From positions 1 through 46,275 of the forward strand of contig JBLNDL010000040.1 in NCBI GenBank assembly GCA_050261575.1: a stretch of 46,275 nt of DNA, read 5' to 3'. The DNA is from Sphingomonadaceae bacterium (GTDB lineage: Bacteria > Chloroflexota > UBA6077). The notes under the pieces were generated by a model. It searched no databases, was not told where the DNA came from, and saw only the letters and a program-made list of their open reading frames with translations. A program made the translations under genes and the position numbers. Positions 1 to 46,275 of the stretch are shown here, in pieces (the first letter of the stretch is position 1; the number at the start of each line of letters is the position of its first letter).

Positions 1-116
1 ACCCTGATCCTCGCCTCCTTGGGATTGAACTGTCCCGTCTTGACTGCGGAGCAGGCCAGCTCGCACAGCTTGCAGCCCGTGCACTGTTCCGTCTTGACCT
101 CGATGTGTCTCTCCAC
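1..116 (-). CDS. 4Fe-4S ferredoxin-type (dicluster) protein, N-terminal part only (runs off the window edge)
   Basis: Not in the ORF track. Manual translation from GTG at 116 gives MERHIEVKTEQCTGCKLCELACSAVKTGQFNPKEARIR..., with a CxxCxxCxxxC motif. GGGGTG RBS-like sequence lies upstream. Confidence 0.85.
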   Translation of the reverse strand, partial: MERHIEVKTEQCTGCKLCELACSAVKTGQFNPKEARIR

Positions 117-154
117 TGTCACACCCCATAGTGTTGATCGGATAGTGCCCTGCC

Positions 155-826
155 CTACTTGTCCTCAAGCTGTTGGTCGAACAACGATTGAACGGCGTCC
201 CTCTCGGCCTTCTTGATGTGCTCCCGCATGAGGCGCTCGCACAGATCCGGATCCCTCAGGCGGAGGGCGAGGAGTATCCTGCGATGGCCATCCAGGGTAC
301 GGCTCGCCCCCTCGGGCGACTGAAGCGTGTCCCTCCGGTAGCGCAGCACGTACTTCCGCATGTTGACCATCTGTCCGTAGAGGCGACGCTTGTCCCGAAT
401 CAGCTCGTGCAGCATGTCGTGGAAGCGAGTGTTGGACTCGAACAGCGCCTCCAACTGCCGGCTCTCCAGCGCCCTCTCGGCCTCTCGAACGACCCGCTCC
501 AACTGCTGGAGGACCTCGTCCGTGATCCGATCGGCGATAGTCCTGAGAGCGTAGCCCTCCAGGACAGCCCGGATCTCGAACAGCTCCTCCACGTCCTCCT
601 TCGTGTCCTGAGCGACGACGAAGCCCCTGGTCTCCAACTGCTGGATCAGCCCTTCCGACTCCAGCCGGTATAGGGCCTCCCGGACCGGAGTGCGGCTGAT
701 GCCGAGTTCCTTGGCCAGCCGCTCCTCCGTCAGCCGCTCCCCAGGAGCATAGCGACCGGAGAGGACCGAGGACCTGAGGTGCTGGTACGCCTTTTCCCTC
801 ACAGGGACGGAGGACTTACGCGACAT
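155..826 (-). CDS. GntR-family (FadR/FCD) transcriptional regulator
   Basis: N-terminal wHTH signature (PGERLTEERLAKELGISRTPVREAL) and an FCD-like C-terminus (NTRFH...H..IL.AL). Start taken at ATG 826. Confidence 0.93.
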   Translation of the reverse strand: MSRKSSVPVREKAYQHLRSSVLSGRYAPGERLTEERLAKELGISRTPVREALYRLESEGLIQQLETRGFVVAQDTKEDVEELFEIRAVLEGYALRTIADRITDEVLQQLERVVREAERALESRQLEALFESNTRFHDMLHELIRDKRRLYGQMVNMRKYVLRYRRDTLQSPEGASRTLDGHRRILLALRLRDPDLCERLMREHIKKAERDAVQSLFDQQLEDK

Positions 827-1005
827 CGTGCGCTCTTTGTATACAACGATTGGCTGTTCGGGGTTCTGCCAGGGGATAATACGGCCGCAACTGGCGCCTG
901 TCAAGCAGTCTCATGCTCAGATAGTATACAAGAGCCGTCGAACGCCCTGCTGGAGGGTGAGGAGAAGAGCCGGACGGACCCCCATTACGCGAACAGCGCC
1001 AGATG

Positions 1006-1164
1006 TGGTAGACTATGGACTGGTAGAGGAATCGTCGGGACCGCCGTGGGCGCTTCACGAGTCCCCTCAATGAGGCCCTCACTTCGAGACGACGATCCCA
1101 ACCCATGGTGGCCCGTGGGGCCACCTAAGTCCGTTCGAGTTGAAGTCGTATCGAAGGAGAGAAA
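1006..1164 (+). promoter_or_regulatory. Extended -10 promoter (TGnTAGACT) and ~140-nt structured 5' leader of the zinc-ribbon/rpsU operon
   Basis: TGGTAGACT at 1006-1014. Stems at 1037-1065, 1028-1036/1091-1098 and 1107-1125, plus TTCGA/TCGAA (1134-1138/1151-1155) next to the GGAG RBS. Confidence 0.5.
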
Positions 1165-1506
1165 ATGGCCCACACCGAGAGGACCCTTACGTGCCGAGAC
1201 TGCGGCCGGTCCTTCCCCTTCACCGTGGAGGAGCAGGAGTTCTTTGCTCAGAAGGGGTACAACAACGATCCATCCCGCTGCCCTGAGTGCCGAGCGGCCC
1301 GCCGGGCCGAGCGGAATGGGGCCATGGGCGGTGGTTACTCGCGGGGTGGTAGCTACGACCACGCACCCCGGCAGATGTATCCCGCTGTTTGCGCTCGCTG
1401 CGGCAAGGATACCGAGGTTCCCTTCCAACCCCGGGGTGACCGCCCCGTTTACTGCTCCGACTGCTACGCCCAGGAGCGTGGCAGCGGCTACGGACGGGGG
1501 CGCTAA
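1165..1506 (+). CDS. Zinc-ribbon protein with CxxC-x17-CxxC domain
   Basis: N-terminal ribbon CRDC...EEQEFF..KG..NDPSRCPEC and C-terminal CARC-x17-CSDC (VPFQPRGDRPVYC). RBS AAGGAG. Confidence 0.92.
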   Translation: MAHTERTLTCRDCGRSFPFTVEEQEFFAQKGYNNDPSRCPECRAARRAERNGAMGGGYSRGGSYDHAPRQMYPAVCARCGKDTEVPFQPRGDRPVYCSDCYAQERGSGYGRGR

Positions 1507-1736
1507 TGCAGGTTACCGCACGGGACGGTGAGTCCTTCGAGGAGTTGATGGCTCGCTTCAAGCGAGGGGTGGTCCGTTCTGGCATCCTGAAGGATCTGAA
1601 GAAGCACCGCTTCTTCGTTAGCCCTGGCGAGGAGCGGCGGTTGAGGGCCCAGGAGGCGGCGCGGAAGCTCAAGCGACGTCAGCGCAAGGCCGCCAGCAGG
1701 CAGCGCGGCGGTCGACCCACCGGTCGCGCACGATAG
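1506..1736 (+). CDS. rpsU: 30S ribosomal protein bS21
   Basis: GESFEELMARFKRGV.RSGIL.DLKKHRFFVSP matches the S21 pattern. TAATG overlap couples it to the upstream gene. Confidence 0.9.
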   Translation: MQVTARDGESFEELMARFKRGVVRSGILKDLKKHRFFVSPGEERRLRAQEAARKLKRRQRKAASRQRGGRPTGRAR

Positions 1737-1758
1737 ACCACCTTCAAGGCGTCCATAC

Positions 1759-1791
1759 GGGCTGGGAGTTAGAACTCCCAGCCCTTTTCTT
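1759..1791 (+). terminator. Rho-independent terminator after rpsU
   Basis: GGGCTGGGAGTT-AG-AACTCCCAGCCC stem followed by TTTTCTT. Confidence 0.85.
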
Positions 1792-1840
1792 GTGCCTCAC
1801 ACTACGGCTGAGCGTTCGATCCGGCAGGTTCGGTTCGGCC

Positions 1841-1933
1841 TCGTGCTTCGCTTCGCTCAGCATCTCCCCGTCCTGAGCCCGCCCGCCGATCCGCCCCCGG
1901 AGCCCCTTCTCTGCGCTCGGGGTGGCAACGAGT
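1841..1933. repeat. REP-like palindromic repeats
   Basis: GCTTCGCTTCGCTCAGCAT and GAGCCCCTTCTCTGCGCTCGGGGTGGCAACGAGT. The second is a near-inverted copy of 33167-33202. Confidence 0.6.
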
Positions 1934-2118
1934 CGCCCGACGCCGGATAGCAGGCGAGCAGCCCGTCCCCGCCCCACCGCGTACCGGATTCGCGCCGGAG
2001 AAGGTAGCCTAAATGGGCTATTCATCTCACTGAACCGCTACAGTATCATTTGTCTTTGGAGTCCGTCGACCCTGGTGATGGGCGACCTCCCGCACTGCAT
2101 TCCCGTAGTGGAGGACCG

Positions 2119-3222
2119 ATGAGCCGTCCCCTTGCGCCGTTCACACCAGAATCGGAGCGATTCGCAGCACAGCAGATGGGAGAACCCTTGATCGAGACTG
2201 CGGGCCTGGCCATACTGGATCGACCGCGTCCTAAGGAGTTGTTCGCCCGTTACACCGGGAACCCGATCCTGGCCGCCAGCGACTGGCCCTACCCCATCAA
2301 TGTGACCTTCAACCCCGCGGCGACCCTGCTGGCCGATGGCACCACCCTGCTCCTGTGCCGAATAGAGGGACGGGACGGCTCCTCGCACCTGTGCGCTGCT
2401 CGCTCTCAGAACGGTTACGACGGGTGGCAGATCGATCCATCGCCCACCCTGGCACCCGATGGTGAGAGGTATCCCGAGGAGGAGTGGGGCATCGAGGACG
2501 CACGGATAACCTACCTGCAGGAGTTGGGCCGGTACGCCGTCACCTTCACATCCTACTCCCCCATCGGCCCGGGGGTGTCCCTGGCCCTCACGAGCGACTT
2601 CAGCAGCTACGACCGGTTGGGACAGATCTTGCCACCTGAGAACAAGGACGCCGCCCTCTTCCCGCGGAGGATCGGTGGCCAATGGGCCATCATCCACCGT
2701 CCGGTGATCGCCAGCACCCGAGCGCACATCTGGGTCTCCTATTCGCCCGACCTCGAGTACTGGGGCCGGCACAAGATCGTGCTGCCCGCTCGGCCTGGGC
2801 CCTGGTGGGACAGCGACAGGGTGGGGCTGGCCTGTCCGCCCATCGAGACGGAGGAGGGCTGGCTGGTGATCTACCACGGAGTCAAGAAGACCGTCGCCGG
2901 GGCGATCTATCGGGTGGGGCTGGCCTTGCTGGACCTGGAAGACCCTCAGAGGTGCATCGCCCGGGGCAAGTCGTGGGTGATGACTGCGGAGACGCCCTAC
3001 GAGGTAAACGGTGATATCCACAACGTCGTCTTCCCATGTGGCTACACCCTCGATCCCTCAGACGGCGACACCCTGAACCTCTACTACGGCGGCGCCGATA
3101 GCTGCGTGGCACTGGCTAGAGGCAGCGTGAGGGAGATGCTGGAGTTCCTCCGCCAGGACGTCCAAGCAGATATCTCAGGTTCGCGTCGACTCTCTCTAGC
3201 GGGAAACGAGCACTCTATCTAG
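2119..3222 (+). CDS. GH130-family glycosidase / beta-mannoside phosphorylase-like protein
   Basis: Motifs GNPIL, FNPAA, GIEDARI, ENKDAALFP, HRP, PPIETEEGWLVIYHGV and VVFPCG. GGAGGA RBS before ATG 2119. Confidence 0.9.
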   Translation: MSRPLAPFTPESERFAAQQMGEPLIETAGLAILDRPRPKELFARYTGNPILAASDWPYPINVTFNPAATLLADGTTLLLCRIEGRDGSSHLCAARSQNGYDGWQIDPSPTLAPDGERYPEEEWGIEDARITYLQELGRYAVTFTSYSPIGPGVSLALTSDFSSYDRLGQILPPENKDAALFPRRIGGQWAIIHRPVIASTRAHIWVSYSPDLEYWGRHKIVLPARPGPWWDSDRVGLACPPIETEEGWLVIYHGVKKTVAGAIYRVGLALLDLEDPQRCIARGKSWVMTAETPYEVNGDIHNVVFPCGYTLDPSDGDTLNLYYGGADSCVALARGSVREMLEFLRQDVQADISGSRRLSLAGNEHSI

Positions 3223-3236
3223 AGGTGCCTGCTCAG
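3162..3236 (-). mobile_element. ~75-bp inverted-repeat element (copy D), overlapping the GH130 3' end
   Basis: Reverse complement CTGAGCAGGCACCTCTAGATAGAGTGCTCGTTTCCCGCTAGAGA aligns with the copies at 12622, 34557 and 39437. Confidence 0.65.
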
Positions 3237-3404
3237 AGGTACCTGCTGAGGACACGCAGGGCGGGCGTGGCGGCCGCCCACGGCCGCTACTCACCCCACG
3301 TTTGGCTCCCCAGACCAACTCCGGTATACTTACACCACCCGTGCGGCACCGCTCGGTGCCATCGGGAACACTCTCGAAAGGGTCTCGGGTAACCAAAGCC
3401 TGCC

Positions 3405-4034
3405 ATGTTTGCCATGCCCCACGACATCCTCGGAGCCCTGAGGGCGCTGCTGGAGCTGCTCCAGAAAAACGACCACATGGTCCTCCTCCTCATGCTGCTG
3501 ATCGAGGAGGCAGGTGTGCCGTTGCCTCTGCCTGGAGACCTCCTGATCGCCTTCCAGGGATACCGCGGATCCCTGGGGGAGGCCAACGTGGTGGAGTCGG
3601 CCATCACGGCGATCCTCGCCGTTCAGTTGGGATCCACCCTCCTCTACCTGCTCTCACGCAGGCTCGGGCGAACCCTCCTCTTCCGCTTCGGTCGCTATCT
3701 TAGATTAGACGAGGCGAAGCTGCTCCGAGTCGAGAGATGGGTCCGCCAGAAGGGCGCGACGGCGGTCTTCGCGGGCAGATTGATACCGGGGCTCCGCACG
3801 CCCACCTCGATCATCGCGGGGACATTCGCCCTACCCTTCTCTCAGTTCCTGCTGTACACCACCCTCTCGGCGATCACCTGGTGCAGCTTCTGGCTGATGC
3901 TGGGCTACCTGCTGGGCCAGCGCCTCGTCCTGCTGGCCGACTACCTCCGGCACAGCAGCTACCTGGTGCTTGCTGCTGCCCTGGTCGGTTGCCTCCTGTG
4001 GGCCTGGCGCAAGCGGCCATCCCCCGGATCCTAG
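3405..4034 (+). CDS. DedA family membrane protein
   Basis: EEAGVPLPLPGDLL, GSTLLY..SRRLG and GRLIPGLR motifs; several hydrophobic segments. Confidence 0.92.
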   Translation: MFAMPHDILGALRALLELLQKNDHMVLLLMLLIEEAGVPLPLPGDLLIAFQGYRGSLGEANVVESAITAILAVQLGSTLLYLLSRRLGRTLLFRFGRYLRLDEAKLLRVERWVRQKGATAVFAGRLIPGLRTPTSIIAGTFALPFSQFLLYTTLSAITWCSFWLMLGYLLGQRLVLLADYLRHSSYLVLAAALVGCLLWAWRKRPSPGS

Positions 4035-4080
4035 AGACCGGCCCGGGCCCTCGCAGACCGCGACACCTGCCGCCTGGCCC

Positions 4081-5424
4081 CTAGACCTTGACCCTTTCGA
4101 TGCGGGCTCCCAACTGCCGCAGCTTCACCTCGATCCGCTCGTAGCCCCGGTCAATCTGCCCGACGTTGTTGATCGTGCTGCGACCCCGAGCCGTCAACGC
4201 GGCCAGCAACAGCGCCATCCCCGCCCGGATGTCCGGCGACTCCAGCCGCTCCCCATGGAGCTGGCTGGGACCGACCACGACCGCGCGGTGGGGATCGCAC
4301 AGGATCACCCGCGCCCCCATGTTCAGCAGCTTGTCCACGAAGAACATCCGCCCCTCGAACATCTTCTCGTGCATCAGGATCGTCCCCTCGCACTGCGTCG
4401 CCACCGTCAGGGCGATGCTCATCAAGTCGGAGGGAAAAGCCGGCCACGGACCGTCGTCGATCTTCGGAACGGCATTGTGGACGTCGCTCTCGATCTTGAG
4501 GGACTGGTCGCCGGGAACGAGGATGTGGCGGCCCACCGAGGAAGTCTGGTCCTCTGCTTCGCCCTCCACCGTCGACTCACCCAGATCGGCGGAGTTGAGC
4601 ACTCGACACCGAACCCCCAACCGCTCGAAGGCGATGAACACCATCTTCAGGTTCTCGGGCGCGGCGTCCCTGATCAACAACTCACCGCGGGTCATGGCCG
4701 CCAGCCCTATGAAGCTCCCCACTTCGATGTGATCGGGGCCAATCACCACCTCCGCGCCGTGAAGCCGATCGACCCCCTCGATAGTCATGGCGTTGGAGCC
4801 GATGCCGGAGATCCGAGCGCCCATTCTGTTCAGGCAGTGAGCCAGTTCCTGCACGTGTGGCTCGCTGGCCGCATTGAGTAGACGCGTTTCACCCTTGGCC
4901 AGCGCCGCGGCCATCAGCGCGTTCTCCGTCGCGGTCACACTGGCCTCGTCCAAGAATATCTCCGCGCCGTGAAGGGCAGAGGTGCGCATGTTGAAACCAT
5001 CCTCGATGTCCACCTCCGCACCCAGGGTCCGCAGTGCCGCCAGGTGGGTGTCCACCCGCCTTCGCCCGATCACGTCTCCGCCCGGCGGGGGAAGCTTGAT
5101 CTCTCCCGCTCGGGCCAGCATAGGGCCGGCAAAGAGGATCGAAGCCCGGATGCGCTCGCACACCTCGCGACTCAGCTCGGTCGTGCGGAGGTCTCTGGCC
5201 CGAAGGACCAAATCGTGATGAGTGAGTTCCGTGATCTCGACGCCCAGACCGGCCAGCAAGGCAAGCATGTCCTCGACGTCGCGAATGCGGGGGACGTTAC
5301 GCACGACAAGGGGTTCGTCGGTCAACAGGCTCGCGGCCAGGATGGGAAGCGCGGCGTTCTTGTTACCACTGGGGGTGACCGATCCACGCAGCTCTTCCCC
5401 GCCCTCGATAATGAACCGTTCCAA
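4081..5424 (-). CDS. murA: UDP-N-acetylglucosamine 1-carboxyvinyltransferase (Cys-to-Asp variant)
   Basis: [35 protein letters not shown] and IDRGYE motifs. TTG start. Catalytic loop reads PGGDVIG. Confidence 0.96.
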
Positions 5425-5584
5425 AGGCTATCTCCTGCCATCTGATAGGGGGTGGAATCCGAATGTGGGCAGCCTACTACATCGACACCGTGACACACAA
5501 TACACCGGGCCGGTTGCGAGAGGGATCCCTCCGCTCCGCCTGCCGGCAGGCGGAGCGGAGAGCCGCGCGGGAGGGAAGCGGGCA

Positions 5585-7039
5585 CTACGCGGGCAAGGCC
5601 TCGATCTCCTGGTCCTCGTTGAGGCGGAAGCGGACTCGCTCCAGGGAGTCGGTCACCTGTAGTCGAGCAGCCCCGATGGCCAGCCGCACGCCGTGGTGGC
5701 AGCTACCCTTCGCCAGGACCCATGCGCTTCTGGCTTCCTGGGTCCTCCGCTCCAATTCCTGCTTGCGAGCCTTCAACTCCTCCTGCAGGGCATGCAACTG
5801 CTCCTGCCACTTCACGGCCTTGGCTAGGAGCGCCCGCCGCTCCTGCGACAATGGGGCGTAGCGATGCTGCACGGTCAGGAACTGAATGGTCTGCTCCAGA
5901 CGCTGCAAGTCCACATCCATGGACTCCAGCTTCCGGTTCACCTCCTTCAACTCCTCGCGCACCTCCGGGACTACGCCGACGGTGATCTCCGTGAGCTCAC
6001 CTATGTCCGAGCCGAGGTTTCGAGCGGCAACGCTGTTCCTCGCGATCACGCTCCCGCCGATGATGGCGCCTCGCCGGCCGAGGACCTCGACCCCCGCGCC
6101 GGCCTCCACCTTGCTGTGGAGGATGCCATCGGAGGCCCACACGTAGGTCCCCGCCCGCACCTCGGCATTCTCGATGAATCGCGCCTTCACCGCCCCCCCG
6201 GCAACCACTCGGCTGTGGCCGCCTCCGGCTACGCCGTATCGGATGGTGACGTTGCCAGTGGCCTCGATAGACCCACCGTCCACACCACCCAGCACCTCGA
6301 CGTCGCCCTCGGCCTTCACCGCGAAACCGTTTCGAATGCTACCCCGAACGATCACTGTCCCCACGAATCCGATGTTCCCCGTGCCGACACCAACGTCACC
6401 GCGCACCTCGAAGACGTCGGTAACCGTGACCTCGCCATGCACCAGCGTGGCGTGGCCGTCGACCGCCGCGATCGCCGTGCACCCATCCTCGCTCAGCACG
6501 GCGCCTTTGCCGGCCCTGAGCTTTATCTCCCGACCCATCCTGCCCGGGATTTCGGCCCCAGTCACCTTTCTGCCGGGCTCACCCCTGGTAGCAGGGGTAA
6601 GCACGGCCAGCACCGTGCCCTTGCTGATGTTGCGAACCAGGTTAAGATCGAACAGGTTGACCGTGCCGTCTGGGTTTACCTTCGGGCGGCCTCCGGCATC
6701 CGTCAGGCAGGGATGGTACTCCACCCTCGCATCCGCGCCCACGCCCGGCTCGCGCCCCTGCGCCACATTGACCTTCTCCAGTGGCCTGTAGGGGTCCGGT
6801 GGGAGTTGAGACTGTGCGACAGCCCACTCCACCGCAGTCACATCGATCCCGTAGACGACGCCCGCCTCCTGCAGCTTCGCCAGCACGTCCTCCACCGTTG
6901 CCGGCTTGCCGCTCCCGACCGGAGCGGTGACGAGCACCTCCGCGGACATTCGGTCGGGCGAGATCAGCACCGAAACCTGGCCGTCGGAGGAAGCCTCCGC
7001 GGGCGTCGGGTCGTGGGTCGGTTGGTCCAATAGCCCCAT
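5585..7039 (-). CDS. FapA/DUF342 family flagellar assembly protein
   Basis: ISPDRMSAEV, AGVVYGID, VAQGREP, GDVGVGTGNIGF, a beta-helix region and a C-terminal coiled coil. Sigma28 promoter upstream. Confidence 0.88.
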   Translation of the reverse strand: MGLLDQPTHDPTPAEASSDGQVSVLISPDRMSAEVLVTAPVGSGKPATVEDVLAKLQEAGVVYGIDVTAVEWAVAQSQLPPDPYRPLEKVNVAQGREPGVGADARVEYHPCLTDAGGRPKVNPDGTVNLFDLNLVRNISKGTVLAVLTPATRGEPGRKVTGAEIPGRMGREIKLRAGKGAVLSEDGCTAIAAVDGHATLVHGEVTVTDVFEVRGDVGVGTGNIGFVGTVIVRGSIRNGFAVKAEGDVEVLGGVDGGSIEATGNVTIRYGVAGGGHSRVVAGGAVKARFIENAEVRAGTYVWASDGILHSKVEAGAGVEVLGRRGAIIGGSVIARNSVAARNLGSDIGELTEITVGVVPEVREELKEVNRKLESMDVDLQRLEQTIQFLTVQHRYAPLSQERRALLAKAVKWQEQLHALQEELKARKQELERRTQEARSAWVLAKGSCHHGVRLAIGAARLQVTDSLERVRFRLNEDQEIEALPA

Positions 7040-7094
7040 TAGGAACTCCTCACTCTTTACAGTAGACGAGCATGAGACACTCCCCCATTTAATT

Positions 7095-7122
7095 CTATCG
7101 GCACTTCTCGTTCATATCTTTA
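7095..7122 (-). promoter_or_regulatory. Sigma28 (FliA/SigD)-type promoter for fapA
   Basis: Minus strand reads TAAA-N16-GCCGATAG, 55 nt upstream of the start codon. Confidence 0.75.
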
Positions 7123-7249
7123 TGGCCGCCGTTGGGATTCCGACCAACAGGTCATGGACAGACCGCCAGGCGCTCGGTATCCTGTGGCTGTGGGGCTCGC
7201 CAATTGAGGACGATTGTGGGGTCCCAACCAACGCGCAGGAGGAGACACG

Positions 7250-7891
7250 ATGTCCAGTGAACTCGGCAGAATAGAGAGACCCGAGGCGGCGCAGTTCACG
7301 GGGCAGCGCAAGATCTACCTCGTTCCCCTGGTGTTCGCACCCGCCAAGCCCGCGGCCGACTATGCCGACCTCTACGAGCGGTACTGGACCGGCGTGCGCG
7401 AGCACTTGCTGAAGCTCGAGAACAGCATCGGCGCTATCGCAAGAGTGTACCACGAGTCGGTGTCTCGTGAGAGCGACGAAGGGCTGGCTGAAGCGGAAAA
7501 GCTGAACCCGAAGAGCGGCGCGGTCGCACGGAGCAAGGTCGAGGCCGGTGCAAGCTTCGAAGCGCTGGAGGACGAGGAGTTGGTGGCCGAGACCTTCGAC
7601 TGGCAACGCTGCCTCATGGTGGGTCTAGAAAGCCGGAAGGTGGCGGAACAGGTCTGGAAATCCTACTCGGAGGCAAATAGCCGCCGCTTCGAGGTGATGG
7701 CCCGCCGAATCGACGAGACACTCAAACCAGAGGAGGCGGGACTCCTCTTCATTTCCGAGGACCACCGCATCCAGTTCCCCCCAGATATCCGGGTCTTCTA
7801 TGTGGCGCCCCCAGCTCTGGACGAGATCCATCGATGGATGCGCGACCAACGTCAGCGAGCCCGGCGAGAGGGCTCCGAAGGCGACGGATAA
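7250..7891 (+). CDS. Hypothetical protein
   Basis: AGGAGGAG RBS before ATG 7250; coding-like codon bias; family not recognised. Confidence 0.8.
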   Translation: MSSELGRIERPEAAQFTGQRKIYLVPLVFAPAKPAADYADLYERYWTGVREHLLKLENSIGAIARVYHESVSRESDEGLAEAEKLNPKSGAVARSKVEAGASFEALEDEELVAETFDWQRCLMVGLESRKVAEQVWKSYSEANSRRFEVMARRIDETLKPEEAGLLFISEDHRIQFPPDIRVFYVAPPALDEIHRWMRDQRQRARREGSEGDG

Positions 7892-7975
7892 TGGGTTGGG
7901 AGAGGGCGGCCGAAGCTCTGCATCGAATGCGGCCGAGCGCAGAAGGGTGGGGTAGATGGCCACCCCACCCTCTTA

Positions 7976-9283
7976 TCACACCCTGCTGATCACCAGCCCA
8001 GTCACAGGCTTCGGGTAGAAGTAGGTGGACTTCTGAGGCATCTTGCCACCCGCGCGGGCGGTCTGGAGCACCTGCTCCACCGGCGTGGGGTTCAGCAGGA
8101 AGGCAGCCTGAGCCGAGCCTTTCTCCACGGCGCCCACCGCCTCCACCGCGTCTCGACTGTAGGTCACGTGGGTTCCCGCGCTCAACTGCTCCGGGCCGAT
8201 CCCCAGGAGGGGAGCCAGCAGGAGGTCTTGCAGGACATCCACGTCCAGCAGGGGACCCGACCGGGAGGCCATGGCCTTCTCCGGGTCCCGAAGCCTCAGC
8301 ACCACGGCTCCACCAGGATCCGAACGGTAGAAGCCCAGGGCCGGCCCCTGCTGCCCAAGATCACTCACTCGTCGCAGCAGTTCCCTGGCGATGGTGGCGG
8401 CGTCCGCCCCATCGACGGGTACCCTCTCGATCTCGAAGGAGCCAGATAGCGCCCCCTCCAGCATACCCAGCAGCGCCGGATCCACCCCCCGAACCATGCG
8501 GTGAGTTGGGAGAACCACCAGGCCAGGGTCCCGCGCATCCACGAGGAGCATCATCCCGAAGTTGTAGGGGGCGTCCGGGGGATCGGACGGGGCAAGCGCC
8601 CTTCTCTCGTCCCGATAGGCCAGCTCGGTCTCGTAACGATGGTGGCCATCGGCCACGTACAACTGGGGGGTCCGCAGGGCCGATAGCAGATCCTCGTGGT
8701 CGCGGGCAGGCAACACCCACAGGCGATGCGTCTGCCCATCCTCGGTGTCGGCCACCACGGTGGGAGGCTCGGTCGCCACGCTGGCCATCAGTCGAGAGAC
8801 CTCCCCGGAGGGGTCGTCGAACAGCAGGAAGATGGGGCTGAGATGGCAGGCCGTGGTCCGCATCAGTTCCAGCCGGTCCGCCTTCGGCTTGGCCATGGTC
8901 TCCTCGTGGGGAAGAACCACCCCCTCCTCCCAGGGGGCCAGGCGAAGGTTGGCGAGCAACCCTCGCCGCGTGAGCGTCCGACCGTCGAACTGGAAACACT
9001 GCTCGTAGAGGTAGATGCAGGGCTCCCCATCGGGCCGCACCGCGTGCCGGGCCAGCCAGTCCTCCAGGGTGCGCGCAGCCCTGGTGTATCGGTTGTTGGA
9101 GGCGTCATCCTCCGGGAACTCGAGCCCCAACTCCAGCCGCACAGCATTGAAGGGGCTCCTCCCATACAGGTTGATCTGATCGACGGCGGAGATCACATCG
9201 TAAGGAGGGCACACCACCTTGCCGATGGGTCCTACCACCGTCTCGTCGAATCTCAACCCACGGAAGGCGCGGATATCGTTCAT
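7976..9283 (-). CDS. DUF1015 family protein
   Basis: IRAFRGLRF, CPPYDVI, LPHEET, YVADGHHRYET and MPQKSTYFYPK motifs. Confidence 0.93.
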   Translation of the reverse strand: MNDIRAFRGLRFDETVVGPIGKVVCPPYDVISAVDQINLYGRSPFNAVRLELGLEFPEDDASNNRYTRAARTLEDWLARHAVRPDGEPCIYLYEQCFQFDGRTLTRRGLLANLRLAPWEEGVVLPHEETMAKPKADRLELMRTTACHLSPIFLLFDDPSGEVSRLMASVATEPPTVVADTEDGQTHRLWVLPARDHEDLLSALRTPQLYVADGHHRYETELAYRDERRALAPSDPPDAPYNFGMMLLVDARDPGLVVLPTHRMVRGVDPALLGMLEGALSGSFEIERVPVDGADAATIARELLRRVSDLGQQGPALGFYRSDPGGAVVLRLRDPEKAMASRSGPLLDVDVLQDLLLAPLLGIGPEQLSAGTHVTYSRDAVEAVGAVEKGSAQAAFLLNPTPVEQVLQTARAGGKMPQKSTYFYPKPVTGLVISRV

Positions 9284-9488
9284 TGATCCTCCACATGTCG
9301 GCTGTCAACGATCGGCCGCGAGCTTCTGGTCTCCCCACTCGCAACTGCCACGGCCGAGGGCTCGTGCATAGCCTACCATCTATGCGGGCACGGGTTCAAA
9401 CCCGAGGCCCAGTCCATGCACGTATAATGCTGTTGTACTGTGGTTGACGGACCGGCGCACCCCTATCGAAACCGCGGAGGGAACGAAC

Positions 9489-10946
9489 GTGAGCGACGAA
9501 GAGTTCCGCATGGCCCTCACTTACGACGACGTACTGCTGGAGCCGAAGCACTCCGCCATAGTCTCACGACGGGACGTGGACACCTCCACCCGTCTGTCCC
9601 GCCACATCTCTATGGCCATCCCCATCGTCAGCGCGAACATGGACACTGTCACGGAGTCGGCCATGGCTATTGCGATGGCACGGATGGGAGGGATCGGAAT
9701 CATCCATCGCTTCCTGCCCATTCAACGGCAGGCGGATGAGGTCCGGCGGGTCAAACGGTTCGAGGGATGGGTCATCGAGGATCCCTACACCATCGGGCCA
9801 AACGACGAGGTGGCAGACGCCCGCGTTGCCATGACCAGGCACGGCGTCAGCGGCCTGCCAGTGGTGGACGAGCGCGGGCGGTTGGTGGGAATGCTCAGCA
9901 GGAGGGACATTCTCTTCGCCGCCGACTCCGAGCCGGTGAGGGCTCGGATGACCCCCCGAGACCGGCTGATCACGGCGCCGGCCGGCAGCGGGACCGCCGT
10001 TGCCAGGCAGTTGATCGAGCAGCACCGGGTGGAGAAGGTGCCACTGGTGGATGCCGGCGACATCCTCAGGGGGCTGGTGACCGCAAAGGATCTGGTCCGG
10101 AGTCTGCAATTCCCCTACTCTACCAAGGATTCGAAGGGGAGACTGAGGGTGGGAGCAGCCATCGGGGTAGTCGGCGATTACCTGGAACGCGCCCACGCCC
10201 TGGTCGAGGCGGACGCGGACCTCCTGGTGGTGGATGTGGCCCACGGCGACACGGATCTGGTTATCCGGGCCGTGGAGGCCGTGCGGCGCACGCTCGGGTC
10301 GGTCGAGTTGGTGGTGGGGAACGTGGCCACGGCAACGGGCACGGCCAACCTGATCTCGGCCGGCGTCGACGCCGTGAAGGTGGGCGTTGGCCCGGGCTCC
10401 ATCTGCATCACCCGAATGGTGGCGGGAGTCGGCGTGCCCCAGCTTACCGCCGTAATGGACTCCGCCCGTGAGGCGGCCAAGACCGGCGTCCCGATCATTG
10501 CGGACGGTGGCATCCGCAACTCTGGGGACATCACCAAGGCTCTGGCTGCGGGCGCCTCCTCGGTGATGATCGGCAACCTGCTGGCGGGCACCACCGAGAG
10601 CCCGGGGCTGACGATCCGTCGGGGTGGGAGGCCGTACAAGATCAGCCGGGGCATGGCATCCGCCGAAGCGGCGATAGCCCGGATGGAGCGAGAGCATCCG
10701 GAGCGGGGCTGGGCGGAGTGGGAGGATTCCCTGGAGCAGGTGGTCCCGGAGGGGGTGGAGGCTGCGGTACCCTACCGGGGGGACGCGAGCGAGGTGGTCT
10801 TCCAACTGGTGGGAGGTCTGCGCTCCGGGATGAGCTACTGCAACGCCCGAAACCTGGGGGAGCTTCAGCTCAACGCCAGCTTCGTCCGCATCACGGAAGC
10901 GGGACGTCGCGAGAGCGGCCCCCACGACGTCGAGTTGATGGGCTGA
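9489..10946 (+). CDS. IMPDH/GMP reductase family oxidoreductase with CBS pair (guaB-like, possibly GMP reductase)
   Basis: [20 protein letters not shown], tandem CBS domains, [14 protein letters not shown] and VPEGVE motifs. GGAGG RBS before GTG 9489; TATAAT at 9423-9428. Confidence 0.9.
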
Positions 10947-10953
10947 GAGGAGC

Positions 10954-10988
10954 CCTGAGTCCTGTGTGGTGTCCACACAGGACTCAGG
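10954..10988. repeat. 16-bp perfect hairpin in the intergenic region
   Basis: CCTGAGTCCTGTGTGG-TGT-CCACACAGGACTCAGG with no U-tract. Confidence 0.7.
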
Positions 10989-11012
10989 ACACAGGACTCG
11001 GGAGGGAGAGAG

Positions 11013-12497
11013 ATGCCTCCACAGAGATACGAGGGAACGGTTCGCGCCCCGGACTTTCCGGCGGGGCTGGACTGGCTGAACGTCGACCACCCGCTCAGCC
11101 TGCGAGAGCTGCAGGGCAAGCTGGTGCTGCTGGACTTCTGGACCTACTGTTGAATCAACTGCATGCACGTGCTTCCGCAGTTGCGGAAGCTGGAGGAGAC
11201 CTTCCCTTCGGAGCTGGTCGTGGTGGGGGTCCACTCCCCCAAGTTCACCGCCGAGCGCTCCACACCTAACCTCAGGCAGGCGGTGCTGCGGCTGGGGATC
11301 CACCACCCGGTGGTGAACGACGCCAGCATGAGAATCTGGTCCGAATACGGCGTCGGAGCCTGGCCCACCTTGGTGCTGGTCGATCCCGCAGGAAAGGTGA
11401 TCGGCGGACACGAGGGGGAGTTCCGTTTCCAGGAGTTCCAGCCGCTCATCACCGACATCCTGGCGGAGTTCGACGCTAAAGGGATGCTGGACCGACGGGC
11501 CATCGCCTTCCAGCCCGAACTGCCCCCGGAGTCCACCCTCCTCTTCCCCGGGAAGCTGCTTGCCGACCACACCTCCAGCCGTCTGTTCATCGCCGACTCT
11601 GGCCACCACAGGGTGGTCGAGGCGGGGATGGACGGACGCGTGCATCGGGTGTTCGGAGGGGAACGTGGGTTCATGGACGGCACGCCAGAGGTCGCCGCCT
11701 TCGACACACCGCAGGGAATGGCGCTGGCGGGCGAGCAGCTATACGTGGCGGACACGTGGAATCACGCTATCCGGCGCATCGACCTGGCGACCGGAGAGGC
11801 AATCACAGTCGCTGGGACCGGAGAGCAGGCCAGAAGGGTGAAGGAGGGACCGGCCCTCTCCTCTCCCCTCAACTCCCCCTGGGACCTGGTCCTGCACCAG
11901 GGCATCCTCTACATCGCCATGGCCGGATCCCACCACCTCTGGGCCTACGACCCCGGCAGCCAGGAGGTCACCCGCTATGCAGGAACCGGACGGGAGGCGC
12001 TGGCGGACGGTCCCCTTCAACGAGCCGCGTTCGCCCAGCCCAGCGGCCTCAGCAGCGACGGACAAGTTTTGTACGTCGCCGACAGCGAGACCAGCGCCAT
12101 TCGAGCGGTGGATCTCCCAGGAAGGGCGGGAATGGTGCGCACCCTGGCAGGGCTGGGGCTGTTCGAGTTCGGGGACGTGGATGGCGTCGGCGAGCAAGTT
12201 CGACTCCAACACCCCCTGGGGGTCGCCTTCGATCCCTCGGAGGGAGTCCTCTGCGTGGCCGACAGCTACAACAACAAGATCAAGCGGCTGGACCCCGGCA
12301 GCCTAGAGACACGCTCGGTGGCAGGCAGCGGGCCCGGCGGTCTGCGCGACGGGGTGGGTGAAACCGCGACCTTCTGGGAGCCGGGTGGGCTTGCCTGGGC
12401 GCAGGGAAAGCTGTACGTGGCCGACACCAACAACCACGCCGTTCGGGTAGTCGATCTGGCCAGCCTGCGCGTCTCCACTCTCGAGATCAGAGAGTAG
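11013..12497 (+). CDS. Thioredoxin-like + NHL-repeat protein (NHLRC2/SOQ1-like), probable selenoprotein (Sec at codon 47)
   Basis: ATG 11013 follows a GGAGGGAG RBS and is in frame with the 11163 ORF. It reads RAPDFP..LDWLN...[14 protein letters not shown](TGA)INCMH, then GVHSPKF, WPTLVL and NHL repeats ([44 protein letters not shown]). Confidence 0.88.
11151..11190 (+). promoter_or_regulatory. In-frame UGA and bacterial SECIS-like hairpin
   Basis: TGA at 11151-11153. Hairpin GCTTCCGC-AGTT-GCGGAAGC at 11171-11190; the loop starts 25 nt after the UGA and has G in its second position. Confidence 0.75.
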
Positions 12498-12621
12498 TAC
12501 CATAGTACTATAGCCCTCACTATATTCCGCTGATATACTGCCTGCGATCGTTAGCGCAGTTTAACTCTCTTTGGTTCTGTGTGACACGCCCTCGCCTCAT
12601 ACCGCTCGCATCGAGTGGCCG

Positions 12622-12694
12622 CTAAGCAGGTATCTCTGGATGGAGCACACGTCTCCCGCCAGAGAAGCTGACACGAACAGAGATACCTGCTTAG
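12622..12694 (+). mobile_element. 73-bp MITE/REP-like element with 17-bp perfect terminal inverted repeats (copy A)
   Basis: CTAAGCAGGTATCTCTG...CAGAGATACCTGCTTAG. Confidence 0.75.
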
Positions 12695-12826
12695 TCTTCG
12701 CAAGGGCTCGCCCGTCGAGGACTCGTCGCTGTTCTGCACGAGTATCTACTCTTGCGCGGGGGGCCTGTGGCCGTATCGTGAGTCCGAGTTGAACCGCACG
12801 CCTAGGACGACAGGAGGAACGAGCTG

Positions 12827-14155
12827 ATGAAACGTTGCCGGTTACCGTTGACCCTTGCCCTCGGGGCCGTGTTGGCCCTGGCAGTGGCGGGCTGCGGCAC
12901 CGCACAACGGGGGTTGGAAGCGAACCCCCTGGCCACGACGTGGAGTATCGTCTCCCGGTTGGCTAGCGGAACCACCGACGAGAAAAGCAGCAACGGTAAG
13001 GCAGACACCCCCGCTGGCTGGCAGGCGGGAGACAGGTCTGGCAGCGCTGACAAGCCCAACTTCCTCAGCACTCGCGGTAGCAAGATCGTCGATGCCAATG
13101 GCAAGGAAGTGAAGATCACCGGCGTCAACTGGTTCGGATTGGAGACCGGCACGTTCGCCCCCCACGGGCTGTGGTCCAGAAACTGGGAGGAGATGCTGGA
13201 CCAGATCGCCGAGCTCGGCTTCAACACCATCCGTCTCCCCTACTCCAACCAGGCACTCGACCCCAGTAGCAAGGTTGGCGAAGGGGTGGACTTCAAGATC
13301 AATCCGGACCTGCAGGGCCTCACCGGCCTCGAGGTGATGGACAAGATCGTGGAGGGCGCGGGCAAGCGCGGCATCAAGGTCATCCTGGACCGGCACCGGC
13401 CGGACGTCAACTCCCAGTCGAAGCTGTGGTACACCGACCACCTGTCCGAGGATCGGTGGATCGCCGACTGGGTGATGCTGGCCAAGCGCTACAAGGGCAA
13501 CGACACCGTGATCGGCGCCGACCTCCACAACGAACCCGCCGGTGATGCCACCTGGGGCTCCGGCGATCCCAGGACGGACTGGCGGATGGCTGCGGAGAAG
13601 GCTGGAAACGCTATCCACGAGGTGAACCCCGACTGGCTGATCATCGTCGAGGGCATCGAGAAGGTGGGCGACAAGGACTGGTACTGGATGGGCGGCAACC
13701 TGAGCAAGGCGGGCGAGTCCCCCGTGAGGCTGAAGGTACCAAACAAACTCGTCTACAGCGCCCACGACTACGGCCCGGGGGTCTACTGGCAGGGGTGGTT
13801 CAAGGATGAGAGCTTCCCCGCCAACATGCCCACCGTCTGGGAGAGCCACTGGGGCTACCTTGCCAAGCAGGGCATCGCGCCCGTGCTGCTCGGCGAGTTC
13901 GGCGGCCGCTCCGTCGGCTCCGACACGGAGGGCGTCTGGCAGCGAAGCCTGATGGACTACCTGAAGGCGAACGGCATCAGCTACACCTACTGGTCGCTGA
14001 ACCCCAACTCCGGCGACACGGGCGGCATCCTTGCCGACGACTGGAAATCGGTCAACGACAGCAAGATGTCGGTGCTGTCCAACTACCAGGACAAGATGAT
14101 GCGAGTGGCGAGGCCCACTCAGATGGATCTCACCGCGGCTCCCAAGGCGAAGTAG
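12827..14155 (+). CDS. GH5 endoglucanase-like lipoprotein
   Basis: Lipobox LAVAGC. GH5 motifs GVNWFGLET, PHGLW, LDRHRP, DLHNEP (acid/base), SAHDYG, LGEFGG (nucleophile) and WSLNPNSGDTGG. Confidence 0.93.
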   Translation: MKRCRLPLTLALGAVLALAVAGCGTAQRGLEANPLATTWSIVSRLASGTTDEKSSNGKADTPAGWQAGDRSGSADKPNFLSTRGSKIVDANGKEVKITGVNWFGLETGTFAPHGLWSRNWEEMLDQIAELGFNTIRLPYSNQALDPSSKVGEGVDFKINPDLQGLTGLEVMDKIVEGAGKRGIKVILDRHRPDVNSQSKLWYTDHLSEDRWIADWVMLAKRYKGNDTVIGADLHNEPAGDATWGSGDPRTDWRMAAEKAGNAIHEVNPDWLIIVEGIEKVGDKDWYWMGGNLSKAGESPVRLKVPNKLVYSAHDYGPGVYWQGWFKDESFPANMPTVWESHWGYLAKQGIAPVLLGEFGGRSVGSDTEGVWQRSLMDYLKANGISYTYWSLNPNSGDTGGILADDWKSVNDSKMSVLSNYQDKMMRVARPTQMDLTAAPKAK

Positions 14156-14166
14156 GCAGACGTTGC

Positions 14167-14199
14167 TGGGGCGGGCCTGAGACCCGCCCCACGCCTTTT
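14167..14199 (+). terminator. Probable terminator between convergent genes
   Basis: TGGGGCGGG...CCCGCCCCA stem followed by a T-run. Confidence 0.6.
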
Positions 14200-14208
14200 C
14201 CTGGCACC

Positions 14209-14694
14209 CTACCGCGCGACGACCCTGAACGTCGCCGCTTGCAGATCCTCCCCGTAGCTCTTCCCGCTCTCCTGTCCCGTCACCCGCACCCGCAGCGTGT
14301 ACTCCCCCTCGGGGAGATCTCCGGGCACCCTCCACTCCCAGTAGACGGCCCTCGCCTCCTCGACCGGCGCCCTAAAGCCGGACTGGCTCATCACCAGCAC
14401 GGGGCTCCCCTGGGATTGCCCCACCACCTCCACGCGAGCCGCCAGCGCCTCCTGCACCTCCGTAGAGGCACGGAAGGTCGTCACCAGCGTGACCCTGTCC
14501 AGATGCTCCACCGGACTCGGGGTCACAGTGGCTGTTATGTCCAACTGTGGGACCGTGGAAACCGCGGGCGCCCCACCGGTCCAATCCGTGCGCGCCAGGG
14601 GCGCCCTCATCACCGCCACGAGCATCCCCATCATCAGCAGTGCGAACCCCAAGGTTAAACCCACCGACCTGTTGCCAGCGATGGCCGTTGTCAT
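14209..14694 (-). CDS. Membrane-anchored protein with one beta-sandwich (Ig-like) domain
   Basis: N-terminal hydrophobic helix; beta-rich C-terminus with WRVPGDLPEGEYTLRVRV. GGGAGAG RBS. Confidence 0.75.
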   Translation of the reverse strand: MTTAIAGNRSVGLTLGFALLMMGMLVAVMRAPLARTDWTGGAPAVSTVPQLDITATVTPSPVEHLDRVTLVTTFRASTEVQEALAARVEVVGQSQGSPVLVMSQSGFRAPVEEARAVYWEWRVPGDLPEGEYTLRVRVTGQESGKSYGEDLQAATFRVVAR

Positions 14695-14738
14695 CTTCTC
14701 TCCCAAAGTCTAGTGTTCTGTCGGCTCGAACACGAAAT

Positions 14739-14832
14739 GTAGGGCAGGCCCTCTTGCCCTGCCGCCCGGTTCTTCGGCTACGTGTATGACGGTCCTGGAG
14801 GCGCCCCGGGGGGGGACGAGGCCCTGCCCTAC
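14739..14832. repeat. GTAG-family REP doublet (REPIN-like)
   Basis: GTAGGGCAGGCC... and ...GGCCCTGCCCTAC in inverted orientation. Related units at 147-158, 34294-34531, 41999 and ~42650. Confidence 0.65.
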
Positions 14833-14841
14833 TCCATCCTG

Positions 14842-15501
14842 CTACTGCGACAGTGGTATCTGCCAGCTAACCTCCGGCAGTTGCGGCGGGTGTCCCGCCT
14901 TCACAGTCAGGTAGCGGGAGTCCTGGTCGAGCGGCCCCGCGAAGTAGGCCCTGGCCAGACGAGTCCCCTGCTGCGGGTCCAGCTTCACGATGCCATCGAA
15001 CTCGACCCATCGCAACTCGAACCGCCTGCCCTGGCCGTCGACGACCGAGAGGTCCGTGGCGGGCGAGAAGGAGAACACGACTCCGCGGCTCGAGCGGTTG
15101 CTGAGCAGCAAGACCACCTCGACTCCACCCTGTTCCCGATTGACGTCGACGTTATCCAGAGACAGCGACAGCCCGGCACCGACCGACTGCTCCTGTGGAA
15201 AGGATCCTCGCGAGGCCGGAGGCGGAGTGGATGTCGGGCCGGGCATCTCCTCCGCCGGCGCGGCGGACGGCTCCGCCCGGCCATCCGCCCCCTCACCTCC
15301 GGCATGATCGACAGATGTAGCAAAGGCTGTGCCAGGAGTGGGGGTCGACGCCAGGGTTGGCAGGGCAGACACCGCACGGGTGGGTTCCGCCTCGGGGCCC
15401 CCGAGCAGGGCCGTCCCGTACCCGATGATGAACCCTCCCAGGATCAGCCCGACAGAGGCGAACAGCGCGAACCACGCCGCGCGCAGATGCCGCTCCTTCA
15501 T
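14842..15501 (-). CDS. Membrane-anchored hypothetical protein with Pro/Thr linker and C-terminal beta domain
   Basis: MKERHLRAAWFALFASVGLILGGFIIG TM segment, P/T/A-rich linker, beta-strand-rich tail. Confidence 0.75.
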   Translation of the reverse strand: MKERHLRAAWFALFASVGLILGGFIIGYGTALLGGPEAEPTRAVSALPTLASTPTPGTAFATSVDHAGGEGADGRAEPSAAPAEEMPGPTSTPPPASRGSFPQEQSVGAGLSLSLDNVDVNREQGGVEVVLLLSNRSSRGVVFSFSPATDLSVVDGQGRRFELRWVEFDGIVKLDPQQGTRLARAYFAGPLDQDSRYLTVKAGHPPQLPEVSWQIPLSQ

Positions 15502-15529
15502 CCCTTCATCCCCTCGCCATTCGTCCCGC

Positions 15530-17206
15530 TCACCGCCTTGCGGGCCGCGCCGTCGGCGTCGCCGCGCCGGGGGTCTCCTCTGGCCGGAACTCCAGCGAAC
15601 CGGGGCTCTCCGGCTCCCCGCCACTCTCTGCAGGAGGGCCGGCGTAGTAGTTGGTTCTGGCCTCTCCGCCGCTATCCCGACCCTTCAACTGGATCGAGGT
15701 CCCCCTCTCGCCCTCGCGGGGGACCTCCATCGAGGGGAACTCCGCGTTCCCCTGCCTGTCCGCCTGCGCGGTGGCGCTAACCTTGTCCCCCGATTGGCCG
15801 AACGCCAGATCCACCTGCTCGCCCACTGCGAAGCCGTGTCCCACCACCACCGTTCCGCCCGAGAGGTCCGGCCTCACCTCGACCCACGGGCTGAGCGGCA
15901 GCACCTTGAAGACCACGCTTGCCTGGGTCCCACTCACCTGGCCCGTCACGCTCAGGGTGAACTCGCCAGGCTCGGCGTCGTGGGGGATCCGTATGGCTCC
16001 GGCATCCGAGAAGTTGCCCTTCTCGTCCGCCCGGAAGGTGGACACCGGCGCCCCCTGGCCGGGCTCGCCGACGTAGGCGTTCACCTCCTCGCCGGCGGCG
16101 AAGCCGTTCCCCACGAATGCCACCTCCGAGCCCGGGGGGCCCGCCCACAGCGTCAACTGCAGCACGCTGGGATAGGGCTGGATGGTGAACTCGACCTCGG
16201 AGGTAGTCTGGCTCTGGTTGCCCACGAACAGCAGCGTCTGCTCCCCCTTCAGTCCGGGGGCCAGCCTCACCGCCCCCGGCGCCTTGAAGGTGCCGTCGTC
16301 GCCTACCTGCACTGCCGCCACCGGACCCGACTCGAGACTGTTGAAGAAGACGTGCACCGTCTCACCGGGAGCGAAGTCGCTGCCGGCGAATCCCACCTGT
16401 TGCTCGGGGCCGGGCGAGTAGTTGTCCAGCACCACCCAGGGATAGAAACCGAGGATGGTCAACCCCACCTCAGCCGGCATCCTGCTCTGGTCACCGTAGA
16501 AGAGGACGGAATGGCTCCCCTCCTGGGCAAAGGGAACGCGCAGCACGCCGGAGATATCCCCCTGGTCGGAGGCCACCGCGACGCTCAAGGGCTGCGTGCC
16601 CAGGTTGTCCAGGTAGACGGCGACGTTCTCCCCCGGCTTGAAGCCTCCAGCCTCGAAGCCGACGGCAGAGTACGGCTTCGTGGTGTCCGAGGTGAGCCTA
16701 CCCCACGTCTGGTCCGACTCCACCCGCACCGACGCCTCCACCGGACCGCCGCCCATGGTGGGGACGGCGACCACGGCGTAGACGCCGGAGGCAAGGTTCT
16801 CGGGCAATGGGAAGGAAGTATCGGCCATCACCCCGTTCTTGTCGGTCACCGCCGTACCCAGTACCAGGGTCGAGTCGTCGTCACCGCCCTCCCCCCGCAG
16901 GGCCAGCTCCAGCTCCTGGTAGGGCTCGAACAACTGTCCGCCGACCACCAGCGGCCCGCCGCGCCTCACCTGTCCGGTTCTCAGCACCAGGAAGGGGCGT
17001 AGCTCCTCCTGCAACTGCTGGGAGCCGATGGTCACGGTCTGCGGGGTTGCCCTGGCCTGGCCGCCCCTGGATGCCGTTCCCGCAGGTGCCGGCCCCGACG
17101 ACTGCCCTCCCAGCGGGCCCAACGACTCGGGCAGTAGCCTCCAGCCCAACAGCAACGCAAAGGCCAGGGCTATCAGCAGCTTTCGGTTCCTCATCATCGC
17201 CATCAT
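15530..17206 (-). CDS. Membrane-anchored protein with ~5 tandem Ig-like repeats
   Basis: Signal/TM segment, then ~90-aa repeats with G.xF.PGE.V.V and AD..G motifs. ATGA overlap with the upstream GT gene. Confidence 0.82.
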   Translation of the reverse strand: MMAMMRNRKLLIALAFALLLGWRLLPESLGPLGGQSSGPAPAGTASRGGQARATPQTVTIGSQQLQEELRPFLVLRTGQVRRGGPLVVGGQLFEPYQELELALRGEGGDDDSTLVLGTAVTDKNGVMADTSFPLPENLASGVYAVVAVPTMGGGPVEASVRVESDQTWGRLTSDTTKPYSAVGFEAGGFKPGENVAVYLDNLGTQPLSVAVASDQGDISGVLRVPFAQEGSHSVLFYGDQSRMPAEVGLTILGFYPWVVLDNYSPGPEQQVGFAGSDFAPGETVHVFFNSLESGPVAAVQVGDDGTFKAPGAVRLAPGLKGEQTLLFVGNQSQTTSEVEFTIQPYPSVLQLTLWAGPPGSEVAFVGNGFAAGEEVNAYVGEPGQGAPVSTFRADEKGNFSDAGAIRIPHDAEPGEFTLSVTGQVSGTQASVVFKVLPLSPWVEVRPDLSGGTVVVGHGFAVGEQVDLAFGQSGDKVSATAQADRQGNAEFPSMEVPREGERGTSIQLKGRDSGGEARTNYYAGPPAESGGEPESPGSLEFRPEETPGAATPTARPARR

Positions 17207-17946
17207 CTGCCCATCAGTACCTGCCGCAGAGGACGGGGCAGCCCAACACCCTCCAGTCGAAGCCGCCACACCGTCAACACGGCCTCCACGAGTATCGCCG
17301 CCGACATCTTCGAGGCCCCCCGGCGCCGTTCGCGGAACTGGATGGGAACCTCCACCACCCGTTTTCCCTTACGGGCGCATCGGAAGGCCATCTCTATTTG
17401 GAAGGAGTAACCGCGCGACCGTACCTCATCCAGACCGAGATCCAGTAGGGCGGAGCGTCGCCAACCCCGGAAGCCCCCCGTGAGATCGCGGATCGGCAGC
17501 CCCAGCACGAGTCCCGCGTATAGGGACCCGCCACGGCTCAGGGCCAGCCGCCAGCCGGGCCAGTCTCTGGTCCCACCTCCAGGGGCATAGCGGGATCCAA
17601 TCACCAGGTCCGCCCCCCGCCGCAGCTCCGCCAGGAGACGGGGCAGATCCGCCGGGTCGTGGGAGAAGTCCGCGTCCATCTGGAACAGGTTGCTGTGCCG
17701 CAGGCGGAGCGCCACGCGGAACCCCTCCAGGTAGGCGGTACCCAGCCCCAGCTTGCCGGGGCGGTGGAGGACCAGGAGTCTGCCCGGATAGCGGTATCGC
17801 AGCCCCTCCGCCAGATCGCCGGTGCCATCGGGAGAGTTGTCGTCCACCACCAACAGGTGAAAGCCCTCCAGGTCCATGATCCTCTCCGCGAGGAGAGGAA
17901 GGTTCTCCGCCTCGTTGTAGGTCGGCATCACCACTATCGACGACAC
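17203..17946 (-). CDS. Polyprenol monophosphomannose synthase-like GT2 (Ppm1/DPM1 family)
   Basis: VMPTYNEAENL, VVDDNSPDGT, GLGTAY, QMDADFSHDP, DLTGGFR and YSFQIEM motifs. Confidence 0.93.
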   Translation of the reverse strand: MSSIVVMPTYNEAENLPLLAERIMDLEGFHLLVVDDNSPDGTGDLAEGLRYRYPGRLLVLHRPGKLGLGTAYLEGFRVALRLRHSNLFQMDADFSHDPADLPRLLAELRRGADLVIGSRYAPGGGTRDWPGWRLALSRGGSLYAGLVLGLPIRDLTGGFRGWRRSALLDLGLDEVRSRGYSFQIEMAFRCARKGKRVVEVPIQFRERRRGASKMSAAILVEAVLTVWRLRLEGVGLPRPLRQVLMGR

Positions 17947-17960
17947 TGTGGATCACCTCC

Positions 17961-19775
17961 TTAGCGCCCAGATTGCTGCCCGCTCCCTGGGGCCACCAGG
18001 ATCGATTCCGCTGGCACCCAGCCCTCCTGGCCGTTCCCCTTGACGCGCAGCCACTGCTGGTTGCCCACGGTTCGACTATCCCCCGTTATCTCCACCGTGG
18101 TGCCAGGCTCCAACCTGATCTTGACGGAGTTGGAGTTGGCAGGGTCGCTTAGAAGCCCCACCTCACCAGCCCCTCCCGCCACCTCTCCTGAGCGGCCACC
18201 CTGCCGGGCTGCGGCGGGCGTGCTCTGGGGGGTGGGGGTGACCCTGGGCGTCGGCCTCGGCTGCGGGGTACCCTGCAGCGAAGTCCGATTCCCAGAGGGC
18301 GTCGGCGCCGGAGGAGCGGGCCTGGCGGTAGACTCGTCAGGGCTGCTCTCCTGATCGTCGTAGGGACAACGGAACTCCGGCTCAGGCTGGGCAGCGGCCT
18401 GGAGAGGCACGCCGGCATCCATCACCTCCACGGTGGTGTTGGCCACAGCCTTGCTGCGGCTGCCCACCGCCTGGAACTCGAGCTGTCCGGCCTCGGCGGT
18501 CGGCGGGATTGTGTAGGATCCCCCCGCGCCGATCTGCCCCACGTCGTCCGCCTTGGCGCACGCTACCTCCTTGCCGGGGCTGTCCTGGGTGCGCTCCACG
18601 TAGAAGCGCACCACCTCATCCCGGGCAAAGCCCTCCCCGTAGAAGGTGATGGTCGTACCGGGCCGGCCTCCGTAGGTGCTGGGCTGCACGTTCGGAGTGT
18701 ACGGAAGGACGTCGAACCCGGCCGTTGCCGTGGCCTGGCTCTTCTCCCCCACGAAGATCAGGGTGTTCTTCCCTGTCAACTGGAAGGGGATGACGAAGGC
18801 CCCCGCGTTGTCGAAGCTGCCGTCGTCCGCGGTTCTCACCTTCAGGATGGGTGGGGCCTGCGGGTTGTTCAGGTGCACCGCAACCTCCTCGTCGGGCCCG
18901 AACCCCTTCCCAGAGAAGGAGACGGCGGTATCGGCCTTGGTCGCGTAGCTGCTCAAGGCCACGTCGGGGTAGAGGCTGAGCATCAGGAACTGCACCGTGA
19001 CCGGCGCCATGCTCTGATCCCCCACGAAGATGAGGGAGTTGTTCCCCACCGGACCGTAGGGGATACGGATGCTCTGCTTCTCGATGGTCCCTCCGTCGCT
19101 GGCGTTGAAGGTCTGGAACGGGTCGCCGCCCAGGCTGTTGAAGTAGACCTTTACCTCCTCACCGGGCAGGAACCCCTGAGCTGAGACCTGGACCTGGTCG
19201 CCCACAACCCCCACACCGGTCCCCAGCTTGACGCTCGGCCTCATCGTCTCCAGCCGGCCCGTGGCCTGGGCCTCCTTGTCGCTGTCCCTCTGCCGAGCGA
19301 TCACCGTGAAGGTGGAAGCCCGGTAGTTGGGAGGGAGGCTGAATCCGAAGCCGCCGAAGCTGCCGCCAGAGTCTGCCTGCGCAAAGCCCAGGTTTTGGGG
19401 TTTCGGGTCGTTCCTCGGGTCCGACGTCAGGTAGAAGTCTATGACCGACGCCGGATCGAAGCCCGAGCCGTTGACGGCGACGTTGGAACCGGCCGTGGCG
19501 CTGGCCGGATTGAGAAGTATGAAGGCGTCCTTTCGGATGCTCTCCTCGTCGAGGGAGTCGACGGAGATCGAATCAGGCGTAGCCGTAGCCTGCTCGGCGC
19601 CACCTTCTCGCCCGGCACTCTGGTCCCTCGTGGCAGCGCCCTGGGACTGCGACCTCGACGAACCGTCCAGCGACAGCAGGCCGCTGGCCCCCCCGCCGAG
19701 ACCCTGCCGGGCTACCAGCAGCGCCGCCCCCACGACCACCAGGGCCAGCACCGGGATTATCCTCCTTGCGGACAT
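17961..19775 (-). CDS. Membrane-anchored protein with 4 Ig-like repeats, Pro/Thr linker and C-terminal bacterial SH3 domain
   Basis: Repeats GSGFDP, QGFLPGEEV, KGFGPDEEV and EGFARDEVV; PTPRVTPTP linker; SH3b-like LEPGTTVEI...WLRVK.NGQEGWV. Confidence 0.82.
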   Translation of the reverse strand: MSARRIIPVLALVVVGAALLVARQGLGGGASGLLSLDGSSRSQSQGAATRDQSAGREGGAEQATATPDSISVDSLDEESIRKDAFILLNPASATAGSNVAVNGSGFDPASVIDFYLTSDPRNDPKPQNLGFAQADSGGSFGGFGFSLPPNYRASTFTVIARQRDSDKEAQATGRLETMRPSVKLGTGVGVVGDQVQVSAQGFLPGEEVKVYFNSLGGDPFQTFNASDGGTIEKQSIRIPYGPVGNNSLIFVGDQSMAPVTVQFLMLSLYPDVALSSYATKADTAVSFSGKGFGPDEEVAVHLNNPQAPPILKVRTADDGSFDNAGAFVIPFQLTGKNTLIFVGEKSQATATAGFDVLPYTPNVQPSTYGGRPGTTITFYGEGFARDEVVRFYVERTQDSPGKEVACAKADDVGQIGAGGSYTIPPTAEAGQLEFQAVGSRSKAVANTTVEVMDAGVPLQAAAQPEPEFRCPYDDQESSPDESTARPAPPAPTPSGNRTSLQGTPQPRPTPRVTPTPQSTPAAARQGGRSGEVAGGAGEVGLLSDPANSNSVKIRLEPGTTVEITGDSRTVGNQQWLRVKGNGQEGWVPAESILVAPGSGQQSGR

Positions 19776-19788
19776 CTTGATTCCTCCT

Positions 19789-21330
19789 CTACTTGACCAC
19801 CTTGCGGATCTGTAGCTGAACGTCTCCGTCGGCGAAGGCGGCCACCAGGCGTGAGTTGGCGTAGATCTCCAGGGGCAACGTCTCGTTTGCCTCTTTGAAC
19901 CTGGTCAGAAGCTTGTTGGACATGATCAGGTAGTCCACACGCCGCCAGTCGTTGTTCAGAGCCTGCACCTGCACGGCAGGATCCTGGGCCACCTTCCAGT
20001 GAGAGTGGGCCCGAGGGAAGATCGGCCTCTCGCCGTCCGGCTCGTGGAGATCGACCCACAGGTCGTCGTCCATCACCAGGATCGACGAGTTGGGGATGTT
20101 CTCCTGAACCCAGGTCAACTGCTGCGCCTGAAGCTGCGTGAAGTCGATCAGGTAGTGGTCTCGAGCGGTGTAGATGAACACCGCTATCAGCGCGATCGCT
20201 CCCAGGCCGAGGGCGGGCATCCCGAGCACCGCCGGCAGCCTGCCCGCGACCAGCCCAACCGCCAGGCCAAAGTTCATGGCCAGGAAGGGCAGAAGCGGCA
20301 CGATGTAGAACTCCAGCACCACGCTGCCCCGAGCCAGATAGAAGGCGAATGAGACGGCCAGCAGGCCCGCGACGACGTAGGACCGCCTGCGCAGCAGGTA
20401 GCCGACCGCCAGGTTAACGGCCGTCCCGGCCGTTCCTGCCACGATGATGATCGAGTCCTTGGTCCACCACTTGGTCCAGAAGAAGGACCAGAACTGGCTG
20501 TAGGGATCCAAGATGCTGCCCCCCGACCTCTGCATCTGCCACCCGATGGTGCCGATCAAGGACACGTGCTCCGCCGGGGCCCCGCTGACCAGGAAGCTCA
20601 CCTCCGCGGGCAGCAGCTCGCTCTTCAGCAGGGCGTAAAGCGGGTAGACAGAGACCACCATCACCGTGGCGAACGCCCACCCCCAGGCGGCAAACCGCTT
20701 CAGGTGGGCCTCCTGGAGCGACTTGAACAGCATGTAGGCCATCACTGGCAGGAAGAATACGGCGTTCTCCTTCGTAAGGATGGCGACCCCCAGGGTGGCG
20801 CCGCTGGCCAGCACCTTGAGCAGCCGCGATCGATGGTGCAAGATGAGATAGAGCGATAGCAGCAGCCAGAAGACCATGATGTTGTCCAGCAGGACCATCC
20901 GCTGGTAGTACACCGACAGCGGCGACAGGGAGAAGGTCAGGGTGGCCACGACGGAGGCCAGCAGGCTCCCAGACAGGGTCATGGTCACCTTGAACAGCAG
21001 AACCAACGACACCAGATGGAGGACCAGCATCAGCACCCGCCCACTCCCTATGGCTATCCCAAAGGTGTAGAAGCCCTTGGGAAGCAGCAGGGTCCAGGCT
21101 GCCTGCAGCAGCCAGCCCGCCGGGGCATGGTCGTAGAAGTAGGTGTAGGGGGCCAGCCTGCCCAACCTGAGCACCGACCAGGCCTGGGCGGTGTATATCC
21201 CCTCGTCGCCCAGATAGAGGGGGTATCCGAACATGTTGAAGGCGTGGGAGATCAGGGCGGCGATGCCCACAACCCACAGCAGCCCCCGCTCCCCCACCCG
21301 CTGCAGCAGGAACTCGACATCTCTGTTCAT
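19789..21330 (-). CDS. GT-C fold glycosyltransferase (PMT/ArnT-like, GT39/83-type)
   Basis: Start at ATG 21330. GDEGIY (DE motif), YDHAPAGW, LLDNI and LTKE motifs; many TM helices. Confidence 0.88.
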   Translation of the reverse strand: MNRDVEFLLQRVGERGLLWVVGIAALISHAFNMFGYPLYLGDEGIYTAQAWSVLRLGRLAPYTYFYDHAPAGWLLQAAWTLLLPKGFYTFGIAIGSGRVLMLVLHLVSLVLLFKVTMTLSGSLLASVVATLTFSLSPLSVYYQRMVLLDNIMVFWLLLSLYLILHHRSRLLKVLASGATLGVAILTKENAVFFLPVMAYMLFKSLQEAHLKRFAAWGWAFATVMVVSVYPLYALLKSELLPAEVSFLVSGAPAEHVSLIGTIGWQMQRSGGSILDPYSQFWSFFWTKWWTKDSIIIVAGTAGTAVNLAVGYLLRRRSYVVAGLLAVSFAFYLARGSVVLEFYIVPLLPFLAMNFGLAVGLVAGRLPAVLGMPALGLGAIALIAVFIYTARDHYLIDFTQLQAQQLTWVQENIPNSSILVMDDDLWVDLHEPDGERPIFPRAHSHWKVAQDPAVQVQALNNDWRRVDYLIMSNKLLTRFKEANETLPLEIYANSRLVAAFADGDVQLQIRKVVK

Positions 21331-22610
21331 CACGCCGCCTTCTCGCCCTGGTCTGCCCGGTGGGCACCCACATGCTGAGTCTTCTCCCAGTTGGAGATGC
21401 CCCGGACCTCGCGCACGAAGGCCCGGAAGGCCGCGTAGGCCAGCAGCCACTGGTAGGGCAGGTAGGCCAGGGCCATGGCCAGCGGCGTCTTCCAGGTGGG
21501 GTTCAGCTTGTGGGCGTCGGTGAACTCGAACAGACCGACGACCGACATGAAGAAGTGGCTCACAAGCAGATAGGCGGGAAGCAACAGTACGATGGCCTGA
21601 GCCACCGGAACCTTGGTGGTGAACATCATCCAGAGGGACACGGGAACGTACAGCGCCAACAACGCCTGGGCCGTGGGGAAGCCCAGGGTGTAAGCTGCCA
21701 TCAACCGCTGCTTCCAGCTTGGTAGCCTCATCCAATCCCCCTTGCGGAGGGTCTGGAGAAACCCCTGGCTCCAACGAGTCCGCTGCTTGACGAAGTGGGC
21801 CAGGGTGGGAGGAGTCTCCTCCCTGGTCACGTACTCGTCGTCGTAGACGATCCGCACCGGCTCCTCCATGGCCGAGAGTCGAATGCCGATGTCGGCGTCC
21901 TCCGTGAGGTTGTGCTCGTCCCACCCGCCGATCTGCTCGATCACCTCCCTGGCGAAGAAGATGGTATTGCCCCCCAGGGGCGTGACTCCCAACTGAGCAT
22001 GGTAGTGCAGCCGCGACTTGAACCAGAAGAAGTACTCCAGGACGTTCAGGGCCGAGTACCAGGAGCTGTCGTAGTTCATCAGTTGCACGCCACACTGCAC
22101 CACGCGAACCCCTTCCTGCAGCATCACCGTGTTGACGATGTTGAATATGTCCGGATGGATCTCGTCCTCGGCATCGAAGATGGTCACCACCTCGGCTGAA
22201 GAGTGGGCCAATCCCCTGTTCAGACCATGCGGCTTATTGATCGGAAGGTCGTCGAACAGCACCAGCCGCACGTCGGCGATCCCCTCCGCCCGCAGTTGCG
22301 CGATCTTCTCCTCCACCTTGGCGATGGTGCCGTGATCGGTGTGCTCGCAGATCACCAACACCTCCATCAAGGAGCGGGGGTAGCGTGCCCTCACCACCCT
22401 ATCGATGGTGTCCTGGATCACCTCTTCCTCGTGGCGCGCGGGCAGCAGCACCGTGAAGGACTTCTCTGGCGCCCTGAAGCTCTCCGGAGCCCGAGATCTC
22501 CTGTATGCCTCCGGCCGGTCCCAGGTGTAGATCATGATGTAGGCGGTATGGGCGGCCTGCAGCGTGAGCAGGATAGACAGGAGCGTGATCGCAACGAGGA
22601 ACAGGGTCAC
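21330..22610 (-). CDS. Processive-type GT2 glycan synthase (cellulose-synthase-like)
   Basis: LLPARHEE, NKPHGLN, FDAED, LTEDAD and QRTRW form the D,D,D,QxxRW set; flanking TM helices. GTG start overlaps the GtrA stop codon. Confidence 0.9.
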   Translation of the reverse strand: MTLFLVAITLLSILLTLQAAHTAYIMIYTWDRPEAYRRSRAPESFRAPEKSFTVLLPARHEEEVIQDTIDRVVRARYPRSLMEVLVICEHTDHGTIAKVEEKIAQLRAEGIADVRLVLFDDLPINKPHGLNRGLAHSSAEVVTIFDAEDEIHPDIFNIVNTVMLQEGVRVVQCGVQLMNYDSSWYSALNVLEYFFWFKSRLHYHAQLGVTPLGGNTIFFAREVIEQIGGWDEHNLTEDADIGIRLSAMEEPVRIVYDDEYVTREETPPTLAHFVKQRTRWSQGFLQTLRKGDWMRLPSWKQRLMAAYTLGFPTAQALLALYVPVSLWMMFTTKVPVAQAIVLLLPAYLLVSHFFMSVVGLFEFTDAHKLNPTWKTPLAMALAYLPYQWLLAYAAFRAFVREVRGISNWEKTQHVGAHRADQGEKAA

Positions 22611-23005
22611 GGCTCCCACCCCCAGGTCCAGAGCAGGCTGGTGGTGAAGTTCCAGGCCATGGCCAGCGCTATCCCCACCAGGTTTGCCAGCAGGTAGTGG
22701 AAGCCCGCGAAGGACACCAGCAGATACAGCACGCCGGAGGTGATCAGGAGCCCACCCAGCGAGGTGAGGTTGAACTTCCCTAGCCGCGCGAGTGAGAAGC
22801 CGGACGCACCAAAAGTCCACCGCTCGTTCCAGGCAAAGTTGTGGAGGATGGCAACCTCTACCGCCAGCGGGGATGCCACCAGGAGGGGCAAACCGGCAAT
22901 CCCGTGGGTGACGAACAGCACCACACTGTTCACCACCACGCCCAGGGCCCCGACTATCCCGAAGCGAACTAACCGGGGCCAGATCAGATCCCGACTTCGC
23001 TTCAT
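22607..23005 (-). CDS. GtrA family lipid-linked sugar flippase
   Basis: RFGIVGALGVVVN, HNFAWNERWTF and WNF motifs; four TM helices. The start could instead be GTG 23020. Confidence 0.9.
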   Translation of the reverse strand: MKRSRDLIWPRLVRFGIVGALGVVVNSVVLFVTHGIAGLPLLVASPLAVEVAILHNFAWNERWTFGASGFSLARLGKFNLTSLGGLLITSGVLYLLVSFAGFHYLLANLVGIALAMAWNFTTSLLWTWGWEP

Positions 23006-23134
23006 CGCATTCCATCCCACACCTGTCGCTGTGCGGTCCGGCGCTTCCTGGCGCTACAGCGATGGATCGGGGGCGCACAGCCGTGTCACATCACCACCGG
23101 CCGGCGGGCCTCCTCGGAAAGGCAGGGAGGGGAT

Positions 23135-23149
23135 GCAAGGTATAGGCCA
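23135..23149 (-). promoter_or_regulatory. Sigma54-type -24/-12 promoter for the gtrA-GT operon
   Basis: Minus strand TGGCCTATACCTTGC(A) fits GG-N10-GC. Confidence 0.6.
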
Positions 23150-23182
23150 CCCGCTCCGCGGGGAAGGGGGGGTGCCATACCC

Positions 23183-24916
23183 CTATTGCGGCTCTCGCCC
23201 CCACACGAGCTTCCCGTCCTCGTAGACGGTGATCCTGTCCGAGACCCGGTAGCCGGTGGCCTCGGGCCAGAAGCTGTGGTCGTTTGCCTGGTCGAACTGG
23301 GACCAATCGCTGGCGTGGATGCGGAGTAGGATATCCCCCGTGGAGCCGTATGGCGGGAGCACGTTGTCTTGCCCGGGGAAAGTCACCTTCAGGTAGTGGT
23401 CCTGCCTGCCTTTCTCCGTCCGCACCAACTCCGCCTTCACGCGATCCTCTCCCAGTGCGGCGAAGTCCACCTCTACTTGAGGCTCGCTGGGCCGGGAGCC
23501 GTGGGAGAACCAGTAGCGCACCTCGAATCGAGTGAGATCCAGTGGCTGCCCATCGCGGTCCACGATCTGCAGGGCAAACGATATCGAGTTGGTCTTCGGG
23601 GAGGTCTCGTTGGCTCTGTAGAGCAACTCCAACCTCCCATCGGAGGTGGGTCCGGATTGGCCCTGCCTGGGTTCCGCCAGCGGCGGGGCGAGGTATTCCC
23701 GATACACCTGCTGCTTGTCCGATACCACGGTCAGCCAATCGTCACCCAGCAGCCCCCCGGTATCGCCCGAGTTCGGGTTGAGGGACCAGGCGAAGTAGCT
23801 CACCCCGGTCCCCTGAAGATAGTCCAGGAGAGAACGCTGCCACACCCCCTCGGCGTCGGTCAGATCCACCGACCTGCCCCCGAACTCCCCGACGATCACG
23901 GGGGCGATCCCCTCCTCTTGCAGGTAGCCCCAGTGGGAACGCCACACCCAGGGGAGGTTACGCGGGAAGTCGGGGGAGCTGAACCACCCCTGCCAGTAGA
24001 CCCCAGGGCCGTAGTCGTGCGCGCTGTACACCAGGCGCCCCGGCTGCGCGAGTTGGACTGGGTGGTCCCGTGCACCCGTCAGGTTGCCCCCCCACCAGTA
24101 CCAGTCGCCGCCGTACTGCTCCACGCCCTGAACCAAGATCAGCAGGTACGGATTGGCTTCCAGGACGGCGTTCCCAGCCTTCTCGGCGGCGATCCGCCAG
24201 TCCGTGGCGGGATCGCCCGTACCCCAGGTGGCCGGTCCCTTCGGCTCGTTATGCAGATCGACACCTATCACGGTGTCGTTGGCCCTGTAGCGCTGGGCCA
24301 GCATCACCCAGTCGGCGATCCACCGATCCTCGCTCACCTCGTCTGTGTACCAAAGATCGGACTGGCCGGCGCTGGTAGGCCGATGTCGGTCTAGCACCAC
24401 CTTCAGCCCCCTCTCGCCGGCACCCTGAACGATCAGATCCAGCACCTCCAGCGAGGTGAGCCCGGCCAGGTCCGGGTTCACCTGGTAGTTGATCCCCTGG
24501 GGCATCTGCCCCGGAACCAGCGCCTCGTTGGATAAGGGTATCCGGATGGCGTTGTAGCCCAGCCTGGCGATCTGATCCAGGATGCCCTTCCAGTTGCGGC
24601 TCCAGAGGCCGTGGGGCACGAAAGTGCCGGTCTCCATGCCGAACCAGTTGAGGCCGGTGATGCGCACCTCCCGGCCGTTGGAGTCGTAGAGTCTGCTGCC
24701 GCAGCTATGGAGATAGTTCAGCGGACGTCCCTCGGCGTCGACGGCGGGAGGCACCGGCGCGGGGTCCGCGATGCATTGGGTGGGGGCGGGCGGACGCCGG
24801 TCGACGATCCTCCTGGGCGAGGGAGCGCCCACCATCAACCACCACCAGACGCCGGCCACGAGAGCGAGGATCAGCACCCACCTCAGCCGTTTGAGCAGCC
24901 TGAGTCCTTCCTCCAT
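23183..24916 (-). CDS. Membrane-anchored GH5 endoglucanase with C-terminal CBM3
   Basis: N-terminal TM; GH5 motifs DLHNEP and VGEFGG; CBM3 signature VRYWFS...DHYLKVTF...RIHASDWSQFDQANDHSF...ITVYEDGKLVWGREP. The start may be CTG 24898. Confidence 0.92.
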   Translation of the reverse strand: MEEGLRLLKRLRWVLILALVAGVWWWLMVGAPSPRRIVDRRPPAPTQCIADPAPVPPAVDAEGRPLNYLHSCGSRLYDSNGREVRITGLNWFGMETGTFVPHGLWSRNWKGILDQIARLGYNAIRIPLSNEALVPGQMPQGINYQVNPDLAGLTSLEVLDLIVQGAGERGLKVVLDRHRPTSAGQSDLWYTDEVSEDRWIADWVMLAQRYRANDTVIGVDLHNEPKGPATWGTGDPATDWRIAAEKAGNAVLEANPYLLILVQGVEQYGGDWYWWGGNLTGARDHPVQLAQPGRLVYSAHDYGPGVYWQGWFSSPDFPRNLPWVWRSHWGYLQEEGIAPVIVGEFGGRSVDLTDAEGVWQRSLLDYLQGTGVSYFAWSLNPNSGDTGGLLGDDWLTVVSDKQQVYREYLAPPLAEPRQGQSGPTSDGRLELLYRANETSPKTNSISFALQIVDRDGQPLDLTRFEVRYWFSHGSRPSEPQVEVDFAALGEDRVKAELVRTEKGRQDHYLKVTFPGQDNVLPPYGSTGDILLRIHASDWSQFDQANDHSFWPEATGYRVSDRITVYEDGKLVWGREPQ

Positions 24917-24933
24917 AGGTTGGGCGGCGAGAA

Positions 24934-24948
24934 GCAAAGGTTATGCCA
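24934..24948 (-). promoter_or_regulatory. Sigma54-type promoter for the GH5-CBM3 gene
   Basis: Minus strand TGGCATAACCTTTGC(T). Confidence 0.72.
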
Positions 24949-25014
24949 CTCGGGGTCCGGACGCGGGGACACAGCGACGCGGAAACGGTGGCCGGGGGTA
25001 CGGGGAGGAAAAGG

Positions 25015-25029
25015 TGGCACGTCCGCTGC
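25015..25029 (+). promoter_or_regulatory. Sigma54-type promoter for the divergent GH5-like gene
   Basis: TGGCACGTCCGCTGC fits GG-N10-GC. Confidence 0.62.
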
Positions 25030-25134
25030 CTCCATCCCACTCGATCCTCCGATGGGGGGTGATCGCCCCTGCCTGGCCGCAGCGAGTTGCGGCCAGGCAG
25101 GCAATTCGCTCACGAGACGAGGGGGTGGAAGATC

Positions 25135-26613
25135 GTGAACTGGCGGAGCCTAATCCTGCTCGGCGCCCTGGCCCTGGCGATGATCGCGGTGCCGGTGGCA
25201 CGCATGCTTCTCCCCAGGCCACCTGACCGGCTGCCCACCGCCGCGGGATACCGTTTCCTCGCAGGGGTCAACTACCCCTGGAAGTCCTATCAGGACTTCG
25301 GCTCCGGCGCCTGGGGCCATTCCGGCGTCAGCAGCCCCGGGGTGTTCGACGAGATAGACACGGACATGGCCAACGTGGCAGCAACCGGGATCCAGGTAGT
25401 GAAGTGGCGTGTCTTCAACGACGGCAGGTTCAGTCCGGACTTCATGGAGGACGGGTCCGTCAGCGGACTGGACGAACAGTTCTTCCACGATCTCGACGCC
25501 GCGCTCGAGATCGCGGCGCGTCACGACCTCTACCTGGTGCTCAGCCTCATAGACAGCGGCTTCTGGGCCACCCAGTGCAGCCTCAACGGCGTCCAGATGG
25601 GCGGCCACATCGACCTGATGAGCGACCCGGCCAAGCACCGGTCGCTGATCCAGAAGGCGATCGTCCCGTTGGTGGAGCGGGCCAAGTGGAGCGGACGGGT
25701 GATCGCCTACGAGGTGATCGCCGAGCCCGAGTGGGGCATCACGGAGCTGCACACCGAGGACGATGGCCGCCAGACCGTGCCGCTGGCCGACGTGCGGGAC
25801 TTCGTGGCGGAGGCCACCACAGCCATCCACCGACACGGTGGGCGGCTTGTGACGGTGGAGTCGAACCGCCCGACTCACATGCAGTACTGGAAGGACCTGG
25901 GGCTGGACTACTTCACCTTCAGTTGGTACGACTGGATGGAGCCCTACGATCCCCTAGACGTGCCCGCCGCCAGCTACGGCCTCGATCGCCCGGTCGTGCT
26001 GGGCGAGTATCCCATCGAGGGCTCACAGCACTACAGCTTCTCCCAGGTGATGGACATCGCCCTGCGGCAGGGCTACGCAGGGGCCTTCGCCTGGAGCTAC
26101 GGGGCCTCGGATAAGTACGGCTCCCTCAGAAACGTCCACGATCGCTACGCTCAGTGGTTGGCCGACCACTGGCAGGTGGCGGACCTCTCCGGAGGTCGCA
26201 TCGCTCCCCCTTCGGCCCCCATCGCCTTCCAGCCGCCGCCCTTCGCCTACCAGAGCGTGCGGCTCGCCAAGGACACCGCCGGGCTCACCGCCGACGTGGG
26301 GCTGTCGGTGAGAGAGGGGGGAACCTTCCACCTCCAGGCATACCTCTACCCCAGGAACGGCCAGCCCGACAGCCCCGTGGCGGACCGGACCCTGGCGCTG
26401 CAGAGCGGGGCTCAGGGGACCGTCCACATGACGTTGCCGGATGTGCCGCAGGGTGAGATCTACAAGCTGAGCATGGCCATCTTCGACGAGAACTGGACGA
26501 TCAGGAAGTGGTTCGACTCCATCTACACCTTCGTCGTGGAGAACGGGGAGGTGGCCCGGCCGTCTCTGACCGACCTGGAGACCGAAAACCCCTGCGCCAA
26601 ACCCAAGCAGTAG
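25135..26613 (+). CDS. Membrane-anchored clan GH-A (GH5-like, mannanase-type) hydrolase with C-terminal beta domain
   Basis: GVNYPW..YQDFG, YEVIAEPEW (acid/base), VLGEYP (nucleophile) and GYAGAFAWS motifs. N-terminal TM; GTG start at 25135. Confidence 0.8.
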   Translation: MNWRSLILLGALALAMIAVPVARMLLPRPPDRLPTAAGYRFLAGVNYPWKSYQDFGSGAWGHSGVSSPGVFDEIDTDMANVAATGIQVVKWRVFNDGRFSPDFMEDGSVSGLDEQFFHDLDAALEIAARHDLYLVLSLIDSGFWATQCSLNGVQMGGHIDLMSDPAKHRSLIQKAIVPLVERAKWSGRVIAYEVIAEPEWGITELHTEDDGRQTVPLADVRDFVAEATTAIHRHGGRLVTVESNRPTHMQYWKDLGLDYFTFSWYDWMEPYDPLDVPAASYGLDRPVVLGEYPIEGSQHYSFSQVMDIALRQGYAGAFAWSYGASDKYGSLRNVHDRYAQWLADHWQVADLSGGRIAPPSAPIAFQPPPFAYQSVRLAKDTAGLTADVGLSVREGGTFHLQAYLYPRNGQPDSPVADRTLALQSGAQGTVHMTLPDVPQGEIYKLSMAIFDENWTIRKWFDSIYTFVVENGEVARPSLTDLETENPCAKPKQ

Positions 26614-26615
26614 CA

Positions 26616-26711
26616 CCTCTCTCCCTTTAGGAGAGGCACATCTTTTCCCTCTCTCTGGGAGAGGTGCGGGGTGAGGTCCCTCACCCTAACCCTCTCCCAC
26701 GTGGAGAGGGA
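26616..26711. repeat. CCCTCTCCC/GGGAGAGG-type palindromic repeats between convergent genes
   Basis: CCTCTCTCCCTTTAGGAGAGG, CCCTCTCTCTGGGAGAGG..GGGGTGAGG and CCCTCACCCTAACCCTCTCCCACGTGGAGAGGG. Confidence 0.65.
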
Positions 26712-26727
26712 ATCTCCCGTCCCCCAG

Positions 26728-28053
26728 TCACGGTGCCGGCAGCTCCTCCTGGAAGGGCTCCACGATCTTGAACGTGGCCGTTGCCTGAGTCCCACTGCTC
26801 TCGCCCACCACCACTAGCGTCACCTGGCCCGCAGCATCGGTGGGCGTCGTGACCGGACCCAGCCCGCGGTAGGAGCCATCGAGGGCCGCGACACCTTCCG
26901 CAACCACCTGCCCACCCGCTTCGCCCAGGTGCAGGGTGATCCTCTCCCCCGCCGCGAAGCCCCCGCCGCTGGCGGTGACGGGGCTGCCCGCGAAGCCCGA
27001 GTAGCTGCTCAACTCCAGCCAGGGGTTGGCGCCCACCACGTTGTACTCCGCCACCGCCGTCGCTCCGCTGCTCCTGCCCCGCAGCCCCACCACGAGTGCA
27101 CCGCTCTTGGAGTCGGGCGGGACGTCGATCGGCCCGGCGCCCCATACGCCGCCGTATTGATCTGCCCTGTAGGTGGAGACGGCAGCCGTGGCGCTGCCCA
27201 GCAGCAACTCCACCTCCTCGTTGGGCAGGAAGCCCTTGGCGTTCACGTCGAAGCTGCTGCCCGGAAGCCCCGACCAGGGACTCAACTCCATCTGGGGCTG
27301 CAGAGGCTCGATGGTGATCGCCGTGCTCAGCGGCTTCTCCGTCGCCTCCCCCTTCAGCACCAGATTGTACTCGCCGGGCGGCAACACGGGGATCTCCACC
27401 TCCGTCCAACTGGTGTTGCCGACGTCGTCGGCGGTTGCGGTGGCTAGGGCCTGCTCGGCGGCCACGCTGGTGCCGTCGCCCTGCGTGATAAACGCACTGA
27501 CCCGGTCCCCCGGCTCGAACCCTCCGGCGACGAAGCCCAATCGTCCAGCCGGAAGGTGGTTGTAGCTATTGAGGTTCGCCCAGAGATCCTTGGCGCGAAT
27601 GTGGAGGGTGCCCCCGGCGCTTGTCCCGCTTCTGCCGCCCACCGCCTGAACAGTGCGGTTGCCCGACTCCAGCCAGCTCGGGAGCTGCACCCTGGCATCC
27701 GAGATCCTACCCTCGCCGTCGGCAGTCGCCTGACCTATCTCCTCGGGCTCGCCGTCGTGGTCCACCAGGAGGCTCACCGTCTCCCCGGGCTCGAAGCCCT
27801 CTGCAGAGAAGGTGAAGTGCTCCCATTGAGTGGTCGTCCCGGAAGGCAGGGTGAGGACGGCCGCAGGCTTCGATTCTGGGGTAGGCTGGGCGGATTCCGC
27901 TTGCCTGTCGTCCGCGCCGCCCTCCTGCCTCGTGACAGGCGCCGAGTCATCGCGGCCGACGAAGCCGCCCAACCCGGCGTTCAGTCTGGCGGTCAGGCCA
28001 ACCACCAGCAGGAGCACGCCCGCGACCACCAGCCATCGTCTGCTCGAGTTCAT
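26728..28053 (-). CDS. Membrane-anchored protein with 4 Ig-like repeats (third paralog)
   Basis: TM segment, then repeats EGFEPGETV, GGFEPGDRV, KGFLPNEEV and GGFAAGERI. Confidence 0.82.
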   Translation of the reverse strand: MNSSRRWLVVAGVLLLVVGLTARLNAGLGGFVGRDDSAPVTRQEGGADDRQAESAQPTPESKPAAVLTLPSGTTTQWEHFTFSAEGFEPGETVSLLVDHDGEPEEIGQATADGEGRISDARVQLPSWLESGNRTVQAVGGRSGTSAGGTLHIRAKDLWANLNSYNHLPAGRLGFVAGGFEPGDRVSAFITQGDGTSVAAEQALATATADDVGNTSWTEVEIPVLPPGEYNLVLKGEATEKPLSTAITIEPLQPQMELSPWSGLPGSSFDVNAKGFLPNEEVELLLGSATAAVSTYRADQYGGVWGAGPIDVPPDSKSGALVVGLRGRSSGATAVAEYNVVGANPWLELSSYSGFAGSPVTASGGGFAAGERITLHLGEAGGQVVAEGVAALDGSYRGLGPVTTPTDAAGQVTLVVVGESSGTQATATFKIVEPFQEELPAP

Positions 28054-28139
28054 CACCTTCGATGCTCCCGACGGTCAGATTGGAAGCCTTCCAGGTGATC
28101 GAGAGCCCCCCCGGAAGGCGCACGGTCGGGTGGAGGCGG

Positions 28140-28154
28140 GCAAGAGGTATGCCA
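28140..28154 (-). promoter_or_regulatory. Sigma54-type promoter for the 26728-28053 gene
   Basis: Minus strand (C)TGGCATACCTCTTGC. Confidence 0.72.
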
Positions 28155-28188
28155 GTGGGAAACGGAGAGGATGGCTAACGCGACTCTC

Positions 28189-28218
28189 TGGAGCGCGGCG
28201 CATATGCGCCGCGCTCCA
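28189..28218. repeat. 30-bp perfect palindrome downstream of glyA (REP-like or terminator)
   Basis: TGGAGCGCGGCGCATATGCGCCGCGCTCCA. Confidence 0.7.
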
Positions 28219-28227
28219 AGATCGGGT

Positions 28228-29541
28228 CTACTGGGTCTTCGTCGATGCCGCAAACCTGGCGGACACGGCGAGAGGGTCCTCCGGGATGGGGAACGCTCTA
28301 CACAGCTCCAGGGATCGGGCCCGAGCCTCGCTCAGCCACTCCCGATCCTCTCTCTTGCTGAGGGTGGTGGCGATCAGGTCGGCGATCTGCTCCATCTCCG
28401 CCTCGCCCATGCCACGCGTCGTGACCGCGGGCGTGCCCAGCCGGATGCCGCTGGTCGTCTGCTGTGGAGCCGGGTCGAAGGGCAACAGGTTCTTGTTGAC
28501 CGTGATGCCCACGGTTGCGAGCAGTGCCTCCGCCGCAGCCCCGCTGATGTCCACGGGCCGCAGGTCCACCAGCATCAGGTGGTTGTCGGTGCCGCCCGAG
28601 ACTATCCTCAGCCCCCGCTTTTCCAGGCCCCGGGCCAGCGCCCTCGCGTTGGCCACCACCTGAGCGGCGTAGATGCGAAACTCGGGGGTGCTCGCCTCCT
28701 TGAGGCAGACCGCCTTGGAGGCTATCACGTGCATGAAGGGGCCTCCCTGCGTCCCGGGGAACACGGCCCGATCGATGGCCCGGGCATACTGCGACCGCGA
28801 GAGTATCATTCCGCCACGGGGGCCTCGCAGGGTCTTGTGGGTGGTGGTGGTCACGACGTCCGCGTAGGGAATCGGGGAGGGGTGAGCGCCTCCAGCCACC
28901 AGTCCCGCGATGTGGGCCATGTCCACCATCAGCAGTGCGCCTACTTCGTCGGCGATCGCCCGCAGCGCGGCCCAATCGATGATCCGGCTGTACGCGCTGG
29001 CGCCCGCCACGATCATCTTCGGGCAGAACTCCCGGGCCTGCCGTCCCAGCGCCTCGTAGTCCAGCGTCTCCGTGTTCGGATCGACACCGTAGTGGCCGAA
29101 CGAGTACAGCTTCCCGGAAAGGCTAATGCGAGATCCGTGGGAGAGGTGTCCGCCTTGAGCCAGATCGAGCCCCAGAACCCGGTCGCCGACCTCCAGGAGC
29201 GCCGCGTACACCGCCAGGTTGGCCTGGGTTCCTGAATGGGGTTGCACGTTGGCGTGCTCGGCGCCGAACAACGCCTTCGCCCGGTCGATGGCCAGTTGCT
29301 CCACCTGGTCCACCACCTCGCACCCGCCGTAGTGCCTCCGGCCGGGATAGCCCTCGGCGTACTTGTCGTTGAGACGGTTGTCCGAGACGGTGCCGCCGAA
29401 CTCCACGGGGCAGGCCATCGCCGTCATCACCCCCTGGCTGGCGTAGTTCTCCGAGGCTATCAGCTTGATCGTGTCTTCCTGGCGCCGGCCCTCCTCCACG
29501 ATCAGCCGCGCCAGCTCGCTATCGATTCGCTCCAGTTCCAT
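28228..29541 (-). CDS. glyA: Serine hydroxymethyltransferase
   Basis: [25 protein letters not shown] and [14 protein letters not shown] (PLP lysine) motifs. TATAAT on the minus strand at 29657-29662. Confidence 0.97.
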
Positions 29542-29720
29542 CAAGGCGCTCACCTCCCAAGAAGCCGTTCAGCCATCCGCGGCCAGCTATCAGCTTGAGA
29601 GAACTGGGCTGAAAGCTAGCCGCTGATGGCTGAATGCTGGACTTCAGACTGTACTTATTATACCCTACGGCGGTGCCCTCTCGCACGCCGTTGCCGGTCT
29701 CCACGGTGCACCCGTGCTTT

Positions 29721-30830
29721 CTACTCACTCCCCACCGCGGCGGGCCAGAACTCGAAATCGGACAGCCTCTCCTCGGTTCCGAGGAAGCCACGCTCACCCT
29801 CCGGCCACCGCTCCCACCAGCCGACCTGCCCGCCCTCCTCCCTGGTGCGGCGGTAGTCCACCACCACCCCCTCGGCCCTGCCCGACAGGCTGTCGATGGA
29901 GGCGCTAGCGGTGCCGCTCTCCACCGCCCCACCGCGGAGCCGCTCAGAAGGCACCGGGTCCAGGAGGAGCGCCCTGTCCGCCCCCGGCTCCACCAACAGA
30001 CGGCGTTCGCCTTCCTGTCCCCGCAGGACGAGGGCATGGCGGTCACGACCCGCCATGAAGTAGGTGACGTGGGCGGTCACCAGGTAGTCTTGCTCACCGT
30101 GGCTCACTGCGCCGCCCGGCCCCAGGTTCTCGGGAGCCACGGGCCGGCGGCCAGGGATCTCGGCCCGAAGCAGGTGGAGGGGCGCCACGGAGGGCAGGCG
30201 GCGTCCACGCAGCACCAGGTCCTGCCGCAAGTCGAACTGCCGCGCGGCGGAGTGAGACAGCTCCTCGAGCAAGCGAGCGGTCTCGGGCCGCGTTGCCTCG
30301 GCCTCCTGCACCGCCGTCTCTTCGATCCGCCGAATCCCCGCAAGAAGCAGGTCGTCGTACCGCTCCACGTCCCGCACGTCTTGGGGGCCGAGGGAGGCGG
30401 CGTGCAGCCAATCCGCCTCGCGCACCGGCTGCGACGCCTCGTCGGCCAGCCCCTCCAGGGTCTGCTGCGCCCGACGCAGCGACGCGGCGGCCTCCCCCTG
30501 CGCCTCCGCGGCTCTGGCGGACACCAACTGGAGGGCTCGGCGCACCTCCCGCTGGAGCACCTGACGGAAGAGGCGGTCTCGCTCCAGCAAAGTGCGGCGT
30601 CTCTCGAAAGCGCTCGCCGATACCGCTTCCTCCGCCCCCCGTCGCAAAACGTACGCCCCCACGAGCAGCAGCGGAACCACGAACAGTGCGAGCAGGAACA
30701 GCCCCAGCACGAAGCCGCCAGGCGCTAGCACGCCAGCCACGGCGTTGACCGCCAACCAGAGCAGTAGCAGGGCACCCAGGACCAGCCCCACCGCGATCAA
30801 TCCCGTGCCAAGCAAGCGATCAGATCTCAT
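29721..30830 (-). CDS. Membrane protein with probable C-terminal DUF4178-like domain
   Basis: ATG 30830 overlaps the upstream stop (ATGA). Two N-terminal TMs, a helical middle and a C-terminus LGPGGAVSHGEQDYLV...ESGTASA...ERW. Confidence 0.72.
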   Translation of the reverse strand: MRSDRLLGTGLIAVGLVLGALLLLWLAVNAVAGVLAPGGFVLGLFLLALFVVPLLLVGAYVLRRGAEEAVSASAFERRRTLLERDRLFRQVLQREVRRALQLVSARAAEAQGEAAASLRRAQQTLEGLADEASQPVREADWLHAASLGPQDVRDVERYDDLLLAGIRRIEETAVQEAEATRPETARLLEELSHSAARQFDLRQDLVLRGRRLPSVAPLHLLRAEIPGRRPVAPENLGPGGAVSHGEQDYLVTAHVTYFMAGRDRHALVLRGQEGERRLLVEPGADRALLLDPVPSERLRGGAVESGTASASIDSLSGRAEGVVVDYRRTREEGGQVGWWERWPEGERGFLGTEERLSDFEFWPAAVGSE

Positions 30831-32815
30831 CCGAACCCTCCGCGGCCACCGCCGCCGCCACCGCCGCCTCCGAAGCCACCGCCGCTCCAGCCGCCACCGC
30901 CGCCTCCCCAGCCACCCTTTCCGCCTCGGGCCATTACCTCCGATGCCTGGTTGAGCATGCCAGCCAGGTTGTCGCTCAGATCCTGGAGGTTCCAAGCCCC
31001 CCGGTCGCTCAGCTCCTGGAGGGTAGGCATCCCCTCACCCGTGGGACCCGCAGGAGCCTCGCGAGGCGCCCCTTCGACCCGCTCAGGCCTCCCTGGTACC
31101 CCCCAACCCCAGCCCCACCGGGGATAGTATACCGGCCCTCCCTCCACCTCGTACCAGCGGGGCGCGGGCGCCCCCGCGGAGGCGAACTTCCGGACCCACT
31201 GGCGGTCGACCTCGAAGGCCACCGCATAGGGCAGGTAGGGCTCGAACAGATCCTGGTGCCTCTCGACCTCCTCACGAGGCTGCTGCTCGGCCAGATACCT
31301 GGCGAATGCCTCCCAGCGCGCCGCGGCTAGCGCCCCCTCAGGGGTTCGAGCCGGCATGTGGGGTGCGACCATCATCTTCACGATCCCCACCACCGCCAGG
31401 GCTACGAAGGGAGCCCACACCAACTCGGCGAGGCTGCCCAGCAGCATTCCCAGCAGAATCGCCAGGGCAGCGCCCCCCACCAGTAGGATACCGCCCACCG
31501 CAAGGTGGCGCCCGCGCACGGACTCCGGGCTCTCCGAGAAGAAGCCCTCCCGCACGACTCGGTGGTAGAGCTGCCACTGTACGGCGGGAATGGCCGCACG
31601 GAAGCGCTGGCCTATCTTCGAGAAGCGGACCGACGATCCGCTGGCGAAGATCGCGTCTACGATGGTCTGCTCGTAGTCCTCCAGCCCCTCCGGCTGGTCC
31701 TGCAGCCGCTCGATACGGAAATCACGCCTCGACCGACCGGCTCGGGGGCGGCTCTCCTCGACGATCCGCAGCACCCCCCGCCGAGCCAGGTCGATCAGCG
31801 TGGCCACGGCATCGTGGACGTCGGCCCGCTGGTCCACCAGCGTGCCGGCGATGGCAGGGGGAAGATCTCCCGGCGGCTCCGAGAGGAGACGAGGCACCTC
31901 GCCCACTCGCGGGTCGCGGCCGCGGCCGTACCAGGAGAGGAACACCCAGAGCGAGCCGACGAGGAGCACGAGCAGCGACGCCACGCCGAGGAAGAAGTTC
32001 ACCACGGGGCGGAGGGTCTGGTTGTACCAATCCGCCCGGTCCGCGGCGGCCTGCCAGGGGGGAGGCTCGCCGGCCACGAGGCCGTGGGGGAACTGCACTC
32101 GCACCTCCAGCCCGGTCCCGGCGGGGATGTTGTGCGCGGTGAACTGCACGGTTCTGGGATCCACCAGGCTCCCCGTCGCGCCCAACTCCTCGGGGTAGGC
32201 CGCGATCCTGACCTGGTCGGCCGCGAGATCCGCGGGGAAGCGAGCCACCACCCTACCGGTCTCGATGGGGTAGGGCCGGTCGGCGTAGATCGCCTTCCAG
32301 TAGAGCTGATCGCCACCGGGGTAGTAGCGCAGCCCACCCACGACTCGGTAGCTCACGAGGAAAGTGCGAGGGGCGTTGAACGTGGGCTGGAACCACCACT
32401 CGATGCGGAGCACGTCTCCCTCGCGCGTCACCTGGAAGGTGTTGGGAGACTCGGTGCCGCGCCGGTACTTGCGGCCGGGCTCCGACACGGACACGTCGGT
32501 GATCTGCACCACCCTGTCCAGGGGGATCTCGCGGAAGCCGCGCCGGGCGGTCGTGGGACCGAAGACCACCGTCTGGTCCTCGGTAACCAGGAAGTCGCCA
32601 TTCTGCTGGACGTCGATGGACACGTCGAAGCGCTGCCAGTACGGGGGCTGAGGCGCGGCCGAGGTCGGGGAAGCCAGCAGCAGCAGGGCGAGGGCCAAAG
32701 CGACGATCGCCGCCAGGGCGCCGCCTACCTTACTTCTATGCCACCCATCCGCACGCACAGCTTCTGGCGAGCACGCCCTCCCCATTCCGGTCCGGCGCAT
32801 TCGATTTCCAGCCAC
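30827..32815 (-). CDS. DUF2207 domain membrane protein
   Basis: FDVSIDVQQNGDFLVTE, DQLYWKAI, PPAIAGTL, ATLIDLARRG and YLPYAVAF motifs; Gly-rich tail. Confidence 0.9.
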   Translation of the reverse strand: MAGNRMRRTGMGRACSPEAVRADGWHRSKVGGALAAIVALALALLLLASPTSAAPQPPYWQRFDVSIDVQQNGDFLVTEDQTVVFGPTTARRGFREIPLDRVVQITDVSVSEPGRKYRRGTESPNTFQVTREGDVLRIEWWFQPTFNAPRTFLVSYRVVGGLRYYPGGDQLYWKAIYADRPYPIETGRVVARFPADLAADQVRIAAYPEELGATGSLVDPRTVQFTAHNIPAGTGLEVRVQFPHGLVAGEPPPWQAAADRADWYNQTLRPVVNFFLGVASLLVLLVGSLWVFLSWYGRGRDPRVGEVPRLLSEPPGDLPPAIAGTLVDQRADVHDAVATLIDLARRGVLRIVEESRPRAGRSRRDFRIERLQDQPEGLEDYEQTIVDAIFASGSSVRFSKIGQRFRAAIPAVQWQLYHRVVREGFFSESPESVRGRHLAVGGILLVGGAALAILLGMLLGSLAELVWAPFVALAVVGIVKMMVAPHMPARTPEGALAAARWEAFARYLAEQQPREEVERHQDLFEPYLPYAVAFEVDRQWVRKFASAGAPAPRWYEVEGGPVYYPRWGWGWGVPGRPERVEGAPREAPAGPTGEGMPTLQELSDRGAWNLQDLSDNLAGMLNQASEVMARGGKGGWGGGGGGWSGGGFGGGGGGGGGRGGFG

Positions 32816-33166
32816 CTGTCCTCTCCAGCGATAGACTCGCCCCTGGCCTCCTGGTTACTCCACAGTGTATCACGGTTCCCAGGGCAAGTAAGCTCTCTGG
32901 TCGCTCGCCGCCCTGTCTACTTGGGCTCCCCTCCCCGTCGACTCGGGCTCCCCGCCCAATTCGAGAGGCCCGGCGAGGCCACCACCTCGCACGCGCCTCA
33001 AGTGCGCCTCTAGCAGCGCAAGATCGGAGGCGACGCAGTGGAGGAATGGACGCCTCACCACCCTCTGCACCACCGTTTCGACCATTTGCGGCAACGGGAT
33101 CGCGGACATGGGCGGACCTCAGCACCGTACACGTATGGCCACCGCGGTCCTCTCCTCTCAGAGCTT

Positions 33167-33262
33167 ACTCGTCGCCACCCCGAGCCGCAGGCGAAGGGTC
33201 TCCACGTGGCAGTGCAGTGCCTCCCCCACAAGGAGATGCTTCGCCACGGCTCGGCATGACAG
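33167..33262. repeat. REP-like palindromic doublet
   Basis: GCCACCCCGAGCCGCAGGCGAAGGGTCTC ... GAGATGCTTCGCCACGGCTCGGCATGAC; related to 1841-1933. Confidence 0.6.
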
Positions 33263-33352
33263 GTATAGCAGGACTCCGGCAGGAGCCACGCTATGCCTGG
33301 CACGACGGCCTGGGCGACTTCGAGGAAGCCCCGATTTCCCTCTGCATTCCCC

Positions 33353-33381
33353 TTGTATAATGGGAAGTGTCCTGGTATAAT
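33353..33381 (+). promoter_or_regulatory. Sigma70 promoter of tRNA-Leu
   Basis: TTGTAT-N17-TATAAT with TG extension. Confidence 0.8.
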
Positions 33382-33408
33382 GAGGACTGTGCTGAGGGAA
33401 TCAGCCGA

Positions 33409-33496
33409 GCCGAAGTGGCGGAACAGGCAGACGCGCTACGTTCAGGGCGTAGTTGGGTTTACCCCAGTGGGGGTTCAAATCCCCCCTTCGGCACCA
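33409..33496 (+). tRNA. tRNA-Leu (anticodon CAG)
   Basis: GCCGAAG/CTTCGGC acceptor stem, CTACG-TTCAGGG-CGTAG anticodon arm, long variable arm, GGTTCAAAT T-loop and encoded CCA. Confidence 0.96.
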
Positions 33497-33501
33497 GAAC
33501 A

Positions 33502-33529
33502 CGAGGGCCGCTCGATCGAGCGGCCCTTC
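33502..33529 (+). terminator. Hairpin after tRNA-Leu
   Basis: GAGGGCCGCTCGATCGAGCGGCCCTTC. Confidence 0.6.
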
Positions 33530-33553
33530 GCCGTTTGCGGCCCGCAATCCCCC

Positions 33554-34141
33554 TCACGCCACACCCGCACCCCGCACGTGGCCGCGCCTGCGGTCCCGCT
33601 GCCCGCGCAGCGCTCGGAAAGCCGACCTGCCCACCAGCACCAGCAGCCCCAGCCACACTAGAGTCGCCGGCACGACCAGGACGAGCATGGGTGTGAAGAG
33701 TTGTGGCGGCTCGTCGGCCGCGATCACGTAGCCGCCCGCCGGGATCCTCACGCCCTTCTCTTGCAGGAAACGCTCGAGGACACGGCCGGCAAAGGCAGTC
33801 CCCGCCACCGACCGCAGCCTCCCCTGAAACGTTTGGGGTCCCGATCGGCGTGGCAGGGGTTGGTCGCTCTTGACGATGACTTGGCGGTCGTACTCCGCCA
33901 GTGGGTACCAGTACGACGGAACGCCGTAGCGCCGATAGGCCACTGCCAGGTCGTACTCTGGGGTGGCGATGACCTGCACGAAGCGGTCGGTGCTGGCCGC
34001 CAGGTCGGCCCCCCGGTCGAGGGACAGGGGCGTGGTGCCGGAGAGGGCGTAGCTCAGCGAGCCTCTCACCAACAGCAGGGTGAGGCCCCACGTGACGATG
34101 AACAGGACGGTCAGGAAACGCAAGTACCCGCTGGCCTTCAC
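33554..34141 (-). CDS. Hypothetical membrane protein (TM helix at each end)
   Basis: GTG start; hydrophobic termini; coding-like codon usage. Confidence 0.7.
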   Translation of the reverse strand: MKASGYLRFLTVLFIVTWGLTLLLVRGSLSYALSGTTPLSLDRGADLAASTDRFVQVIATPEYDLAVAYRRYGVPSYWYPLAEYDRQVIVKSDQPLPRRSGPQTFQGRLRSVAGTAFAGRVLERFLQEKGVRIPAGGYVIAADEPPQLFTPMLVLVVPATLVWLGLLVLVGRSAFRALRGQRDRRRGHVRGAGVA

Positions 34142-34293
34142 CGGAGCCTCGATCTCCCTCGGTGGATGTGGCGCCTCGTCAGGGTGAGTCCGAGCAGTAA
34201 GACGGCGGGGATCGGAAGCATCACCAGCAACTTACATGCCAGGGGGGGCGGCCCGCGCGGACGGACGATGATGCACGTGGGGCTGCGGGACTC

Positions 34294-34531
34294 CCGCAGG
34301 GGCAGACCTGTGCGTCTGCCCTCGTGCCCAGCGGGCCTTCTGCGGCAGGGACGACCGGGCCCGCACGCAGGTGCGCCCCCAGCGAGGCAACGCGTTCCCG
34401 CAACTGTCCGCACGCCACCGGACCGGCCACCCTGTGCTCGACCGGATTGGGACTCTGGGAAGGCAGATGCCGATCCACCGCCTCCCGTCGCTTCTAGGAT
34501 CGGGGCGGCAGGGCAAGATGCCCTGCCCTAC
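34294..34531. repeat. Cluster of GTAG-family REP-like palindromes
   Basis: GCAGGGGCAGACCTGTGCGTCTGCCC, GGGCCCGCACGCAGGTGCGCCCC and GGGCGGCAGGGCAAGATGCCCTGCCCTAC. Confidence 0.6.
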
Positions 34532-34556
34532 ACGTCACGAGCAGGTCGACGGACCG

Positions 34557-34630
34557 CTAGGCAGGTATCTCCAGCCCATGCCGACTTGTCCGGCGTGATA
34601 CGTGTGCCCCATCTAGAGACACCTGCTTAG
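34557..34630 (-). mobile_element. 74-bp inverted-repeat element (copy B)
   Basis: Reverse complement CTAAGCAGGTGTCTCTAGATGGGGCACACGTATCACGCC...GAGATACCTGCCTAG aligns end to end with 12622-12694. Confidence 0.75.
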
Positions 34631-35001
34631 GCGCCCGCCCTGCGCTGGAAATCGTCCCTGACGCTGGGCTGAAGCAGGTAGCCCACGATGACGGCAGCCA
34701 GGATCAGGCTGACCCACGCGCTAACGGCGCCCGGCGCCACGAAGATGGCAAGCAGGGAGAAGATGGCGTTGAGTCCCTCCAGGGCGACCGTAGCCCACCA
34801 CGCCCAGAGCTGCAGAGTCCACAGGCCGTAGGCCAGGTAGAGCAGCGCCAGGCCGAAGATCACACCGATGACGACGCTGGCAGTGCCTCCCGGCGCGGGA
34901 CCGAAGGCCCCGATGGAGCTGACGAGCACGACGACGCCGTTCACGGCCAGAAGGATGGCGATCAAGGTAACGCCGATGGGACGTTCGGCAGGCCGCAGCA
35001 T
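34627..35001 (-). CDS. Small 4-TM membrane protein (RPxGVT-type N-terminus)
   Basis: RPIGVTLIAILL...AYGLWTLQLWAW...YLLQPSVRDDF; GGAGG RBS. Confidence 0.8.
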   Translation of the reverse strand: MLRPAERPIGVTLIAILLAVNGVVVLVSSIGAFGPAPGGTASVVIGVIFGLALLYLAYGLWTLQLWAWWATVALEGLNAIFSLLAIFVAPGAVSAWVSLILAAVIVGYLLQPSVRDDFQRRAGA

Positions 35002-35189
35002 GACTTCACCTCCACGCTATCGTCGCCGGCCGCGCGGCCGGGAGGGCTGCCTTCGCACTGCCCGTGCCCCGGCTCCGCGGGGTTGGCTAGGTGCCGAATG
35101 CACCGCTGGAGGGCACCACACTTGCGGAGTGGTAGCCTAGGCCATAGCCTCGATGCCGGCGGGCATAGGTGCCCGAAAGGTGAGCGACG

Positions 35190-36395
35190 ATGAGGTTGGT
35201 TCTACTGCTGCTACAGGCAGCGCTAGTGTGGGTGGTCTCTCTGGCCGTGGCGGTGCGGCTGGCGAGGCCCTCCGTCCCCCCGCCCGCTGCCGAGGCGGGC
35301 AGGCCCCAGGCCATCAGCTACGGCCAGGTGCGCCACCTCGCGCTGTCCCTGGCGTTCCTGGTGGCAGGCCTCTGGCTGCTATATCGCTTCGCCGCCGAGA
35401 CCGCGCAGGTGCTCACACTCCTGTCGGTCTCCCTCGTTCTCGCCATCGCGCTCCGGCCGACCGTCGAGCGGCTCCACGCCGTCCGCCTCCCGGTGGTCAA
35501 CCGGGGGATCCCCCGGCCGATGGCGATCCTGCTGATCTACCTGCTTCTCGCCTCTGTCGCCGTGGGGATCGGAATCCTGGTGATACCCAACGTGATCTCG
35601 GAACTGCAGAGCCTGGTGTTCAGCTTCCCGATGCTCGTGGGTTACGTCGACCGCGCGGTCCAGGACCTGCAGCAATACCCCTTCGTACCCGACCTGTCCG
35701 GAATACCGGAGCGGCTGCTCAGCCAGTTGATCGGCGGCCTCTCCCAGGCCCTGAACCTCCTGGTGTTCGCCGTCAACGTGATCACCAGCTTTCTCTCCTC
35801 GGTACTGGTGCTGGTGGTGACCTTCTTCCTGATCATGGACGCCGAGGACCTCCACAGCCACATGATCTCGCTGGTCCCGCCCGACCGGAGGGAGCAGGCG
35901 CGGAGAATGACCGCCAGGATGGGCAACAAGATCGAGGGGTGGCTGAAGGGAACGCTGCTGCTGTCGGCTTTCATCGGGGCAGGGACCGCGCTGGGTATGT
36001 GGGCGCTCGGCATGCCCTACCCTCTGTTGCTCGGACTGGTCGCCGGACTGTTCGAGCTGGTGCCGATGGTCGGGGCATATCTTGGTGCGGCACCGGCGGT
36101 GATCATAGCTCTCTTCGAACCCACCTGGAGGCTGATCGCGGTGGTGGTCTTCTTCGTCGCCCTCCAGCAGTTGGAGAACAACGTGCTGGCGCCCACGGTC
36201 ATGAGCAAGCAGGTGGAGCTGTCCCCGCTACTCACCATCGTGGCATTGGTGCTGGGTGCAGCGGTGAAGGGACTGATCGGGGCGCTGCTGGCGATACCGG
36301 TGGCCGCCATCTTGAACGTGCTGTGGACGGACCTGGTGGTGCCGGAGATCAAGAAGCGCTACGGGGAGGGGGGGGCCAGCGCCTCCTCGCCTTGA
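35190..36395 (+). CDS. AI-2E family transporter
   Basis: LAIALRPTVERL, ELVPMVGAYLG, QQLENNVLAPTVM and GLIGALLAIPVAA motifs. Confidence 0.92.
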   Translation: MRLVLLLLQAALVWVVSLAVAVRLARPSVPPPAAEAGRPQAISYGQVRHLALSLAFLVAGLWLLYRFAAETAQVLTLLSVSLVLAIALRPTVERLHAVRLPVVNRGIPRPMAILLIYLLLASVAVGIGILVIPNVISELQSLVFSFPMLVGYVDRAVQDLQQYPFVPDLSGIPERLLSQLIGGLSQALNLLVFAVNVITSFLSSVLVLVVTFFLIMDAEDLHSHMISLVPPDRREQARRMTARMGNKIEGWLKGTLLLSAFIGAGTALGMWALGMPYPLLLGLVAGLFELVPMVGAYLGAAPAVIIALFEPTWRLIAVVVFFVALQQLENNVLAPTVMSKQVELSPLLTIVALVLGAAVKGLIGALLAIPVAAILNVLWTDLVVPEIKKRYGEGGASASSP

Positions 36396-36476
36396 CCAAG
36401 CCACCCACGGTTGATAGAATCGATGTATGGCAATCTTGCGGGCGCTGCACAGCCTCGCAGATTGCCCTGAATCGAT

Positions 36477-36549
36477 GCCCCTGTAGCTCAGAGGATAGAG
36501 CAGCGGTTTCCTAAACCGCGTGTCGGCTGTTCGAGTCAGCCCAGGGGTA
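36477..36549 (+). tRNA. tRNA-Arg (anticodon CCT)
   Basis: GCCCCTG/CAGGGGT acceptor stem, GCGGT-TTCCTAA-ACCGC anticodon arm and GTTCGAGT T-loop. CCA is not cleanly encoded. Confidence 0.94.
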
Positions 36550-36560
36550 CCCAATACGTA

Positions 36561-36596
36561 GGGGTCTGGAGTGTTTCCAGACCCTTTGTTTTGTGT
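36561..36596 (+). terminator. Terminator after tRNA-Arg
   Basis: GGGTCTGGA...TCCAGACCC followed by TTTGTTTTGT. Confidence 0.8.
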
Positions 36597-36630
36597 TATG
36601 TGATCACTCTGCGGAATGCAACCGTCCTGG

Positions 36631-36915
36631 TCACGAGTCCCCCTCAGCGGACTGGGTCTGCGCTGGCTCCGGAACTTCGCGCTCGGGCTCCTCGAAGAGC
36701 GCCAGGTGAGGGCTGTACCTGTACCTTCGGTTTCGGCGGCAGCCGGTGACCTCCCCCAGCCGTTCCTGGCGGTAGGCGGCGGTCTCCACCATGGCGGTGC
36801 CCAGGACGCAGTACTCGAGGTCGACGACGCTGGCACGCGCCCCCTCGATCCGGATCTCCTCTCGCCGCTTCCTGAAGACCGAGAGGCAGAAGCCGGTGCG
36901 GCTGGTGATCGCCCA
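36631..36915 (-). pseudogene. Start-less coding fragment ending in a Fic-family-like C-terminus
   Basis: Strong GC3 bias in frame; the tail LGEVTGCRRNRRYRYSPHLALF resembles Fic protein C-termini; no credible RBS or start codon. Confidence 0.4.
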
Positions 36916-37094
36916 TGATGCAAATGGCAGGTGAGACGTGGCGGACAAGGAACACCGCCTCCGTCCTCCAGTGTCGCAACGGGGCACCGATCGTGCTGAG
37001 ACCTGCGACTCCTGTTGCTCCGGCGCGGCTGCGACCTGGAGCAACAGGAACGGCGCCGGCAGGAGGGGCAGCAACCCTTGGAGGGGGCAGATCG

Positions 37095-37571
37095 GTGATC
37101 GACGCCGTCGACGTACTCGTGGAGATCCCGCGAGGCAGCCGCAACAAGTACGAGTACGATGAGGCCACGGGGCGCTTCCGCCTCGACAGGGTACTCTTCG
37201 CCTCCGTCCACTACCCCACGGAGTACGGCTTCGTAGTGGGAACCCGGGCCCCGGATGGCGACCCCTTGGACGCCATCGTGCTGACCTACGAGGCCACCTT
37301 TCCCGGCTGCGTCATTCCGGCCCGGCCTGTGGGCATCCTGGACATGCGGGACGAGAAGGGGATCGACCACAAGGTGCTCGCGGTCCCCATCGGGGATCCC
37401 CGATTCGACGAGATGAGGGACTTGGGAGACGTCCCGCACCACTGGCTGCTGGAGATAGAGAACTTCTTCGCCACCTACAAGACCCTCGAGGGTACAGTCA
37501 CCGAGGTATCCGGCTGGTTCGGGGCCGAGGTCGCCGAGCAGATCATCGAGGCCTGCAGGGAGAAGGTCTAG
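37095..37571 (+). CDS. ppa: Inorganic pyrophosphatase (family I)
   Basis: VEIPRGSRNKYEYD, LDRVL, YPTEYGF, DGDPLD, DHKVLAV and FFATYK motifs; GTG start at 37095. Confidence 0.95.
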   Translation: MIDAVDVLVEIPRGSRNKYEYDEATGRFRLDRVLFASVHYPTEYGFVVGTRAPDGDPLDAIVLTYEATFPGCVIPARPVGILDMRDEKGIDHKVLAVPIGDPRFDEMRDLGDVPHHWLLEIENFFATYKTLEGTVTEVSGWFGAEVAEQIIEACREKV

Positions 37572-37682
37572 CCGGCGGCCAACTACGGCATGGTTGTTGC
37601 AGCGGCCAGGAGAGAGGCCCCAGGCATCCATCGGGAGCAACCCGCCCTCCGCGTAGCGGCGCGGGAGAGAGGAGAGGTCGCG

Positions 37683-38594
37683 GTGAGGGTGATCATCACC
37701 GGGGGCACCGGCTTGATAGGCACCCCGCTAGCAGCGGGCCTGGCCTTCGACGGCGTTGAGGTCGTCGTCCTCAGCCGCGACCCCGAGCGGCATCCCGACC
37801 TTCCCAGGGGGGTGCGAGCCGAGAAATGGGACGCCCGAACCGCCACCGGTTGGAGTCACCTGGCCGATGGGGCCGACGCCATCGTCAACCTGGCTGGGGA
37901 GAGCCTCGCCGGAGGACCCTGGACCGAGGAGAGGAAGAGCAGGATCCTGCATAGCCGGCTGAACGCCGGACGGGCAGTGCTCCAGGCCGTGGAGTCAGCG
38001 GCCCAGAAACCTCGGGTCGTCGTGCAGGCCTCCGCCATCGGCTACTACGGCCCGAAGGGGGACGAGGAGGTCACGGAGGAGACCCCTCCCGGCAGCGATT
38101 TCCTGGCCCGAGTCTGCGTCGAGTGGGAGGCGTCCACCTCGCCGGTGGAGGAGATGGGCGTTCGCCGCGCGGTGATCCGAAGCGGCATCGTTTTGAGCAC
38201 CCGGGGCGGGGCGCTGCCCCGGCTGATGATGCCCTACAGGCTGTTCGTGGGGGGGCCGCTGGGAAGCGGGCGTCAGTGGTACTCCTGGATCCACATCGCC
38301 GACGAGGTGGCCGCCATACGCTTCCTGCTGGAGAACGAGTCGGCCCGAGGCCCCTTCAACCTCACGGCCCCCAACCCCGTGACCAACGCCCTCTTCAGCC
38401 GGCTGCTTGGCCGGGCGCTGGGCCGCCCGTCCCGGGTCCGCACCCCGGCCTTCGCCCTGTGGCTCCTACTGGGCGAGATGGCCACGACGGTGCTGAACGG
38501 GCAGCGGGTGATTCCTCGACGGCTGCAATCCCTCGGCTTCGCCTTCCGGTTCCCGCACCTGGAGGCCGCCCTGCGAGACCTCTTTCAAGTCTGA
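37683..38594 (+). CDS. TIGR01777 (YfcH-like) NAD(P)-dependent epimerase/oxidoreductase
   Basis: ITGGTGLIG, VNLAGE, ASAIGYYG, GGPLGSGRQWYSWIH and GPFNLTAPNPV motifs. Confidence 0.93.
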   Translation: MRVIITGGTGLIGTPLAAGLAFDGVEVVVLSRDPERHPDLPRGVRAEKWDARTATGWSHLADGADAIVNLAGESLAGGPWTEERKSRILHSRLNAGRAVLQAVESAAQKPRVVVQASAIGYYGPKGDEEVTEETPPGSDFLARVCVEWEASTSPVEEMGVRRAVIRSGIVLSTRGGALPRLMMPYRLFVGGPLGSGRQWYSWIHIADEVAAIRFLLENESARGPFNLTAPNPVTNALFSRLLGRALGRPSRVRTPAFALWLLLGEMATTVLNGQRVIPRRLQSLGFAFRFPHLEAALRDLFQV

Positions 38595-38837
38595 CACCCC
38601 TGTGTGGTCAGGCCGCAGGGGCAGTCCCCCGAGCAAGCGATGTGCTGTGAGGTGACACCCCTGTCCGGGCAGGCGACAGAGAGGACGCGGAGTGTCTGCT
38701 ATCTCCTCAGCAGTCACCGGTTGGCATGCGCTGCTCCTCGGGCGGGATCACGGTGTCTTTCGAGAACCGGACCGCACGGTCCGTTAGAGAGATCAACGTC
38801 TTCGGGAACCGCCATCCCTCGACACACCCCCTGCGGC

Positions 38838-38874
38838 GTGATGTAATTCGCACATTCTGTGCGAAATCTATCAC
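38838..38874. promoter_or_regulatory. Palindromic operator upstream of the DUF3796-XRE operon
   Basis: GTGATGTAATTCGCACA-TTC-TGTGCGAAATCTATCAC: two inverted GTG-N10-CAC boxes. Confidence 0.6.
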
Positions 38875-38892
38875 ACACGAGGGGGCTGGCAG

Positions 38893-39222
38893 GTGAGGCG
38901 CAGTTGGCTTCGGTTCCTCGGGTTTCTCGGACTTCTGGGGTTGCTCAGTCTGGTCACTTCCAACCCCGGCTTCGCGGGGTTCTTCGGGTTCTTCGGGTTC
39001 TTCGTCTATTGGAGCCTCGTGGACGACGAGAGGCTCCAGATCAACACTGCCAGGGCGGCGAGAAACGCCTTCGTGTCCGCGCTGGTAGCCTACCCTGCGA
39101 TCGTCGTCTACGGAGCCTTCGTCCCGGGGATGGCGCTGCAGGCTTACGCGATCGGCTTCGCGCTTCTCTTCACCCTGCAGATACTGGTCTTCAGCCTTTC
39201 GCTTGCGTACTACGAGCGCTAG
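38893..39222 (+). CDS. DUF3796-like small membrane protein
   Basis: [10 protein letters not shown]...GFFGFFGFF...DERL..N..RAARNAF pattern. Confidence 0.78.
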
Positions 39223-39236
39223 GACAGGAGACGAAG

Positions 39237-39440
39237 ATGGCACTGAGGACCAGGATCAGGGAGTTCAGGGCCAGGGACAACCTCACTCAGGAAGACCTGG
39301 CGAGACTGGTGGGAGTGAGAAGGGAAACCATAGTCCACCTCGAAAAGGGAGACTACAACCCCTCCCTCAAACTGGCGGTCGAAATAGCCAGGGTGTTCGG
39401 GACCACGGTCGAAACGCTGTTCTCCTTCACTGACGACTAA
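39237..39440 (+). CDS. XRE-family HTH transcriptional regulator
   Basis: [49 protein letters not shown]. Confidence 0.93.
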
Positions 39441-39558
39441 GCAGAAACCTCCAGATGGAGCGCACGTTTCCCGCTGGAGACGACGACTGCAACGACGCCC
39501 GACTCCGTAGCGGTGAAGACGCCGCCGATGATGCCACCGACTAGAGACAGGTGCCGAG
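39437..39558 (+). mobile_element. Inverted-repeat element (copy C) enclosing a DctM-like gene fragment
   Basis: The left 44 bp match copy A and the right end is CTAGAGACAGGTGCCGAG. The interior minus strand encodes VGGIIGGVFTATESGVVAVV. Confidence 0.6.
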
Positions 39559-39680
39559 CACACAATAGCGAGCGTCCATTGGATTCACCATACTCTTCTA
39601 CTGATTGACAGGGACGGCGGTGATGGCCGATCCTTGATCCAGCATCCTCGGCTGGATAGCCTGACAGGAGGAGTGGCCAC

Positions 39681-39878
39681 ATGAGCACGTCGACAGATCC
39701 ACAGGGCAACAGGGAAGGGGCCCTCTCCGCCCCGATGGGTGGGATTCCGCTACGCCCCGAGCGGCTGGCGGAGATCGCCAGAGAGTGGCAGGCGACCGCA
39801 GCGAGCCTTCGTCGGATGGACGAACTGAAGCTGGGGGAGATCGAGCCCGCAACCCTCTTCGTCTGGGAGGAGGAGTGA
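39681..39878 (+). CDS. Small amidase-partner protein (AtzG/GatC-like)
   Basis: 65 aa; AGGAGGAG RBS; C-terminal EPATLF; ends 2 nt before the amidase start. Confidence 0.7.
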   Translation: MSTSTDPQGNREGALSAPMGGIPLRPERLAEIAREWQATAASLRRMDELKLGEIEPATLFVWEEE

Positions 39879-39880
39879 CG

Positions 39881-41311
39881 ATGAGCAGCCAGGAGTTGTG
39901 CTTCCTCACGGCGGCGCAGCAGTCGAGGCTGATCCGCAGCAAGGAGGTATCTCCGGTAGATGTGGTGGAGTCCACCCTGCGGCAGATCGAGCGGGTCGAC
40001 GGCCGGGTCAACGCCTACATCACGGTCATGGGAGAATCGGCACTCGAAGCAGCGCGGGAGGCGGAGAGGGAGATCGCCCGCGGCAACTGGCGTGGCCCCC
40101 TCCACGGCATCCCCATCGCCCTGAAGGACATCATCTACGTCAGAGGGGTGCGGAACACGGCAGGATCCAGCATCCTGAAGGACTTCGTACCGAGCGAGGA
40201 TGCCACCGTCACGACCCGCCTGCGGCAGGCCGGCGCGATCATCGTGGGCAAGAACAACATGCACGAGTTCGCCTTCGGCCCGCTGAACACCAACCCCCAC
40301 TTTGGAGACGCCCACAACCCCTGGGACCTGGAGAGGGTGACAGGCGGGTCCAGCGGTGGCTCCGCCGCCGCCGTGGCCGCCTCGATGTGCAGCGCCGCGC
40401 TGGGCACCGACACCGGGGGCTCCATACGGATTCCGGCGGCCTTCTGCGGGGTGTTCGGCATCAAGCCGACCTACGGGCGGGTGAGCCGGTACGCCGTCAC
40501 CCCCTGCGCCTGGTCGCTGGACAACGTCGGCCCGCTCACCAGGACCGCAGAGGACTCGGCACTGGTGCTGTCCGCCATCGCCGGATGGGATCCGAAGGAT
40601 CCTGCCAGCAGCCGGAAGCCCGTGCAGGACTACGCTGCGGCGCTGTCGCAGCCGGTCTCGGGGCTGAAGGTAGCCGTGCTCAGGGAGTATGTCACCGACC
40701 CCCTGGAACCTGCGGTGGTGGCGGGGTTCCGGTCGGCGCTGGAGGTGCTGCGGAGCCTCGGCATGGCGGTGGAGGAGGTGTCGATCCCCGAGGTGAATGC
40801 CGCCATCGGTGCATCCACGGCGATCCTCTTCGCGGAGGTTGCCGCCTACCACCAGGAGGACCTGCGCACTCGGCAACAAGACATCGGACCCGACGTCAGG
40901 TCACGCCTGGAGCAGGGATCGCTGATCGCCGCCACCGATTACGTCAACGGCCAGCGAGTCCGTCGCCTGCTGATCGACCGCTTCCGTGCGCTGATGAAGC
41001 AGTACGACGCAGTGGTCTGCCCCACGGAGCCGGCCACCGCCCCACGTCTGGACCAAGAGATCGTGCAGTACGAGGGCTTCGCGGAGCCGAGGGGCGCCAC
41101 CGCCACACGCCACACCCGATTGTTCAACCTGACCAGCCAGCCGGCGGCCAGCGTCCCTTGCGGTTTCGCCCCCAACGGTCTGCCCATAGCGATGCAGATC
41201 GCTGCGGCGCCCTTCGACGAGACGACCGTGCTGCGCATCGCCCACGCCTACCAGCAGGCCACCGACTGGCACCTGAAGACCCCGCCGGTGGCCGCACCGG
41301 CTCACGACTAG
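39881..41311 (+). CDS. Amidase-signature family enzyme (GatA/AtzE-like)
   Basis: GPLHGIPIALKD, GGSSGGSAAAVA and GTDTGGSIRIPA motifs. Confidence 0.95.
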   Translation: MSSQELCFLTAAQQSRLIRSKEVSPVDVVESTLRQIERVDGRVNAYITVMGESALEAAREAEREIARGNWRGPLHGIPIALKDIIYVRGVRNTAGSSILKDFVPSEDATVTTRLRQAGAIIVGKNNMHEFAFGPLNTNPHFGDAHNPWDLERVTGGSSGGSAAAVAASMCSAALGTDTGGSIRIPAAFCGVFGIKPTYGRVSRYAVTPCAWSLDNVGPLTRTAEDSALVLSAIAGWDPKDPASSRKPVQDYAAALSQPVSGLKVAVLREYVTDPLEPAVVAGFRSALEVLRSLGMAVEEVSIPEVNAAIGASTAILFAEVAAYHQEDLRTRQQDIGPDVRSRLEQGSLIAATDYVNGQRVRRLLIDRFRALMKQYDAVVCPTEPATAPRLDQEIVQYEGFAEPRGATATRHTRLFNLTSQPAASVPCGFAPNGLPIAMQIAAAPFDETTVLRIAHAYQQATDWHLKTPPVAAPAHD

Positions 41312-41327
41312 ACAGGGAGGTCCACCG

Positions 41328-41999
41328 ATGGCCGATACGTTAGCCCTGATTCACACCGTGCCCCCGCTCCTGGAGGTCTTCAACCGGTTGGGCGCCGAGA
41401 TCCTGCCCGACGTCAGGCGCATCCACCTGCTGGACGAGTTCGTCCTGGAGAGGGTGCGGCAGCGTGGCCATCTGGCGCCCGAGGACTCGGAGAGGGTGGC
41501 CCAGCACGCCCGGGCGGCGGAGGAGATCGGGGCCAACCTCATTCTGGTCACCTGCTCCACCATCTCACCCTGCGTCGATCACGCTCGCAAGGCGGTCCGA
41601 GTTCCGATCGTCAAGATCGACGACGCCATGATCGCCAAGGCGGTCTCCCTGGGGTCCCGGCTGGGGGTGGTGGCCACCAACCATGCCACGTTGGAGCCCA
41701 CACGGCGGGCGATCCAATCCCAAGCGGAGCAGATGGGTCGGAAGGTCGATGTTGAGTTGGTGCTGGTGGACCACGCCCTCGCCGCCCTCATGAGCGGCGA
41801 CGGCGCTACCCACGATCTGCTGGTCTCGCAGGCCGTCCAGAGGATAGCCCCAGGCGTCGACGCCGTGGTACTGGCTCAGGCGTCCATGGCCAGGGTGTTG
41901 GAGGCGATTCCGGAATCCGAGCGGCCGGTGCCGATCCTCTCGAGCCCTCACCTGGCGCTGGAGCAGGTGAAGCTGGCGTTGGCCGGCCACCCGGCGTAG
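41328..41999 (+). CDS. Asp/Glu/hydantoin racemase family protein
   Basis: LIHT, LVTCSTI, VKIDDAM, TLEPT and LAQASMA motifs. Confidence 0.85.
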   Translation: MADTLALIHTVPPLLEVFNRLGAEILPDVRRIHLLDEFVLERVRQRGHLAPEDSERVAQHARAAEEIGANLILVTCSTISPCVDHARKAVRVPIVKIDDAMIAKAVSLGSRLGVVATNHATLEPTRRAIQSQAEQMGRKVDVELVLVDHALAALMSGDGATHDLLVSQAVQRIAPGVDAVVLAQASMARVLEAIPESERPVPILSSPHLALEQVKLALAGHPA

Positions 42000-42148
42000 T
42001 AGGGCAGGGGACCGGCGCCACCCGGCCCTTTGCCGCGCGGCGCCGGTCCCGTCCGTAGGAGCCGCCTCCTGGCAGCGACCCGGTCGCCAGCTAGGGTCGG
42101 CTCCTGCTGCTCTTACACAGAGGAGGATCTGACTACCAGCAGTCGCCG

Positions 42149-42556
42149 CTACATCTGCTGGAGAAGGCTCCGTACTCGGTCGACTATCTGGTCGCGGATC
42201 TCCCGCACCCTCTCGATGGGCTGGCCGGCAGGGTCCACCAGCGCCCAGTCCTCCATCTTGCCCTTCGGCAGGAAGAGGGCGGGGCAGGACGCCTCCACGG
42301 AGCAGCCCATGGTGATGATGCGGTCGGCTCGGTCCACCATCTCCTGTGTCAGCAGCTTCGGCCTCGCCCTGGAGATGTCGATCCCCAACTCCTTCATGGC
42401 CTCCACGGCGGCGGGGCTGACCCTCTCCCCGGGCTCGATGCCCGCCGACCCCGCGATGGCCTGCCCCTCCGCCATACTGTTGAAGAGGGCCTCGGCCATC
42501 TGGCTGCGGCCGGAGTTGTGGACGCAGACGAAGAGCACCAGCTTCACAGGATTCAC
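42149..42556 (-). CDS. arsC: LMW-PTPase-type arsenate reductase
   Basis: LFVCVHNSGRSQMAEA P-loop, ITMGC...CP, DWALVDP and IRDQI motifs. Confidence 0.9.
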   Translation of the reverse strand: MNPVKLVLFVCVHNSGRSQMAEALFNSMAEGQAIAGSAGIEPGERVSPAAVEAMKELGIDISRARPKLLTQEMVDRADRIITMGCSVEASCPALFLPKGKMEDWALVDPAGQPIERVREIRDQIVDRVRSLLQQM

Positions 42557-42679
42557 GTTGAGCCTCCAGTCTCCCAGGTGTCACCACGATCGTAACGCAA
42601 ACGGTGGAGGCCCCGCCCGCACCCTCCCGGCGCGGGGGAGCGGACGCACAGGCCTGCCCCTAGCGACCTGTCGGACACT

Positions 42680-42817
42680 CTAAGCAGTTGGTCCTCGACC
42701 CGCCATTCCCGCGCTAGCGGGAATCCACGGCAGCCTAGCCGAGGGCCTGGATGCCGGATCGAGTCCGGCATGGCGGGGCGGGATCGAGGCGCACACTATT
42801 CGAGGCAAGCTGCTTAG
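42680..42817. repeat. Composite palindromic repeat with CTAAGCAG/CTGCTTAG ends
   Basis: Contains ATTCCC-N8-GGGAAT and ATGCCGGATCGAGTCCGGCAT hairpins; the right end overlaps the DUF1847 stop codon. Confidence 0.6.
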
Positions 42818-43446
42818 GGTTTCTGGCCCTCGTAAAGCCTCCTCTTGTAGTAGCCACCGCTGGTGTATATGGCGCCGATAGGGTTGTGGGCCATGACTCT
42901 GTCCTTGGCCACCAAGCAGGTCACCGGGGCGGCCGAGTGCTGGATGAAGAGGGTGTCGTGGCCCACGCAGAGGCCGAACAGGATGTTGAAGTCGGTTCGG
43001 TCCCTCTTCAGCACCTCGGCCTGGCCGATGGGGTTGCAGAGGGGCTCGTAGCTCCCGGGGCGCACCTTCTGGGAGTCGGCAATGCCAACTTCCTCTTTGG
43101 GAATGGACCCACACTTGCAGGCCGCCGAGGCCACCTCGAAACCGTTGGCCTCCAGGATGCGGGAGAGCATCTTGCCCTCCTCGCGCAGCCCCACGCAGAA
43201 TGCGACCCCCAGCCTCTTGTAGCCCATCCGTCGGGCGAACTGCATGGTCTCCTCGAGCCTCGTCCAGCGGACGTAGCCCTCTGCCTCCACCAGGGCCGAT
43301 TCCCGCGCCATCTGCCGCAGGGTTGGATCCTCCAGGAATCGGCGGGTGTCGGTTACGTCCCCGTCCCGCATGGGGCAGTTCTCTGGAGCCGCTTCCAGGT
43401 GGCCCGTCCGGCAGACGAACACTTTGCACTCGGCGCATCTAGCCAT
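42814..43446 (-). CDS. DUF1847 family Cys-rich putative metal-binding protein
   Basis: CAEC..C..NCP, TRLEE, GVAFCVGL, ACKCG, CNPIGQA, GLCVGHD and KDRVMAHNP motifs. Confidence 0.92.
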   Translation of the reverse strand: MARCAECKVFVCRTGHLEAAPENCPMRDGDVTDTRRFLEDPTLRQMARESALVEAEGYVRWTRLEETMQFARRMGYKRLGVAFCVGLREEGKMLSRILEANGFEVASAACKCGSIPKEEVGIADSQKVRPGSYEPLCNPIGQAEVLKRDRTDFNILFGLCVGHDTLFIQHSAAPVTCLVAKDRVMAHNPIGAIYTSGGYYKRRLYEGQKP

Positions 43447-43786
43447 CGGTGATGGAACCCCCTTCCGTTATTCTGTTATGCAGGAGTCCAGGTGCGCTTG
43501 ATGGTAGCAGCTATGGGCGGCTTGCGCCAAATCCTGGCGGGCTCGGCCGCTCCGCTAGCTCCAGCGTGAAGAGCGCATTCCCCAGCTTTGAGAGCGCGAA
43601 TGCCTGATATCCGTCGTAGTCCCTCTCCCCCTGGAGGTTTGTCCAGTCGATCCTCGCCCTCCGGTGAGCGCCGCAACTGACGCCATTCCGGCACGGCCTC
43701 CTCGCCTGCGGCGCAGAGTGTACCCAAGCGCGGGCACGGGTAGTATGATGGAGTCAATGCAGGCCAACAGCGCCAGGGAGGTAGAC

Positions 43787-44755
43787 ATGAAGCTGATCCG
43801 CGTCCATCAGTACGGTGGTCCCGAGGTCATGCGACTGGAGGAGGCGCCGGTGCCCGCCCCCGATCCCGGCGAGGCTCTCGTCAAGGTCGAGGCTATAGGG
43901 GTGAACTTCATCGACATCTACGTGCGTAGCGGTGCCTACAAGGGGAACCTGCCCCTCACGCCCGGCAACGAGGGCGCTGGCACCGTGGAGGCGGTCGGCC
44001 CGGGGGTAACGGAGGTGAAGGTGGGGGATCGAGTTGCCTGGGGCACCGCGCCAGGCTCCTACGCCGAGTACCATCTGGTGCCAGTGGCGAAGCTCGCGCC
44101 CATCCCCGACGGGGTCAGCTTCCAGCAGGCGGCCGCCGTGATGCTGCAGGGCATGACCGCCCACTATCTCTCCACCTCGACCTACCCCCTCAAGGAGGGC
44201 GATAGCTGCCTGATACACGCCGCAGCAGGGGGGCTGGGGCAACTGCTCTGCCAGATGGCGAAGATGCAAGGGGCGCGCGTCATCGGCACGGCGGGCAGCC
44301 CGGAGAAAGCCGAGATCGCCCGCCAGGCGGGGGCCGACGAGGTGGTGCTCTACCGCGAACAGGACTTCGTGGCAGCGGCAAGGCAGTTCACGGCTGGGTC
44401 CGGAGTCCGGGTGGTCTACGACACCGTGGGCAAGGACACCTTCGAGCGCGGCCTGGACGCCCTGGCCCGGCGTGGCTACATGGTCCTGGTCGGCCAGGCG
44501 AGCGGCCCAGTCCCGCCGATCGACCCACGGATCCTGAACGTCAAAGGCTCCCTCTACCTCACGCGCCCCAGCCTCGTCGACTACACCGCGACTCGGGAGG
44601 AGCTGCTGAGCCGCGCCCGCGACGTCCTGAGATGGCTCCAGGCCGGAAAGCTGAGGGTCAAGGTGGACAGGGTCCTCTCCCTGGCGGAGGCGCCGGAGGC
44701 ACACCGAGCGCTGGCCGCCCGCGAGACCGCGGGAAAGGTGCTGCTGCTGCCCTGA
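43787..44755 (+). CDS. qor: NADPH:quinone oxidoreductase (zeta-crystallin type)
   Basis: GGPEVM, GVNFID, QGMTAHYL, HAAAGGLG, VYDTVGKDT and GSLYLTRPSL motifs; GGGAGG RBS. Confidence 0.93.
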   Translation: MKLIRVHQYGGPEVMRLEEAPVPAPDPGEALVKVEAIGVNFIDIYVRSGAYKGNLPLTPGNEGAGTVEAVGPGVTEVKVGDRVAWGTAPGSYAEYHLVPVAKLAPIPDGVSFQQAAAVMLQGMTAHYLSTSTYPLKEGDSCLIHAAAGGLGQLLCQMAKMQGARVIGTAGSPEKAEIARQAGADEVVLYREQDFVAAARQFTAGSGVRVVYDTVGKDTFERGLDALARRGYMVLVGQASGPVPPIDPRILNVKGSLYLTRPSLVDYTATREELLSRARDVLRWLQAGKLRVKVDRVLSLAEAPEAHRALAARETAGKVLLLP

Positions 44756-44999
44756 GCCCAAACGGGTGGGACGGAACCTCGAAGGCACGGAGATCCGCCA
44801 GAATGCCTGGTGAACCTTCGTGCCTTCGTGATCAGATGCTCACTCGGTGCGCCCTCCAGGGCAGGGCAGGCGTGCCTGCAGGCTGCGCGCGCTCGTCGCG
44901 CGGGCCGGCTCGCGCCACCCTCCGCCGGCCCGCCCGAGAGGCAGGGGATAAATGCCTCCCCTCCACCGCGACCCGGCAGGCAAGGTCGTCGGCATATCC

Positions 45000-46262
45000 C
45001 TACCGGAATGTGCGGAGCGCCTCGAAGTCCAGGGTGGCGAAGTAGTCGGCGGGCGTCTCCGCCCTCCTGATCTGCACCACCTCGCCGCTCTCCCGCAGCA
45101 ACAGCTCAGCCGATCGCAGCTTGCCGTTGTAGTTGAAGCCCATGGCGTGGCCGTGGGCGCCCGTGTCGTGGATCACCATGATGTCCCCCGGCTCCACCTC
45201 CGGCAGCATCCGGTCGATGGCGAACTTGTCGTTGTTCTCGCAGAGTGAGCCCGTCACGTCGTACTTGTGGTCGTGCGGCATGCTCTCCTTGCCGAGAACA
45301 GTGATGTGGTGGTAAGCGCCGTACATGGCCGGCCGCATCAAGTTGGCCATGCAGGCGTCCAGCCCCACGTAGTCCTTGTAGATGTGCTTCAGGTGCCGAA
45401 CCCGGGTCACCAGGAAGCCGTAGGGACCGGTGATGGCCCGCCCGCACTCCATGAACAGCTTGAGCGGCGCCAAGCCGTTCTTCACGACCTTCTCCTCGTA
45501 CAGTTCGGCCACACCCTCCGCCACCTTCTCGTAGGGCACGCCCTCCTGCTCGGGCCGGTAGGGGATGCCGATACCCCCACCCATGTTGATGAACTCCAGC
45601 CTGATCCCCAGCCTCCGGTCCAGCTCCACCGCTAGGTCGTAGAGGATCGCCACCGTCTCGATGAAGTACTGGAAATTCAGCTCGTTGGAGGCCACCATGG
45701 TGTGGAGGCCGAAGCGCCTGGCACCCTTCTCCCTCACCATCCGGTAGCCCTCGAACAACTGCTCCCGCGTGAAGCCGTACTTCGCCTCCTCGGGCTTGCC
45801 GATGATGGCGTTGCCCGCCTTAAGGGGGCCCGGATTGTACCGGAAGCAGATCAGCTCCGGGATACCCGCGACCCTCTCCAGGAAGGGGATATGGCTGATG
45901 TCGTCGAGGTTGACAATAGCGCCCAACTCCCTGGCCTTGACGAACTCCTCCGCAGGCGTGTCGTTGGAGGTGAACATGATGTCCTCGCCCACTATGCCCG
46001 CCTGCTCGGACAGCAGCAGCTCGGGCAGCGAGCTACAGTCCGCGCCGAATCCCTCCTCCTTCAGGATCTTCAGGATGAAGGGGTTGGGGAGCGCCTTGAC
46101 GGCGAAGAACTCCTTGAAGCCGTGGATATCCTCGAACGCCCTCTTGAGGCGGCGCGCATTGGCGCGGATCCCCGCCTCGTCGTAGATGTGGAAAGGCGTG
46201 GGATGGGTCCGAAGGACCTCTTCGATCTGGGCCATCGTGAAAGGCAACGTCTTTGGAGCCAT
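45000..46262 (-). CDS. lysA: Diaminopimelate decarboxylase
   Basis: TPFHIYDE, FAVKA (PLP lysine), AKYG, NMGGG, ECGR, RPAMYG, GSLCENNDKF and GAHG..MGFNYN motifs. Confidence 0.95.
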   Translation of the reverse strand: MAPKTLPFTMAQIEEVLRTHPTPFHIYDEAGIRANARRLKRAFEDIHGFKEFFAVKALPNPFILKILKEEGFGADCSSLPELLLSEQAGIVGEDIMFTSNDTPAEEFVKARELGAIVNLDDISHIPFLERVAGIPELICFRYNPGPLKAGNAIIGKPEEAKYGFTREQLFEGYRMVREKGARRFGLHTMVASNELNFQYFIETVAILYDLAVELDRRLGIRLEFINMGGGIGIPYRPEQEGVPYEKVAEGVAELYEEKVVKNGLAPLKLFMECGRAITGPYGFLVTRVRHLKHIYKDYVGLDACMANLMRPAMYGAYHHITVLGKESMPHDHKYDVTGSLCENNDKFAIDRMLPEVEPGDIMVIHDTGAHGHAMGFNYNGKLRSAELLLRESGEVVQIRRAETPADYFATLDFEALRTFR

Positions 46263-46275
46263 GTCAACCCCCTTC

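Follow-up and report, generated by a model that had tools for sequence, protein, structure and literature searches.

When one stop codon interrupts an otherwise open frame, a simple question arises: is the gene broken, does it begin further downstream, or is the codon translated? The question is raised here by a gene of a Chloroflexota genome that occupies positions 11013-12497 (forward strand) of the window, that is, of the whole 46,275-nt stretch of DNA that was analysed. The ORF listing under translation table 11 contains an ORF of 444 aa at 11163..12497. The original prediction moved the start to an ATG at 11013 with a strong ribosome-binding site, in the same frame, and proposed a 494-aa selenoprotein with a UxxC motif whose frame is broken by one TGA alone. 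The frame is indeed organized in this way: the sole stop between ATG 11013 and the terminal TAG (12495-12497) is the TGA at 11151-11153, in the context DFWTYC-*-INCMH, and translation with TGA read as U gives a single frame of 494 codons. The start at 11013 is preceded by the ribosome-binding site GGGAGGGAGAGAG (11000-11012, forward strand), with GGAGG at 11001-11005 and a 7-nt spacer, and inspection of the sequence upstream of the annotated ATG 11163 reveals no purine run comparable to GGGAGGGAGAGAG. Below we argue that the whole of 11013-12497, TAG included, forms one gene, whose product is an oxidoreductase of the NHLRC2/SOQ1 family with two domains and 494 residues, and in which UGA codon 47 is read as selenocysteine (Sec) via a SECIS element; we assign to this reading a probability of roughly 0.92.

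Were the TGA a true stop, the product would be a 444-residue protein initiated at ATG 11163, made up of a beta-propeller and a remnant of a thioredoxin (Trx) domain without its CxxC, and the 46 codons upstream would be untranslated or would form a separate small ORF. Gene callers yield exactly this, as the original prediction had anticipated: the 17 best database relatives (64-99% identity) are 440-473 aa long and cover 88-90% of the query, and the six that were retrieved all start with MH[VL]LPQLRK, at the Met that follows the TGA. However, in 36 of the 46 codons upstream of the TGA, the variability at codon positions 1/2/3 among 51 distinct sequences is 0.19/0.13/0.41, and none of the 51 carries a stop within these 36 codons, a pattern that marks the codons checked as coding and as subject to purifying selection. 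Furthermore, the upstream codons correspond position by position to the Trx part at the N-terminus of SOQ1 and NHLRC2, the strong Shine-Dalgarno sequence precedes 11013 and not 11163, and a product starting at Met51 would be left with a Trx fold missing its active site and its first beta-strands. Since a conserved frame of 447 residues follows the TGA, coding conservation is seen on both flanks, and a genuine stop at this position appears very improbable.

Less credible still is the alternative of a pseudogene in decay, whose TGA arose by nonsense mutation or from a mistake in sequencing or assembly. It finds some comfort in one relative (L034, in genome G039), which looks damaged, with a 1-nt frameshift 5' of the TGA and a degraded hairpin, showing that the gene can decay. 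The same TGA, however, recurs across the phylum. Among 61 related genomes, all 21 full or near-full matches contain exactly one TGA. In a sample of 401 genomes of the phylum, the orthologue was found in 81 (about 20%), of which 61 carry one in-frame TGA (62 matches) and 20 carry none; several of the 81 genomes are closed, in one contig each. The TGA-carrying orthologues, with their flanks conserved on both sides, share 48-73% protein identity across the phylum, so that the related genomes cannot be cross-contaminated copies of one sequence. The position of the codon was verified in 55 fetched loci (51 distinct proteins, 45 distinct 63-nt segments): the homologous codon is TGA in these 55 and TGC or TGT in 58 others, the Sec/Cys alternation that the original prediction had asked for. 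The Sec forms are confined to one clade of Chloroflexota, with 0 of 27 and 0 of 28 in two other phyla. The TGA also survives a check in independent data, being unchanged in Logan contigs from two runs (0 differences), with no variant listed at 11151-11153 in four runs from three studies; no RNA run was found to contain the selenoprotein locus.

If the UGA is translated, what would recode it? A perfect hairpin, GCTTCCGC/AGTT/GCGGAAGC, lies within the coding sequence at 11171-11190 (forward strand), just where it had been described, with an 8-bp stem and an AGUU loop at 11179-11182; the conserved part of the stem comprises 7 bp (11172-11178 with 11183-11189). The first loop base is 25 nt from the A of the TGA, and the second loop position is G. 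Published constraints on bacterial SECIS (bSECIS) elements demand a loop of 3-9 nt, a stem of 4-16 bp, a G as first or second loop base, a distance of 16-37 nt from the UGA, and a minimal free energy no higher than -7.5 kcal/mol. The hairpin lies within all these limits, with 4 nt in its loop, 8 bp in its stem, G as the second loop base, a distance of 25 nt and an energy of -13.8 kcal/mol, as the original prediction had supposed, and it also covaries. The energy of the 20-nt hairpin (z = -4.77) was matched by none of 200 shuffles. The fold of the wider 71-nt context is not exceptional against shuffles (z = -0.79) and was dropped as evidence; hence the weight of the SECIS evidence is comparative rather than thermodynamic.

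The comparison involves the 45 distinct segments of the Sec forms, in which 89.7% of cells are paired as opposed to 36-63% in slid controls. The covariation score of 0.246 (0.119 for shuffles) was equalled by none of 500 shuffles, and four stem pairs are altered on both sides. Covariation is seen at pair 28-45 (CG 20, UA 16, UG 7), pair 30-43 (UA 38, GC 4, CG 2) and pair 31-42 (CG 41, GC 3, GU 1). In the same columns of the 58 Cys forms, only 37.3% of cells are paired and there is no signal. The Sec forms have thus preserved the hairpin by compensatory changes, and the Cys forms do not have it. The hairpin region is translated as L54-P-Q-L-R-K59 and sits in a conserved peptide, and part of its conservation could be at the protein level; that this explains all of it is made unlikely by changes that are synonymous or compensatory and by the different picture in the Cys forms. 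Conversely, a SECIS inside the coding sequence would constrain the peptide, which reads PQLRK in Sec forms and P[DE]LK[KR] in Cys forms.

A genome-wide scan (3.7 Mb) for an in-frame TGA followed, 16-37 nt 3', by an [AG]GTT loop on a stem of 7 bp or more, in frames open for at least 15 codons upstream and at least 30 downstream, returned seven sites, of which only the gene under study has coding-like flanks; no other gene with this type of stem-loop emerged among the seven, and the scan was uninformative as an internal control for the preference of SelB. The downstream fold of the UGA in the selD gene of this genome has no obviously similar hairpin, and Rfam yielded two sub-threshold chance matches to microRNAs and no match to a SECIS family.

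The hairpin could, in principle, be a generic stimulator of read-through, with the UGA decoded by a near-cognate tRNA for Trp or Cys, or with the code reassigned; computation alone does not distinguish the inserted residue. Several observations nevertheless make decoding without Sec most unlikely. TGA is an ordinary and frequent terminator in this genome, closing 905 of the 2,042 open frames that are 400 codons or longer as well as the neighbouring IMPDH gene, which counts against a reassigned code. Both the spacing of the hairpin and the G-U of its loop agree with a bSECIS of the SelB type, and the UGA stands at the position of a redox Cys, a kind of site at which the accessible text of the selenoprotein catalogues lists Sec/Cys pairs as a rule. 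Finally, the Sec machinery is complete, the search for selA, selB, selC and selD having recovered all four: selA (595 bits) adjoins selB (331 bits) on contig C14, the gene for tRNA-Sec (selC, anticodon tca) is on contig C12, and selD (354 bits) is of the Sec type, with an in-frame TGA of its own. In the result tables, selA is present in 60 of the 61 Sec-form genomes, the exception (G352; 93% complete, 160 contigs) having a partial selB. The presence of selA was considered as a means of telling Sec from Cys forms and set aside as too weak: the machinery discriminates weakly because selA is found in 308 of the 401 genomes of the phylum sample (77%), and also in 17 of the 20 Cys-form genomes and in all four Cys-form genomes of other phyla.

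What kind of protein would such a selenoprotein be? The Trx-like core spans residues 35-129 (11115-11399, forward strand), as detected by Pfam Thioredoxin_8 (6e-15), AhpC-TSA and Redoxin, with PF00578 (36.3 bits) and PF08534 (27.5 bits) as weak matches, and includes the cis-Pro motif W117-P118-T119 at 11361-11369. It is followed directly by an NHL-repeat beta-propeller, residues 174-492 (11532-12488, forward strand; Pfam NHL, 1e-31), which aligns with residues 9-359 of the 360-residue NHLRC2 propeller chain 6g7w and, by homology, would have six blades. The redox motif C46-U47-I48-N49-C50 (11148-11162), in which UxxC is the redox pair and the UGA (11151-11153) is codon 47, aligns with CCINC of SOQ1 and NHLRC2, so that the TGA falls on the first Cys of the family CxxC, in agreement with the original prediction. 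The preceding C46 is replaced by Gly in one Sec-form locus (L023) and in many Cys forms. The N-terminus, judged by eye, contains nothing resembling a signal peptide; the protein is probably cytoplasmic. At the other end, the protein stops two residues past the propeller alignment and the beta-stranded C-terminal domain (CTD) is absent, as it is from all 55 Sec forms: 54 of these have 444-464 residues after the U, and the 55th (L033) ends at a contig end. By comparison, the site is followed by more than 540 residues in 44 of the 58 Cys forms, and long Cys forms such as P0020 possess the CTD. As the available text of the NHLRC2 paper calls the CTD non-conserved, its absence leaves membership in the family intact as far as the Trx-NHL core is concerned. 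The neighbouring genes, for IMPDH, a GH5 cellulase and a DUF1015 protein, give no clue to the function, which agrees with the statement in the same text that adjacent genes show no conservation.

The following mechanism can be envisaged. Acting as a bacterial SECIS, the hairpin would bring SelB with Sec-tRNA(Sec) to the ribosome paused at the UGA, selenium would be inserted as Sec47, and the hairpin itself would later be translated as LPQLRK. In the resulting U47-x-x-C50 pair, Sec would stand in place of the N-terminal, attacking Cys of the family CxxC. The selenolate could attack an oxidised group on a client lodged in the cleft that separates propeller and Trx-like domain. Cys50 would then resolve the adduct, leaving a selenenylsulfide within the molecule, and the enzyme would be regenerated by a reductant of the cell.

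A practical consequence concerns annotation. Pipelines treat the TGA as a stop, so the predicted protein loses its active site, and a widespread gene, carried by about 20% of the genomes sampled in the phylum, with three quarters of its copies in the Sec form, is systematically mis-annotated. The database version of the protein is truncated at the N-terminus and has no active site, and no NCBIfam model rescues it: there is no dedicated model, and the models for ResA, TlpA, StoA and WAxxUGC all score far under their cut-offs (best score 49.1 bits against 170; 23.7 against 300 for WAxxUGC_long). The expectation that a Sec form of this family had not been described before holds for the catalogue texts that could be searched, which name no NHL-fused selenoprotein and mention neither the NHL propeller nor PF01436 or PF13905.

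The wider significance lies in the identity of the recoded residue. NHLRC2, the gene behind FINCA disease, is essential in humans, and in plants photoprotection is under the control of SOQ1. To our knowledge, selection favours Sec almost exclusively at positions of redox catalysis, which would mark the second Cys of CCINC as the catalytic nucleophile; a lineage that bears the cost of Sec at this very residue offers strong evolutionary evidence for redox catalysis there. If true, this matters for a family whose human member has no settled biochemical function: whether CCINC has a redox role is a matter of debate, and no enzymatic activity of NHLRC2 is reported to date. The bacterial Sec forms could provide a simpler system for finding out what the NHLRC2/SOQ1 family acts on. 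A broader evolutionary scenario, which we regard as evenly poised, would combine these elements. The gene would be the first recognised natural Sec form of the NHLRC2/SOQ1 family, one that originated a single time, within Chloroflexota and from a Cys ancestor, has become the majority form there and has reverted to Cys on a few occasions, at least one Cys form (L056) retaining a putative fossil SECIS stem that we read as a trace of reversion. The second Cys of CCINC (Cys-90 of NHLRC2, Cys-431 of SOQ1) would then be the true catalytic nucleophile, and the Sec protein a naturally hyper-reactive, minimal Trx-NHL orthologue suited for substrate trapping. The family would thus represent a clean example of a single Cys-to-Sec gain with later reversions.

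How does this protein compare with known systems? One close relative is human NHLRC2 (6gc1; E = 3.7e-114 over residues 6-492), which has the same architecture of a Trx-like domain and an NHL propeller, CCINC at the aligned position and a conserved WPT with the cis-Pro, the second Cys being Sec here; the available text of the NHLRC2 paper reports no insulin-reduction activity and describes the biochemical function as undetermined. The lumenal region of Arabidopsis SOQ1 (7djj; E = 1.2e-116 over residues 11-484) likewise aligns with its CCINC and conserved WPT, and its redox pair C431-C434, the second and the last Cys of the motif, corresponds to U47-C50. SOQ1, however, has in addition a HAD domain, a membrane helix and the CTD, whereas the Sec protein ends at the propeller. 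In the available text of a preprint, the CTD accepts electrons that the Trx-like domain supplies, and methionine sulfoxide reductase activity is ascribed to it, so that this activity is assigned to a domain that the Sec protein does not have. More distantly, the C-terminal Trx-like domain of M. tuberculosis DipZ (2hyx; E = 4.5e-24 over residues 7-176), with the motif SCINC, and the reductases of the ResA/TlpA type are homologous in their Trx-like domains, but these are extracytoplasmic electron-transfer modules without a propeller.

As for the recoding signal, it resembles the consensus bSECIS in being a stem-loop placed right after the UGA within the coding sequence, with G-U at loop positions 2-3, and differs from it in that the hairpin is simple and very short (7-8 bp) and its AGUU loop hardly varies. 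The selenoprotein itself is of a well-known kind, since the Cys-to-Sec swap in the CxxC of a thioredoxin fold is the commonest kind of bacterial selenoprotein. It shares the thioredoxin fold, the UxxC motif and the existence of Cys homologues with the catalogued Trx/Prx-like UxxC families, which are listed in the table of a 2026 review as 'Prx-like thiol:disulfide oxidoreductase' (PF00578), 'Redoxin family protein' (PF08534) and 'Thiol:disulfide interchange protein' (PF13098). By these descriptions it is set apart from them, although it may have been counted under such a generic label; it is the NHL-fused member of this Trx-fold UxxC kind that is new to the catalogue texts searched.

The table-11 open reading frame at this locus, 11163..12497 (444 aa), begins at an ATG ahead of which no Shine-Dalgarno-like run was found. 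An ATG at 11013, in the same frame, is preceded by the ribosome-binding site GGGAGGGAGAGAG (11000-11012, forward strand) and, when a TGA at 11151-11153 (forward strand; context DFWTYC-U-INCMH) is read as selenocysteine, a single unbroken frame of 494 residues runs to the TAG at 12495-12497, with U47 as its sole recoded codon. A hairpin, GCTTCCGC/AGTT/GCGGAAGC (11171-11190, forward strand), follows the TGA, with a UGA-loop spacing of 25 nt and G at loop position 2. Thus, the ATG, ribosome-binding site, TGA and hairpin all lie where the original prediction of a hidden selenoprotein with a C-U-I-N-C site and a SECIS element had placed them. TGA is otherwise an ordinary stop in this genome: it terminates the upstream IMPDH gene and, among 2,042 open frames 400 or more codons long, it ends 905. 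As judged from variability by codon position, the part upstream of the TGA is translated: over the 36 codons before it, in 51 distinct sequences of the Sec form (in-frame TGA at the codon 47 site), bases deviate from the majority with a mean fraction of 0.19 at first, 0.13 at second and 0.41 at third codon positions, and none of the 51 contains a stop. Automatic annotation, as had been anticipated, truncates the gene, the closest database proteins lacking the N-terminal part. In a collection of 5.8 billion sequences, the 17 closest proteins (64-99% identity) have 440-473 aa and 88-90% query coverage; all six truncated matches retrieved begin MH[VL]LPQLRK, at the Met four residues past the TGA; and full-length matches, all of the Cys form (TGC or TGT at the site), appear only from 59% identity downward.

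The segment between the IMPDH stop (10944-10946) and the ribosome-binding site (10954-10999) carries an inverted repeat of 16 bp without mismatch (10954-10969 with 10973-10988, loop TGT), as well as two copies of ACACAGGACTC, at 10975-10985 and, after the inverted repeat, at 10989-10999, so that the 5' arm of the repeat can pair with either copy. Two alternative leader folds are predicted to be nearly isoenergetic, and one fold predicted for the leader has the Shine-Dalgarno sequence paired to CCUCC of codons 2-3. In three same-family relatives (loci L016, L017 and L018), inspected by eye, an IMPDH-type frame also ends immediately upstream of the gene, and the leader has different palindromes or none.

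Relatives with TGA at the same codon and relatives with TGC or TGT there both exist. Across the window's genome and 60 relatives (counts that take in the unpublished genomes G048 and G037), there are 21 full or near-full matches in 20 genomes, at 49-100% identity, and every one contains just one TGA, which stands at the same codon in FWT[YF]C-TGA-INC in 19 of them and in G-TGA-INC in locus L023. Among 401 sampled genomes of the phylum, 81 have an orthologue (E no higher than 1e-80), with one TGA in 61 (62 matches) and none in 20; without the unpublished G048 and G191 (Sec) and G095 (Cys) these counts are 59 and 19, and about 30 of the TGA rows count on the presence of a TGA in the match, whatever its codon position. 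No conclusion rests on unpublished genomes. At the site, 55 of the fetched loci have TGA and 58 have TGC/TGT; 13 others stand outside this classification, being partial or paralogous (L035-L040, L042-L044), frameshifted (L034, L075) or cut by a contig end (L105, L115). A related-locus search gave 80 named loci, the nearest in 'Chloroflexi bacterium' MAGs (73% and 69% identity), which identifies the organism as a member of Chloroflexota, and all 24 named TGA loci belong to Chloroflexi, Chloroflexota or Dehalococcoidia records. One contig (G047, C157) carries two Sec-form copies with identical scores, 31136-32611 (reverse strand) and 37858-39333 (forward strand), inverted and about 5 kb apart.

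The locus, whole or in part, occurs in ten DNA runs from five studies and, among the runs on record, in no RNA run. Four runs from three studies were aligned to it. The TGA is reproduced in independent assemblies: the Logan contigs that cover it in runs X1 (10950-11195) and X4 (10950-11162 and 11133-11188) show 0 differences, these two runs sharing one study and possibly including the source sample. No variant is listed at 11151-11153 in the four runs, the related-strain contigs of X5 and X6 included. Over 11162-11195, the CUINC-to-SECIS stretch, Logan contigs in each of the four runs either end or pass into related strains, and numerous short contigs with 2-6 differences pile up; this pattern suggests a highly conserved CUINC-SECIS segment that is common to many related organisms of the soil and sludge sampled.

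Is the hairpin a SECIS element? The 2026 prokaryotic selenoproteome review (PMC13188914) describes bacterial SECIS elements with a loop of 3-9 nt and a stem of 4-16 bp, a G among the first two loop bases, with G or U as the usual next base, a UGA-loop distance of 16-37 nt and a minimum free energy no higher than -7.5 kcal/mol; the hairpin lies within all four of these published limits, in line with the proposed fit to the bacterial model. In isolation it folds with -13.8 kcal/mol and a z of -4.77, a value that none of 200 shuffles equalled. The wider 71-nt fold is unexceptional against shuffles (z -0.79), so that thermodynamics alone would not carry the case. A genome scan for an in-frame TGA with open flanks and, 16-37 nt on, an [AG]GTT loop on a stem of 7 bp or longer yielded seven sites, with coding-like flanks only at the gene under study. 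In the 55 TGA loci, 6-8 of the 8 stem positions pair (6 only in L045); in Cys loci the range is 1-5, with the exception of L056. In an ungapped alignment of 45 distinct Sec-form segments (including the unpublished-genome rows L021 from G048 and L022 from G037), 89.7% of cells are paired vs 83.4 +/- 0.9% after shuffling, four pairs are altered on both sides (31 cells vs 9.4 expected), and the covariation score is 0.246 vs 0.119, none of 500 shuffles being as high in any of these measures; with partners slid by 1-3 columns, only 36-63% of cells pair. The inner seven pairs are essentially always formed and the outer one in just 13 of 45 sequences. In the loop, G36 and T38 never vary, and conservation is at least 90% at A35 and T37. 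The same columns in the 58 Cys forms are 37.3% paired, with no excess over shuffles (116 of 500 as high) or slid partners. The peptide encoded over the hairpin is [LF]PQLR[KR] in Sec forms vs [LI]P[DE]L[KR][KR] in most Cys forms; the SECIS evidently shapes the encoded peptide as well.

Same-class genomes also contain a shorter, Trx-only paralogue (L043 in G050, L044 in G056, and G052:C1:1884561-1884983), in which an in-frame TGA, in EFWTY[GT]-U-INC, has about 99 residues ahead of it and 108 behind it and is followed by a 7-bp stem with a loop starting AGUU (AGUUUG); the paralogue is apparently a related selenoprotein whose SECIS loop is similar.

The Sec machinery, selA, selB, selC and selD, is complete in the window's genome (G000; 3.72 Mb, 103 contigs, the window being C40): selA (595 bits) adjoins selB (331 bits) on C14, ARAGORN finds a tRNA-Sec with anticodon tca on C12, and selD (354 bits; C65:2949-3887, locus L008) has one in-frame TGA in the context SCAG-U-AGKMG, by which SelD itself is predicted to be a selenoprotein. 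In the phylum, selA occurs in 308 of the 401 sampled genomes (a tally that takes in the unpublished G048, G095, G191, G216 and G303) and, from tables read by eye, in 60 of 61 Sec-form genomes, the exception, G352, being 93% complete in 160 contigs with a partial selB of 207 bits. Since selA is also found in 17 of 20 Cys-form genomes of the phylum and in all four checked from other phyla, Cys forms are not explained by missing machinery. In the phyla of L090 (a Pyrinomonadaceae record) and L084 (titled Deltaproteobacteria), orthologues occur in 27 and 28 of 301 genomes, respectively, none of them with a stop.

A quick maximum-likelihood tree (LG+G4, SH-aLRT support only, midpoint root) was built from 51 Sec and 58 Cys proteins, 109 distinct sequences that include rows L021 and L022 from unpublished G048 and G037. 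It kept the site's own column as X in Sec and C in Cys rows and places all 51 Sec forms in one 59-row clade (support 99) alongside 8 Chloroflexota Cys forms. At least five state changes are required, three of them forced by well-supported branches. This fits one Cys-to-Sec gain followed by reversions, with direction and number tentative on a quick, midpoint-rooted tree. A reversion is supported by L056 (G276), a Cys form from the mixed Sec/Cys family f36 that keeps 7 of 8 stem pairs with the loop AACU instead of AGUU and looks like a fossil SECIS from a recent Sec-to-Cys change. P0023, a 495-aa full-length Cys form (YCCINCQHVIPQLRKLERKY) with the Sec-type PQLRK peptide, is possibly another recent reversion. 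L034 (G039:C88) retains the TGA but has a 1-nt frameshift between FWT and TGA and a degraded hairpin that encodes AVLRA. Its genome is 99% complete and retains selA and selB; either this copy is decaying or the assembly is in error. The Cys form L075 (a Blastocatellia record) matches in two frames that meet just past INCMH, which points to a frameshift or an assembly error.

In Pfam, the protein matches Thioredoxin_8 (residues 35-129, 6e-15), AhpC-TSA, Redoxin and NHL repeats (1e-31). No NCBIfam model scores above its cut-off (ResA, the best, 49 bits vs 170; the selenoprotein model WAxxUGC_long, 23.7 vs 300), nor is an NHL-fused selenoprotein named in the main texts that were term-searched. 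Specifically, 'NHL', 'propeller', PF01436 and PF13905 are absent from the main text of the 2026 review (PMC13188914) and its catalogue table, 'NHL' and 'propeller' from the main texts of deep-Sep 2025, the 2006 Genome Biology survey and the BSepDB paper, and 'NHL', the only term searched there, from those of the GOS 2008 and ISME J 2016 surveys; full-text literature searches returned nothing relevant linking selenoproteins or selenocysteine with NHL repeats, NHLRC2, SOQ1 or Chloroflexota NHL proteins. The catalogues list generic Trx-fold UxxC families ('Prx-like thiol:disulfide oxidoreductase', PF00578; 'Redoxin family protein', PF08534), labels under which homology-based pipelines could already have counted the gene; the BSepDB main text credits Dehalococcoidia genomes with 46-49 selenoprotein genes. 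On these main-text term searches, we give about even odds that no earlier work has recognised a Sec protein as a member of NHLRC2/SOQ1.

Among solved structures, the lumenal region of Arabidopsis SOQ1 (7djj; residues 11-484, E 1.2e-116) and human NHLRC2 (6gc1; residues 6-492, E 3.7e-114) both align to the protein over nearly its whole length, and both keep the cis-Pro context WPT. Because these structures carry a CCINC-containing segment (FFTYCCINCIHLLP in one) at the aligned position, the TGA corresponds to the second Cys of CCINC, so that the claim of a family CCINC motif with the TGA on the first Cys of CxxC holds. C46 is not essential, being Gly in L023 and in many Cys forms. In SOQ1, C431 and C434, which are the motif's second and last Cys, form the redox-active pair (preprint 10.1101/2024.11.01.621559); U47 would therefore be the N-terminal, attacking residue. 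Under the bSECIS model, SelB with Sec-tRNA(Sec) would bind the hairpin as the ribosome arrives at UGA47, Sec would be inserted, and the ribosome would then unwind and translate the hairpin. Going by the SOQ1 data and the chemistry of thioredoxin folds, an oxidised client in the Trx-propeller cleft would be attacked by the U47 selenolate; C50 would then resolve the adduct, giving a selenenylsulfide for a cellular reductant to recycle. The same SOQ1 preprint has the Trx-like domain feed a C-terminal domain, to which it ascribes the Msr activity, and PMC6107167 reports that NHLRC2 does not show insulin-reduction activity. As the window's protein has no such C-terminal domain, the SOQ1 Msr mechanism is not directly transferable. 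The residues after U number 444-464 in 54 of 55 Sec forms, a contig end shortening the last; in 44 of 58 Cys forms, over 540 follow the site. In P0020, a long Cys form of 656 aa, the match to SOQ1 extends across the C-terminal domain (7-640 of 7djj), and there is an extra, hydrophobic N-terminus. Unlike P0020, the window's protein has neither addition and, because its N-terminus is free of a hydrophobic stretch, would probably reside in the cytoplasm.

Follow-up and report, generated by a model that had tools for sequence, protein, structure and literature searches.

A BcsA-like membrane synthase (GT2) and a GT-C glycosyltransferase form an almost invariant, translationally coupled gene pair in soil Chloroflexota and in actinomycetes. 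We propose, at somewhat better than even confidence, that this pair belongs to a synthase-dependent β-1,4-glucan system in which the GT-C is an active co-subunit that decorates the polymer and tethered endoglucanases trim it. The proposal was built in silico from gene content, the conservation of motifs and of the neighbourhood, the folds of the two enzymes and the interface predicted between GT2 and GT-C. From these we infer the identities of the polymer, the transferred sugar and the GT-C acceptor, as well as co-synthetic decoration and the role of the accompanying Ig-repeat proteins. The analysis supports the overall interpretation given by a sequence-only reading of the same DNA, which took the locus to make, decorate and trim a β-glucan-like surface polymer.

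Gene content of the locus

The locus lies in a 46,275-nucleotide stretch of DNA (the window) from a Chloroflexota MAG. Gene calls, based on codon-position GC and on Pfam, NCBIfam and PDB matches, placed all 12 genes at the positions given by the sequence-only reading and bore out the content and tight packing, with stop/start overlaps, that it had described. Nine genes form a minus-strand run from a GH5-CBM3 gene (23183–24937) down to the gene of a small protein (14209–14706), with 4-nt overlaps between GtrA and GT2, GT2 and GT-C, and a Ppm1-like (DPMS-like) GT2 and the Ig-repeat gene Ig5. A Pfam scan of 33 ORFs in the window found no ABC sugar transporter and no β-glucosidase, as the earlier reading had stated for the locus.

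The GT2 synthase and its GT-C partner

The BcsA-like GT2 (21330–22610, minus strand; 426 aa) matches PF13641 (E = 5e-35) and PF13632, and an identical gene product is on record. Its motifs and predicted fold support a cellulose-synthase-like enzyme that may be processive. DAEDE, TEDAD and QRTRW are invariant across 14 orthologues, and when the family profile was compared with PDB sequences, BcsA ranked top (E = 1.2e-12), with TEDAD corresponding to BcsA TEDAE and QRTRW to QRGRW. A fold search also placed BcsA first (4p00_A; E = 2.1e-15, TMq 0.65); PcManGT, a mannosyltransferase, and hyaluronan synthases came next. With the single sequence as query, the non-polymerising PcManGT (E = 1.2e-12) came ahead of BcsA (E = 2e-6). 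Some non-processive lipid glycosyltransferases, glucosylceramide synthase among them, carry the D,D,D,QxxRW signature as well. In the BcsA mechanism, a sugar hydroxyl acts as the acceptor and TED contributes its Asp as catalytic base; to our knowledge, polyprenyl-phosphate acceptors do not require this base. The model contains only ~4–5 membrane helices, compared with eight in BcsA, so a self-sufficient channel is not assured.

The GT-C (19789–21333, minus strand; 514 aa) scored 34.1 bits against PMT_2 (cut-off 26.1) and also exceeded the Pfam cut-off for PMT, with no other Pfam family matched. Its model (pLDDT 81, pTM 0.85) has Foldseek matches to ArnT (5f15), the oligosaccharyltransferases AglB, STT3 and PglB, ALG12 and Pmt4. 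Alignment of 21 orthologues shows conserved D43-E44-G45, YDHAPxGW and TKEN motifs, of which DEG, located in the first loop, is invariant. Taken with the GtrA and DPMS-like genes found at related loci (below), the motifs and fold suggest an active enzyme that relies on a lipid-linked sugar. Modelling of the GT2:GT-C complex supports binding between the two, with a score of 0.82 against 0.00 for the best of three controls; of 157 solved complexes, 116 reach this mark, as do 2 of 215 mismatched pairs, counts that are approximate because the alignments were custom-made. Three runs agreed in 100% of contacts, partner pLDDT was at least 86, and the predicted interface places GT2 residues W30 and E362 against GT-C residues R213 and F214, all invariant in the alignments.

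Two further genes of the run could supply a lipid-linked sugar. One encodes a small GtrA-family membrane protein (22607–23020; 137 aa; PF04138, E = 1.8e-26). The other encodes the DPMS-like GT2 (17203–17946; 247 aa; PF00535, E = 5.6e-26), which comprises the catalytic domain only and has Pyrococcus dolichol-P-mannose synthase as its top PDB match (5mlz, E = 1.3e-33), followed by ArnC (E = 9e-8).

Hydrolases and anchored proteins

Both GH5 endoglucanases of the window are predicted to be membrane-tethered and carry NEP and GEF catalytic motifs. The GH5-CBM3 protein (minus strand, 584 aa; PF00150, E = 6.7e-50; CBM_3, E = 1.6e-8) has a hydrophobic N-terminus and matches Acidothermus endocellulase E1 best in the PDB (1ece, E = 4.8e-125), with matches to the CBM3 region down to E = 2.5e-24. 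The other is a lipoprotein of the endoglucanase family with the lipobox LAVAGC (12827–14155, plus strand; 442 aa; PF00150, E = 1e-56). A divergent GH5-like protein (25087–26613, plus strand; 508 aa), transcribed divergently from the minus-strand operon, has no Pfam match and carries AEP in place of the GH5 NEP; its PDB matches are animal GH5 β-1,4-mannanases (E = 7e-15 to 9e-14).

Three anchored or secreted proteins contain Ig-like repeats spaced ~90 aa apart. Ig4-SH3 (17961–19775, minus strand; 604 aa) combines an N-terminal anchor, a long P/T-rich linker and a C-terminal SH3 domain (SH3_3/SH3_4, E = 1.7e-5); its TIG match is sub-threshold, and its structural neighbours are TIG/Big Ig-like proteins. 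Ig5 (15530–17206, minus strand; 558 aa), recognized by its repeat motif, has an N-terminal anchor or signal and weak MG2 and GxPGS matches, and overlaps at its start with the end of the DPMS-like gene upstream. The third protein (26728–28056, minus strand; 442 aa) is N-terminally anchored, has four repeats and shares 25–31% identity with homologues of the other two by tblastn. Two small proteins with N-terminal hydrophobic segments complete the run. One (14842–15501, 219 aa from M42 of the ORF) has a P/T-rich stretch and no match in Pfam or NCBIfam; its dissimilar neighbour (14209–14706, 165 aa), a GC3-supported ORF, has only a sub-threshold CBM_48 match (E = 0.007).

Conservation across genomes

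The conserved core is smaller than the 15-kb locus and consists of GtrA, the BcsA-like GT2, the GT-C and an Ig-repeat protein, accompanied by a cellulase-family hydrolase close by. Among actinomycetes it occurs in Streptomyces, Micromonosporaceae and Actinopolymorpha. The GT2–GT-C pair was present in all nine loci of relatives, and the GT-C lies immediately 3′ of the GT2 in 70 of the 72 named loci whose downstream DNA extends for 1.7 kb or more (66 of 72 under a strict gap criterion). At the other four of these 70, the GT-C ORF begins at the GT2 stop codon with a long N-terminal extension.

We surveyed the remaining genes across 80 loci, which are not independent samples, 26 of them being from Streptomyces. 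GtrA was found in 56, in most of them as the gene immediately preceding the GT2, and was absent from 24; the DPMS-like GT2 was found in 14 and absent from 66. Where these genes are missing, the donor pathway must be encoded elsewhere. An Ig-repeat match was present at 57 loci, and a homologue of Ig4-SH3 follows the GT-C in most of them, Streptomyces included. Homologues of the GH5 lipoprotein lie near the cassette in 46 of the 80. The earlier expectation that the gene set travels together thus held for the core, which recurs in two phyla, but not for the Ppm1-like GT2, the small anchored proteins (4 of 80, homologues of 14842–15501 there occurring in tandem pairs) or the GH5-like gene (3 of 80).

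Among the 45 loci, drawn from two phyla, that have 9 kb or more of flanking DNA on each side, 44 have a GH5, GH6, GH8 or GH5-like gene within 10 kb (GH5 at 37, GH6 at 23, GH8 at 6 and GH5-like at 1), and the family varies by lineage. In 14 Chloroflexia-type loci, GH8 is contiguous with the GT-C, and Pfam found PMT and GH8 in one ORF in all four cases tested. The suggestion that the cellulases serve biosynthesis rather than nutrition gains most from this recruitment of three different β-1,4-glucanase families and from the GH8 fusions. These enzymes may alternatively act on the wall, opening it, and not on the product; CslZ is also active on peptidoglycan and chitin, according to PMC11022532.

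Comparison with known systems

A full-text literature search found no description of the cassette, in keeping with the earlier statement that the gene set differs from the known bcs, pel, ica/pga and cslA-glxA layouts. Gram-negative Bcs systems comprise BcsA, BcsB and BcsZ, the last of Pfam family GH8, and E. coli adds the pEtN transferase BcsG. The cassette shares with them a GT2 with the BcsA fold and DxD, TED and QxxRW motifs, and a dedicated endoglucanase, which is a GH8 in Chloroflexia relatives. In contrast, its GT2 lacks PilZ, ending after the last membrane helix at residue 426, and has ~4–5 predicted helices rather than eight; its synthase partner is a GT-C glycosyltransferase, and the window glucanases are GH5. 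E. coli BcsA, too, has a bound lipid-dependent modifying enzyme, judging by the title of PDB entry 9fmz. Pfam detected neither BcsB nor BcsC in the locus.

Clostridial Ccs, whose hydrolase CcsZ is a GH5, is likewise a Gram-positive synthase-dependent cellulose system using a GH5-type hydrolase rather than GH8; we know of no GT-C, GtrA or Ig-repeat proteins in it. It comprises CcsA and CcsB, the latter described in PMC11022532 as a functional homologue of BcsB, whereas the partner in the cassette is a GT-C. The same paper describes the Streptomyces CslA-GlxA-CslZ-LpmP apical glucan system, in which the synthase is translationally coupled to, and complexed with, a membrane-anchored partner, an arrangement that the cassette shares in its coupling and, by prediction, in its complex. 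Both have an adjacent glucanase gene and filamentous soil bacteria as hosts, but the CslA partner is a copper radical oxidase rather than a GT-C, and no GlxA-like gene was found at any of the 80 loci. Streptomyces copies of the cassette carry GH6, the family of CslZ. At 426 aa and ~4–5 predicted helices, the GT2 differs from CslA, for which PMC11022532 gives seven predicted helices.

The GtrA-family protein, the polyprenyl-phosphate sugar synthase-like GT2 and the GT-C transferase also recall three-component extracytoplasmic glycosylation. GtrA/GtrB/GtrC, CsbB/GtcA/YfhO and ArnC/ArnT are examples. Unlike these, the module here is welded to a polymer synthase genetically and, by prediction, physically; the place of gtrB is taken by a BcsA-like GT2 carrying TED and QxxRW, and a DPMS-like gene, present at 14 of 80 loci, often lies outside the cassette. 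The general scheme is outlined in the introduction of PMC13390465.

Alternative explanations and proposed mechanism

It is unlikely, in our estimate, that the locus serves protein glycosylation, with the PMT-like GT-C O-hexosylating the anchored, P/T-rich Ig-repeat proteins as well as the tethered GH5s, and the GT2 making a separate, merely co-regulated glucan or glycolipid. PMT and PMT_2 are the sole Pfam families matched by the GT-C, Pmt4 and oligosaccharyltransferases are among its fold matches, Ig4-SH3 has its P/T-rich linker, and the next gene after the GT-C encodes an Ig-repeat protein at most of the 57 loci with an Ig match. However, all 14 GT-C::GH8 fusion loci keep the GT2–GT-C pair with no detectable Ig-repeat gene, so the Ig protein is not an obligatory acceptor; the complex model puts the GT-C on the synthase, and the fusion of a glucanase to the outer end of the GT-C suggests that the two act on the same glycan. 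We consider it quite unlikely that the GT2 extends a polyprenyl-phosphate-linked sugar and that the GT-C, acting like a ligase or oligosaccharyltransferase, transfers the block to a wall polymer or protein. The GtrA–GT2–GT-C order does mirror that of known gtrA-gtrB-gtrC operons, PcManGT (a mannosyltransferase by PDB title) tops the single-sequence search, oligosaccharyltransferases rank high among the fold matches of the GT-C, and loci such as L081, L082 and L088 have the GT2 and GT-C::GH8 alone, lacking both GtrA and a DPMS-like gene within 10 kb. Set against this, neither TED nor QxxRW varies, BcsA leads the family-profile search, and endoglucanases require several contiguous β-1,4-glucose units, which implies long chains. 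Moreover, where a donor pathway is encoded, it is a DPMS-like monosaccharide loader, which in a paralogous Streptomyces operon (GT2, GT-C, DPMS::GtrA fusion and GlxA-like oxidase) is fused to GtrA as one protein directly after the GT-C at three of three loci, fitting single-sugar transfer.

Coincidence, with nutritional GH5 cellulases beside an envelope-glycosylation operon and the 15 kb not one functional unit, appears very improbable. The GH5 lipoprotein and GH5-like genes lie on the opposite strand to the operon, E1-type GH5 enzymes are classical secreted cellulases by PDB title, and accessory genes differ between loci. Yet the hydrolase gene is retained at 44 of the 45 fully flanked loci while its family changes with lineage, 14 loci have a GT-C::GH8 fusion, both window GH5s are tethered, and neither a sugar ABC transporter nor a β-glucosidase was found among the scanned ORFs.

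In the decorated-glucan system that we favour, the BcsA-like GT2 would use a nucleotide sugar at the cytoplasmic face to polymerize β-1,4-glucan and would extrude the chain. The GT-C, made from the same mRNA by translational coupling, would dock on the synthase transmembrane helices and place hexose branches, likely mannose or glucose, on the emerging chain, drawing on a polyprenyl-phosphate sugar produced by the DPMS-like GT2 and handled by GtrA. Outside the membrane, the tethered GH5 lipoprotein and CBM3-bearing endoglucanase would cut or release the polymer, and anchored Ig-repeat proteins may guide or hold it at the wall. The BcsA:pEtN-transferase complex named in the 9fmz title offers a precedent for a lipid-dependent modifier bound to a cellulose synthase. 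Culturable actinomycetes carry the cassette, and the hypothesis is testable in them.

Gene content of the proposed glycan locus

We chose open reading frames across the window (G+C ~65%) by codon-position GC and compared their products with Pfam, NCBIfam and the PDB. All twelve genes listed by the sequence-only reading are present. In transcription order, the minus-strand run opens with a GH5-CBM3 gene (24937-23183) and continues with GtrA (23020-22607; PF04138, E 1.8e-26), a BcsA-like membrane GT2 synthase (22610-21330) and an enzyme of the GT-C fold (21333-19789). These are followed by an Ig-repeat/SH3 protein, Ig4-SH3 (19775-17961), a second GT2 resembling dolichol-phosphate-mannose synthase (DPMS-like; 17946-17203), a second Ig-repeat protein, Ig5 (17206-15530), and two small proteins with N-terminal hydrophobic segments (15501-14842 and 14706-14209). 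The small proteins are not similar to each other, and we rejected the idea that they are paralogues. On the flanks lie a GH5 gene with a lipobox (12827-14155, plus strand), a divergent GH5-like gene (25087-26613, plus strand) and a third Ig-repeat gene (26728-28056, minus strand). The overlapping stop and start codons reported earlier are real: the GtrA/GT2, GT2/GT-C and DPMS-like GT2/Ig5 pairs each overlap by 4 nt, and frame analysis places the GT-C start ATG at 21333 across the GT2 stop codon. The locus was also said to be without a sugar ABC transporter or beta-glucosidase, and Pfam found neither among the 33 window ORFs scanned.

Beyond the locus, Pfam identifies housekeeping genes, IMPDH, SHMT and others. 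Just past SHMT, a 424-aa ORF in 29721-32815, without a Pfam match, overlaps the start of a DUF2207 membrane protein (30827-32815). Some 10 kb from the locus are a GntR/FCD regulator (155-904, minus strand) and a GH130 beta-mannoside phosphorylase-family gene (2050-3222, plus strand). The flanking GH5-like gene has no Pfam match and only distant ones in the PDB, to animal beta-mannanases. Together with the regulator and the GH130 gene it hints at mannoside metabolism, with a putative link to the cassette.

Structural neighbours of Ig4-SH3 in the ESM Atlas are generic SH3 and Ig-like proteins only, all below 0.9. Among them is a Chloroflexota cluster of 621-aa proteins with GT2 Pfam domains (TM 0.38 by query, below the usual 0.5 mark for a shared fold). 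As a lead only, these proteins may be GT2 enzymes fused to Ig-like repeats.

The synthase is BcsA-like, with no match to BcsB, BcsC or GlxA in the locus

The GT2 joins a GT-A domain bearing DxD, TED and QxxRW motifs to membrane helices, the architecture of BcsA-type synthases. Its DAEDE, TEDAD and QRTRW sequences are invariant in an alignment of 14 orthologues. In a PDB search with the family profile, BcsA came out on top (E 1.2e-12) and its motifs lined up with those of the GT2; the single sequence retrieved PcManGT first (E 1.2e-12) and BcsA second (E 2e-6). The structure model (pLDDT 82, pTM 0.83) has only ~4-5 membrane helices, and its best match by fold search is BcsA 4p00_A (E 2.1e-15, TMq 0.65), followed by E. 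coli BcsA, PcManGT and hyaluronan synthases. Several other identities were considered and set aside. As a PNAG synthase (PgaC/IcaA), the protein scores 74.5 bits against a TIGR03937 cut-off of 422.3, and Pfam found no deacetylase domain in the locus. It also falls far below the NCBIfam cut-offs for NodC, HpnI and the XrtP-associated GT, and the JGI name "XagB" is a mere similarity label.

These results bear out the view that the gene set departs from the bcs, ica/pga and cslA-glxA layouts. Unlike the Bcs operon, the locus encodes no protein with a Pfam match to PilZ, BcsB or BcsC, and the synthase ends at residue 426. In CslA-GlxA-CslZ, the GlxA gene directly follows the synthase, whereas here that position is occupied by GT-C; tblastn with a GlxA-like query gave no match in 80 cassette loci. 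Known bacterial cellulose-type synthases combine a GT2 with differing, non-homologous partners, BcsB, CcsB or GlxA (PMC11022532). The cassette fits that pattern of core synthase, non-homologous membrane partner and glucanase, with a GT-C enzyme as the partner. We also considered the GtrA-dependent gsf cluster of Actinoplanes. As described, its gene set is different and comprises a stealth protein, a UDP-ManNAc dehydrogenase, a GT28 and a transmembrane GT whose fold, according to its authors, is not GT-C (PMC13390465). Full-text searches covering the main text of papers outside subscription gave no description of the cassette.

The synthase is predicted to bind a GT-C enzyme

The GT-C protein has no sequence match in the PDB or NCBIfam and was placed by fold search. 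Its model (pLDDT 81, pTM 0.85) matches ArnT 5f15 (E 6.5e-7), AglB, STT3, PglB, ALG12 and Pmt4 in Foldseek. Like members of the ArnT/PMT/OST class, the protein has a multi-helix GT-C fold, and its first outer loop carries an acidic motif. It scores above the Pfam gathering thresholds for PMT (33.2 bits against 22.7) and PMT_2 (34.1 against 26.1), both weak, domain-level matches only. Across 21 orthologues D43-E44-G45 is invariant and the motifs YDHAPxGW and TKEN are conserved, which suggests an active enzyme.

We co-folded GT2 and GT-C, each with its own alignment, in three runs alongside three controls. The complex scored 0.82 (runs 0.81-0.82); the best of the three controls scored 0.00. As a rough guide only, given the custom alignments used, 116 of 157 solved complexes scored at least this high, against 2 of 215 mismatched pairs. 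Contacts agreed completely (100%) between runs, and partner pLDDT was at least 86. At the predicted interface, segments 24-36 and 329-362 of GT2 touch residues 58, 169-172 and 208-237 of GT-C, and the contacts include the alignment-invariant GT2 W30 and E362 and GT-C R213 and F214. We know of no solved GT2:GT-C complex, so it seems unlikely that the model simply reproduces a known structure. Binding of GT2 to GT-C is backed, not demonstrated, by the complex model.

The window encodes all three parts of a GtrA-dependent, three-component glycosylation system: a Ppm1-like synthase (the DPMS-like GT2), GtrA and the GT-C enzyme, the trio that had been proposed from sequence. The best PDB match of the DPMS-like GT2 is the Pyrococcus dolichol-phosphate-mannose synthase (5mlz, E 1.3e-33), followed by ArnC.

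The cassette recurs across two phyla

The database source name of close GT2 homologues is "Chloroflexota bacterium". A GT2 orthologue at E 1e-160 or better occurs in 10 of 40 relatives, a set that takes in the unpublished genome G037 (weak match only). In an even draw across the phylum, the orthologue was found in 38 of 401 Chloroflexota genomes and 30 of 218 genera, a tally that includes unpublished genomes G244 and G075. These counts indicate a patchy distribution. Scanning named genomes yielded 80 loci, some on the same contigs as a separate set of nine loci from relatives. Chloroflexota carriers include Ktedonobacterales, Chloroflexia, Roseiflexaceae, Chloroflexaceae and Thermomicrobiales. 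Actinomycetota carriers, at 57-65% identity, comprise 26 Streptomyces loci together with Micromonosporaceae, Actinopolymorpha, Nocardioidaceae and Streptosporangiaceae.

Neighbourhoods were mapped by tblastn with the window proteins and by ORF mapping, and the genes do co-occur elsewhere, as the sequence-only reading required. Under a strict gap criterion, GT-C lies directly 3' of GT2 in 66 of the 72 loci whose downstream sequence extends for 1.7 kb or more. Four of the six exceptions (L049, L054, L061 and L084) have a GT-C ORF with a long N-terminal extension that begins at the GT2 stop codon; L033 has no GT-C match, and L041 has one ~5 kb upstream of GT2. Over the 80 loci we found Ig-repeat proteins in 57, GtrA in 56, GH5 in 46, GH6 in 28, GH8 in 18, the DPMS-like GT2 in 14, a small anchored protein in 4 and the GH5-like gene in 3. 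The loci are mutually related, so these counts are not independent trials. In the complete genome of S. iranensis, the order runs MreB-like, ECF sigma and anti-sigma, GH5, GH6, subtilase, GtrA, GT2, GT-C, Ig-repeat protein, sensor kinase and response regulator. The flanks of this locus (L039; 197-9200 and 14684-19409) hold the MreB-like gene, the ECF sigma gene with zf-HC2 anti-sigma proteins, an S8 subtilase and a PAS sensor kinase/LuxR pair. An S8 protein match was found by tblastn in 23 of 45 fully flanked loci. Judged by gene content, the Streptomyces flanks suggest envelope-stress or developmental control of the cassette.

With the GT2 profile, 7 of 301 sampled Streptomyces species gave orthologues (E ~1e-212 to 1e-217) and 106 gave a second, paralogous class of match (E ~1e-118 to 1e-129). 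In all three paralogous loci examined (L102:4401-11061, L103 and L104, from Streptomyces G637, G487 and G429), the operon encodes a GT2, a GT-C, a DPMS-like GT2::GtrA fusion and a GlxA-like oxidase. This GT2 is 43% identical to the window synthase, and the galactose/glyoxal oxidase is 814 aa. Our literature searches found no description of the operon. It shows that GT2, GT-C and a lipid-sugar loader form a recurrent design, and it connects this trio with an oxidase of the type that CslA has as its partner.

The phylogeny of 83 GT2 sequences was estimated with a quick maximum-likelihood tree, in which branch support is SH-aLRT alone and the midpoint root falls on the branch leading to the paralogues. 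A single clade (support 100) gathers 40 of the 41 actinobacterial rows and is itself nested, together with Ktedonobacterales and other Chloroflexota, in a larger one (support 98); lineages with a GH8 fusion branch outside it. Tentatively, we read the tree, direction included, as a single transfer from Chloroflexota to Actinomycetota. The sole actinobacterial row outside the clade, L097 from an Actinomycetota MAG, sits among Chloroflexia-type rows on a long branch (0.55) and could reflect a binning error or a separate transfer.

Cellulase families accompany the synthase

Of the 45 loci flanked on each side by 9 kb or more, 44 have a GH5, GH6, GH8 or GH5-like gene. In the window, the GH5-CBM3 protein matches Acidothermus endocellulase E1 (1ece; E 4.8e-125) in the PDB, and several CBM3 modules also match. 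The two true GH5s carry the acid/base motif NEP at 235 and 230 and the nucleophile motif GEF at 356 and 350, as in E1-like endoglucanases, and each has a lipobox or N-terminal hydrophobic anchor. Fourteen Chloroflexia-type loci have a GH8 domain contiguous with GT-C; all four tested contain PMT and Glyco_hydro_8 within one ORF of 864-991 aa by Pfam, and tblastn detected no Ig-repeat gene in any of the 14. Four actinobacterial loci have a separate GH8 gene. E1-like GH5, GH6 and GH8 enzymes share beta-1,4-glucan as a common substrate. That three families have been recruited, and one fused to the outer end of GT-C, is our main argument that the product would contain beta-1,4-glucan and that the cellulases would belong to the machine. 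As a caveat, the Streptomyces glucanase CslZ is reported to act on chitin and peptidoglycan as well, and may serve to clear a way through the cell wall (PMC11022532).

A model for synthesis and its alternatives

On balance we favour a model in which the BcsA-like GT2 polymerises and exports beta-1,4-glucan while the GT-C, coupled to the synthase and sitting on it, adds hexose from a polyprenyl-phosphate donor. The DPMS-like GT2 would make this donor and GtrA would handle it; tethered endoglucanases would cut or release the chain, and anchored Ig-repeat proteins would hold or guide it. The GT-C could instead glycosylate the P/T-rich Ig proteins, but its retention in 14 loci with no detectable Ig-repeat or P/T-rich partner gene speaks against this, and we regard it as unlikely. 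The GT-C fold matches include archaeal, bacterial and eukaryotic oligosaccharyltransferases; a scheme in which GT-C transfers, en bloc, a lipid-linked glycan assembled by GT2 seems to us a shade less probable still. That the adjacency of the genes is coincidental we consider very improbable. What probability remains falls to some other explanation.

A broader proposal builds on the favoured model, and we advance it as a conjecture that could well be wrong. The cassette might represent a further class of cellulose-synthase complex, in which an obligatory, active GT-C co-subunit uses polyprenyl-phosphate hexose to branch the beta-1,4-glucan chain emerging from the synthase, giving a hemicellulose-like wall or matrix polymer. 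It would have passed once from Ktedonobacteria-like Chloroflexota to actinomycetes, with a sister version coupled to a GlxA-like oxidase in about one-third of sampled Streptomyces species. In that case the partner would itself be an enzyme, and one complex would unite polymerisation inside the membrane with lipid-linked decoration outside it.

The cassette is widespread, reaching Micromonosporaceae and Actinopolymorpha as well as the 38 Chloroflexota genomes and 7 Streptomyces species. Strain-collection designations suggest that several carriers are culturable, among them S. iranensis DSM 41954, S. sparsogenes ATCC 25498 and Actinopolymorpha alba DSM 45243, which makes the hypothesis directly testable. 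Many named carriers are filamentous soil bacteria, which makes the cassette a candidate factor in adhesion, in pellet formation and in the surface properties of hyphae or filaments.
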